From Octopus bimaculoides (taxonomy: Eukaryota), in contig NC_068981.1 in NCBI RefSeq assembly GCF_001194135.2, forward strand, positions 154,737,800-154,801,271: 63,472 bases of DNA. The letters run 5' to 3'. Below the pieces are notes generated by a model. That model saw only the letters and a list, made by a program, of their open reading frames with translations, searched no databases and was not told where the DNA came from. This document shows, piece after piece, positions 1 through 63,472 of this stretch. Within the stretch, counting starts at the first letter, position 1; each line of letters begins with the position of its first letter. The translations under genes were made by a program, and so were the position numbers.

Positions 1-49
1 ATATATATATATATATATATTTGAAGAAAAGCAACAAAAATTCAATAGG

Positions 50-146
50 TTATAGCAGTACGTACGTTTCGTACAAACTTCATTTATTCATGTAGTGAGA
101 ACACTACATAAAATGTGCAATGAAAATGTACTCCTCAGCTGCATAA
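50..146 (-). ncRNA. Type I hammerhead ribozyme (HHR-1)
   Basis: Minus strand reads TTATGCAG-CTGAGGA-GTAC..(61-nt stem II with inner ATGTAGTG/CACTACAT hairpin)..GTAC-GAAA-CGTACG-TA-CTGCTATAA. All core nucleotides are present, with a G10.1-C11.1 pair, palindromic stem III ACGTACGT, a GUA cleavage triplet and an 8-bp stem I with one bulge. Confidence 0.85.
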
Positions 147-182
147 TGGAATTTCATTTTAGAAAGTCATTTTGTAGATGTG

Positions 183-255
183 TGCAGGCCCCTAACAGAG
201 TCTGCCTCCTCAGGTTGGTGGGATATCTGGAAATAGGCTCTGTTAGGGACCTGCA
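183..255. other. 27-bp imperfect stem-loop
   Basis: 183-209 is complementary to 229-255; TGCAGGCCCCTAACAGAGTCT vs AGGCTCTGTTAGGGACCTGCA matches 19/21, and G-U pairs extend the stem. Confidence 0.8.
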
Positions 256-1811
256 AAAGTTGAAGTAGCATGGAATTCAAATCAAACAGTTTTGAATAAT
301 ATATATATATAAAGGACAAATTAAATAACATAGACCTATATACAATTGTGTGTGTGTGTGTGTGTGTGCGTGTGTGTGTGTGCGTGTGTGTGTGCACGCG
401 CGCGTGCGCGCATGTGTGTGTGCATGTGCATGTGTGAGGGCATGTGCATGTGTGTGTGAATGTGTGTATAATCATGGGTGTGTGTATGTGTGTATGTGGT
501 TTCAGCTGTATATGACTATTATCCAAACAAGAGAGTCCTCAGCACTATAGTGATAGAGTGCATTAAGATTCCAAGTTGAAGAATTCAGTATTACATACTT
601 ACTATTCTGAATTTCTCAACTTTGAATGCCACATAACAATGAAACTTAAACAGAAATATAGCTTAATTTGCTGGAAAAATTCTTCTTCTGCTTCACAAAC
701 ATCTGTAGCTCCACACTAACTTTCATCTCATTGATTATCTATAATAACTAACCTATAAACCTCACCATCCTTTTACTAGCAGAAATTTAAATCTTCCCAA
801 CACTAATTGCTATACAGCTCAACTTCTCTTAACAATAACCTACAGCATAATTTCAACAGAAAAATTAGTGTTTGCATCAATGTTAAATACACAATCACCT
901 CAACAGATTTATAACTTGACACAACAAAGTATTCCAGTTACTTTAGGTGAAGGTCTTTCTCCCTAACTTCCCCAAATATTATGATTTTCCTTCACCATAA
1001 CTACCAACATTGATTTAACTGTCTCAACTGTTATAGTGAGAACATTCAGTATAACTCTCCCCTCTCTGAAGATGTTGCTGTTGTTCAACCCTAGTTCAGC
1101 TATAAATGAGTAGACTTAAGATCAAAGACATTTCATTTGTAACTATCTGGTCTTTATAGAGATATATAGAACTACATCATTCATTTTATCTTTTCCTTTT
1201 TAATATAGGTATGGTGTAATTTGAGGGGCTTTTGACTGCTATTTCTAGCAAGTCGAGCAACCACATAGTGGCATCTCAGAAGTAATCAATTTTAGTGTCT
1301 TCAATGTTCCTTGACATCCTAGTTTTTCAAACTCCACTCCTTCTATCCTAAGATTCTGAATCTCTTTGCCATGTTTTAACTTTCTCCTTGGTTTTTGATT
1401 AATTTAGTGATAAATATTTATTACTATATCATGGTAAATGACATTGAGCATGCGGTAGTTATCAATTGGACAATACTGCAACATAATTTCAATCAGTGGT
1501 TATAAAATCATTTTACTTCACTTAGATAAATAATGCTCAAGAGAAAGATAAGAACATCCTTTGTAACTACTCAAAAGGAAATTAATATTTATTATTACAA
1601 ACTGGAACTATCATTTTCTCTAGTATTCTTTACTAAATTCCTAAGGTAATGAGATGGTAGAATTATTAGTGAGTTGGACAAGTAGCATTTCTTTGGGCTC
1701 TTTACATTCTTGGTTCAAATTTCACCAAAGCTGACTTTGATTTCCATCATGTTGAGATCAATAAAATAATTACCAGTTGAACACTGGAGTCAGTGGGACT
1801 TACCCACTCCC

Positions 1812-2934
1812 TTTAATCCTTTAGTTTCTAAACTGGCCATATCCAGCTCAAAATTTTCTACCTGTTTTATGTTCAAACTGGCCAGATCTGGCCTATCACA
1901 CCTACCTAACAATGTCAGTGTAAAAATATACAATTGCATCATTGAAATCTCAAAGCTACAAGATAATGCATGATTAATTTAAATCAATGTGAATAAATAT
2001 CAGGTCATCCCATAAGTTCTGTCAGGATTTTGAATAAAGAAAACAAGTGATCAAAAGGTTATATTTAATTGAAATTTAATCATCAATGTACTTTACTTGA
2101 TTATCTATGACTTCCTTCCATCTATTTACAATGTAAAACTCTTTTGGTTTCAAAGTGAAGAACTCTGAAATGTCAGTTTCGACCTCCTCCTGGCTTGCAA
2201 AAGTTATGTCCCCCAAATGATTTTGTAAACTAAGAAACAAATGNNNNNNNNNNGCTTGCAAAAGTTATGTCCCCCAAATGATTTTGTAAACTAAGAAACA
2301 AATGGTAGTCTGAAGGAGCAAGGTCGGGAGAATAAGGTGGATGAGGAATTTTTCCCAACCAAGCTCTTTGATCTTCTTTGATGTGATCTTTGTAGTGTGG
2401 AGTCGTGCATTGTTTTGATGAAACATCACTCCTTTTTGATTCACTAAAGCAGGTCTTTTTTTCTTCAAAGTTTGGTTCAAATGCTCTAATTGCTGACAGT
2501 GGACTTGAGCATTGATTGTTGCATTAGGTGGTAACAATTCAAAGTGAATTACTCCTTTGCAATCCCACCAGATAGAGAGAAGAACCTTTTTTTCATGAAG
2601 TTCCCTTCTCAGTTGTGGTTGAGCTTCTTCCCTTTTACCAAGCCACTGTTTACGATGTTTAACATTTCGATAGAAGATCCATTTTTCTTTGGATATTTCC
2701 ATGTTAGAAAGGGTTTTAATCAAAAAAATTTTAATTCTATTATTCTGTAAAATAATATTTAATTAGTTTAAATGTACACAAATGCATAAAAATAATTTTT
2801 TATTCCATTAGACATTCTAAAATACTATTAAATTTCATTCAATTTTAAAAAAGGCAAAATCGGACAGAACTTATGGGATGACCTGATAAATAAACATTAC
2901 ATTTGACAGAATAATCTGAATGCTAAAAGGTTAA
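1812..2934. mobile_element. piggyBac-type (TTAA) MITE interrupted by a Mariner
   Basis: Ends resemble ttaa-ccctttagcatt...aatgctaaaaggttaa. The internal sequence matches the reverse-complement copy at about 31335-31816. Confidence 0.7.
2000..2886 (-). mobile_element. Internally deleted, inactive Mariner (Tc1/mariner DDD) transposon
   Basis: TIR TCAGGTCATCCCATAAGTTCTGTC at both ends with TA target-site duplications (1998-1999, 2887-2888). ORF pieces contain KKVLLSIWWDCKGVIHFELL and HPPYSPDLAPSDYHLF. The N-terminal HTH is missing, the catalytic Asp motifs are altered (KEKW, HQNNAR) and there is a frameshift. Confidence 0.95.
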
Positions 2935-5900
2935 ATTGCTTGCGCCAAAATTTGAAATCATTCTTTCCTAAGTACTCTTGGAAAGCCTAGAATTCTTTGC
3001 AGGAAAAAAAAAAACATTAATCCATTCTCATCTCATCTCCATACTAGTTATTAATTTAGCCTTTGCTCAATTCTGATTCAGCATACCTTTGATCAAAGGT
3101 ATTCCAGTTATGACCATCCCAACCCGTCCTTTTTTTATTTATTCTTTTTATTCTCATTGTACATTGGCAATTTTGTGAGTAGAGAAAGATTTAGCTGCTA
3201 TTTTTAGTAGATCAAGTGAGCCTGTAGTAGCTTATTCATTAACTCACAGATATAAATTAGTTAGAATGGATGGAAGGCAGAATCTAAAATTATTTCACTG
3301 AACATAATTCTCCGTTATCTGTTCAGGAAATTCATTCTACTGATTTAAATTTGAACATATTATCTAAACTGAAATCATAGGTTTTTATTTAAAAAAAGAA
3401 ACCCATTTTGTATTAGAAATTCATCTATAATGTTAGGAGTGTGATTTCAGAATGATCAAAACAGAGAAAAAGAAACAAAAAATCAATAGGAAGTAAAAAT
3501 AAACACAGCTTGAAACATGTTGCTGAGAGATGTATGTATTGCTTTATCAAAATTTATTTCGATAATATATGATTATAGCAATTTAAACTGAAAAGAATTT
3601 CTACAGAATAAATCCCTATCAATACCACACACCACAATAACTATACTAACAGCAAAATGAATTATAGAAACAGTTGCCAAATTTCCATCAAATGTTATCC
3701 TAATATCTTTAAAGGAAAAAGACAAAAGGAAGGGTGAAGTGCATAACACAGAGGAAGGTGGACTTCCTGAGAAAATGATGGGATTATCACTGCTTGAATG
3801 CCTGCAACCATGCCTGCTCAATGACAGCTATCTAATCTAGGACTAAGCAACTGATACACTAACTGACATAAAAACAACCAACTCAATAATGGAGATATTA
3901 ACCACAGAAACATAGATAAGTCAACAGTGAAGCTTTTATGTGGTCACTCAAAACTCCATCATATCACACTTTATCTTCTTAAATAAGAAAAGGACATATC
4001 AGATATGTAGTAGTGCATATCACTAATTAAAAAGGATGTTTACATATTGATATATCTTTGATCATAGGTCTATCTGCTGGAAGTCCATGGTATCACTTCT
4101 TTGTTGTACCTGTCAAATTGATAATAAAGTAAGGACCATTATTCTAAATGCAAGTGTTTCCATGAAGGATTATGAAGAAATGCCAGCCTTTATACATAAG
4201 AATAATTCCTCAATGCTAGACATTTACATCACTAAAATTCCTTTGACTTAGGAACCCTTACCTAGTGTAACTCACTTTCTTTACCATCATAAATGAGCAA
4301 AATGTGGTAAACTTCAAAAAAAAAAAAAAATTAAAAATGATAAAACCCCTGGAATATACAAACCAGAGAGTTGCTAATAGTTATACAAAAAGGCACAGTG
4401 CATAGTCGCTTCTCAGAAGCGAAGTATTCAGAATTCAATGCCTGAAATTTGTGTACAACAAAAGAAGGGTAAAAAATGGTTATAAATTATTAATTGTCCA
4501 ATAATTAATTCTCTTTCCAATTTCTGGTCTATATAAACTATTCATTGGATTTTGTTTCCAATATTGGATCACACCCATAAAAAAAAAAGCACATTCAATC
4601 CTCATTGTACAATGCCACCAAATATGCATGCAAAACAATTGAAACTAACCATGCTAGCCTTATATGATTATGCTTCCCTATACATAAGTGCAATAATAAG
4701 AGTATTGGTTCTAGCCATCCTCAGCCTCCCTCAAACCAACACACACACTTTTCATCTTGCTATACTACAAGCCATCATACTCTCTTTCTCTCTCTCTCTC
4801 TCTCTTCTGGAACACTTTTATTACCACCCAACACCTACTCTTAATACTCTTGGAGGAGGAGTGATTGGCAATTGCAGAGGTGGGCAAAGGTAAGGGTATC
4901 ACATCCTCCTCCTCCTCCTCTAATTCCACTATGCCTTTCCCCCATCACTTACTCCATTCACCCTATCACCCATTCTGGTTCTTCTGATGTCATTGCTCTC
5001 TCTCTCTCTCTCCCCTATTTACTAAGCAAATGTTCATGCCTTCACTTATTGATAACTCTCTACATGTACACACCCATCCTTACTTCTCAACAATTCCTTT
5101 CTGGCTTTTCTGCTGTCATCTTTCCTTTTCTAATTTCTTTCTTTGTTTAACATACTTCAGGTTACTTAGCACTCTCTTCATTTTACTGCATATTAAGTAC
5201 TCCACTACCTGTGCTGGTGTTGCCACAGAATTTGTCATGCTATGTTCCCTGGGGAATACTGAATAAGGTGGCCTCACTAGTGTTGGTGTCACAAAAAAAA
5301 ATGCACCTCACACACTATAAAGTGACTGACAAATGAGCAAAGAAAACATTGGATTGAGAAATAACTTTAATCCTATTTGTCTGAGGGTTAGGGAACCACT
5401 CAAGTGTTGGTGCCACAAGAAAAAAACCCAGTAACATCGTTGGTGCATTGGAAGAGCATCCAACCATAGAAAACGAACCAGCTGATGCATATGAGCACTA
5501 GACTTTTGGAATAGTAGCACCTAATAAGAAATTAGACTGTGATGACCTATCCAACCCATGCCAACATGGAAACATTGGAAGTAGAGATAAAATGATGATG
5601 ATGAATAAATTGATATAGATATATACACACACATGCATAGACACATATATACAAACACAGGCATACATATATACATTAACCCATTAATGCATAGCATCTA
5701 GAAAAATGGATATAGGAAAAATTACTATTGTTTGTTAAGTAAACTACCTATTGAGATTATTTTAGGTATAGTCTGCCTCTAAACTAGTGCTCTATGAATG
5801 AACAAGCACTGTGCACAAACAAACCAATTATACATATGTACAAAACAAGTGATAATAATTTTTCCTGCATCCATTTTACTGGACACTATGCATTATTGGG

Positions 5901-6521
5901 TTAAACTTATACAAGGTAAAGGTTGACAATGACTTTGAAGTTTCAACTTGCTCATTTTTGCCAGACTGTGTTTTATTTGAGCGAGCCTTCAGTTTAATGT
6001 TAAATTGTTTTTATATATAACTTGATATAAAAACAAACATTAATATATAAGGTGGTAAGCTGGTTGAATTGTTAGCACGCCAAGCAAAACACTTGGTGGT
6101 ATTTCATCCATCTTTAAGTTCTGAGCTCAAATTCTGCCATGGTCAACTGTGCCTTTCATTCAGTAGGGGTCGATAAAACAAGTAATAATCAAGCATCAGG
6201 GTCAATGTAATTGATTTATAGTTCAAATTTATAGGAAACAAAAGACAAAGACAGGTGAAGGAACAACAAGCAGGTGTATTAGTTTAACGCTTGGAAAGAA
6301 TGGAAAAGTCTTTGATGTTTTGAGCCTTGCTCTTCGACAGAATGGATTCAGAGGGAAAAAAATAGAGAGAGAATGAAAAAAAACAGAGAGAGGATGAAAA
6401 AACAAAAAATGGAGAGAGAATGAAAAACCAGAGAGAGAAAAAAATGTGTAGGGATTAATAGTTCAGCATGTTACCCCACCTCCTAAAATTGTTGGCCTTG
6501 TGCCAAAATTTGAAATCAATA

Positions 6522-6599
<78 letters not shown>

Positions 6600-6954
6600 C
6601 CTTATGTGCATGGTAAACAATGAGAGTCAAAATGACGATGTACAAATTTGGTGGATTTGAATATGAATATGCTAATCACTGTTGTGCTTTATCATTGGAG
6701 AATACTACTTCTCTTTTCAGACAAATGTGTATTCATAACACATTCAATATGTTTTGGAACACCTGGTGTTTCGATCGATATCAGCATGTAGCAACAAATA
6801 ATTTGTTTGTTGAAGTAATAAACAAGAATCATAAACTATAGTTAGATCCAATTAGTCCAGGATGCCTTTCACTTCAATGATGTGGAAGCACCTGATATTC
6901 CAAAGTTAACCTTAACAGAATCTGAACTTAAAATGTAAAGAGCTTAAAGAAATG

Positions 6955-7487
6955 CCATTAAGCATTTTGTCCAACATGCTAATGATTCTGCTAGCTCACT
7001 GCCTTTATATAACAACAACAACAACAACAACAACAGTAATAATAATGGTTTCAAATTTTGGCACAAGGCCAGCAATTTCAGGGAAGGGGTTAAGTTGATT
7101 ATATTGACCCCACTGCTCAACTAGTACTTATTTTATCAATTCTGAAAGGATGAAAGGCAAAGTTGGCCTCGGCAGAATTCAAACTTAAAGTATAAAGATG
7201 GGTGAAATTTTGTTAAGCATTTTGTTCAGCGTACCAACAATTCTGCCAACTTGCTGCCTTAATAATGATAATCCTTCTCACTAAAGGCACAAGGCCTGAA
7301 ATTTTGGGGGAGGGGAATAGTCAATTACATCGACCCAGTGTTTCACTGGTGCTTATTTTATTGACCCCAAAAGGATGAAAGGCAAAGTTGACTTTGATGG
7401 AATTTGAACTCAGAACATAAGGACGGACGAAATGCCACTAAACATTTTGCCTGGTGTGCTAATGATTCTGCCAGCTCACTGCTTTAC

Positions 7488-7500
<13 letters not shown>
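6955..7500 (-). repeat. Three tandem tRNA-derived SINEs (family B here) separated by (AAT)n
   Basis: Repeated core tgcctttcatcctttyggggtcrataaaataagtaccag in the same orientation. Other copies at about 6050-6230, 9250-9470, 22990-23200, 31885-32060, 59760-60125. Confidence 0.85.
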
Positions 7501-7521
<21 letters not shown>

Positions 7522-7542
7522 NNNNNNNNNNCACTGCTTTAC

Positions 7543-7616
<74 letters not shown>

Positions 7617-7949
7617 TGATAACAGTATACATGGTAAAGAGGGTTGGACGAATGATATCAAATTAATGAAAGAATAAATATATCCATGTGTGTGAACCTT
7701 CCAACTGTTAGAAAGGCACAGCACAAGCATTCTTATTTCTTACAGGCACAGAAGTCAAACAAAAACCAACAAAATTACCATAAAATGTCTTCAACTTGGA
7801 AAATAAAGAGGTGGATCAAATACTGTAAGGAATTTTGCCCAATAATTCTAAAGATTCTACCAATCCACCATTTTGAATTACAATAATGGTCTGTCCACAT
7901 TACTCTGTAAGGATCATAGGGCTGGTTTCTCTGGTGTGTGTATCATCAC

Positions 7950-7959
<10 letters not shown>

Positions 7960-7980
<21 letters not shown>

Positions 7981-8240
7981 GTTTAATGTCCGCTTTGACT
8001 GAGGACTGGCGAACCAGATGGCTGCACCAGGCTCCAATCTGATCTAGCAGAGTTTCTACAGCTGGATGCCCTTCCTAACACCAACCACTCCGAGAGTGTA
8101 GTGGGTGCTTTTACGTGCCAGCAGCACGAGGGTCAGTCAGGCAGTACTGGCAACAGCCACACTCAAATGATGTTTTTTACATGCCACCTGCACAGGAGCC
8201 AGTCCAGCGGCACTGGCAATGACCTCACTCAAATGTATAT
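7960..8240 (-). repeat. Abundant retroposon tail ending in (GAT)n (family C here)
   Basis: Motif ctggatgcccttcctaacrccaaccactc-gagagtgtagtgggtgctttt. Further copies at about 13610-13970, 24630-25150, 26285-26480, 27520-27700 (+), 29815-29985, 31385-31640. Confidence 0.85.
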
Positions 8241-8437
8241 NNNNNNNNNNNNNNNNNNNNNNNNNNNNNNNNNNNNNNNNNNNNNNNNNNNNNNNNNNNN
8301 NNNNNNNNNNNNNNNNNNNNNNNNNNNNNNNNNNNNNNNNNNNNNNNNNNNNNNNNNNNNNNNNNNNNNNNNNNNNNNNNNNNNNNNNNNNNNNNNNNNN
8401 NNNNNNNNNNNNNNNNNNNNNNNNNNNNNNNNNNNNN

Positions 8438-8478
<41 letters not shown>

Positions 8479-9089
8479 TCCCACTGGATGGGATGTTGGT
8501 CTACCATCACAGGATTACTCATGTTTACCAACTGAGTGGACTGGAGTAATGCAAAATGAAGTGTTTTTGCCAAAGAACATGACACATCACTCAATCTAGG
8601 AATTGAAACCACAATCTTACAACCATGAGTCTAACACCCTCACCACTAAGCCATGTGCCTTCACACAGACTAATAATAGCAATATTTAGAGTAATAATAC
8701 CAATAATTATCCAGTATATGCATAAGAATAAATATCCTACTAAATAAATATTGTCCTGTAATTCTAATGCTGCTTTGCTTGTATCCATATTTGATATAAT
8801 ACCTCATTACATTCATCACAGCAGTGCATATCAATGCTGAATTTATATTTCTAATGAGGTAATTAACACAAATTAAGGCTATAAATATTAAAATAAAAAT
8901 GATATGTGGTGAATGAAAATCAATTCACAAGCTTTATTATGCATATGAAACTAAAATAAAAATTTAATATGCCTTTAAAATACAACTAAACGCTAAATCT
9001 TGAGGATTTCAAACACTAAATGTCATTAAAATCCTGCACAATCACATTATTCTTCATCTTCAGTTCTGAATAAACCTTTATAATTGAAA

Positions 9090-10300
9090 GGATGAATAAT
9101 GATATCATACAGATCTTCATTATCATTGTTGTCTCTTATTATAGGTTGTATGACATCTGCTGCTTCTTCATCATGACCTTATATATTTGTCTTCTGTTCC
9201 AAGCAAGGGATTAAATTCCACACTTCTTGAATGATTTGATAATAATCCTCTTTACTATAGGAACAAGGCCTGAAATTTGGATGTAGGAGGCTAGTTAATT
9301 ATACTGACTTCAGTGCTTGACTGGTAGTTATTTTATTGACCCCAAAAGCATGAAAGGCAAAGATGGCTTCAGCAGAATTTGAACTCAGAACATAAAATGG
9401 GTGAAGTGCTGTTAAGCATTTTGCCCAGTGTGTTAACAATTCAGCCAGCTTGTCACCTTATGAATGATTTGGTAATAATGTCAGCTTTTATTTTCTTCAT
9501 CTTTCATGTGATCTTTCTTCATGTATCCAGTTACTTGATTTTATCCTCATCATGTCCTTAAATAGCTTTATGATATAAACATTTAATGGTTGCAAAACAC
9601 AAGTCTTCCAGGAATTACCGTTATGTCATTGCTTTTTGATCAGACATTATCAACAATGACTTCACTAGCCATGACCAAAACTGATCCCAGAAGAGCAAAC
9701 ACTTTCCCTTCTGTTGTTCAACAGGCTGTAAATACCAAAACTCCTTTTAGCCATTTTCTACATCTATCTTTATTTATCCAACCACATGGCTGTACATTAC
9801 AACTCCTTGTGGAAACTCCTCTTTGGCATAGATTTTCTTTTAAAATCAATCAATGTTTTTAATTTATAGTACCATCTGCTAAACAAGAAAAAGTTTGAAA
9901 CAAACATGCTTTCCTCATGAGTGGTAGCTTTTGCCAGTACCATTTTCTCTCTCTCTCTCTCTCTCTCTGTGCTATTCAGTTCACAATTTATTTCTCTGAC
10001 ATGTCAAGATTAAGAAGTGTTTCATCCATTTTCCAATACAAGACAGCTTGTAGTCTATTTTCTGCCAATTTCTTTTTGCAAATAAGTGAAATGTTAGTAT
10101 CTTATCATTCAGGTCAGAAGGCAGTTTTTGTGAAATCTTTGTTCTCTATTAAAGTGCTTAATCATACTGACTCATGAGCCTTGTGCACCATCCAACACTT
10201 TCCTTTAAATTCAAAATTCTATCCGGATTTTATTCTATTTGCACATACATTTGGATGGCTCCATGGGCTACACAAATTGTAGCTTAACTCTTTTTAAGTA
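9090..10300 (-). mobile_element. Decayed Pogo-family DNA transposon (CENP-B HTH plus DDE) with a SINE inserted
   Basis: Manual minus-strand translation gives GWCTRLMSQYD (HTH), KRKSMPKEEFPQGVVMY, FWDQF and TVIPGRL..LQPLNVYIIKLFKDMMR, with many stops and frameshifts. Confidence 0.8.
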
Positions 10301-11049
10301 CCAACATAACTTCCTTCTTCAATAGTGGCAGCTTGTAGGGGTCACCTCTATTAGAACACTATTTTATTACATTATCTGAAGTTGAATATCTTTCTCCAAT
10401 CTCTTGCAAGTTTATCAAAAACATGAAAGTCTTCTTTTTTTTTTTTTTGCTGCACTGTTATATATCTTCTCTGCAATTTCAATAAGTTCTTATTTGAATA
10501 CTGCTCTAAATTTATTTTTTCTGGGAGGAATTTTCTCACAAGAAAAAAAAAAACTATTCATCCCAAGCTATGCAAATGTATTCCACAAGATCTACATGGA
10601 AACTAACATCAGCTGTTCTACCAAGTGAGATTCTAATCCAACTTTTATAAAGTTCACTATTTCTATCACCTGTAGAAATAGTGAACAGTAATACAGGTAA
10701 TTGTGATATTATTACATTGATAGGTATTGCCTTTCATTGCTTATCTGACAACATTGGCTATGCTGCTTCACAGATGTGTTTACATCTATGAATTGTAGAC
10801 TGATGAATCAATGTATTCTGGTAAGTACCATGCATTCAGAAATACAGCATTTACAGTGAATTATATTGGTGAATGCATATGGTTTAGTTTATATAACAAA
10901 TTATGCTATAATGTACTTTGTATCTGATTAATTATACAACAGTCAATGTAGTGCTTTTTTGATAATGAACTTGAGAAGTTCATTACCTAATATTTATGTA
11001 AATTATGTATCAAGGTGTGTAATAATAAAGAAAAAAATCATTTACTTCA

Positions 11050-11810
11050 CATAAATCGCTGTACTTCAGCAGTAAATGTTGATCTATTACCTGTAAAAAG
11101 GATAGGGTTGACTCTGACAGGAGATTCATGGAAAATTTCATATTTCTATCTTCAAAATAGGGGTCAACTTCTACACAAAATCAACTTTTATTTAAGTATC
11201 TATGATACTTATTTCAAAAAGAATTCTATTTTTTCAACATTTATAATTTGCTCAGCAACATAACCACCATTTTCAATCATTATTTTTCAATTCAAGCAGG
11301 ATATCTGGCAACGGTGCTATCATCCACACTTGCATTTTCCCCAACAACCCTAACATTATAGATTCAGATCATTTTCTAAACCTGTTACACCATTCTGAAC
11401 TTTAAGAAAATGTTTCTCTTCCAATTTCCTTTCCTTCTTTGTTTTATCTATTTAATTATTATTTTGACAGCTGCAAACAGACTAACAGACTTCTTGATAG
11501 CCATTTGACTAAAAGGAATGCATTTTTAATTACAATCTTTGATCCAAATTGACAAAAGTCATTCCATTTCCATGATTGCAGTTTCTTGCTGTTCAGAAAT
11601 TTAATGATGAAGCTTTGCTTTCTGAATAATATGACACACTGTTGATTCACTGATTGTATGGTCTTCACCTATTTTAGCCATTATAGCACCACTTTTATGC
11701 CTGTTAATTATGGCTAATCTTTCTTCCAACTCCATAACTTGCTTCTTAGCACTGTCACCACTCATGATAGTAGTACTCACTTGTTTAGAGCTTGTGTATG
11801 GCAATAAACT
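11050..11810 (-). mobile_element. Decayed Tigger-like transposase
   Basis: ORF 11601-11804 is CENP-B N-terminal HTH-like. Downstream frames give LLSIWIKDCN*KCIPFSQMAIKK and ENGGYVAEQIINVE, resembling Tigger EEGGYxxEQIFNVDE. Confidence 0.8.
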
Positions 11811-11865
11811 GAGGCTTTAGAAACAAGTAAACCTCCAATTAACCTGGCTTCGAACAACACCAAAT

Positions 11866-11908
<43 letters not shown>

Positions 11909-12323
11909 GTACATAGATATAACAGAAAACAATTTGACAAAGATCATGTCTAAAACAATGAATCAGAGCAATACATTCAACAGCAGCTGAAAGAAAAGCA
12001 ATAAAACAGAAGTGAAATTTGTACAGTATTATTTATCATTTCTCAGACATACTGTACGCTACAGTAAATCAATTCTTATATGCAGTATTTGAGTTTTGAT
12101 GGCAAACTACCAATAACATAAACTTGACAACTGCAGTATTTGAACAGTAATTGGGGTATTTCTATTCATTTTACCATATTAGTATGGCCAGGAAGATTTT
12201 GAGTCAGAGTTGTTTTTACTTCTAACTGTAGCAAACAGGGTTATACAATGCTTGGCAAAATCTGAACTTAGACCAGTTCAGTTCTTTAACTGACACATTA
12301 TAATCCCCAGCCACACACACACA

Positions 12324-12386
<63 letters not shown>

Positions 12387-12682
12387 CTGCATTCATGCTG
12401 TCTGTTTGTTCATTTGCTCTTTTTATTTAAGATCCTTTCTCCATGCCAGCATGGCTTTGATGTAAGGTTTTGAGGCAGGGTTTTTTAATGGCCAGATGCA
12501 CTCCCACTTCCTGTTGCTAACACTTACCTGCTTTTCAAATAAGGAATTTTTATTGCAACATGTAGATAGTGGACAAAGTTGATGATAGAAATTGTCAACA
12601 AACTTCACAGATTGCAACTCAAACACAAGCAATAAAGTCAATGTTTACATCTGTAACTCAGCATAATTTTGTAAACATTCAT

Positions 12683-12719
<37 letters not shown>

Positions 12720-12759
12720 AAACCATTCGACTATATCTTTTATCATTATCTTTTATCTT

Positions 12760-13140
12760 TTGTTTTAGTCATTAAATTGTGGCTATACTGGGGCACTGCT
12801 TTGAAGAACTTTAGTCAAACAAATCAATCTCAGTAATAATTTATTTTTTCAAGGCTGGTACTTATTCTACTAGTCTCTTTTGCTGAACTGTTAAGTTATA
12901 GAGATGTAAGCACACCAGTACCAGCTGTCAAGTGATGGTGGGGGACAAGCACACACACACACACATATTTACATATAGGCGCAGGAGTGGCTGTGTGGTA
13001 AGTAGCTTGCTTACCAACCACATGGTTCTGGGTTCAGTCCCACTGCATGGCACTTTGGGCAAGTGTCTTCTACTATAGCCTCAGGGCAACCAAAGCCTTG
13101 CAAGTGGATCTGGTAGACAGAAACTGAAAGAAGCCCATCA

Positions 13141-13217
<77 letters not shown>

Positions 13218-13590
13218 ATGTGTGTGAGTTTGTGTGTATGTCTGTGTTTGTCCCCCCCAACATCACTTGACAACTGATGCTGGTTCAGCAAAAGAGACCA
13301 ATAGAATAAGTACAAGGCTTACAAAGAGTAAGTAGTGGGGTTGGTTTGCTCAACTAAAGGTGGTGCTCCAGCATGGCCGCAGTCAAATGACTGAAATAAG
13401 TAAAAGAGTAAAAGAATAAATAAATATATACGATGGGCTTCTTTCAGTTTCTGCTTACCAGTCCACTCAAAAGGCTTTTGTTGGTCTGAGGCTGTAGTAG
13501 TAGATACTTGTACAAGGTACTACACAGTGGAACTGAAACTAGAACCATGTGATTGGGAAGCAAACTTTTTACCACACCCACACTTGTGCC
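12760..13590. repeat. tRNA-derived SINE (family A, central (TG)n): plus-strand copy (about 12977-13420) nested inside a minus-strand copy
   Basis: Head ggcgcaggagtggctgtgtggtaagtagcttg with A/B-box-like motifs. The outer halves join like the intact minus copy at about 25440-25840. Other copies at about 15845-16000, 16352-16830, 35075-35240, 36015-36170, 47230-47390. Confidence 0.85.
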
Positions 13591-14237
13591 TATATATATA
13601 TATATATCATCATCATCATCATTTAACGTCCGTTTTCCATGCTGGCATGGGTTGGACAGTTTCACTGAGAACTGGTATGCTGGGGAGCTGTACCAGGTTC
13701 CAATCTGATGTGGCATGGTATCTATGGCTGGATGCCCTTCCTAACACCAACCACTCCAAGATTGTAATGGGTGCTTTTTACGTGCCATCAGCCACAATCC
13801 AACCCTTACTTGGCTTGACAGGTCTTCTCAAGCACAGTATATTGCCAAAGGTCTCTATCACTTGTCACTGCATCTGTGTTCAAATGGAGTTTTTTTATGT
13901 GCCAGTTATGCAACACTAGCATCATCCACAACTACAATTTCACTTGATCATGGCTGATGCCAGTGTCATGTAACAACGTGACATATATATATGTGTGTGT
14001 GTGTGTGTGTGTATACACACACACACACAAAGGGAAAGAGAGAAAAAGAAAGAAATTGCTTTACACTTGATTTAGACCTGATGCTATACATTAACACCAA
14101 ACACAGTGTCCATATCAAATGTACTTGAACTCTTTTTGCATTTTACTTAATACAGATTTCAGAAATAGACTTTCATACTTAAAAGAGAAAAGTAAAAATG
14201 AATTAAAAAAAAACGTTAAACCAAGTAAGCAACGTAC

Positions 14238-14355
14238 AGTGTAAGAGTCTTGCCAGTTCTGCATAGTCTCCAGTTATGGCAGCTGTGTGAAGAGCATTGG
14301 GGGAACACACTAGCATAGTATTCTGGCCAGGTACCAAATTTCTTTCCATTGGTTG
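14238..14355 (-). CDS. Coding exon of a probable ankyrin-repeat protein (first repeat, N-terminal)
   Basis: Strong acceptor ttttacttctttcag, a 118-nt exon and a GTACGT donor. Phase-0 translation QPMERNLVPGQNTMLVCSPNALHTAAITGDYAELARLLH fits the ankyrin helix pattern LHxAAxxGxxxxxxxLL. Confidence 0.6.
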
Positions 14356-14581
14356 CTGAAAGAAGTAAAATCAATATTGAATATAATTTCATTAAGAAAC
14401 TTCAATAAACATTATAAATAGCTCTATGTGTCTATCCTGTTTTACTATATTTGAGTATCAATTCTTTACTTCATACTTTAAAGATTATAGCTGATTACGT
14501 TCTATGGCTGTCAAGTAAATCTGACAATATAGGTGCTGCTCTACAATAACCATATGAGTAGCTTCAATTTCAATTACTTAC

Positions 14582-14584
14582 CAT
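14582..14584 (-). CDS. Putative start ATG at the 3' end of an upstream exon of the ankyrin gene
   Basis: AAATAAAATG|GTAAGT is a consensus donor. A 226-nt intron (14356-14581) joins it in phase 0 to the ankyrin frame. The 5' boundary of this exon is not determined. Confidence 0.5.
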
Positions 14585-16071
14585 TTTATTTGCCTCAAGC
14601 TTCAGTTCAAGTACAATAACAAAACAGTATCCCCACCACACTTCCTTGTTTACTGTTTTACATTCATTGAATCAATAAATTACTTTAGGATACAACCTTA
14701 AAACTAATATACATTTTTTTTTCACTACATAGTTCACTGATGAATAAGTAACACTATTCATCCTCATTCATGTATTTTACATAAACTTTAGAATTCCGTA
14801 AAGTTATGGCCATCTTCAAATGTGGATTTATAAACATAACAACATGGAAAAAGTAAAAAGATGGAAATAGGTTAACACAAGAGAAACTGTATAACCAATT
14901 TTTTATTGAATATATTTACATTTTAATTATGACTCTGTTGTCGAGATTAATAATGTTTATGCTATGTTCTTTCCTAAACAATAGTTTGAATAGACTAACA
15001 AATATTAAATTCAATTTTTAGCTTGGAAATAAAAGACTTTATATTATCTTTTTTAATTGAATGAATATTTCAATCTTCACAGCTGAGGGTTGGAGGTGTC
15101 CTAGACACAATCCATTCATTGTGGCTTCAGTATCTCTTCAGGATGGAGAAGAGTTGGTTGGCCTCAGGCATTTGTAGACAGTAAGGGTCTATGCTTGGAG
15201 TTGTCTTTTCCTTAGTCTGACGACCTTCCGAGGCTACTAAGCTCAGACTATCTGTTCAGTTATAACCACCAGTGTGCCTGTGGATGCAGTATTGCCTTCT
15301 TCTAGTGACATGCTTTAACAAAAGCTAAGGGGCACCTCACTCTCAGTGGTCTACAGCATGCCACAATCCAACCCAGAATTTCTAAATCATGGTTCTATTG
15401 CTAGATAGTCATTGACACTACTTTGGATTTGTCTGTCCCTTTGACAGGTATTACTTTTGTCCGGCTGGATTGCTTGCAATCCATCAATCTAATCATGCAA
15501 CAGGTTTGTACTAGACTATATACTACTTGTAATACATCGTTATCGTAACTCTGTTGTTAAGGCTATTAATTACTATCATCGTCATCATCATTTTAATGTC
15601 GGCATTTTGCAAGTTTACATGGGTCAGACAGAATTTGTTGAGTCAGATTTTCTGCAGTTGGATGCTCTTTGTGTCATCAATCCTCATCTGCTTCCTAAAT
15701 AAGGTAATATTTCCCCATGACCAGACAAGTTTTTCACAGAAGACTGGAGACAAAGGACACCACTATTTCATAGTGACACTCATTTACAACTATTATGTGA
15801 TGTCAGGACAAGGAGATACCAACTCTCTCTTACACACATAAAAATGGAGGGCTTCTTTCAGTTACTATCTACCAAATCTACTCTCATGACCTTGGCTCAC
15901 CTAGGACTATAGTTGAAGGCACTTGCCTAAGATGCCATACAGTGGAACTGAACCTGGAACAAAGTGATTGAGAAGCAAGCTTCTTAACGACATATCCATA
16001 ACTGTTCCTCAATGTGTGCATGTGCAAGCATGTGTGTGCATGTGCAAGCATGTGTGTGCATGCTTATTTGT

Positions 16072-16117
<46 letters not shown>

Positions 16118-16522
16118 GCACACACGCACACACACACACACACACACTCACTCACACACACACACACACACACACAACGATTATATTATATTCTTTCTCG
16201 AAACAATACTTTGAATATTCTAATAACAAATATTGAATTTAATTTATAGGTTTGAAATGATGGATTTATTTTATTTTCTTTAATTAATATCAATATTTAT
16301 TATGTGCTTTTTTTTCTATTTGTTCACTTATATATATTTTCCCTATATTAACAGGTGCAGGTGTGGCTATGTGGTTAGAAGTATGCTTCCCAGCCAAATG
16401 GCTCCGGGTTCAAGATTCAGTCCCAATATATGGCACTTTGGGATAGTGTCTCCTACTATAGCCTCAGGCTGACCAAAGCCTTGTGACTGGATTTAGTAGA
16501 TGGAAACTTAAAGAAGCCTGTT

Positions 16523-16590
<68 letters not shown>

Positions 16591-16591
16591 A

Positions 16592-16626
<35 letters not shown>

Positions 16627-17874
16627 TTATCTCCTACCACCACTTGACAACTGGAGCTAGCATGTTTACAACCCTGTAACTTAGTGGTTCAGCAAAAGAC
16701 CAACAGAATAAGTATCAGGCTTAAAAAAGTTCTGGGGTTGATTTGTTTGGCTAAAATCCTTCATGGTGGTGCCCCAGCATGGTAGTAGTCTAATGACTGA
16801 AACAAATAAAAGATTAAAGAAAAAAAGATAATACACACAAGTACAAGCATAAACTTGTGATTAAAGAAGTTCATCTCAGAAGCACATGATTCCGAGCTCA
16901 ATCCCGCTGCATGACACATTGAGCAAGTGTCTCCTACTGTAGAGAGTGTAGTGGGTGCCTTTTATGTGCCACGAGCACAGGAGCCAGGCAGGTGGCCCTA
17001 GCATTGATCATGTTCAGATAGTGCTTTTTACATGCCACTGGTATGGGAGCCAGTCAGGGAACACTGGCATTACCTTCCTAACCGCTCCTACTAACAGCAT
17101 TACCCAGTTATATTTCTTTCAGACATTTCACTCTGCATATAATGACTGCAGACATGGCTATGTGGTTAAAAGGTTTACCAGAAAACATTATTGTCTCAGG
17201 TTCAATTTCACTATATGGCACACTAAGTAAATATCTTTGATTAAAGCCTTGGATCAACCAATGTCTCATGGGAAACATTTGGTAGAAGAAAACTGCAGAA
17301 ACAATTATATGTATAACTGCATATATGTTCGCATCACAGTCAATGTGTCAGTTGATTTTCAAACTTGACACTCTGCTGAATTCCAGAATAAGTAGGAAAT
17401 GGCAAACCCCCACATTAAAATCCATGTGAACTAAAAATAGATCAGTCAATAAGAATAAAGTTAGGTCATCAGTGCACAATTAGAATGATTATAAGCATCT
17501 TCTCACAGATAGTAATACATTTTAGATGCTGCTTTGAATATTTCTTACAATTTTTTTTCTAATTCAAAAATTGTTTTTCAATATGTAACTCGCCATATCC
17601 AATCACTTCCAGTGACAAAAGACAATGGCAAAGATTGTTTACAACTGATTACAAAGATTGCTTACAACTGTTTACAATAATTTTCAGCTGATAAGGTATT
17701 GCAACTTTTAGAAGATTCTAATGAAGTTCAATGAAAATTCAATCAAGTGTATTCAAAAGTTAGTTGAAGATGAAAGAGTTTAAGCTGCAAGTGTTAATAA
17801 AGCATTTCTAATGAAGGGGCATGGTTCTCAATCAACTAATAATAGTGGTGATGCAATACTGATATCAGATAGAA

Positions 17875-18215
17875 CAGGGGTTCTCAACCATTTTTTATTG
17901 ATTGACCCCTTTGATTACTATGCTATTCTGGTGAACCCCCATAGCCATTCTATGTTTAAAAACTAGTTTTATAGAAACTTCTTTCAAAATACCTATTTAC
18001 CCATTAACTTGTGTAGGTTGAACTAATTAAAATGTTTGAGAAAGAAATGTAGCTGTTTCTTGCAATATATATCAATGCATACACCTAAAGCAAAATTTTT
18101 TCAGGGGCCCTTAAAAGACTATTGTGGATTCCCAATTTACTATTTTGTTGTGTGAACCCCCAAAAGTCTTATATGGACTTTCAGAGGCCATATGGACCCT
18201 GGTTGAGAATCACTG
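17875..18215. mobile_element. hAT (Charlie-like) MITE
   Basis: TIRs CAGGGGTTCTCAACC / GGTTGAGAATCACTG with an 8-bp TSD agatagaa/agatagac (7/8, central TA). Confidence 0.85.
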
Positions 18216-20269
18216 AGATAGACAGACAGCCAATTCCAGATAATATTCTGAGTAATTTTCAGTCAACCCCATTTTTTATTTCAGAGAGCTGTGTGGATTT
18301 GGGTAGCACTAGTTATCTTCCTGAGCACAACGATGATAAGTTTACTTCATACGCTGACATCCATTTTGTAATTTTCAAAACTACAAAATATATGAGACAT
18401 TAGTCCTCTGTCTTGCCAGCTGTTGTCAAACCAGCCAATCCTGCCAGCATGGAAAATTTACATTAAGAGGTGATGATAATGCTAAAACATTAAAGTTAGC
18501 AAAATTTCAAATTAAATTTTCTTTTCATTCGTTTACTAGAGTTGGGGATAATTATATGGCATCCATTTGCTTTTCAGTTTAATCTTTCTCAAAAACCTAA
18601 TGGCTTGAAGAAAATCACCAGCTTTGGCATCATCATCGTAATATATACTTTTTTTTTTTTTTTTTTGCATATACTTTATACAGAATAAATTGCAGGACAA
18701 GAAATGTTTCTCTCAAAATTGTATTCTTAGAAACAGAAAACTCATATATAAGGGAATTTAATACACCATTTACTCCAAATTTACCCCTGCAGTTATATGT
18801 CTGATTTAAAACTGGTTTTCTTTGAATATGCTGGACAATAAATTAAAAAAAACAAAAGGTCACATATTAAAATGTTTAGTTTTTAACTTCATAATTCTCT
18901 TTTATTAATGTTTCCACAGGTAAGACGCTTGCTTATACTTTGAATTATTGGTTGACAAATAATGATTAGAAAAAGTCTTTATCAATATTATTTTGACATC
19001 ATCTAAAAACATAGAATAACTATAAGAAAAAAAGCTGATGAAATAACTTAGTAAGTGTGTACAAAATTTCTTTTTACAAAATAGGAAGGAAGCATCTTAA
19101 AAATAAAGGACAAACTATCTGAATTAATCTATTTATGTCTCATTAAATAATCATTAATATAAATGAATTATCGATAATATATTATCAAAAATAACACAGT
19201 TTAAATTACCTGAAATTGTCACATGAGATCATTATTAAGAACAACAGCTATAAAATACTCTCAAAAAAAAAGTAAATAAAAATAATTTTGCTAATTTGGT
19301 TTTCAGACAGTACTAAAAGATGCATGAGTCTAAAAGTAGATTTTCTTAAATGGCTCTGGAAAGGAAGAAAAAAAAATATTTCTTGAATTCCTAAGAGTGA
19401 AGAAACAGAAAATGGAAACTTTCAGACAGACATAAATAGACAGATTGTTTTAAAAGATTATGAATTGTAACAAAGTTTAAGACCTCAAGAGAGATTTTCT
19501 TACTTTTTATAATTCATAATTGTAGAAAAAAATGAGTCCATATCTGTTAAAACTCATAGCAAGCTAGAATGTTTGCTAATGCTCAACCAAGACAAAGGAA
19601 TGTGATAAAATGTGACATACCTAAAATAGATGTGTCATCAGTATCTACTTAGAATTTCCTATTTTTAAACTCTTCTATATGGAGGGCATCTAAATACCAT
19701 AATAACTTTTAAGAATCTTATAGCACACTGACATTACGGCAATTGTTATATTATTTAATGCATTTACCAGCATTGACCACTTAAGATTTAAATCATCTTC
19801 CCAAAACCTTCAATTGTATTTTGTGGAGAAGTGTTCAATACTTTTGTGGACTTGATAACAAAAATTTTCTCATAAACTTTGAGTAAGTTTTCTGAATTGT
19901 GAATATCTATTAAAGCTAAAGAAGATTACTGAAAAATTCAATTGTGAATTATTTGTAGCAAAAGAAAATATTAAGTCCCATTCTCAGATCATATGAATGG
20001 CTTCCCATTTCAAGAATCTTTACAATGATTAAAATAATGAGTTCAAGTACTATCACTTAGAAACTGCTTCCAGACAACAAAACAACAGAAATACTGTATC
20101 AATAGGATTGGTGTTAGGTGTCAAACTTTACATGTAGTTAGTATTGCTGGGTTCAAATTTTCCTATAAACTACAGATGGAAATAATTTGAATTACAGGTG
20201 AGATTTATAGGCTCTAGGTACTTGGCAAATTGAATACACAACAGAGATCCTCAGGGGTTAGATTTCATT

Positions 20270-20321
<52 letters not shown>

Positions 20322-20415
20322 NNNNNNNNNNNNNNNNNNNNNNNNNNNNNNNNNNNNNNNNNNNNNNNNNNNNNNNNNNNNNNNNNNNNNNNNNNNNNNN
20401 NNNNNNNNNNNNNNN

Positions 20416-20466
<51 letters not shown>

Positions 20467-22624
20467 TTTCAATCCTATTGCCATTTCATTGTAATTTAGG
20501 ATTTGTACCTGCCCGGAGAAAGCTACAAAAAATTGTTTTATTGTACCCTCCAATTTGGAACTGGATATACTACTAGTTATACATAATGAAATAGAGAATA
20601 TTGTTCTCATCTATGGATAACATCCCCTTCATCAATGTCTGATATTCTAGACAGCATCAGAAAAATGTCTGGCAAACTTTCATCTATTATTGGTCTCCAG
20701 CTTTTAGCTTATCATTATTAATTTATGTCTTAGCTTTCATATGGCAGAATTTTCATCAACACAATTCCTTTATCTTGGAGAAAGAGAGTGTTTATGTTTC
20801 ATAGAAGCCAAATCTTATCATTACAATGTGAATAGCGTCAGATAAATTAATGTATTTATTATATAAAAATGATGAGAGAAACATCAGGTGATTTGGTGAA
20901 TATTTTCCGGCTACCAAAAATTCTGTGTCAACAAGTACGGCCAGTTTGACCAAATAGCCTTTGTGTCATGGCCAGGTTTGGTTAGTTGAAAAGGTAAAGG
21001 ATTAGACAATATGCAAGTAGTTTATGCAAAAAAAAAAAAGAATAGTTTAAATATATCTCAGTATGATATACCATATTTATTTGTATCACAATATGCTCTT
21101 ATGTATAATGCACAACTATTTATGGACAATGTAATGCCAGAAGAAATTTATCTCTTCTTTAAGATGACTGGTTTTTCTTTAAGGTAATCTTCATGGAAAG
21201 TGGTATCATCAAAAATAAGACTAGTAATAGTGGAGAATGTAAAATAATTTGAGTTTCCTGAATTACTGAAGGGAATAAATAAATGCCTCAAAATATATGA
21301 ATGGTACACTACATTCTTATAATTTATGCTCTTGATTTTTTTTTCAAAACAGCTTTGGATTTCTAAGTTTTGAACAGGAATCATTCCATCTTACATCTTG
21401 TAATGTATATATGGCTATTTTGAGCTAGTTTAACTCTTGTCATAGGATAGACTTACATCTCTATTCAAATATTTCTCTTTCGAAATAACAGTATTTTTGT
21501 CTACTTTTTATAAAATGTTACCTGTGAACTTTAAACCGTCGGCCATAAAAGTGCATGTGTTATACAAAGTCAATGCACAATTTTTTTTTTCTAGAAAATC
21601 AATTTGATTTTGATAATTCTACTGTATATACTCAGTTTTATGATGTTTTATTATAGAACAGGTGTTTCATCAAGGATTTTTAAAACCACTCTAAATATTT
21701 TATTGCACATTTACAAAAACAAAAATCGGTCTTCAGATTTTTATGTTTAAACATCAGCAATATATTTGAACATGCATGCTAACACCATAATGTTTGCAGA
21801 AAATATGCTGTCCCCTAGTCAATATAAATACATCAGTAAAAAGAGTAAATTTCAGTAACAACACAAATAGCTGCCTGAGCGGATACACTGCCTACTGTCT
21901 GCCTCCATCAAAAGGTAGTACAAAGATGTACTGCAAACTATGGTGGCTGAGCAGCAAGCTATTTTATGTGTGGCACAATAGATGTAGAGTTAAAGTCATG
22001 CACATCAACACACAAAGCCAATAATAAACTTAAGGTGACTAACACTGACACTTACCCAAATGCTACAAAAAAAAAACCTAATACCAAACATAGTACTTGT
22101 GGAAATACACATACCAAAATATGTTATATTCTGTACTGACAGGAAAGAAAAAATGTCATGGTGGAGTTGCTATGCTGTCTATGATGTTGTCACATCCTTA
22201 ATCCTGCTGTCACACTTCAACTCAGTTTACAACACATTAATAGTACACATAAAGCAAATCAATGTAGCTCTATGTACAATATCTCACATCCATCAGCAGT
22301 CTCAAATCATGATGGTAAATTTCAAAATAGCCTTAAAAAAATAGAAAAATGAACCAATCAATGTTGATGCAAGCAAGCTGTTACTTTGATCAACTGTTTT
22401 TTTCAAACAACTGTTTTTGGTCAATTGTTCTTCAACTGTTTTTGACAAATTGACACCCAGAAACAAAGTTTTTGCTTCTTTCTACATAACTTTGAAAAAA
22501 TATTGTAATGGAATAGTTGTACAATTGTATAGTATATAAGTATATATAGAGTCTCTACGATTATGTATAGAGTGCTTTTGCTGAGTTGTAGTTTCCTTGA
22601 ATTTTCTTTGAGAACTATAAATAA

Positions 22625-22665
<41 letters not shown>

Positions 22666-22675
22666 NNNNNNNNNN

Positions 22676-22715
<40 letters not shown>

Positions 22716-24179
22716 ACACGCACACTACATATACACACATAGATATTCTAATTTTCTGTCTTGTACGCCTCATCTCTCTCTTCCTCTCCTTTTCTCAACA
22801 TAAAGATATACTGGTATAGTTTGTGCACTAAATTCTAATGTACACAATAACAATGACAGAACAATACATGAACATTTCTAATTATATCTCTGTCGTGAAG
22901 ATGAAACAAAAGTGCTAAGATAAGATAAGATAGGTTAAGCTAATAATTGCTAATAATTGCTAATAATATCGTTAATGTTATTGTGGTTGATTGGAAGAAT
23001 TGTTAGAACATCTGACAAAATGCCTTATGGTATTTGTTCCATTTCTTTACATTCTGTATTCAAATCCCACCAATGTCGACTTTGCCTTTCATCTCTCAAG
23101 AGTCAATAAAATAAAGTACCAGTTAAGTACTAGTGCCAATATAATTGACTAATGCCTCTTTCCCAAATTTTTGACTTTGTGCCAATTTTACAAACAATTA
23201 TTATTATTAATTATCATATTCAGTTCCATACTTATAGTCGCACTTATTTATTACAAGCAGTACTCACGGGAATGCCAAGGTTATTTTTGAAAACTACAAG
23301 TTTGTTGGAAATTTATAGAGAAGCATGAACTATATAATTTCTTTAAGAAATTGAATTTTCTCAGAAGTGTTTTATTCTTGATATACCGCATAGGTAGTAT
23401 TAAATATGAAGTCTTTAGAGAGAACATTTTTGAAAAATATATGCCTTGCTATACACTTGCCACTTATTCTACCTTGGGAGTTGTATCTATGATTTTTATC
23501 TTCATGTCAAGAATTAAACAACCTTAATTTAGAATAAGATCAAAAACATAATCGATCTATAATATTTTTCTGTTCTGGTACAGCTATGTGATAAAGCTTT
23601 ACTAAATCTCACTATGCTGTACTATATCCTTATTTTCATAACAGAGAAAACTGTACATGGCCAGACTTGAACCCAGAGTCACAGTGGGGAAAAAAAAAAA
23701 AAGAAAAAAAAAAGAACAGCAGCTGTCCTACTGATCTGTGTATTCTGAAAAACAATTAAACTACTTATATATATAATACTTAATTTAAAACATTTATTTT
23801 TATCAGCCAGTTGTCATAGAAATAAAGTGATGAATCTGTAACAGATTATGTACTCAGTTTCCTTCCATGGCTTTTCAATCAACTGGTTCGTGAATAATAT
23901 AAATGTTGTGTGTATAATAGATTACGTTCGATTTCACTTCATAGATAAAAGATAACATACGTAGACAGTAATAGAATATTATAGATTGTCAAAAGTCCCC
24001 ACCTCTTTCTTGCTCTCTCTCTCTCTCTCTCTGGAGCACTCAAGTATACCGACAGAATCATCCAGGCAAGCAAGTTAAGCTAATAATTACTGGTAGCATT
24101 ATCATTATTATTACTAACCATCATATTTTAAGCAGGCAAATCTCTGCCAGCAAGAAAGGGATTCTGTCTTTTGGTGAAG

Positions 24180-24620
24180 GGTATTCTGAAAGACTGCAAC
24201 AACACACCTTGCACACAGTTGTGTAGAAGGTGTAATGTTGCTGGGGAGAAAACTTGGAAATAGAATGGCGAGAATGAGAAAAAACTGGAAAAAAATGAGG
24301 CAGGAATTTTATGTTGGATGTGCAATGTTAAGGTGCATGACTGACAGAGCATAAATAAGCTAAAAGAAAAACTGTGTATTAGAAGAAGCAGCTACAGAGG
24401 GTATGATAGAAGTGGAATTTGTACAGACATGTGATGCACATGTGGGATGACAACTGGATACAGAAGTGCCACTTGATCCAAGTAAAAAGAGCCTGCAGAA
24501 GATAAAGACATGATAAGAAGTGATGAAAGCTGATCTTAGGATACAAATGCATGATTGCCTTGGACAGTACTTCTTAAGGAGAGAGAATAGCATTGCTTCT
24601 AACTTTAAATGATAATGATC
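24180..24620 (+). mobile_element. RTE-clade LINE 3' fragment
   Basis: Degenerate translation ..KWNLYRHVMHMWDDNWIQKCHLIQVKRACRR resembles the RTE C-terminal RLRWYGHVMRM..GR region. Confidence 0.65.
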
Positions 24621-27274
24621 ATCATCATTTATTGCCCATTGTCCATGCTGGCATGGGTTGGACAGTTTGACTGGGCTGGCATGCTGGAAGGTTGCATCAG
24701 ACTCCAGTCTGATTTGGCATGGTTTTCTATGGCTGGATGCCCTTCCTAACACCAACCACTTCGAGAGTGTATTGGGTGCTTTTATGTGCCATTTGCATGA
24801 CACCAGGGTAAGTTTATGTGCCACTGGCAGGAGTGCCAATTTGCGTGACACCAGTATCTGCTATGACTGTGATTTTACTCGGCTTGATGGGTCCTCTTCT
24901 CAAGAATGACATAATGCCAAGGTCTTGGTCATTGCCTCAATGGGGCCCAACACTTGAAAAGAACTCAGCCACTTTGTCTCCGTGATGCCCAATGCTCAAA
25001 AGATGTTCTTTATGTGCCACCAGCACGGGTGTTCTTGGTTTGATGGGTCCTCTCAAGCACAGCACATTACCAAAGGTCTCAGTCACCAGTCATTGCCTCT
25101 ATAAGGCTCAAAGTTCGAAGATCATGCTTCACCACCTCTTCCCATGTCTTCATGGCTCTACCTCTACTACAGAGATCAGCACTTCTTTGCACAGCTGTCC
25201 TCCCTTTATATTAAAGAGTGGAGAGCATACACATAATATATTTCTATATAACTTTTTTATTTTTTTTATATTCTTTCGGGATGAAGTTCTCTCATCTTGA
25301 GATGTTAAACCTAATGAAGGTAATAATGAGTTACTGCAAGTGGCTGGACATGACGCTGGAGAAAATCCATTCAAATCCTGCAAGTATGGGAAAATGGACA
25401 TAAACATGCTGATGATATGCAATATTTACACAGACTCATATGAATTCTGCGATATAAATTCCTTTATTCTTTTGCTCGTTTCAGTCATTTGACAGCAACC
25501 ATGCTAGAGCACTGCCTTTAGTCAAACAAATCAACCCCAGTACTTATTCTTTGTATGCCTGGTACTTATTCTATCAGTCTCTTTTGCCAAACCGCTAAGT
25601 TATGGGGATGCAAGCACACCAACATCAGTTGTCAAACATTGGTATGGGGACAAACACAGACACACACACACATATACATGACGGGCTTCTTTCAGTTCCC
25701 ATCTACCAAATCCACTCACAAGGCTTTGGTCAGCCTGAGGCTATAGTAGAAGACACTTGCCCAAGGTTCCATGCAGTGGGACTGAACCCAGGGTCATGTC
25801 GTTGGGATCAAGCTTCTTACCACACAACCATGCCTATGCCAATGTATATTCTTTACACACATCTCTACCTCAGACTGGCCAGAAAATTAAGCTGTTAAAC
25901 AACAGTTACCCTTCCTAAGCTATACCCTCACAGATTAACGTACACCAACACTTAATGACATCCTGGCCTTCCAAGACTGTGAATTTGGCAAGGACATGAT
26001 AAATCAGGGAAGGAAGTCTGATATATTTGTTATCTACAAACCCAGTTCCACAATTTTTTTTTTTGTAGCAGATTCTCAAAACTCTAACAAATAACTTTTA
26101 TGGTCTGATGAGAATGATTGGGGATAACTGAACCATTAATTAATTAATTGATTGATTCTGCATCCACATGATGCAGAAGTAGTTCCTCAGGCCATTTGAA
26201 ACATACATAAGTGAATAAAGTTATGTAAGAACATAATTCTTCAGTCTTTGTTTAAGACACACACACATACATTATCATCATTATCATCATCATTTAATGT
26301 CCATCCTCCATCTGGCATAAGCAAGATGGGTTGACAGGAGCTAGACAAGCCAAAGAAGTGTACCAGGTTCCATTGTCTGCTTTGGCATGGTTTCTATGGC
26401 TGGATGCCCATCCTAACTCCAACCATTTTACAGAGTGTACTGGCTGCTTTTTACACAGCACCAGCACCAGAAGGGGTCAACAAGTAACTTGTGAGATGAA
26501 GACCTCTCAGCTGGAAGAGGCAGTGGAATTGAAGGAGGTGGTTTTGTGCCAAACGAGAGTTTTAAAGTATAATAGAGGGATAGAGGTAGGTGTCTTACTA
26601 TAGAGGAGATACTTGGCTACTCTTGTAGGAGAGGAAGGAGAGTTAGAGAGAAAGATAGAGAGAGACAGCATGAGAAAGAAAGATAGAGAGAGACAGCATG
26701 AGAGAGAAAAATAGATGATTGAACAGTGGGGAGAATATAAGTGGCACAGAGGGGATAGAGGGAGATGTTCCATAAGAGTGTGAGGGGAGATGTTTAGAGA
26801 TGGGGAAGAGGTGACTGTAGCAAGTGATGGTGAGGGAAACTGGAGTGGTTGGAAGAGCTTTGGAGAGTATGTGGGCAGGCAGGTGAGGGATAGTGGATGG
26901 GCCTGCAGCAGGTGATAATCATGGGTGGTGGGACATGGGTTTTCGGGAAAATGGGTTGCAGATGAGTTTTGACAGAGGACAGAACTGTATGGATGGCCAC
27001 AATTTTACTTAGCTTGATGTGTCTTCTCAAGCACAGCAAACCAGATATATATAAAACAAATAATAAATGAGTATATGCATATATACGTACAAGTATGTGC
27101 ATACCTACATCTACCTGTATATATAGGTGCATATCTGGGTACAGGACGTTGCAAACAAAACGTAGACAAAAAAATAATAATAACCAGAGTACAGAAAACA
27201 CACAGGCCACATAGAGAACATTTTCCTCCATCAGCTGCCACCATTCTAACACAGGCGTTTCGAAGAGTTAGGGC

Positions 27275-27306
<32 letters not shown>

Positions 27307-28279
27307 NNNNNNNNNNNNNNNNNNNNNNNNNNNNNNNNNNNNNNNNNNNNNNNNNNNNNNNNNNNNNNNNNNNNNNNNNNNNNNNNNNNNNNNNNNNNNN
27401 NNNNNNNNNNNNNNNNNNNNNNNNNNNNNNNNNNNNNNNNNNNNNNNNNNNNNNNNNNNNNNNNNNNNNNNNNNNNNNNNNNNNNNNNNNNNNNNNNNNN
27501 NNNNNNNNNNNNNNNNNNNNTAAAAGCACCCACTACACTCTCTGAGTGGTTGGCGTTAGGAAGGGCATCCAGCTGTAGAAACTCTGCCAAATTAGATTGG
27601 AGCCTGGTGTTGCCATCCGGTTTCACCAGTCCTCAGTCAAATCGTCCAACCCATGCTAGCATGGAAAGCGGACGGTAAACGATGATGATGATGATGATAT
27701 ATATATATATATACACACACATACATCCAGAGGTTAAATGATGATGATGAGGAGGATACATATATTCAGTAAGAAAGAGAGAATGTTTCAATAAAGAGGG
27801 GCTCTTCATGCATTTACCCAGAACATAAGATGTAAATAATGGAAAAAAGAAAAATACACCTACAGAGGAAAGACTCAAAAAGCATTTAATTAATTACTTA
27901 TACCACAGATTAGGTTCCTATAACACTTCATGCCCAAACCAAACAAACTTTCACAAAATCAGTTGATATGACAAAACATAATATTACAAATGAAGCATAA
28001 CTTGAATATTTCTTTAAAAAAAACTTATGCAAATGCTTAAAAACAACTGCATAACATACAAAATGCAGATATAACATCTAAAATTACTGTAATATCTTCA
28101 AAAACAAATACCAGCTCTGTAACATAACCCACTGGAAAAATCAAACCAAAACTTTTGTTACACACATGTACTGTATACTAGTTCTTTAATCTTTTGCAAT
28201 GCTCAAAATATAGACAATAAAAAGAAATGAAAAAAGATTCCCTTCTTAAAAGGTCTATCAAGCGCACAACATACTGGTA

Positions 28280-29081
28280 CAATTAGTAGAAACACACCTC
28301 TTACTGGAAGCGCAAGATACTGAGATACACATATCAGGATTTACAATCTATTGATCAGATCATTGATCCAGAAAAAATAACCGAGTGGTTTTGTATATCT
28401 GGGTGTCTCTAGAAAGACATGCTAGAATGCACTCTGTGTATTCCTGTATGGTATATGAGTTAATAACAATTAATGTGAGATATAAGAACATCATCTGATG
28501 TGTTACCAAACAACCTCTCCAGAAATTTCTTTTATTTATAACTGCTTTGAAAAGTTTGACAAATAAACAAAAGATACTTAGACAAGCTGACACTTGTTTG
28601 TACATCAACTTTCTCAACAACCTGAATCTACTGGGAATAAGGTAGCCTTCAGGGTATATCAAACCTTGAAGATCAATTCCACATAGAAAGAGAAAGTTGG
28701 AAGATCAATTCTACAAAGAAAGAGTAAGTTAGAATTAATTAATGCGACTCATAACAGTTTCATACACCAACAAATAATGCAACCCACATACAAACATAAT
28801 ACGTTAGGCTTAATATATACCAACAATACAGACTTGGTATCCATTATTTGAAATAAGCCCTTCTTTCTCCTTGAGTTTTTAATATATAATATTGAAAAGG
28901 ATTTCCTGACCAGAAGCCACAAATCACACAAATTCCGATTCTCAGAAATTGATCTCAAAGCTGGCTGGAAAGTAATCAATAAGTAGATTGGCATAATAAT
29001 TTCGGACAGTTCAGCCTAGCAAATAAAACTGAATTTCTGTACAAAGACAGCAAAATGATGATGATGATGATGATAATGATG

Positions 29082-29128
<47 letters not shown>

Positions 29129-29300
29129 CACAGTTTTCCAAGAGACAAGCAAATCATCAGAAAACACTCAAATATTACTAAAGACCTCATCAACCCAGCT
29201 CTAACACAGATAAAACTAAACAAAAAGAAAGATAAATATAAAAGTAATAGAAGCCACTTTGGTAGGCTTCTATGATGAAGAAACATCAAAGAAAGATCTC
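28280..29300 (+). mobile_element. Decayed CR1/L2-like LINE, AP-endonuclease region
   Basis: Translation LVETHLLLEAQDTEIHISGFTIY resembles ETHL..I.GFTIYRxDR; many stops. Confidence 0.5.
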
Positions 29301-29772
29301 TTGGCATCTAACCAGATAAAGTTAAACCCAAAGACTTTCTTCCACCAGGCACATGAGTCTTTAGGCTTATAATAAAAACAATTGGTCTGTGCACACACAC
29401 ACACACACACACAGAAACAATAAGATTGAATAGTAAAGAAATTTACTTTGTAACTATGAGGTGTTAGGTTCAATTCCTCTGTATTACATCTTGGGCAAAT
29501 GTTATTCCTTATAGTCTCAGATTAACCAATACTTTGTGAGTGAAAACAAGATTGAAATATGACAGAAGCTCATCAGGTGGACTGTGCTTGTATTTTCAAA
29601 GGTCCAGCTTTCTTACACACTGTGCCACGGTGATTCTGGTTGAGAATTACATTAAGGGTGCACATGTTTACAGTGGAATACTCAGCCACTTAAAAAAATT
29701 CAATGAGTAGGTAAGTCAGTTGATGAAACAACTGAATCCTCATTGGCTGAAATTCATGAAGATCCATATGTG

Positions 29773-29865
<93 letters not shown>

Positions 29866-30320
29866 GTTTAACGTCCGCTTTCCATGCTAGCATGGGTTGG
29901 ACGATTTGACTGAGGACTGGTGGACCAGGAGGCGACACCAGGCTCCAATCTGATTTGGTAGAGTTTCTACAGCTGGATGCCCAGAAAGTGGAAAGGATAT
30001 GAAATGGACAGACATCAGCCGGTAAACATATGTTTATTTATTCCAATGTATTGGATTGATACACACACATGTATTAGTGGTACAGGTTATCAAATAGAAA
30101 GAGCTAGTAATTGGTAATTGCAAACACAAGGGTGTGGAAGTATATAAGCATATAGGAACGAGTGATCAATTGAGCAGATGAACAAATGAACACATTGTGT
30201 ATAAAACCAAATGGGTGTGTAGGTGATAGTTCCTTACGGCCGTTTCTGCCAAGAGGCAACAAAATCTTCCAGGTAATCTCCATCTCTTCTGTCACACTAT
30301 ACCATGAAAAGGTTGGCCAC

Positions 30321-30357
<37 letters not shown>

Positions 30358-31334
30358 CTATATATAACTGTATAGTAATATATCATAATAATATTTATTC
30401 TCTGATTTGAAGTGACAATTTTAAAATATAAAATGACCCAAAAATGATGGGCTAACTCAGGCTGAGTTGAACCCACAAATCAATGCTTACATGTATATTT
30501 ATGTGTGTGAATGTGTATACATTACATTTATATCTACATATATATAAAGAGAGAGATATCCAAACACAAACACACAAAAAAAGATGCATATACAAATAGA
30601 TAAAGTTCATACATAAACATATATTTGTATACTGTGTCTTTCCACCAGACATATTATATACCATTAATCTTTTTTTGTTTCTAACGTGTAATTTACAAAA
30701 CAAATTACAAGATTACACTATATTAATTTTGTGTGGAACATTATCCAGATATTTTTGAAATAGGAACTTAAAATTTATGAAGCCAGGAAATAATTTTATT
30801 CAAAAATAGACAATGGCACATTGACATATTTCAATTCCTATTAAATTGATTTGGATATTTACCAAGATTGTTTGGGCTAAAATTGAATATAAGTAAGAAC
30901 ATCTTCCACTTGATTATATTTCCTTCTGCTATTTTTCTTAGATTTTAGTATGTTCCTTTCATAGATTTTTAAGAATCTCAAATGACTTAGAAATTCCTAA
31001 ATAGCTTCTGAATGGTAAATTTTATTATCCTTATTTGAATAATTTCTCCTCCTAGTACACTGTAAAATTAAATATATCACCAACCAGAAAAGTATAGCTG
31101 CACAATTAATGATAACTAATTAAGCCAATGTGTAGTTGTAATTCACCAATGTAAATAAAGTATCAATTTCTTGTATGAAAAGTTGTCAGATTCTATCCAC
31201 TACTGCTACTTATGCTGTTGCTCTTGAATGTTGCACCAAATTATACTTACTACAGTTTGTAGAATGAATATAATAACTCTTTTGATACCAACTCACCAAA
31301 AGCTGCCTCTGATGTTTTGATATGAACTTTCCGT

Positions 31335-31816
31335 TTCAACCCTTTTGCATTCGGATTACTTTGTCAAATGCAATGCTTATTTATTTTCATTATCATCATC
31401 ATCATTTAACATCTATTGTCCATGCCAGCATGGATTGGACAGTTTGACCAGGGCTGGCAAGCTGGAAGACTGTACCAGACTCTAGTCTGATTTGGCATAG
31501 TTTCTATGGCTGGATGCCCTTCCTAACACCAACCACTCTGAGAGTGTAATGGGTGCTTTTATGCACCACCAGCATGGGTGCAATTTGCATGACACCAATA
31601 TCTGTCATGACTATGATTTCACTTGGCTTGATGGGTCTTGTCATTGTTTTGAACTAATCATGCATTATCTTGTAGTTTTGAGATTTTGATGATATGACTG
31701 TATATTTTTAGAATGGCATTGTAGGGTAAGTGTTAGAAGCCAAATCTGGCCAGTTTGAACATAAAACAGGTAGAATATTTTGGCCAAATGTGGCCGGTTT
31801 AAATGCTAAAAGGTTA
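31335..31816. mobile_element. piggyBac-type MITE split by a family C retroposon (about 31385-31640)
   Basis: Reverse-complement match to the MITE at 1812-2934; right end aatgctaaaaggttaa. Confidence 0.7.
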
Positions 31817-32291
31817 AAATGATCTAAGTTGAAACTATCCATAAAAATTTCATGTTAATTTATGTTTCAAATACCAGCTTAATAATTCTTTCTACTATAA
31901 GCACAAGGCCTGAAATTTGGTGAAGGAAGACTAGTCAAATGCATTGACCCCAGTGCTCAGCTGGTACTTATTTTATCAACCACAAAAGGATGACTGGCAA
32001 AGTCAACCTCAACAAAATTTGAACATGAAACATAAAGAGGCAGAAGAAATGTCAATAGTTTACCACCATAAAAAATACTGATTTATCAATGGTAAAGTTA
32101 TTTTACTAAATTTTTCATTATTCTCAAAGTTAACTGAAACAAATGCAGAGTATTATAATAGTAACAAAAGGATTAAACTGTATTGCAGGGAAATTTGCAC
32201 TGATCAAAAATTCTAATGACAGTTACCAAGAATCCTGCTACCACGTCCACGTTTACCTTTTCCCTTTTCTTTCACAATCTGTTTTATGTAG

Positions 32292-35020
32292 TCTTCCTCC
32301 TATATATATTCGTTCTGTTTATTCCACTTTAGCATGGGCTAGAAGAATATATTATTGGGGTATTATTTTATATCGGATATTCATCTTGTCACTGACTGTT
32401 TCACTCATTTAGAAAAATATATTGAATGTTCGTAACTGCAAGTTACATAGCTCACTTTCGAGGGCCATGCTGTTCCTACCATCATCTTTCCACGTGTGGA
32501 GTGGTATTACCCCTTTTATGGCTGCCAGCTCATTCATCACTCATCTCATGATATACACATGGTTGCACAAGACTTTCCTTGAGAGTTCTATAAAAAGTAT
32601 ATCAGAATAACAAAATCAATAACCCAATGCAACTATACCTCCTCAAAATGTTTTGGTTTTTTTACATCCTGCTGCAATTCTTGCACTTCACCTCAGTTGA
32701 GGACTTGACGAAATTTTTGTGTTCAATCTTCGATGGCTAGCATTGTCAATAATAGGCTGCTCCACTTCTTCTATAACTTCAGTGTTGGTGTCACGCCTAG
32801 CCTGGGGACTTGATATGGTTGCATCATCACTATTAGACATCCTTGCAGACTCAGCATGAAACATTGTGCCAGGTGTTGTGCTCAATTCTGATTCTGGTTC
32901 TTGTGTGTTTAGCAGGGCCAGTTGCTCAACTTCCACTAACTGCAGCAGGCAACCCTCCTTAATCCATGCAGTATTCGTTGCGGCATGTATCACATATTTT
33001 GCCTTGGATGCAAACCTTGTTGAACATGGTTTTGTGCATTACATCCTCATCTATTTTGAAGAATGGGTTTACAGCAACCCTCAATGGTCTTTTCATTAAC
33101 TTTTCGGCCAATGATAATTTACAACCACCCAAGGCACTCTGATGGTTGAACAGAATTTTGTTCAAGTAGTTGCTGAAATTCCTTGTCTTCAAATCAAAAT
33201 GCTTCCATGCAGATTTCACAGATTGTACGGCCCTTTCAGTGGTGCCGTTAGATGCCGGACTGTAAGCAGGTGTCTCAGTTTTTCTGCAACCCATTGATGA
33301 CAGCATATTCTTTAACGCAACAAATTCAGGCCAATTGTCTGATACTAAAGTTGTGGGGCACATTAAAACAAGTAAGGACCTCAAGCAGCTTGCTCTTTAC
33401 TGCCTCAGTCAAGCGATTAGGACACAAGAATGCCTCAATTCATGTTGAATAGGCATCTAACAATTACAAGAATGTTACCGATGTTTGGAACATATGCCCA
33501 ATCCATATGCACACGTTCCTAGGGTCCAGAAATAGAGCTAACTCTCTGGCAACTATTGCAAGATTTGACAAACTTCTCCACCAGGTAAGCCAACTCAGGC
33601 CACCAAATACAGAGTCATGCCTTCTTAATTGTTTGTTGAATGCCCATGTGTGTGTCATGTATTTTAGCTAATACTGCAGCTCTATAAGCTGCTGGAATAC
33701 ATGGACGATTCTTTATGATATATAAAGCCATTTTCGCATGTTAAAAAATCTTTCTCTTTAACAAATGCATGTTTCAGATTCGAAACTGATTTCCAATTTT
33801 GCTGTAAAATTCTTTCTTTCATTTTGTTACATAAAGCAACTGCATTTAGTTGTTTTCAGATGCCTTCCATCATTACAGGATCAATGTCCTGTCATGCACT
33901 GTTGCATTTGTTTAAAGAAAGTTATGTTGCCATCGTTAGTCTCATTATACCTCAATCTAGAGAGGGCATAGATGTGTGGAATACTTTTACCCAGAACATG
34001 CTTAATGAAGGGATTGTACTGCGATAGAATCAAACTCCACCAGGCTATTTTTTGTGAAGCACATTTAGATTCATCTAAATCATTCGTGAACAGGATTTTT
34101 AAAGGCTGATGATCTGTTTCCAAATGAAACTGCTTTCCCAGAAGGAAATGCCACAGTCTATCTATGCACCATAATACTGCATAAGCTTTTCCCTCTATCT
34201 TCGACCAATTTTATTGTGCCTGGCTAAAGGTGTAGTTTATGAATGCTACTGGGTGTCCTTCCTGGGATAACACCCCAGCTACTGCAATCAAGGATGCATC
34301 TACAGTGAAAGTGCTCATCTGTTCCATTGAGTACAGTTGCAAAACTGGAGCCTCCAAAAGATGAGTAATAAGCATACGGAAGGCCTTATCTTGCTCTTTA
34401 CTCCACTTAAATTCTTTAGATCTAGCTGATGAGAGTGGTTTTACTTTTTCAACATATGCCGGGACAAATCTTCTGTAGTAATTTGTCAGACCCAATATTT
34501 TGCCAAAATCTTCCTTCAGTTTAGGAACTTGTATGTCCTTTAGTTTTATTACCAATTCCTGATATGGAGAAATACCTGCTTCAGATATGTTTATTCCTAA
34601 GAAAGTCAACTTTCTTCTTCTGGGGAATGACTTTTCTTTGTTAATGGAGAATTGTACCTTGGTTAGCCATGCAACTACTGCATTTTCTCTGCTCATCAAT
34701 TTTACTTCACTACTAGCATAGATGAGGATATCATCTTGGTATACTCTGACTCCTTCGATCCCTTTTAGTAAAGTTTCCATGTGGTTCTGAAATATGCCAC
34801 TCGATTTCTTAAGGCCCATTTGAAGTTTGTTAACCAGGTACAAACCATTGGTTGTATTAATAGTGCAAATCCACCTTCCTTCCACCACTAAAGGTATTTG
34901 CCAATATGCATGCTTTAAATTGAAAGTGGAGAAAAATTTTGCGTCTGACATACTGGAGAAGATAGTGTTATTGACTGGGAAGTGAAAACAACTCTGCTCC
35001 TGGCAAGTGACTTTTGTAAA
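32292..35020 (-). mobile_element. Degenerate Ty3/Gypsy LTR retrotransposon: RT, RNase H, integrase and a possible 3' LTR
   Basis: Domain order is RT (34211-35050; LKHAYWQIPL, QMGLKKSSGIFQ, YQDD), RNase H (ETDHQPL, KHVLGKSIPHIYALSR), then integrase (VSDNWPEF, PAYSPASNGTTERAVQSVK). Frameshifts and stops are present. A PPT-like gaggagg near 32640 and an LTR-like stretch ending ..ACTACA near 32292 are weak calls. Confidence 0.9.
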
Positions 35021-35235
35021 ATGTACATGTAAACAAACACAGACATACACATATATATATATATCATCATTTGCATGTATCAGTTTCCATCAATTAAATT
35101 TACTCACAAGACTTTGGCTGGTCTGGGGCAATAGAAGAAACCACTTGCCCCAAGGAGCTACACAGTGGGACTGAATCTGAGACCACATGGTTAGGAAACA
35201 AGCTTCTCAACCACACAACAGCACTTGTAGCTTAT

Positions 35236-35279
<44 letters not shown>

Positions 35280-36364
35280 TTAGTGGGAGAGAACAATTGA
35301 TTGTTGAGGATGTGAGATTATCTCCTCTTCTCATTGGAAGTTGATTGCAATTACCCACCAGGTGTTTTGTTTGTTTATTTCTCAAAGCAAAGATCCTTTC
35401 AATAAATTGAAAATTTACCTTGTATAATGCCATTGGGCTACTATAAGTTATGTTTTTTTAGCTACTTTATATTATATACATTCATCATACAAACATATGT
35501 ATATACATGTGTGTGTGTGTATACAAATAGACACACTCGCATACAACTACACACATCAGGAAATGTGTTAATTATGAAAACACTTCTAATACACTATTAT
35601 TATTAATACATGTGCTAGTACTGAGAATATTTTAAACATGATCCTGTGTTAAAAAGGTGTAGACTTGAGGTGAAAGGAAACAAATCAGATGTTAAGAGTG
35701 AAGTTAATAGTAGTGGCTTTAAGAACAGTGTTACAAAAGTTAGAACAGCTAATTGAAACAATATCAGTTAACTGTAACAACAACATTATTGATGTTTTTT
35801 TGACTAGGCAAAAGGCCAATTTTCCTTTAACAGAGTAGATACAGTCAATTGAATCAACCTAGTACATTATTGGCACTTATTTCACAAACCCTGGTGGGAT
35901 TTGAAAAGTAAAATCAATCCTAACAGGATTTGAACTTGGCACAGCAAGGTACAAAACTTAAACAGATAAAATATCTGGTCAGGTGATCTAGATCTACTCT
36001 TTCAATAATTTCCATTCTCTTCTTTACTTGTTTCAGTCATCAGAGTCTGGCTATGCTGGAGCAAGTCAACCCCAGTACTTATATTTTTAATCTGGTACTT
36101 ATTCCATCAATAACTTTTGCTGAACTACTAAGTTATGGTGAAATAAACAAGCAGTGGTGGATGATAAATAGAAATGCACATACATACATACATATACATA
36201 TATACATATATATACATATACACATATATATGCACACACACATATATATGCACACACACATATATACATATATATATATTTATAGATACATACGAGAAGA
36301 CCTGGCAAGCCAAGTGAGACCATAATCTGAGGCCTCTGCCAGGGGTGTAGCCAGCCCACTTATG

Positions 36365-36567
36365 CATACCTTTCCTTCATTGGACACTAAACTCTGCTTG
36401 CGAACACCTGTCGAGGCAAGTGAAATCGAAATCGAACCAAATTCGACAGCTGGCACCCATGCCAACCTCTCCTTCATTGGACACTAAACTCGGCTTGCGA
36501 AGACCTGTTGGGGCAAGTGAAATCGAAATCGTGATTGAACCAAATTTGATGACTGGCACCTGTGCCA
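36365..36567 (+). repeat. About 105-110 bp tandem units at the edge of an assembly gap
   Basis: ccttcattggacactaaactc..gcaagtgaaatcgaaatcg occurs twice before the N run. Confidence 0.8.
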
Positions 36568-37572
36568 NNNNNNNNNNNNNNNNNNNNNNNNNNNNNNNNN
36601 NNNNNNNNNNNNNNNNNNNNNNNNNNNNNNNNNNNNNNNNNNNNNNNNNNNNNNNNNNNNNNNNNNNNNNNNNNNNNNNNNNNNNNNNNNNNNNNNNNNN
36701 NNNNNNNNNNNNNNNNNNNNNNNNNNNNNNNNNNNNNNNNNNNNNNNNNNNNNNNNNNNNNNNNNNNNNNNNNNNNNNNNNNNNNNNNNNNNNNNNNNNN
36801 NNNNNNNNNNNNNNNNNNNNNNNNNNNNNNNNNNNNNNNNNNNNNNNNNNNNNNNNNNNNNNNNNNNNNNNNNNNNNNNNNNNNNNNNNNNNNNNNNNNN
36901 NNNNNNNNNNNNNNNNNNNNNNNNNNNNNNNNNNNNNNNNNNNNNNNNNNNNNNNNNNNNNNNNNNNNNNNNNNNNNNNNNNNNNNNNNNNNNNNNNNNN
37001 NNNNNNNNNNNNNNNNNNNNNNNNNNNNNNNNNNNNNNNNNNNNNNNNNNNNNNNNNNNNNNNNNNNNNNNNNNNNNNNNNNNNNNNNNNNNNNNNNNNN
37101 NNNNNNNNNNNNNNNNNNNNNNNNNNNNNNNNNNNNNNNNNNNNNNNNNNNNNNNNNNNNNNNNNNNNNNNNNNNNNNNNNNNNNNNNNNNNNNNNNNNN
37201 NNNNNNNNNNNNNNNNNNNNNNNNNNNNNNNNNNNNNNNNNNNNNNNNNNNNNNNNNNNNNNNNNNNNNNNNNNNNNNNNNNNNNNNNNNNNNNNNNNNN
37301 NNNNNNNNNNNNNNNNNNNNNNNNNNNNNNNNNNNNNNNNNNNNNNNNNNNNNNNNNNNNNNNNNNNNNNNNNNNNNNNNNNNNNNNNNNNNNNNNNNNN
37401 NNNNNNNNNNNNNNNNNNNNNNNNNNNNNNNNNNNNNNNNNNNNNNNNNNNNNNNNNNNNNNNNNNNNNNNNNNNNNNNNNNNNNNNNNNNNNNNNNNNN
37501 NNNNNNNNNNNNNNNNNNNTATACTTGAGTATATATAAATTTAAAGAATGGAGTAAACGCATATTATAACTG

Positions 37573-37673
37573 CATACTTTTATTCCGACATATCTTTCGA
37601 AGAATTACAATTTATGTGATCCATAGGAATCGGCGATGTTAAAAATGTAAACTTCTCCTCAGGGAAAAGTATG
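37573..37673 (-). ncRNA. Type I hammerhead ribozyme (HHR-2), stem III slightly degenerate
   Basis: CATACTTTTCC-CTGAGGA-GAAG..(57 nt)..CTTC-GAAA-GATATG-TC-GGAATAAAAGTATG. Core intact with a GUC triplet and an 11-bp stem I with a 3-nt bulge; 15.2/16.2 is a G.G mismatch. Confidence 0.7.
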
Positions 37674-37782
37674 GGAACCAGCTTAAACATAAGACATTAT
37701 AATCGAATATACTTGAGTATATATATAAAAGTCCACAGTCAAATTGTCCAACCCAAGCTAGCATGGAAGGTGGACGTTAAAC

Positions 37783-37824
<42 letters not shown>

Positions 37825-38485
37825 ATATATATAAAGGTTATATTTCTAATGACTGATTTTTTGCTTGGAGAAACATCACCAGTATTTTTTGAAATGGTAA
37901 GGCATACAATGAACAGAATCAACCTTGGTATATTATTGCAATTTATTATGTTCCCTTCAAAATCATAAGCAGCTTCCTGCAGAAAAGGGGGGGAAAATCC
38001 TCCCATTTTCACTCTCAGAACCGGACTTTCTGGTACCAATGAGTAATTCTCTAACTTTGTTCCTTCTCATCCTCTCCTGTCTTTTCACTGTTGTTATAGT
38101 GATTCCTCTTTTCCATCCATTTTTAGTTTTAATTCAATTTATTTTTAGTCAGTTTTTTAATATTTTAACTTTAACATTTTTATTTTATTTCCATTGAAGC
38201 CCCAGTATTCTAGCCCTGGCTACCTATTTGATTAATTTCTTTTGTATTGCATTTTGTTAATAACAGCACTATTGGTTACAAGTTTCCAGTCACTGGTTTA
38301 CTTTATATGTGATGGTGGCAAGAGTGATAAGGGATTGTCTGTACAACTCAAGCAGAACACATATTAAAATGGAATTTCATTGAAAAGAATTGGCTTATCA
38401 GTTTCCTTGCTGATGCTCATATGATGCTGCCACCAATATACATTGCCAAAAGCTATAAATACACATGTGTGTGTGTGTGTGTGTG

Positions 38486-38542
<57 letters not shown>

Positions 38543-40698
38543 AGGAGGGAGAGAGAGAAGGAGGGAGAGAGAGAATATCTATACTTATATTTATCCTCAT
38601 TTAACATCTATCTCATGCTGACATGCATTAAACAGTTCCACAACATTCAACAAGCAAAGGACTGCATTGAATTCCAATGTTTGCATTGGCAAGGCTTCTA
38701 TAGCTGGATGCCCTTCCTAAAAGCAACTGTTTGACAGGAGTGTACTGGGTAGTATTTTTGTGACACCACTACAAGTAATATTACAAAGTAATTTGCATGA
38801 CAAGGTCCTTCAAACCAAGTGAGAGTATAGTATTGAGGGAGGTCAAAATATGATAGAAGGATAGGAACAGGTGTCTTGCTAAAGAGGAGATACAGTTGTT
38901 CATTCAGGCATAGGTAAGAACAGACTTGTGGCACTTTTTCTACAACCAGATTTTTTCCCTGCTGTCAATCTTTAACCTGCTTTCCTCACCCATCAAAAAT
39001 TGAGTGAGACATTTTGCCCACTAGACACTGTAAAAAAGACATTGTTTTTACTCAGGTAATATTGAGGACATCTGGAATGACAAATATTCACACACACACA
39101 CACACACGTGCGCGATGAGCTTTTTCTCAATTTCTCTCTACCAATTCCAAGGCCCTAATAGAATACAATTGCCCAAAGTGACACACATTGAGAGTGAGAC
39201 CCAGAACATGTGACTGCAAAACAAACTTTATAACCCCACAACCGTGCCTGCACCTCTGATGTTATTGTGACTACATACAACAGTATGGTTGCCAGTGGCA
39301 TTTTTTTTTTTATATCTTCAGTATTTGGCAAATAGCACAATTGTGAAATCGCTTCACAAGTAATATGGAAGCTAATAAAAAACATGGGTATGAGGTCATT
39401 GTTAAGCCCAGTATTTGATTGATTCTTATTTTATTTATTCTGCAAGGATAACAGCAAAGACGACCTAAGCAGGATTTGAACAGAGAACATAGAGAAGTGT
39501 AAGTAAATACTATGTTGTTGCATGTTCTACTAATTCACTGCCTTCCTATACTGCTAAATATTACTAACTATAACAGCTTTAGTAAAGTGTAAGTTGAAAT
39601 TAAGCTAATGTCTTTCATTCACAATTCAATACCCAAGAAACATTATGCTGAAATATGTAGGCAAAGTACATTGACTCCATTTGTAACATTTCAGTTTATA
39701 ATCACTCAAGAAACTCCATTTCATGGTTGGATAACAGGAATTAGGAATGTCATCCAGCCATAAGAATTAGTAGTAATTCATGCAAAATGCCATAATTTCC
39801 GATGCTTATAATTGGAAAGTGCACATAATTTTTTCTCCTTTTTTTTTAACAGAAAAGAAAAACAGAAAATTGTAACAACTATTCAGAAATGAGAAAATTT
39901 GTTAATTTTTTTTCATTTTTCCTAGTGTTTGCTATTTTAATATTTTAACATTCTTTAAAACAAAATCCATATTAGTGTGTGAACCTCTAGCTAACAAAAG
40001 AACTTGTAAGTGGTTGTTTGATCTGCTAGGATTAGACGGAAAATTCCTTCAAAGTTCACTCTATCATCTTTGAAATAAATAAAGGTACTGGAGAAAGTAA
40101 TCTTGAATATAATAATTCTAGAAGAGACAGGCTGGATGGTCACAGTTTGAATGCCAGTCCAATACACAGGAACAAAACCAAACAGTAACTACTTTGCACC
40201 AGACAGATTTCAAATCTTTAAAAGATTTTTCATTATGATACTGACACAAACATAATCTAACAGCACTATTTATCAAGACTTCACATAAATACATCACATT
40301 TCAGAATTCGTAACAACAACATCAATAATAAAAGTAGTGTGTAGCCCTTTTATCTCCTTTCTCAAAACTACAGCTCTCTAGAGAACACATTTTAAAAAGT
40401 TCAAGCACTTCATAGACAAAAGTAATCCGTGTAAACAACATAAAAATTCAAAAAATAGTGAAATACAATACAAGCAGCCTATAAGACAACTTTATGAAAC
40501 TAAAAGATGTTATCATCACACATGACATTCATTTTGTGTCAGAACAGAAAATACTTCTGCAACTACAAATGCAGAATTCAAATTCCTAATTATTATCCAA
40601 TAAGCTGTGATACAGTAAATACAGGAGGAGGCCTCATAATGAAAGACATAATATATAAACCAACACACTAGGAAAGTAAGAATGCAAAGCATATTAAT

Positions 40699-40787
<89 letters not shown>

Positions 40788-41229
40788 TACACACACACAC
40801 ATATAGCACACACATACATGAAGGCGCATGAACTAGTGATTAGGGTGTTAAAATCACCTGATTATGGGTTCAATTCCCAGGGCGAGTGGTGCATTGTGTT
40901 CTTGAGCAAAACACTTCATTATGTATGTATGTATTATGTATGTTGACTACTCATGAGCTCTTCTGCCCTTTGACAGGTCTTATTTTTCATCCCGACCATG
41001 CAACAGGTTGTACTGGATTACATGTTACCAGTAGCACTCAAGAGTGACCTCATTCTTTCATCTACCTTGGAAGCTCTGTACAAAACGATGGAAATCTGGA
41101 CACAGAAATACATCTGTGAGTTCAAAGGGCAGCACAAGCATTTGGTGGTTTAGAGTTACGCATTTGGTGCTAACAACATCTAAATAACAACACAAAATTG
41201 GCTCTTTACAAACCATTTGTCTTGCTATC

Positions 41230-41480
41230 CCTGTTGTATTCTTCTGAAACATGAACATGTTATGAAAGACATTTCAAATTGTTAGAACAATTCCTCCAAA
41301 AATGCCTTCATCACATTTTAAACATTAAATGGAGTTCTTTTACTCTAAATACAAATGTACTTGCATCTGCAGGCATTACTTCCAGTAAAACAATGATTCT
41401 GAAAAACCAAATGAGATAGTGTAGCCATATTGTTCGAATGGCAGATGAACACACACCCAAACAACTGTTTTATGATGAGC
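41230..41480 (+). mobile_element. RTE LINE 3' ORF fragment
   Basis: Translation LEQFLQKCLHHILNIKWSSFTLNTNVLASAG..SHIVRMADEHTPKQLFYDEL resembles RTE/BovB C-termini. Confidence 0.8.
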
Positions 41481-41616
41481 TTGTTTTACTGGAAGTAATG
41501 CCTGCAGATGCAAGTACATTTGTATTTAGAGTAAAAGAACTCCATTTAATGTTTAAAATGTGATGAAGGCATTTTTGGAGGAATTGTTCTAACAATTTGA
41601 AATGTCTTTCATAACA
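41258..41616. repeat. Perfect 136-bp inverted repeat with an 87-nt spacer
   Basis: 41258-41393 is the exact reverse complement of 41481-41616, checked base by base. Confidence 0.95.
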
Positions 41617-42984
41617 GTTGTTGTTTAGTTTCATGTCAACCGTTATTGGGCGGATTTATGATCAAAGCATTCCAGCCATGACCATCATGCCATTTTTTTT
41701 GGTTTGTTTTTCAGGAGTGGTGAACACAGGATTATATTGTATTCTTGTCTTTAATTTGGTAGGATATGATTTGAAAGAGATTTAGCTGCTAAAACTAGCA
41801 GATCAAATAACTGCATAGAAGCTCCTACAAAGGTAGACAAGTAGAGTGAATGTCTTGCTAAAGGATATAATGCAGTCTTTGAGTTCAGTATTTTAACCAC
41901 TCAGTAGCATTTGTTCAGGAACATACACTGTTACATTTATTTTAAAACATGTGGAGATCATAACTGAAGTACAGCTCTGTCAAAAAACATTTGGTTGCTT
42001 ATACTTTCTAGTAAAATTTAACAGATATAAATTATAAAAAAAACAAAAAAAAATTGCTATTGAAAAACAAAATGGTTCATATTTTGTCATTAAAAAAACG
42101 CTTTCAGTGCTTCTTTTAAAATATGAAGTATGTTTATTTACACAAAGAATTTCAAGAATGATTAAAAAAGAAAAGAAAATCGAGAGGTGAATTGTGTATA
42201 TCCTCATTACTTGACACTAATAGCTTCCTTTTTGTTTCTGAAGTTGAAAATGAAAGTTAATTAATATTCAGAAATAGACAATTGAATAATATTGATTTCT
42301 TACATAGGCACAATGTCTCTCATTTGTAGAATGAGTACAGAGATTGTATTATGTTCCTTGTATTAACATACACAAATTAAAGTAGGTATCTATATTCAAT
42401 GGACAACAACAATATGCAAACACTACAAAAGAGGGCAAACAATAAATAGTACATTCACCAAAATAACTGTCATGTGAAAGATACTGTAACAAACTCTGAA
42501 ACTTTTTTTGTGAAAAATAATAGAAAAATTTGAGAAAACTATCCAGACAGGATTAGGGAAGAAAATAATGTGTCTTCATTCAGTCTCCGGATTTGAGAAG
42601 AAAATAATGTCTTTTCATCTGTCCAAATATTGCAAATATATCCAAATATTGCTATAAGACACAAAAAACATTAAGAATCTACTGATAGAGGTGAAACATG
42701 TGGAAGATACAGATAGAAACTATTCTAATATTAAAAGAAACATTAAGAATAGTCAAAGAGAAAACAGGGAAAAAAAGAGAAAGAAAACATTTACACATTA
42801 CAATAAATAGCATAACAAGACAGCATCTATTCCACACAGGGCCATTAACATAGATTGAATGTATCAAGCACACTGATGCGAAACAATGTCACATGTACCT
42901 AAGATAGAAACAGATGAATGAGTTGCAGAAGAAAGCTGTACTGAAAAGTGAGATAGTAGTAGCAGTAGTAGTAACAATAATGAT

Positions 42985-44269
42985 AATTCTTTCTAACTTT
43001 GGCACAAGGAATGCAATTTTGAGAGGTCAGGGGAAATCAATTACATTGTCTCCAGTGTTCAACTGGTACTTTATTTTATGGACCCTGAAAGGAAGAAAGC
43101 AAAGTTAACCTCAGTGGGATATGAGCTATAAGTATAACAAATCGAATGAAGTGCCATAAGCATTTTGTCTGATGTGCTCATGATTCTTCCAGCTCAGTGC
43201 CTTAATAACAATAAAAATAATGATAATAATAATACTAACCTTTTCTACTACAGGCACAAGGCCTGAAATCTGGGGCAGGGATATAGTTGATTACACTGAC
43301 CCCAGTACTCAACTGGTACTTATTTTATCATCTCCAAAAGGATGAAGGGCAAAGTCAACCTCAGTGGAATTTAAACTCAGAACGTAAAGATGGACGAAAT
43401 GCTGCTATGCATTTTGCCCGATATGCTAACAATTCTGCCATTTCACCACCTTAATGATAATAATACTAATCTTTTCTATTAAGGGCACAAGGCCTGAAAT
43501 TTTGGGGAAGGGGACTAGTCGATTACATCGACCCCTGTGCTTAATTCACTGGTGCTTAATTTATTGAACCTGAAAGGATGAAAGGCAAAGTTGACTTCAG
43601 TGGAATTTGAACTCAAAAGATAGCAGCAGATGAAATACCACTAAGCATTTCACCTGGAGTGCTTACGATTCTGCCAGCTCGCTGCCTAAAATAATAATAA
43701 TGATAAATACTAATAATAATAATAATAATAATAATGATGATGATGATAATAATCCTGTCTACTATAGGCACAAGCTTGAAATTTTGGAGGAGAGGGCTAA
43801 TTGATTACATCAACCCCAGAGCTACACTGGTACTTATTTAAAGGACCCTGAAAGGATGAAAGGTAAAGTTGACTTAAGTGGCATTTGAATTCAGAATGCA
43901 AAAAGCGAAAAGAAATACCACTAAGCATTTTATCAGACATGCTAATGATTCTGCTAACTCACTACCTTTTAATGATAATGATATTAATGATTTCAAATTT
44001 TGCCACAAAGCCAGCAATTTTAGTAGTAGGAGCTAAGTCAGTTACATCAGCCTTAGTGCTCAACTGGAACTTATTTGATCAAACCCGAAAGGATGAAAGA
44101 CAAATTTGACCCTGTCTGCATTTGAACCCAGAATGGATTAAATACTGCTAAGCATTTTGCCCAGTGTGCTAACAATTCTGCCATTTTGCTGCCTTAAATA
44201 ATAATAATAATAATAATAATGGTTTCAAATTTTGCCACAAGGGCAGCAATTTAGGAGGAGGGGATGAGA

Positions 44270-44270
<1 letters not shown>
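42985..44270 (-). repeat. Head-to-tail array of five full and one partial family B SINEs in (AAT)n
   Basis: The same roughly 220-bp unit recurs, each separated by an (AAT)n tract. Confidence 0.85.
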
Positions 44271-44302
<32 letters not shown>

Positions 44303-44306
<4 letters not shown>

Positions 44307-44483
44307 AGCTCCAATTATATCATCCTAACGGAGTATTGCGCTCAAACAATATTAGCATAAACTGTGGCATTTTCCAAGGTGACTCTCTTTCACCACTAAT
44401 TTTCTGCATAGCACTAATACCACTCTCAAGTGAACTGAATAGAACAGGGTATGGCTACAAAATTGACAACAGGAAAATAAGCA
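44303..44483 (+). mobile_element. R4/Dong-like non-LTR reverse transcriptase fragment
   Basis: ISINCGIFQGDSLSPLIFCIALIPLS..GYGYKI..KIS. It starts right after an (AAT)n run and breaks off before the YMDD motif. Confidence 0.75.
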
Positions 44484-44510
44484 ACAATGTAACCTTCATG
44501 TAATTAAGGT

Positions 44511-44606
44511 ATTCTCAGCCTGATGATTAGCTAAGTTGAGCACTCCTCATTGAATAATTATTACATCAGTGGATCAGCTAGCTAAGAAACATATGTAGCT
44601 TAGATT
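44511..44606 (+). ncRNA. Type I hammerhead ribozyme (HHR-3)
   Basis: ATTCTCAGC-CTGATGA-TTAGCTA..(59 nt)..TAGCTAA-GAAA-CATATG-TA-GCTTAGATT. Core intact, palindromic stem III ACATATGT, GUA triplet; stem I is 7/9 paired and 10.1-11.1 is U-A. Confidence 0.8.
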
Positions 44607-44629
44607 TTACCTGTTCCACTCCCTCAATT

Positions 44630-44709
<80 letters not shown>

Positions 44710-44930
44710 AGCACTCCGTCGCTTACGACGTTGAGGGTTCTAGTTGATCCGATCAACGGAACTGCCTGCTCATGAAATTAACGTGCAAGTGGCTGAGCAC
44801 TCCACAGACATGTGTACCTTTAACATAGTTCTCGGGGATATTCAGCGTGACACAGTGTGACAAGGCTGGCTCTTTGAATTACATATATATAGCAAATGAA
44901 AGACAGAAGATGGAATATACAAGAATTTAT

Positions 44931-45046
44931 TATTAATCATGACAATTGTTTCGACACATCTAGCATCGATTCCTCTTGGATGGGACACTCAACAACTGGT
45001 TCAGGAGCATCTGGTGGTGCAGATGTATCTCATCAGGTGATAAATA
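44931..45046 (-). ncRNA. Type I hammerhead ribozyme (HHR-4)
   Basis: TATTTATCAC-CTGATGA-GATACATCT..(77 nt)..AGATGTGTC-GAAA-CAATTG-TC-ATGATTAATA. Core intact, G10.1-C11.1, palindromic stem III ACAATTGT, GUC triplet; the first stem I pair is a C.A mismatch. Confidence 0.8.
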
Positions 45047-46442
45047 GATAAAACTTGTTAAAATGACTGTTCCACAATATAACTTTCCGTTTTGTAGAGA
45101 GAAAAGCAGCCAGATGGAGGAAATATCTTCATTTATGTAGAAGATCAAAAATAAAATCACAGATGAAAAAAAGAGAAATCAACACGCAACCCAGCGAGAA
45201 AAGTATATATATATTTTGTGTGTGTGTATATAACTGTAATAGTCATAAATGAATGTTACTGTCATGCAAGCAGTTTCCTTACTTTCCCATTTTCCATGGA
45301 AGCATGTCTAGTCATAGGAAATATTACCTTACTTGGAAACAGATGAGAGTTGGCAACAGGAAGGGCATCCAACTGTAGGAAATCCACCTCAATAAATTCC
45401 ATCAGACCCGTGGAAATGTGGATCTTAAAAGATGATGATGATAATGATGAGTACATGGCTTAAATTATACAGCAAACAGAAAGTATGACTGTGTAATGTT
45501 TGTGACTTTCTCAGGGACATGACAACAATAAAAGTACATTTTTCTTTTTATTTCTATTTAAGAAAACCTAGAGTAAGTACTGTTCCAGGCCAAGTGAACC
45601 AATTCATAATATATGTCATCCAAGGTCGAGCATTACTTATTTACAAATGTCCTTCATTTATTCCTCAATCACCACCTCTCCAGGGAGATAATTTGGAATT
45701 AATGAAGAAAACGTGCAAGAAAGAAGAAATATAAAGCGAGAGAAAAATGTTAATAATAAAAAGGAAAAACAAAATAGAAGTATAAATGAAAAGCTGATGC
45801 AGAACAGGCTGGAAGAAGACAGGATACAGTTATTTGTAAAGTTCTTCTTGGCATGCTGCCAAAAAAAGAAGTGAACTTAAGAAAGATAATACAAATCCAA
45901 ATAACAAAGAAAAAACAACTTATAAACTTCTACATAGTAGGTCAAATATATACAGATATGTCAGCAGTAAACATAATAACAAAAATGACCAACTTATAAG
46001 CTTTTAATGTTTTGGAAGTGTTCGGGGTTTTCAGTTTTCAGCTGGGTAAATAATACTGAGAATCAACACTTAGTTAATCAATTCCTTCCTTGTACTTCAA
46101 AACATGTAATATGTCTGCACTTAAAACTTACTTCAACAAAGCTAGTTTCCTCTTCACTAAAAATTAATAATAGAATCCAGTCAGCAAATAACCGAATTTT
46201 GTTAAATTATGGAAACAATAAAAGCTTACAACATATTTTGAACTCATGGGCCACTTAAAAGGTCAAATGAATGTCTTTTATTTAGGAGTTTTGCAAATAT
46301 TGATATATGTATTACAAGTCTTTTGAACTTTCCGTTATTACAACAAAAAGTTATAATTTGTAAAAAAATAAGCATGTTGAGAATGATCAGTATCAAAAAA
46401 TTTCATTATCCCAAGATTACTATTATTGATGTATAAACTACA

Positions 46443-46476
<34 letters not shown>

Positions 46477-47183
46477 TGTGTGTGTTTCATTAAATACATG
46501 ACATAGTTAAAGTTTTATTTGTTTTTTGTTTCAGACTTTATGTATTTTCTACAGCTAGTTCCTAAATTCATATTCAATGTCTCATTTTCAAGAATTGAAT
46601 AGATTTTGCATTTATGTTTTTCTTTTATATTGTTTAACTTCATACAGACTTTTCTGCCAAAGGCTTTTTGACCATTAGACAACAGCAGTCTCATGTTGAT
46701 GTTAATTTGTTTTGTTGTGGTCAAAGTTTTGGCTATTAGGTTTTCATGCTAGTATTCATGTGTTAATTTTGTAGGTCTGTGTGTTGTTTGCATATTTATT
46801 TCACTATTGTATTGTGATTATAAATGTTGCTTACTTCCATGATTAGTCTTCTTGGAAATGAGGCTATAAAGGTCTGGATATGTTGACTATGAATTTAGGA
46901 ACTTTACTGTTCCAAACTAACTGTAAAAGCATTAAGAAATTACAATGAAAAACTAAAATAAAAAGATGAAACTTGAACTCAGTCATGTATTTAAAGAAAC
47001 ACATATAATAGAAAAGCAGTATCCCATACATATATATCATCATCATCATTGTTCTAATATCCACTCTTCCATGTTCATGGACAGAATTTGTTGGGGCACA
47101 TTTTTTAAAGCCAGATGACCCTCCTATCACCAACCCTCACCTATTACCAAATATGTCAATATTGTCAAGGAAAGGATATACTA

Positions 47184-47219
<36 letters not shown>

Positions 47220-50175
47220 TATATATACAATGGGTTCAGTTTCTATCTAGCAAATCCACTCGTAAAATTTTGATCATCCTGGAGCTATAATAGAGGACAC
47301 TTGCCCAATATGCAATGCAGTGGGACTGAACCTGGAACTGTGTAGTTGGGAAGCAAACTTACTACACAGCTATGTCTGTACCTTCTTTCCACACACATGC
47401 ACACACAAAATCAATAGCCTATATATAATGTAAGTGGTGTGTGTTTCATAACACATTGTACTATTGAAAAAAACCAATGCAAAGTTTGTCTGGCAAAATT
47501 TGAACAACTCATCATTTTATTGTTTAGCTGGTACTTTAATTATTTGGTCAGCTTTGTCTCCCATACTTTATTCCACACAGCTATATATTTTACCATCATT
47601 CTGTTACTAATTTAACTCAATAATTCTATATTTTTCTGTTTCATAAGGTCAGGATCTCATTAGTTAGGCCAAACCACTTCTCAATATTAAAAAAAGGTGG
47701 AAAGTTTAAAAAAGAAGATGCACAAGTTGCTATGAATATGGCTTAAAATAAGATTTAGCATAATCAGTTTATACAGGTCATTGAAAGAAATTTGTGATTT
47801 TAGTAACAGTTAAAATATTTCATTATCAATTAACAGATCTGAAGACTTGTAATTTCTGAATTACAAAATACAAAAAACTTCACTTCCCTGACCAATGCAT
47901 GCTTTGATTTAACAAGAATCTTTCAATCTTTCATGTTAATGACTATTATTTTCTTAGTTCTACAATTACACCATACACAGATGCTTATTGCGATAAATGC
48001 CATTTAGTTCAATAGCCCACCAAGATTCATCAAATGAAAGGGAAGATAGATAAAAGCTCTTAATATTTATTTCAAGATGACAAATTGGAGAAAAATATTC
48101 CAGTTCATTGTTTATTCATCAAAGATAAGTCATTTTCCAAGAGATATGCCTATTCTCTTGTATCAAGTACAGACTTAACACAGACAGCTATCATAACTAT
48201 TTACATTCTGATTACCATAACTATTATGCCTTTTATCATAACTGTCTTCATTTCATCTTATCAATAACTATGATTATATGAATAATAATTTCAAAAATCA
48301 ACATAATAATTGTAACTCCTAATATTAATCATAACGTGACTCTGAAGAAAGCTGTTTATGACCTGCCTCTATTGATAATTCATTTCCCTTTAGTCTCTTC
48401 AATTTTGCCAATAATCCTTATACCTCATCTGATGTGCTTAACTGTTCTAGTTTCTTTCTTCCTCTACACCTCTTTCTTTCTCCTATATGCACTCTCTTTC
48501 TCACTGACACAAACACATATACATACACACACATTTCTTCTGTAACAATGCCAATGATCAACTGATATTGTCACATACAATACTGATCATTCCCGCTAAA
48601 AATATCCAACTACTAATGTTTTGTTGGAAACGATAAACTGCTGCATGTCACGCAACCATTGTTCAAATAACATACACAGAAAGAAAAACATTTTGATAAA
48701 CATTATTGAATTTATTTGATTCAAATAGTCAGAAAGTGCACGGTGAAAATATCAATAAAAACTCAGCAAGTGGAAACTGATGACTGCTGAAAGAAACTTG
48801 ACTTCCGAGATTGAGTCAAAACTGACTCACAATTTGTAGGCATCACTAACAACATCTTAATGGCTTTTAATTGCACTGTTTCAAATTACACTCACAGTAA
48901 TAATTTTTACAGAAATCTTTACAGATAATCATTAGAAAATTGAAAGGGGAAAGACTTAAAATGAAAAACAAAAACAAATTACTAATAAGTAGAAAAAGGA
49001 AAAAAAACAGGGATGATCAAAATAAAGATAAAAAGCATTGATTCTTTATAGGGATTAATTCTAATTACACTCTTAAGATAATTTCAATGAGTATATGAAA
49101 CAGTCAATAAGGAAAACATTTATAGAAAATGTTCAAGAAATTAGGTCTGCAATTAAGTTTCCTAAATGGGAAAACAATTCCTAACAAATAAAACATAAAA
49201 ACAATTACAACAGACTGACATGAAAAGTATCTAATTTATTGACCAAACAAAGCAGCTATCAAGATATTAAAATCTGACCTAGTGCAACAGCTGGACTCCA
49301 AGGACATAAATATATTCATATTAACTTATCACTGACACTTGCTTTGAATTAGCATGATGATGATGATGGTGGTAGTGGTGGTGATTTCAATTCCTGCACA
49401 AAACTACAAATCTCAGTAGGGCAAGTAAAATAAATTTTATTGACTCTGGAAAGATGAAAGGTAAAGGTGACCTTAGCAGAATCTGAATTCAGAATGAAGA
49501 GAGACAAAATTTTAGTTTAGTTCAGCTGATGTCATTCTTCACTCTGTAGTATCCAATTTAGATACCTTGTGCCAGGCTTTATACTGCTTTCAATAGCAGA
49601 GACCTTTGAAAATATTCTTCAATTGAAATAAAACAACCTAATCCCCATCAACAGCAGAAAGTAAGATACAATTGCTAAATATATTAACAACATCCTCTCT
49701 ACTCATACAAAATTAAAACCCTCAAATACTTTAGAAATGCTTGATCTCATAATGTCTATATTGATCTCTTCTAGCAACTACAGGTACACAGCATTGTCAA
49801 AACTGCATTCCAAAGGCCAGGACTCTTCTTCAAAGCTAGAGAGTAATCCAGTCCTTATTAATTACTGATCTTACATGAAACTCAAATGTGACCCATATTT
49901 CAATACAACACATTTTTATGGAATAGTGCTGCTCCAATACATAAATATCCTAGACTCTAACAAAAACAAAAAAATCCATCAAACTGATTGGCAAAGATTA
50001 TGATAACTATTAAGACAAAGTTATCATACAGCCAATTTGTGATATTTTAGAAGTCCCTACTGACAAAAGTAGTGCATGTCCAATGTGAGATGTTTTAAGT
50101 TGCATATAGAAGTAACCTGTGACAGAAGATTAAGGAAAAAGGGAAAAGGATATGGTATTGTCTGCATAGGAGACA

Positions 50176-50214
<39 letters not shown>

Positions 50215-50259
50215 TGTATGTGTGCATGCATATGTGTGTATAGATAGAAGCAAGATCAT

Positions 50260-51200
50260 TTAATGTACATGAGGTAGTGTCTTGAAAGCATATCTAAATA
50301 CTAAAGTACACTCAAGTTAAAACAAATAGGTATTGGAGAAGGTCCTCTCTAGTATATGCTGTAAGTGCTGACTGTCAAGGAACTTCTGAGAGATAGACAG
50401 AGTCCATAGTTGGGGAACTTAGAGGTTTCTCTTATCAGATAGTCAAATGTTTATGATGTTAACATTACTTTCCCCAATGTTCCGAAGGGTGAGAGTCCTT
50501 CATTAGTGATGGTACTGGAAAGTTAGTTTCCAGTAGATTTGGTACAACAGAAACAGTCATGGTGATCACTAAAATAGGGAGAAGACTTAAGTTGAAGGGA
50601 TGAAGGAAATATTTATGACTGTGTCCATCACTTTTGGGATGTTAAAAGGAATTAATATCATTGAACCCTAGATTGACTCAAACTAAGCAAATCTATGATC
50701 AAACGTATTCTAGCTAAGTCTATCCAATATTTGTTTTTCAGTCTACGGGTCACATTATCTAATGTGTTGTTTCATTTTTAAGATAGAAAGGTATAATTTT
50801 AGGAAGATTTGTCTGCTATTTCAGGGAGATCAAGTGACCAAATAGAGGCTCCTTCATTGATTCACGCGTGTGATAAGGTGGCAGTTGGTAGATTTGGAGA
50901 AACTGTTCCTCTTGGGAATGGACACACTGCAAAGTATTTCAAAAGATTGGGATAAACCCCTTTGGAGAAAGATTGAGCTGATTAGCAACCTTCAATATGC
51001 CTCCTCAGTCTCCATTCAAAATTATTTGTTTTTGTCTTCTTTAATAATCTCAAATATTTTGCTCCCAAAAGCAATCTTCAATAAATGAGCTAATCTTTCC
51101 TTCTAAATATTTGCCCTGCATTCCAATTAGCAATGATTGATGAAAATGCACACCAATCTCATATTGCAGAAAATAAAACAAACATCTTCTGGCTACATCG
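50260..51200 (-). mobile_element. Decayed CR1/L2-type LINE RT region; a related piece lies at about 57780-58150
   Basis: Frameshifted matches to the VxPIPK..SNYRPI and LDISKAFD-like regions; heavily degenerate. Confidence 0.45.
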
Positions 51201-51779
51201 AAATGTACCTATAACAACTGAGACTGGCTCTCAAACTTAAAAGAAAATAACTTTGGCTAGCTCAAGAATGCCAGTCATAGAATTTATAAGTGATATTGAT
51301 TGAAGATATAATTCCACTAATGTTTATATGGAGAGCAATAAAAAAAAAATGTATGTTTGTTATTAAGAAACATTTGCAAACAACAACAATAACAATTTCT
51401 TTGTTTTGCCATAAGGACAACAAATAGTATATGGACAAGAAACAATATAATATAATACAATTGCTACAATAGAATACTATCAATTAAGCAAATATACAAT
51501 GAGGTATTTCATCCATCTCATTGTATATATTCTTTGTTTTATTTTCTCTCTTTTATATCTTAATCTATTCAATGTCCATGTTTTAGTTCAAAAATTTAGA
51601 AATGTGTTTTGAAGAACTCATCCCCTGCTCCCACATACACACCTCTTACATGTCATCATCCCCACCAAAACCACCACCACCACCACCACCACCATCACCA
51701 TCACCCTCATCATCATCATCATCATCATCATTATTATTTTACTTCCTAACTGCATCTCATCTAAGCTAATTTTCTTTCC

Positions 51780-52077
51780 CATTAGCTCTGCTACAACTCT
51801 CTCTTATGTTCATAACATGGTCCATCAGCTTGAAACCTCTGTTGTTATTTCTTTCTAGAGCATCACCTCTGCCCTTGAAGCAGTTGATGATAATGCTTTT
51901 ATACCAGGTACTGGGAATGAATCCTTCTTCTATTATGTAACTGACTGGTGCTGATTCATACTGATGCATACTACTTTGTAATATGGAACATCTTGCAGTT
52001 CTAATACTCCCATGGCAGAACATTGAACTCTTCTTCCATTTTTTATAGAGTGACATGTAGAATTTATGTGTCTGTCT

Positions 52078-52121
<44 letters not shown>

Positions 52122-52800
52122 AATCACTCACTACTGCACCATTCCACCATGTCACTTTTCATGTGACTGGAACTTTGCTTCAGCCATAGATCTGTTTTAT
52201 GGCTCACAACCAGTAGAAACATCGAAGTTGTTTTCTATCTTTTATGTCTTTAACTCCTCCTCCTTTTCAATAAACACATTATCTAGTACTTCTTTGAACC
52301 TACATTTAGCAGTGATATCTTTCAGCTTCTACACCTTTCTTTCCCAGACTGTCTTGTAACTCTTGTTCCTTCTAACTTTTACTTGATGTCTCTAATCAAT
52401 GATAACCTTTTGTATAGTTGTGAATTCTTCACTAGATGAAGACTTAGTATTCACAACTATCTGCTTATGTCATTTCCTGATAAATCTATCGGGTTTGTGT
52501 ATTAACTTGAGTGATAGATAATCAAATAACTAGCCGGTTTCCTCAAGTGAATGTAGCAAATAGTTAGCTCATTTACATTACACCTTATAACATACAATAG
52601 CTTCCATGTACACTGGAACAACTATTATAGCTAGGATAATGAGATGACTGTTGTCTGTTATTGAAAAAGGCTGCAAAGTGGGTCTGTCAGTCAGGCTCGA
52701 TTGTGGTGCAAATACAGAGAGCACTGTTTCTGTTGTGTTGTCTCTATGACTAGTCTTTTCTAAATTATTCAGTCACATACATTCATTACTTTATCCATTT
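51780..52800 (-). mobile_element. RTE LINE relic (endonuclease to RT start)
   Basis: IIEEGFIPSTWYKSIIINCFKGRGDALERNNNRGFKLMDHVM in ORF 51766-52119, and upstream TVLSVFAPQS resembling endonuclease SAYAPQ. Confidence 0.85.
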
Positions 52801-53115
52801 CTCTACCAACAATATATGTGTTATTCATTTTGAAAGAAAATAAAATGTATAAAGAAAAAGTTAGAAGGGTTCTCAAAAAATTATCACTAAAGCATTTGCT
52901 CTCTTGTGACAACACATTACCGAAAGGAATATATAAGTGATTTGAAATAGACTATAACTATAAGAGTACTGTTTTGATTTCTTAACAGCATTATTAAAAA
53001 CTTTTCACTTATTAAGCTATAATTGTTGAAAATAAGATACTTCCCATTAATAAAAAAAACAACAACACTCATTTCAAGCTTAAAAGAGGAGCAGCTACTT
53101 AGAATTTGATATACA

Positions 53116-53152
<37 letters not shown>

Positions 53153-54036
53153 AGCAATACAAAACTTCTCATTGCCAGAAACAAATGAGCTAGTACCCAG
53201 TAAAAATCTAAATAAGGGGTTGGATTTTGTGACTCATGTCTAGCAAATAAAATAGGAAAAGGCATAAATGGACACAAGTCATTATTATACTGCATACATA
53301 TTTTACAGCAAGACTCTACACAAAATATGACACTATCCAAACATACACGTCAAATAAGAAGGAAGAAAATAATCCTGACATAAAATTTACAATGGATCCC
53401 GGAAGACCACCTAAAATAAGAACATATATTCTCAACACCAAAAAGATATAAAACATAGTAATGGAACTTTTAAAATAAAGAATACATTATAAAAGTATAA
53501 AAATATATAACAAAAACAAGAGGATAAAACAAACAACAAAAATAAAAATATTCAAGTTGAAAACATTAAGAACATAAACCACACAGAACTAGCTCTTGCA
53601 AATAAATAAATAAATATATGAACACAACAAAATCAAACCGAAGCATATCTGCAGAATACTGATCAAAATAAGCCAAAAGTAGAACAACACAAACAATAAT
53701 ATAAATATGAGAAAGATTTGAGAACAGAAAATTCCAATGATGTAAATTCTGAAAATGACAATATTCCAAAGGTGGAAATAGTTTAGTTTAAGAAATAAAA
53801 TCAATAAATCTTCCTATGGACCAATAAAAGACAAGTGAAAGATAAAACTTAATGATAAAACAGCAACAGCAATAAAAAAGCTAAACTGGCCATCAGATGC
53901 GAACATTACCCTCGTTAGAATAAACTATTTATATGCATCAGCTACAATAGTAATACAGTAAAGTAAGTACTCCTTCAAATCTACTCATATAGGTGCAGAC
54001 ATAACTGTGTGGTTAAGAAGTTTTACTTTGCAGCTA

Positions 54037-54252
54037 CGAGGGGGTGCTGAAAAGCTTCTGGCTTTAGGTAAAAGAAAATACAAGAGGATCAGTTCATTAT
54101 GATTTTATTCAACATATTCCCCTCTCAGATTCACACACTTATTGCAGTGGTCCCTTGGGTTTTGTAAACCTTGTAAAAAGAACTCAGAAGGTTGGGCCTC
54201 CAGCCAGGCCTTTTGTGATACCCTTAAAGTCAGGAACTTTTCAGCACCTCAG
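54037..54252. mobile_element. Mariner-derived MITE inserted in a family A SINE head
   Basis: TIR CGAGGGGGTGCTGAAAAG..GGCTTTA / TAAAGTCAGGAACTTTTCAGCACCTCAG with TA TSDs (54035-54036, 54253-54254). SINE sequence resumes on the right. Confidence 0.85.
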
Positions 54253-54399
54253 TATATGTTGTTCCATGTTCAACATCACAACATAATACCTAAGATAAGT
54301 ATCTTGGGTTGACCGACAACTTTGAGAGTATGGAATTTGGTAAACAGACATCTCAGCAGATTGACTCATTTGTCACTACAACCAAATGAGGTACGTCAG

Positions 54400-54900
54400 G
54401 GTTGTTGAAATGTAAAGAGGATATTGTTTGGGTTTTTTTCAAGTGAAGTGTGTTTTTCAAGATTCTCAATAAAGAGTTTTGCCTGGCTGTCCTAAGACAT
54501 TTGAGAAAAGTAATGTGAAGAAAAATCCCCAGGGTTAAAACTTAAGAAAACATCAATGCTGCACCGTGATAATGTTGTTGTTTAATATCACCCCTTATCT
54601 GTAACTGTTTTGACAAAGTTCAAAACAGCTCTCATCTTGTTGTTCCCCTCCTCTCTGGATTTGGTCCAAAATTTATTGTGAAAGATGCTTGATTTCAGAC
54701 AATAGAAGAGATAAAAAAATATTTTCTACGACCACTGTACTACCTCTGAAAATTCCTTCCAGAACAAATTCCAAAACTGGAGAAAGTGTTGGGAGTAGTG
54801 TATCAACAGTGAAGGGGACTATTTTGAGGATGGTCTGATTAAATCTTATGTAAAGCAGTAAATTTGCTTTTTAAAATGTCTGGTTTCTTTTGGACACATT
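54400..54900 (+). mobile_element. Decayed Mariner transposase C-terminal fragment
   Basis: Translations INKEFCLAVLRHLRK, MLHRDN, QTIEEIKK and FQNWRKCWE*CINSEGDYFEDG. Confidence 0.8.
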
Positions 54901-57541
54901 ATCATTGTTCTATGACCAATTTTTAATGCATATAAAGGTTGAATAGGTTGTCTCTAGCATAGCATTTTACCACCTGCTGTCATCCTTTGTAATCTCCTTC
55001 ATGAAGTTCACCCAACAAATGTAAAGAAATATAAGTCAAAACAGAACTTATGATGTGTATACCATTCAATATGTCAGTTTTAACAGATAACAGTGTATTC
55101 CTAAAAGAAATGAAGAAATTATCTTAAATCTAAAAACAGAGATAACCAGAATGTGGAGATTGGAAACAAGAATAATCCACTATCATAATAATGATAAAAA
55201 ATGATGACATAACCAAAATACTGGGCACGACATAGTGAAAACAACACTACAAAGCACTTTCAAACCTCTGTCTGTCATTAACAGCTATAGATGAAGGTCC
55301 TAGTTGTGTGTCACACCAGAACAGCATTGCTTGTGGCTGAACAGTCAGATGTGTGAAAGGCAATCTCAGCCACACAAGCTGCATTTGTGGGCTATCCTGG
55401 TGCTGTCAGTTCTATCTCTCGAGTATAGGGTGTTCGGTAAGATCCAAGCCTGGGCAGAATAGGGAACAGGTTGTCACCCACACAGTGTTCCCCCACTGTC
55501 CACATCATTGATGGATCCAAAGAAACAGCACAGCTATTATAATTTGACACCAACAGCATAATAGGAGTTGCCAGAATTAAGTTGTGAACAATGTCGAACT
55601 GCCTCAGGGGCTCAGGTTTCTGGTTTATCCTCAAGGTTTACTCCAAGGCAACAGAGGTTTGAAATCAGGGTTCTCCTTCCCCAAGATGGGTTACTTCCTG
55701 TCCAAGTTTATGAGGGCCATCTGCTTGACTAAGCATTGCATACATTCTAAGTAAAGTACTTTCAATGCAATAGAGATAAAAAAAAAAAAATACTGAGATA
55801 TGTAAATATGAACAACATACAAAAAAACAGCACTGCTAAGCATTTTGAAGCCTCTGTCTGTCATTAATGACTATGAATGAAGGCCCTAGTTGTCTGCTAC
55901 ACTGGAACAGTATTGCCTGTGGCTGAACCTAAGGTTATACAAAGCTCATTTAAATGTGTTGTGAAAGCATGCAATAAAACCAAGACTAATGAAATAATAA
56001 TAATAAAAGTAACAATGGTTAACATCAAGCTCAAATGAGGCAATCAATGCAAAGAAACAAGTGATCACACCATTTCTGTATGTTTAATTTTAGCATGGTC
56101 AGAATATATATATACAGATGCAATTAAGGCAGTAGCGACAACTGTTGGGTAAAGACGCTGAAGTTCTGACATTAGAAAATGAAGAAGCAGTATAAGTATG
56201 AACTAAGCATAGTATATGACAAATGATATGGCGACAATAACCCTAGGACATGACTGCTCAGACTAACAAAGAGACCAGAGTGAACTATTCAACAAACAAA
56301 AAAAAAGCATAGCAGTGCCTATAGCTTTACACAGTGTCCAAAAACTAGCTCTTCTGACAAAATCCTTGTTCTAAGCAAGACATGTTCAATTCCAGCTGTA
56401 CATTTTCTGCACACTCATATATTAGCTGATTAACACCTGGCTATACTGACATATCCAACATATCAGTGTCAGGTAATAATACAATGCAACCAACACAGTA
56501 TATGCTCAACACAATCACTGACCAACACTGTAATAACTCACAATATATATGAAATGATTTCAATAATCAGCAAAACATAACCCACACCATACATATTCAA
56601 TATCACACATGAAACACAAAGTTACACCAGTAACAACAAAACAAGTGAAACAGGTGAAGTATACAAACATAATTCTAAACTCCTAAAAGACAATACAGCA
56701 CAATCTGGACACATTGGGTGATGCAGTCCACTACCTGGAAAACAAAAATTGATGAGACAGTCATGACTAGAATGTTTCTGATCATATGTCTGTTTGATTG
56801 GAACTGATCTGGGGTTTAAGCAACACATGTTTGTTGTGGTATCGTATTTTAGCAAAACACCAAAATGTTTAGGGAAATGCTCGATACAAAACAACATACA
56901 ACCTGGATAGAAATCGGAATTGCTTGTCAAGGATATAAAAGAGTGTAACAGCTGGAGGGAGATAAAATTATTTTGTTAGAAACATGAGGGCGCACCTGCA
57001 TGAAACCGTTTTGAAACATAGATAATTACTGAAAACATTCCTTAAGTTAAATGCGATAAAAATGAAAATAACAAGCAGAATATGATCAAAAAACAACTCT
57101 CATTGTCTTCATAGATATTAGTAATTAAATGAACAACTAAAATGTATAGCAAATAACTTCAGGAAAACATTTCCAGACATGCCACTCTGAAAAACAATAT
57201 TCAATAAAGTTGTAAATAATAATGTTTTGCTCCCCGACTTCAGAAGATTCTATTTATTTATAATTATATGTAATTATACATAATAATATTTTACATATAG
57301 ATTTTATCTGAGCCAGTGAGGAGTCCTCTACATGGCTACTTAATCTGGAAGAAATAGCAGCAAATTCTTCATGTCACACCCTACCATCTTAAAAAGAGAT
57401 GGCAACATTGGATAAATAAGTTCACAATATATAAAAAAAAAACTCCAAACAAGATGATCATGGCTGGAATGTCTTTGATCATATGTCTGCTTGATTTGAA
57501 TTGAGCTGGGGCTAAGCAACATATATTTATTAGTATTATAT

Positions 57542-57769
57542 TTAACCCTTTTGTTACCAACCCAGCTAAAACTGGCTCTGGCTCTGCGTACAAATGTCTT
57601 GCTTTCTTAAGTTTTGAATTAAAATCTTCCACCAAACCTTAGTCACAATTTATGTTCCTAACACTAGCTGAATGATAACTAAGTTATTTTACTAAATTCT
57701 TTGTTATATTTAAAGTAATTGAAAGAAATACAGAGCATCTCAAAATAAATACAGTAATGAAAGAGTTAA
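57542..57769. mobile_element. piggyBac-type MITE (second family)
   Basis: TTAA-CCCTTTTGTTAC ... GTAATGAAAGAG-TTAA: imperfect TIRs with a TTAA TSD. Confidence 0.75.
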
Positions 57770-60700
57770 GCAAAATGCCAAAATGCTTTGGGAAATGTTT
57801 GAAACACATAATAAACCACCTGGATGGAATTAATTGCTTGCCAAGGAGGACATGAAGGACCAAAACAACTGGAAGGATGTAGTAGTACTTTCAAAAGCTA
57901 ATGAAAGGTTTTCCAGTATCTTGTTCACTAATGTGAATTTAGAGACGTATGCATCCAATGGATTTAAATTGACTGGTCTTACATTGATTAAATACTCATC
58001 AGAAGAAGAAGAATCAAACAGCAGCATGTCTAAGTCCTAGATAATCACTTAAGTGGATTTCAAAGCAACATTTGATGTTCATCATGAGGCCATTAGGAAA
58101 ATTTATGAAACTGTCAGCATCCCACCTGTGTAGCTGAAGACAATCAGTGAATTTTACTAAGACATTTCTGATCTAGTAATGAAGAACACTAGTAGTTCTT
58201 AGTCATTCCCCGTGGATAGATGTGTTGCTGTTTAACCCAAGGCCAGCTAGCACCAGTTGAGCAGAGCTATTCCACTACACCCTATGTAATTACAGCATTG
58301 CAATATGAATAGGTATAGTATAATAATAATACATGTGTGACATCCTAGTATATGTGAATATATGGGAATAGCAGAAAAATACTCAGAGTACACCTGCTAT
58401 TTCTAGCAGTTTAATACACACAGTCATTCAAGTTTCTAGAATCAGTAACCGCATCTCCTTCAAATCACGAGAAGTGGGTGTTTTATTTATTTTATATCAC
58501 ATTTACTGAATAATAGCCTCATTGATTACAGGTTTCCAGTGGTTCAATCACTAGTTCACTGCTTTTCTGACAGTGATGGTGACAAGGGATTGTTAGTGTA
58601 GCTCAAGTGGAAGAAATAATATACAAGGAATTTTTGTTTGAAAACACCTGCTTTTCAGTTACTCTATTAGTGTTAAAATTTAGAAAGATATAGGATTGAC
58701 CTGGATTTAAACATCAGCATCAGCATCAAAAACAACAACTGAAGTGTGCAGAAGAGCAGAAGAGGAGGCTGTTGAAGTCAGCCTGTATTATGAGAGGAAA
58801 GTCAAGATACCATTAACTTTAGTAGTTGATGGAAAAAAGAGAAATTAGGAGCCTTGAAGATATTGACTATATCTAATTAAAGCAGATTGCATTATGTCTG
58901 AATGTTTAATACTAGTGGTTGGTAGTTTTGGCAGTCAACCATGATAATTAGAGGCCTATGTGTCAGGCCCTCAAAGCATTTAGAGTATGAGTAAATGTGT
59001 AGATGAATAAATTGTAATTTATATATTCATTATTTATATTTCACAAAATAGTCATATTTCAGATATTGTTTTTGTTTTGTTTTACTTTCATTCTTAATGA
59101 TGTTTTCCTTTTTCTATGTCCCTTTGATAAATAGAAAATTCATAATAATGTTCATATCTATGGAAGAATAGAATTTTGGAATTTATATAACAATAGTGGG
59201 AAAATAATGACAGACCAATAGTGAAGATAATTACAATAGTATTCAGGGAGTATAAATATGTAGCATTACATTATGTCGCAGGACTGGAGTGAACATAAAA
59301 TATAATAGAACAACAAAGATAGAGAGAAAGGAAAATTACTGCATTACACATAACAATAGGTGTAGTAATAGTGCATGCGTGATAACCCATAATGTGATAA
59401 CAGTGTACATGAATAGCAGCAAAATAGCAAAATGCTCAGCATACATCTGGTATTATGTATGTATGAGTGTATAAATGGATGCATGCATATATGTGTGTAT
59501 GTATGAACATGTGTGTGTGTGTGACAGGTAGAGTGAAAGTTCTGCACATGATATTAGCTATCTTTACGTTCTGAGAACAAATCCACCTGCCAGTTTAACA
59601 CCTACATCTGGCCCTGGGGTGCCTTTAACAGAATCCACTCTCCTGCAAGCATTCAGGCCAGACTCAGTCCTGAACAGACCTTCTTCTAAGGCTCTCAGAA
59701 AGGTCATGGGTATTGGTCTTCTTCCTTTCAGTAAATTGCAAAGTAATAATTCTTTCTACTGTGATATTAGGCCTGAAATTTTCAGGGAGGGAGCCAGTTG
59801 TTTATATTGACTCCCAATTCTCAGCTGCTACTTATTTTATCAATCCTGAAACAATGAATGGCAAAGTCAACCTTGGCAGGATTTGAACTCAGACATAAAG
59901 AGCTGGAAGAAATGCCACCAAGCATTTTGTCCAACACACTAATGATTCTACCAGTTCATCACCTTATCAAAATAATTCTTTCATATTTTGGCATAAGGCC
60001 AGCAACTTTTAGGGGGAAGGGGAAAGTTGATTACATGGTCCCCAATACAGACTGATACTTTATTTTATCAACCCCAAAAAGATGAAAGACAAAGTTGAGC
60101 TTGGTAGAACTTGAACTCAACATTTAACTTTTGTATGTCAGTGAACATGTTATTAGCTATTTTCCTCCATAATGAAGGTAAGAAATATTTATCCACGTTT
60201 TCAATTAAACAAAATTTTTATTGTCAAAATCAATTACTTTTGGTCAGTTCAATCTCACAGTAAGTTTCTCCTGAGCCCTAGTTTTTTCTGGAAGAGAAGC
60301 TCTTCAAACTGCACATTAGATTTGTTTTCACTGAACAAGAATAACATCCAAGCATTTGATTTCCATTTTATGGAATAATTTTAGTTTCCTAAATAACCAT
60401 TTCAGTTAACTTTGATATAAGATATGACATATAATGACGTAGGACTAATTCAAGATTGTTTAAGCTGATAGAGTAATTCTCATGGAAATCTCAACCAAAA
60501 TAGAAACCAATGAAGAAAAACAATATGAAAATTCCCTTACACCAAACATCAAGAATTGAATAGCAAACATGATAACGGATATGATTTTGATGATAAAGTA
60601 GCAATGAAGGTGGTGGAATTTATGATAACGATGAGGAGGAGGAAAATGAAGATCAAATTGATTACAATACTTTACTTTTAAAACAACAGTGCATTACACA

Positions 60701-61185
60701 TTGTAAATCACATTACTAAAAATTAAAAATAATTACAAAAGAAAAGTCGTCAAAATCATTGAAGAATATGAAAATAATTTAAATTCTTTCTCTTCTTAAA
60801 TGGTCGCTCACCTATGAAAAGACAAAGAGACTACATAAGCAGTGAAGAATTAATTGGAAATTGGCCAGCTGCCAGAAGGACAACACTGTCAGACAGTCTT
60901 TGAGAAACTATTGGAATTCAACCAAAAATAAAAAGAATAAATAAATAGAAATGATAAAAAGGAAAAAAGAAAATGTATAGTTTGTAAGCAATGTTTATAG
61001 ATATTTTGCCAGCTTCTTTATTGGCCTGGTCTCTGTTCAAGAATGTATTTTTTCCTTCCAAAAATTGACTTTAAAGGTCCACAGGAGTAATCACTGCTAA
61101 GTTATGTATGAGTTTTTATCGTACCCAATTACATTTGACGAAAATGTAATTTATTTTTTATAGTTTCTATGTATATAATATATAT

Positions 61186-61578
61186 CACCATTGTTGTTAA
61201 AATGCCTGTTTTTCTAAACTGAGTAGATGTAAGGTGCCAAAGAGATAAGGTATTGGGAATATTTACCAATGAATTAGGAGTTCAAATATACTACTGGGGT
61301 TTTGTTGTATTTCTTAACAGAGTAGAATACTTTTTATAGTTTAGTGTAGTGGTTAGTTATATATTTTTCTATGGCTGAATGTATAACACCACTGTTGTTA
61401 AAATGCCTGTTTTGCTAACCTAAGTAGATGTAAGATGCCAAAGAGACAAGGTGTTGGAAATGTTTACCTATGAAATGAGAGTTTAAATATACTACTGGGG
61501 TTTTGTTGTATTTCTCAACAGAGTAGAATACTTTTTATAGTTTAGTGTAGTGGTTAGTTATATATTCTTCTATGGCTG
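61186..61578. repeat. Diverged tandem duplication with a 201-bp period
   Basis: 61186-61377 aligns with 61387-61578 with scattered substitutions. Confidence 0.9.
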
Positions 61579-63155
61579 TTCACAATTTGTGGTAGGCTGC
61601 ATGTGTAAACACTAAAGTTTAACTGAGTTTTCAAATATTTTATTAACCTTCTTTGCTATATTTACATACGTAAACCCAATAAATCAATGGAACAATGTTC
61701 AACAAACATAACAATTTACAATAAATAACTTGTATATAACTTGCTGTATATAACTGAAGAAAGTATTGCAAGGAATTTAAATCACTGCATAAATTAACAT
61801 GAGTTACTTGACACTACAAGTTAAGGCTGGTGCCTTCTGTCAAGTACAACATGGGCATGCTATGTATGAAAAGTGAAAGAGGAGGAGAGAGATCAACTCA
61901 CTACAAGCAACATAGAATACCCTAGGCAGCTTAGCGGCTCTCTGGCCGAAAGTTTAAAAGGTGAGAGACTTCAAAACAAGGAAACAGTAATATGATCCAT
62001 GTAAACCAGGGATAGAGCTGTCTAAAGTTGAATTTGCTTGCTTTTTAGTACTGTCAGCCAAAATGTTCTAGAATCTTTGGCCAGACTGTTAGGCAGGAAA
62101 ACTCACTCACTTCCTATGAAGTTTTCCGCCTCAGTCATTATAAGTTAGCCATATATAAGTCTGTATATATGTAGGTATTAACATATTTTATGGCAGTACT
62201 TTTTCTTTTATGGAAATATATTAGTTCATGGTTCTAGACAGAGAAAATCTGAACGCTATAATTCATATCTCAGCCAAGGTGGTTTTGCTGCAATGGCTTC
62301 AGATAATAGTAGTGAACCTTTTACAGGGTTCCCAAGATAATGAAGGAAGAGGAAAGAATAAACCTTAAATAATGGATTATCTTCAAACAAGAAACTTGGT
62401 CCAAATGCCTGCAATAGAATGAACTATACTAATGGCACAAATGGGTCAATTTAGTCCTACTTTGTTACAGTTCACCAAGCTCTTGGGAATAGATCATCTC
62501 CAAAAATTACTTATAATAGACTTAGAACCTATTCAAGGTTTTGCTTCTCACTTTGAAGCAAGAACTCTTAAGAGGCATAGAATGATATTAGGAGCATAAG
62601 CTATTATTTCTAAACTTATACAGGTCTGCACAAAAAAAAGTTTCTTCCTATGTGTCTTATTTATAAAGTTCAATTTTCTACAATTTAATTCACTTGCTTT
62701 CTCTGATTTCTTTAATATTCTTCTACAGCAAGCATATTTCACTAACATCATATTGTATATTTACATCATATATGTATCATCTATTTGCATTATATGACCA
62801 ACCTAACTCCTTTGTTTATCCTAAATGTATAAGCTAACATTTTTCGTAAACAAAATATTTCCTCAGCTAACTCCTTTTCTAGCACATCCAAAAGATGAGA
62901 GTCGACTCAGGACACTAATATCTAAGAGGTATCTCTGCACTTACTGCTGACTGTCTCAATACTAAACATTATTATACATATATACAGACTTTATAGGATG
63001 TCTTTCAGATGAGGAGGATAAAAATAGCCAGATAATATTCAAAAACATGGGGCAGGGAAGGAGAAACATTGTTCCAACAAAGGTAATAAAATATATTATA
63101 ATACCTACACAACAAAACTTACATACCTGTAATAAATTTCATATTTATATATATA

Positions 63156-63270
63156 CTAGCAGAAATACCCGGCGTTGCCCGGGTTAAAGAGAATAATGAA
63201 ATCTAAAAACGCCGTCTAGACTACGCAACCCTCAACTGTTAGTAGCTACGATACCATATTTCTACATTAA
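63156..63270 (-). mobile_element. Non-autonomous Helitron 3' end
   Basis: Minus strand has the GC hairpin CCCGGGCAACGCCGGG 8 nt before a terminal CTAG followed by T, the canonical Helitron 3' signature. The 5' extent is uncertain. Confidence 0.75.
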
Positions 63271-63472
63271 TAACTCTCCAATCCATGCCAGCATGGAACA
63301 TAGATATTAAGTGGAATGCTAGAAGAAAGTTTTCAACTCATATGTATATAAAGTAAATACACGTAATTCAGAAATACGTTTTGTGTATTTTATTTCGTAA
63401 CCAAACAAACAAGTACAGATTATAAATAATGAAAGGCCAATTTTGGTGATTCATTTGACAGAGGTAGTAGAG

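What the first reader, a model, noticed from the sequence alone, without database searches (positions are those of the whole stretch)
50..45046. Four sequence-unrelated long-stem-II hammerhead ribozymes in 45 kb, each next to (TA)n: candidate octopus retrozyme/Penelope-like self-cleaving RNA system
Seen: four folds with intact CUGANGA/GAAA/UH cores, tiny self-complementary stem III (ACGTACGT, A[G]ATATGT, ACATATGT, ACAATTGT) and a 57-77 nt stem II that differs in sequence in each copy. A TA-repeat tract lies roughly 30-40 nt 3' of stem I in every case (only a short one at HHR-2 and HHR-4). Known: minimal type I HHRs with palindromic stem III occur in Penelope-like elements and non-LTR retrozymes, cleave as dimers and usually have a short stem II. 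Inference: several distinct families share an extended stem II architecture and a TA-microsatellite association. I cannot establish from here whether this variant has already been described in cephalopods.
Basis: partly seen in the sequence, partly recalled or inferred. Interest (0 to 1): 0.9.

Follow-up and report, generated by a model that had tools for sequence, protein, structure and literature searches.

The report
Four long-stem hammerhead ribozyme relics
The window holds four genuine hammerhead self-cleaving RNA motifs, each near the 3' end of a short insertion next to a TA repeat; they are best read as leftovers of Penelope-like or retrozyme-type jumping elements, a known kind, and differ from published ones in an unusually long second stem.

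Summary
Four type I hammerhead motifs with intact cores lie at 59-138(-), 37587-37662(-), 44520-44597(+) and 44941-45036(-). A structural descriptor finds 4, against 0.007 per dinucleotide shuffle. Of 540 composition-matched decoy cores run on the real sequence, none of the 539 decoys gives more than 1.

All four share one design: a base-paired stem I, a 57-77 nt stem II domain, and an 8-nt palindromic stem III (2 bp plus tetraloop; 1 bp in H2). A (TA)>=4 run starts 35-49 nt after the cleavage site in each (background 0.03 per site). The stem II inserts show no detectable similarity to one another.

Rfam models miss all four. No reverse transcriptase (RT) or GIY-YIG reading frame lies within 2 kb upstream of H1, H2 or H4. 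None sits in a tandem array.

TA runs or an 18-nt direct repeat bound units of about 170-310 nt. This fits 5'-truncated or non-autonomous Penelope-like/retrozyme-type copies inserted into (TA)n, which is published biology for these elements.

The retrozyme-array reading is not supported in this assembly. "Octopus" could not be checked. The long stem II looks like an undescribed variant, but no paralogues could be fetched, so covariation and cleavage remain untested.

The parts
59..138 (-). H1 hammerhead core. CUGAGGA at 138-132, 61-nt stem II hairpin, GAAA, stem III ACGUACGU, cleavage nucleotide A at 59.
   Evidence: Stem II folds at -20.6 kcal/mol, z = -5.4.
139..142 (-). H1 stem I, 5' strand (GCAG). 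It pairs with CUGC at 55-58.
   Evidence: Read from the sequence.
21..58 (-). H1 stem I 3' strand plus 38-nt tail, running up to the TA tract.
1..20 (.). (TA)10+ tract 3' of H1, cut by the window edge. Read as the insertion target.
299..311 (.). 13-nt TA run 160 nt upstream of H1. Proposed 5' boundary of a ~278-nt unit (21-298).
   Evidence: The boundary is inferred.
37587..37662 (-). H2 hammerhead core. CUGAGGA, 57-nt stem II domain (only 4+5 bp closing stem), GAAA, AGAUAUGU (G.G mismatch), C17.
   Evidence: Stem II z = -0.7.
37663..37673 (-). H2 stem I, 5' strand (CAUACUUUUCC). It pairs with GGAAUAAAAGUAUG at 37573-37586, with a bulge.
   Evidence: The same stem appears in the predicted fold.
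37538..37586 (-). H2 stem I 3' strand plus 49-nt tail.
37520..37537 (.). Downstream copy of the 18-nt direct repeat TATATATACTCAAGTATA (as read on the minus strand). It abuts assembly gap 36568-37519.
37708..37725 (.). Upstream copy of the same 18-nt direct repeat, 45 nt 5' of CUGAGGA. The pair encloses a 170-nt unit. It is either a target-site duplication or the start of a partial tandem copy.
44520..44597 (+). H3 hammerhead core. CUGAUGA, 59-nt stem II, GAAA, ACAUAUGU, A17. The 10.1-11.1 pair is U-A.
   Evidence: Stem II z = -2.3.
44506..44519 (+). H3 stem I, 5' strand (AAGGUAUUCUCAGC). It pairs with GCUUAGAUUUUACCU at 44598-44612.
44598..44632 (+). H3 stem I 3' strand plus 35-nt tail.
44633..44700 (.). 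(TA)34 tract. H3 points into it from the left. A SINE-like insert (44701-44882) and then the H4 unit lie on its right.
44941..45036 (-). H4 hammerhead core. CUGAUGA, 77-nt stem II with a 10-bp closing stem, GAAA, ACAAUUGU, C17.
   Evidence: Stem II z = -1.8.
45037..45048 (-). H4 stem I, 5' strand. It pairs with 44928-44940 (4+4 bp; the first pair is a mismatch).
44892..44940 (-). H4 stem I 3' strand plus 49-nt tail.
44883..44891 (.). Short TA run 3' of H4.
45204..45214 (.). TA run 167 nt upstream of H4. Proposed 5' boundary of a ~312-nt unit (44892-45203). An unrelated repeat starts at 45237.
   Evidence: The boundary is inferred.

Best explanation
Each motif is the hammerhead module near the 3' end of a short retrotransposed copy. 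The parent is an element of the Penelope-like element (PLE) and non-LTR retrozyme world: either a heavily 5'-truncated PLE end or a short non-autonomous monomer.

**Proposed mechanism; only the first step is seen directly in the sequence**
1. Seen in the sequence: the copy ends 35-49 nt after the cleavage site, against a TA run.
2. Inferred: the element's endonuclease and reverse transcriptase nicked a (TA)n microsatellite, and copying of the RNA started a few tens of nt downstream of the ribozyme.
3. Inferred from the short, variable 5' ends: copying stopped early. This left units of about 150-310 nt flanked by TA runs or a direct repeat.
4. Inferred from published work on hammerheads of this type, not tested here: in the parent RNA the hammerhead has only a 2-bp stem III with a self-complementary tetraloop. 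It would therefore cleave poorly alone and better when two copies pair into an 8-bp shared stem III, as in tandem or multimeric transcripts.
5. Inferred: the hammerhead is intact and followed by its tail. The template was therefore uncleaved, tandem or re-circularised RNA, not a cleaved linear monomer.

The solo copies in this window are most likely inert relics. The 57-77 nt stem II domain is a lineage feature with no assigned role.
For: **Real hammerhead motifs, far above chance**
- Intact cores with stems I and II.
- 4 observed against 0.007 per shuffle.
- The true core is the only one of 540 composition-matched cores with more than 1 hit.
- 117 core-plus-TA matches in metagenome contigs include none with all the structural features.

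**Retro-insertion signature**
- TA runs begin 35-49 nt after H17 in 4 of 4 copies; background is 0.032 per site.
- TA runs also lie upstream, at 160 nt (H1) and 167 nt (H4).
- An exact 18-nt direct repeat brackets a 170-nt H2 unit.
- The H3 unit, a SINE-like insert and the H4 unit are stacked around one TA tract.

**Match to published PLE biology**
- Type I hammerheads with a tiny palindromic helix III that act as dimers (PMC4209133, PMC6765202).
- Hammerheads near the 3' end, (TA)n preferred targets, a 30-40 bp tail and heavy 5' truncation (PMC8557442).
- Reverse transcription starting internally near the hammerhead, with unprocessed RNA as the main template (PMC11167929).
- Retrozymes proposed as non-autonomous PLE derivatives that also occur as solo monomers (bioRxiv 10.64898/2026.07.22.740005).
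- PLEs are abundant in octopus genomes (PMC13282606, PMC8967140).

**A long helix II is compatible with cleavage.** The minus-strand hammerhead of chrysanthemum chlorotic mottle viroid has an unusually long helix II, and the viroid's hammerheads self-cleave (PMC3705267).
Against: - No PLE-type RT or GIY-YIG frame lies within 2 kb upstream of H1, H2 or H4 on the ribozyme strand (Pfam, 0 hits). A motif scan of the whole window found none either.
- No pseudo-LTR or tandem structure surrounds any copy.
- The only RT fragment next to a hammerhead (44306-44500, before H3) is LINE-type.
- Another repeat family in the window also abuts (TA)n in both its copies. TA adjacency may therefore be a general habit of retroposons in this genome and not specific to PLEs.
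- The 5' boundaries of H1 and H4 are inferred from TA runs only.
- Published PLE hammerheads have helix II of 6-8 bp, not 57-77 nt (PMC4209133).
- H2's stem II is barely structured.
- H3 and H4 carry non-ideal pairs next to the core.
- No paralogue, covariation, expression or cleavage data exist.
Confidence: 0.62

Rival explanations
1. These are loci of active non-LTR retrozymes. The true genome would hold tandem arrays of ~170-310 nt hammerhead units, transcribed, self-cleaved and ligated into small circular RNAs. The assembly would have collapsed the arrays into single copies.
For: - Unit sizes of 170-312 nt fall in the published retrozyme range.
- Stem III is of the canonical metazoan type, 2 bp plus a palindromic tetraloop (PMC4209133, PMC7229834).
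- The H2 unit is followed by the first 18 nt of a second copy of its own upstream flank, and then by a 952-N assembly gap. A collapsed tandem array would look like this.
Against: - Tandem Repeats Finder reports no array at any of the four sites.
- H1, H3 and H4 lie in contiguous sequence with unrelated flanks.
- The far side of the H2 gap carries a different repeat, not the H2 unit.
- An 18-nt repeat beginning with TA is equally well a target-site duplication.
Confidence: 0.15
2. The hammerhead modules are 3' ends of LINE-mobilised elements, either a LINE family or SINE-like parasites in the manner of the schistosome Sm-alpha elements. The (TA)n would then be the usual 3' microsatellite tail or target of that LINE machinery, with no link to PLEs.
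For: - A LINE-type RT scrap lies directly upstream of H3 on the same strand.
- 5' truncation and 3' simple-repeat ends are typical of LINE-driven copies (general knowledge).
- Another SINE-like family in the window also abuts (TA)n.
Against: - RT homology fades before the ribozyme. Neither possible continuation through H3 beats shuffled controls.
- No other piece of that LINE is in the window.
- More complete relatives of that LINE, from other organisms (L001, L002), carry no hammerhead.
- No tRNA-like head was found anywhere in the window.
- TA runs on both sides of H1, H2 and H4 point to a TA target, not a synthesised tail.
Confidence: 0.13
3. These are chance look-alikes: AT-rich, hairpin-rich repetitive DNA happens to spell the hammerhead core four times.
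For: - Rfam covariance models give no hammerhead hit even at E <= 10.
- H2's stem II is not more stable than shuffles.
- One near-miss decoy exists at 29908-30034.
Against: - 4 observed against 0.007 expected per shuffle.
- None of the 539 decoy cores on the real sequence exceeds 1 hit.
- None of 117 random core matches elsewhere shows this structure.
Confidence: 0.02
4. These are host-domesticated regulatory ribozymes, for example intronic hammerheads acting on a host transcript.
For: None specific. Conserved intronic hammerheads are known in amniotes (general knowledge).
Against: - The four copies are unrelated in sequence, lie on both strands and are each bracketed by insertion signatures.
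- No host gene was recognised in the window.
Confidence: 0.03

Closest known systems
Hammerhead ribozymes of Penelope-like elements (Cervera & de la Pena 2014, PMC4209133; Lunse et al. 2017, as cited in PMC6765202)
   Same: - Type I topology, with a full CUGANGA / GAAA / UH core.
- A tiny self-complementary helix III that implies dimeric cleavage.
- Very high sequence diversity within one genome.
- Dispersed copies in non-coding DNA.
- Placement near the element's 3' end, next to AT-rich or (TA)n targets (PMC8557442, PMC11167929).
   Different: - Published minimal PLE hammerheads have helix II of 6-8 bp, usually an extra unpaired base after A9, and often no helix III loop.
- Here helix II is a 57-77 nt domain. 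There is no bulge after A9 in H1, H2 and H4.
- Helix III is the canonical 2 bp plus tetraloop.
- No PLE reading frame or pseudo-LTR is present in the window.
Metazoan non-LTR retrozymes (Cervera & de la Pena 2020, PMC7229834; Li et al. 2026 preprint, 10.64898/2026.07.22.740005)
   Same: - Canonical type I hammerhead with a 1-2 bp helix III capped by a palindromic loop.
- Non-coding units of 170-400 nt.
- Solo monomers are known to be scattered through genomes.
- Proposed dependence on PLE machinery.
   Different: - Retrozymes are defined by tandem repeats and circular RNA output. Neither is seen here.
- Their helix II is about 4 bp with loop-loop contacts to helix I. Here it is 57-77 nt.
Naiad/Neptune PLEs with (TA)n targeting and 'HHR_half_core' cases (Craig et al. 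2021, PMC8557442)
   Same: - (TA)n insertion bias, a 30-40 bp tail and 5' truncation.
- Naiad remnants are reported in Octopus species.
- The authors noted eight cases where the two halves of the hammerhead core lie 35-50 nt apart and do not fit standard descriptors.
   Different: - Naiads are reported to lack canonical hammerheads.
- The spacing here is 57-77 nt, with clear stems I and II.
Minus-strand hammerhead of chrysanthemum chlorotic mottle viroid (PMC3705267)
   Same: A natural hammerhead with an unusually long helix II, in a viroid whose hammerheads self-cleave in vitro and in vivo.
   Different: It belongs to a plant viroid, is not a type I genomic motif, and has no link to retroelements or TA repeats.

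Membership tests
Hammerhead ribozyme, type I | Conserved core: C3 U4 G5 A6 N7 G8 A9, G12 A13 A14, A15.1-U16.1 and H17. | tested here: met
   All positions are present in all four copies.
Hammerhead ribozyme, type I | Three helices around the core, with helix I open-ended. | tested here: met
   Stem I has 4-12 bp, stem II closes with 4-10 bp, and stem III is 1-2 bp plus a loop. Stems I and II are recovered in the minimum-energy folds of H3 and H4.
Hammerhead ribozyme, type I | Match to the Rfam hammerhead covariance models at the gathering score. | tested here: not met
   No hit at gathering score over the whole window. No hammerhead hit at E <= 10 around H1, H3 and H4. The 57-77 nt insertion in stem II is the likely cause.
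Hammerhead ribozyme, type I | Compensatory changes in the stems among homologues. | not testable with these tools
   There are no paralogues in the window, none in metagenome contigs, and the source genome is absent from the searchable collections.
Hammerhead ribozyme, type I | Site-specific self-cleavage. | not testable with these tools
   This needs an in vitro transcription and cleavage assay.
Penelope-like element (PLE) | A single reading frame with a telomerase-like RT plus a GIY-YIG endonuclease. | tested here: not met
   Pfam gives 0 hits in three frames over 2 kb upstream of H1, H2 and H4. No GIY-YIG or PLE-type RT motif was found anywhere in the window. The RT scrap before H3 is LINE-type.
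Penelope-like element (PLE) | Pseudo-LTRs formed by partial tandem or inverted copies. | tested here: not met
   No direct or inverted repeats link or surround the hammerheads. The only exception is the 18-nt repeat at H2.
Penelope-like element (PLE) | A hammerhead with a very short palindromic helix III in the terminal region. | tested here: met
   Stem III is ACGUACGU, AGAUAUGU, ACAUAUGU or ACAAUUGU. The copy ends 35-49 nt after the cleavage site.
Penelope-like element (PLE) | 5'-truncated insertions with a 30-40 bp tail, preferentially in (TA)n. | tested here: inconclusive
   TA adjacency is significant and flanking TA runs or a direct repeat are present. Another repeat family here also abuts (TA)n, so this feature is not specific to PLEs.
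Non-LTR retrozyme | Tandem repeats of 170-400 bp, each carrying a type I hammerhead. | tested here: not met
   No tandem array at any site. H2 is inconclusive because a 952-N gap follows the start of a possible second unit.
Non-LTR retrozyme | Expression as small circular RNAs. | not testable with these tools
   No transcript data are available.
Hammerhead-bearing SINE (Sm-alpha type) | A tRNA-like Pol III promoter head upstream of the hammerhead. | tested here: not met
   ARAGORN finds no tRNA-like gene in the window. A and B boxes were not searched separately.

The most novel reading that the evidence does not exclude
This genome, presumably a cephalopod's, carries a large and so far undescribed structural class of type I hammerheads. 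In it helix II has grown into a 57-77 nt, freely evolving domain, while the core, a canonical 2-bp palindromic helix III and a conserved 35-49 nt 3' tail are kept. The class would ride on short TA-targeting non-autonomous retroelements. It would be invisible to Rfam models and to the RNAMotif descriptors used so far. It might still cleave as dimers and yield circular RNAs.
Probability: 0.25. Interest if true: 0.6.

Novelty: new variant of a known kind. Interest (0 to 1): 0.4.

Why it matters
If the long-stem-II design is a genome-wide class, current hammerhead censuses undercount ribozymes in cephalopods. Those censuses rely on Rfam models and on descriptors that limit helix II to a few base pairs. 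The same blind spot may apply to other invertebrates.

The class would also give a clean marker for the 3' ends of Penelope-like or retrozyme-type insertions, and for their preference for TA microsatellites.

It would offer a natural test of how much helix II can grow before dimeric cleavage fails.

If these are only four decayed relics, the finding is ordinary transposon debris of a known kind.

Tried and rejected
**Searches that gave nothing**
- Rfam at gathering score on the whole window, and at E <= 10 around H1 and around H3/H4: no hammerhead hit.
- Pfam on three-frame translations 2 kb upstream of H1, H2 and H4: nothing.
- ARAGORN for tRNA-like SINE heads: none.
- Supplementary sequences of Craig et al. 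2021: not held. Lunse et al. 2017: not held.

**Attempts to reach paralogues from the same genome**
- Homologues of the LINE RT scrap and of the Gypsy pol were at most 73% and 40% identical. All came from unrelated assemblies.
- An exact-protein look-up of a window ORF found nothing.
- The two fetched loci, L001 and L002, contain no hammerhead.

**Metagenome pattern scans**
- The strict pattern gave 0 matches.
- The looser pattern gave 117 matches, all failing the structural filters. They serve only as an empirical null.

**Ideas I dropped**
- That H3's CUGAUGA box is the decayed YMDD codons of the LINE RT. Two mutually exclusive alignments were possible and neither beat shuffled controls.
- A fifth hammerhead at 29908-30034(+). 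It has U at G12, and its CUGAGGA belongs to a SINE consensus.
- Homology between the four units outside the core. MAFFT and local alignments show none.
- A shared YTCCAY motif in three tails. It is post hoc and weak.
- H2 and H3 as inverted ends of one element. No inverted repeat links them.


Full report

A regular-expression scan for CUGANGA ...
- H1 (-)59-138
- H2 (-)37587-37662
- H3 (+)44520-44597
- H4 (-)44941-45036

Reading each site out shows a complete hammerhead core and a stem I that pairs across the motif:
- H1: 4 bp.
- H2: about 11 bp with a bulge.
- H3: 7+5 bp.
- H4: 4+4 bp.

Stem II is closed by 4-10 bp and spans 61, 57, 59 and 77 nt. Stem III reads ACGUACGU, AGAUAUGU, ACAUAUGU and ACAAUUGU, that is 2 bp plus a self-complementary tetraloop (1 bp in H2).

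There are three small blemishes. H2 has G.G at positions 15.2/16.2. H3 has U-A instead of G-C at 10.1/11.1. H4 has a mismatched first pair in stem I.

None of the motifs, stems or tails crosses an assembly gap. Only H2's downstream flank runs into one, at 36568-37519. The 45-kb spacing is therefore an estimate, but the motifs are not assembly artefacts.

**2. Is it more than chance?**

- The structural descriptor gives 4 hits in the window. Over 300 block-wise dinucleotide shuffles the mean is 0.007 and the maximum is 1. The reversed sequence gives 0.
- Real repetitive DNA is richer in hairpins than shuffles are. I therefore ran 540 composition-matched versions of the two core boxes on the real sequence, 539 decoys plus the true core. 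No decoy gives more than 1 hit; the true core gives 4.
- A much looser scan (stem II 8-160 nt, any stem III) finds the same four and nothing else. The common stem II length class is therefore not imposed by the descriptor.
- A core-plus-TA pattern run on metagenome contigs returned 117 matches. None combined a palindromic stem III with stems I and II. This is an independent empirical null.
- The descriptor was designed after seeing the sites, which inflates the ratios somewhat but cannot account for them.
- Rfam does not recognise any of the four, at gathering score or at E <= 10. The long insertion in stem II is the obvious reason.

**3. The TA association**

A (TA)>=4 run starts 38, 49, 35 and 49 nt after the cleavage nucleotide. 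A random position and strand has this property with probability 0.032, so four out of four is about 1e-6. Long tracts occur only at H1 (cut by the window edge) and H3 ((TA)34).

TA runs also lie upstream, which changes how the tract should be read:
- H1: 160 nt upstream.
- H4: 167 nt upstream.
- H2: bracketed by an exact 18-nt direct repeat, TATATATACTCAAGTATA, enclosing 170 nt.

This gives units of about 278 nt (H1), 312 nt (H4), 170 nt (H2) and at most about 150 nt (H3). The H3 limit comes from a LINE-type RT scrap at 44306-44500 that ends just before stem I.

Around 44.5-45.2 kb the layout is: LINE scrap, H3 unit (+), (TA)34, a SINE-like insert, (TA)4, H4 unit (-), (TA)5, then another repeat. 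This looks like repeated insertion into one TA microsatellite.

The TA tract therefore reads as an insertion target or target duplication, not as part of the ribozyme.

**4. What surrounds the motifs**

- No tandem array covers any hammerhead.
- BLAST finds no similarity among the four units within the window. Their stem II inserts are no more alike than shuffles.
- Three-frame Pfam scans of 2 kb upstream of H1, H2 and H4 find nothing.
- The window's only coding remnants are a mariner-like transposase, a Ty3/Gypsy-like pol and the LINE scrap.
- No tRNA-like sequence is present.
- Stem II is a convincing hairpin in H1 (z = -5.4), moderate in H3 and H4 (about -2), and essentially a large loop on a short closing stem in H2 (z = -0.7).
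- Predicted folds recover stems I and II for H3 and H4. For H2 the predicted dimer shows an intermolecular stem III. These are thermodynamic predictions only.

**5. Best explanation**

The anatomy matches what is published for Penelope-like elements (PLEs) and their non-autonomous relatives:
- Type I hammerheads with a minute palindromic helix III, thought to act as dimers (PMC4209133, PMC6765202).
- A hammerhead near the 3' end, a 30-40 bp tail, strong 5' truncation and (TA)n as preferred target (PMC8557442).
- Reverse transcription that starts internally close to the hammerhead, mainly on unprocessed RNA (PMC11167929).
- Retrozymes proposed as PLE-derived non-autonomous units that also occur as scattered monomers (10.64898/2026.07.22.740005).
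- PLEs are a sizeable fraction of octopus repeats (PMC13282606, PMC8967140).

I therefore read the four sites as solo 3'-terminal modules of such elements, inserted into TA microsatellites and probably inert now. Because each hammerhead is intact and followed by its tail, the template must have been uncleaved, tandem or re-ligated RNA. That last point is inference.

My confidence is about 0.6. No PLE gene, pseudo-LTR or paralogue could be shown. Another repeat family here also abuts (TA)n, so TA adjacency alone does not identify the mobilising enzyme.

**6. Rivals**

- *Collapsed retrozyme arrays.* This stays open only for H2, where the start of a possible second unit meets a 952-N gap. The far side of that gap carries a different repeat.
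- *LINE- or SINE-borne hammerheads.* The RT scrap before H3 suggests this. However, homology does not demonstrably continue into the ribozyme, the rest of that LINE is absent from the window, and its relatives in other organisms carry no hammerhead.
- *Chance.* Effectively excluded.
- *Host-domesticated ribozymes.* Nothing supports this.

**7. Comparison with known families, and novelty**

In how it would work, this resembles the dimer-dependent type I hammerheads of PLEs and retrozymes.

As for membership:
- The hammerhead core and topology tests are met.
- The Rfam model test is not met.
- The PLE gene and pseudo-LTR tests, and the retrozyme tandem test, are not met in this window.
- Covariation, cleavage and circular RNA output cannot be tested here.

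The clear difference from published descriptions is helix II. It is 4 bp in canonical metazoan motifs and 6-8 bp in PLE motifs (PMC4209133), but 57-77 nt here.

There is some precedent. The minus-strand hammerhead of chrysanthemum chlorotic mottle viroid has an unusually long helix II (PMC3705267). Craig et al. mention half-cores 35-50 nt apart in Naiads that fit no descriptor (PMC8557442).

Full-text searches found no description of cephalopod hammerheads, but the library is incomplete.

I rate this a new variant of a known kind, of moderate interest. The identification of the organism as an octopus remains unverified.

Noticed in passing
41258-41393 and 41481-41616: A perfect 136-nt inverted repeat (100% complementary) with an 87-nt spacer. 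It is either a recent foldback duplication or an assembly artefact.
   Followed up: no
32900-35089, minus strand: A Ty3/Gypsy-like pol remnant (RT with YQDD, RNase H, integrase pieces), including a 292-aa stop-free stretch. The best database relatives are only about 40% identical.
   Followed up: partly
2233-2762, minus strand: A mariner-like transposase remnant, interrupted by the 10-N gap at 2244-2253.
   Followed up: no
29778-29918, 37730-37833, 27628-27707, 13597-13673, 24609-24673: A SINE-like repeat family. Its copies start with a (TA)n(ATC/GAT)n compound microsatellite followed by CGTTTAACGTCC.... One truncated copy lies just upstream of the H2 unit.
   Followed up: partly
44701-44882 and 29595-29742: Another repeat family. 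Both copies end in ...CAACAACA directly against a (TA)n run ((TA)34 and (TA)19). TA adjacency is therefore not unique to the hammerhead units in this genome.
   Followed up: partly
44306-44500, plus strand: An isolated 65-aa scrap of a LINE-type reverse transcriptase (GIFQGDSLSPLIF...), up to 73% identical to proteins from unrelated assemblies. It is flanked by (AAT)11 upstream and the H3 unit downstream. No other part of this LINE is in the window.
   Followed up: yes
29908-30034, plus strand: A hammerhead-like decoy: CUGAGGA, 106 nt, UAAA, ACAUAUGU. It has U at G12, and its first box lies inside the SINE consensus. I judged it a chance match.
   Followed up: yes
Tails at 37538-37586(-), 44598-44632(+) and 44892-44940(-): The 3' tails of H2, H3 and H4 each contain YTCCAY 15-24 nt before the TA junction, and end in similar T/C-rich ...TCTTTAAATT- or ...CTCAATT-like strings. 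This could be a shared 3' recognition signal. The pattern was found post hoc and is statistically weak.
   Followed up: partly
43226-43983 and 61177-61578: Two-copy tandem duplications: a SINE-like unit of 236-278 bp at 75% identity, and a 201-bp unit at 91% identity. Neither carries a hammerhead.
   Followed up: no
36568-37519: The largest assembly gap (952 N) lies inside the finding's span but was not in the program's list. It begins right after H2's downstream direct-repeat copy.
   Followed up: partly
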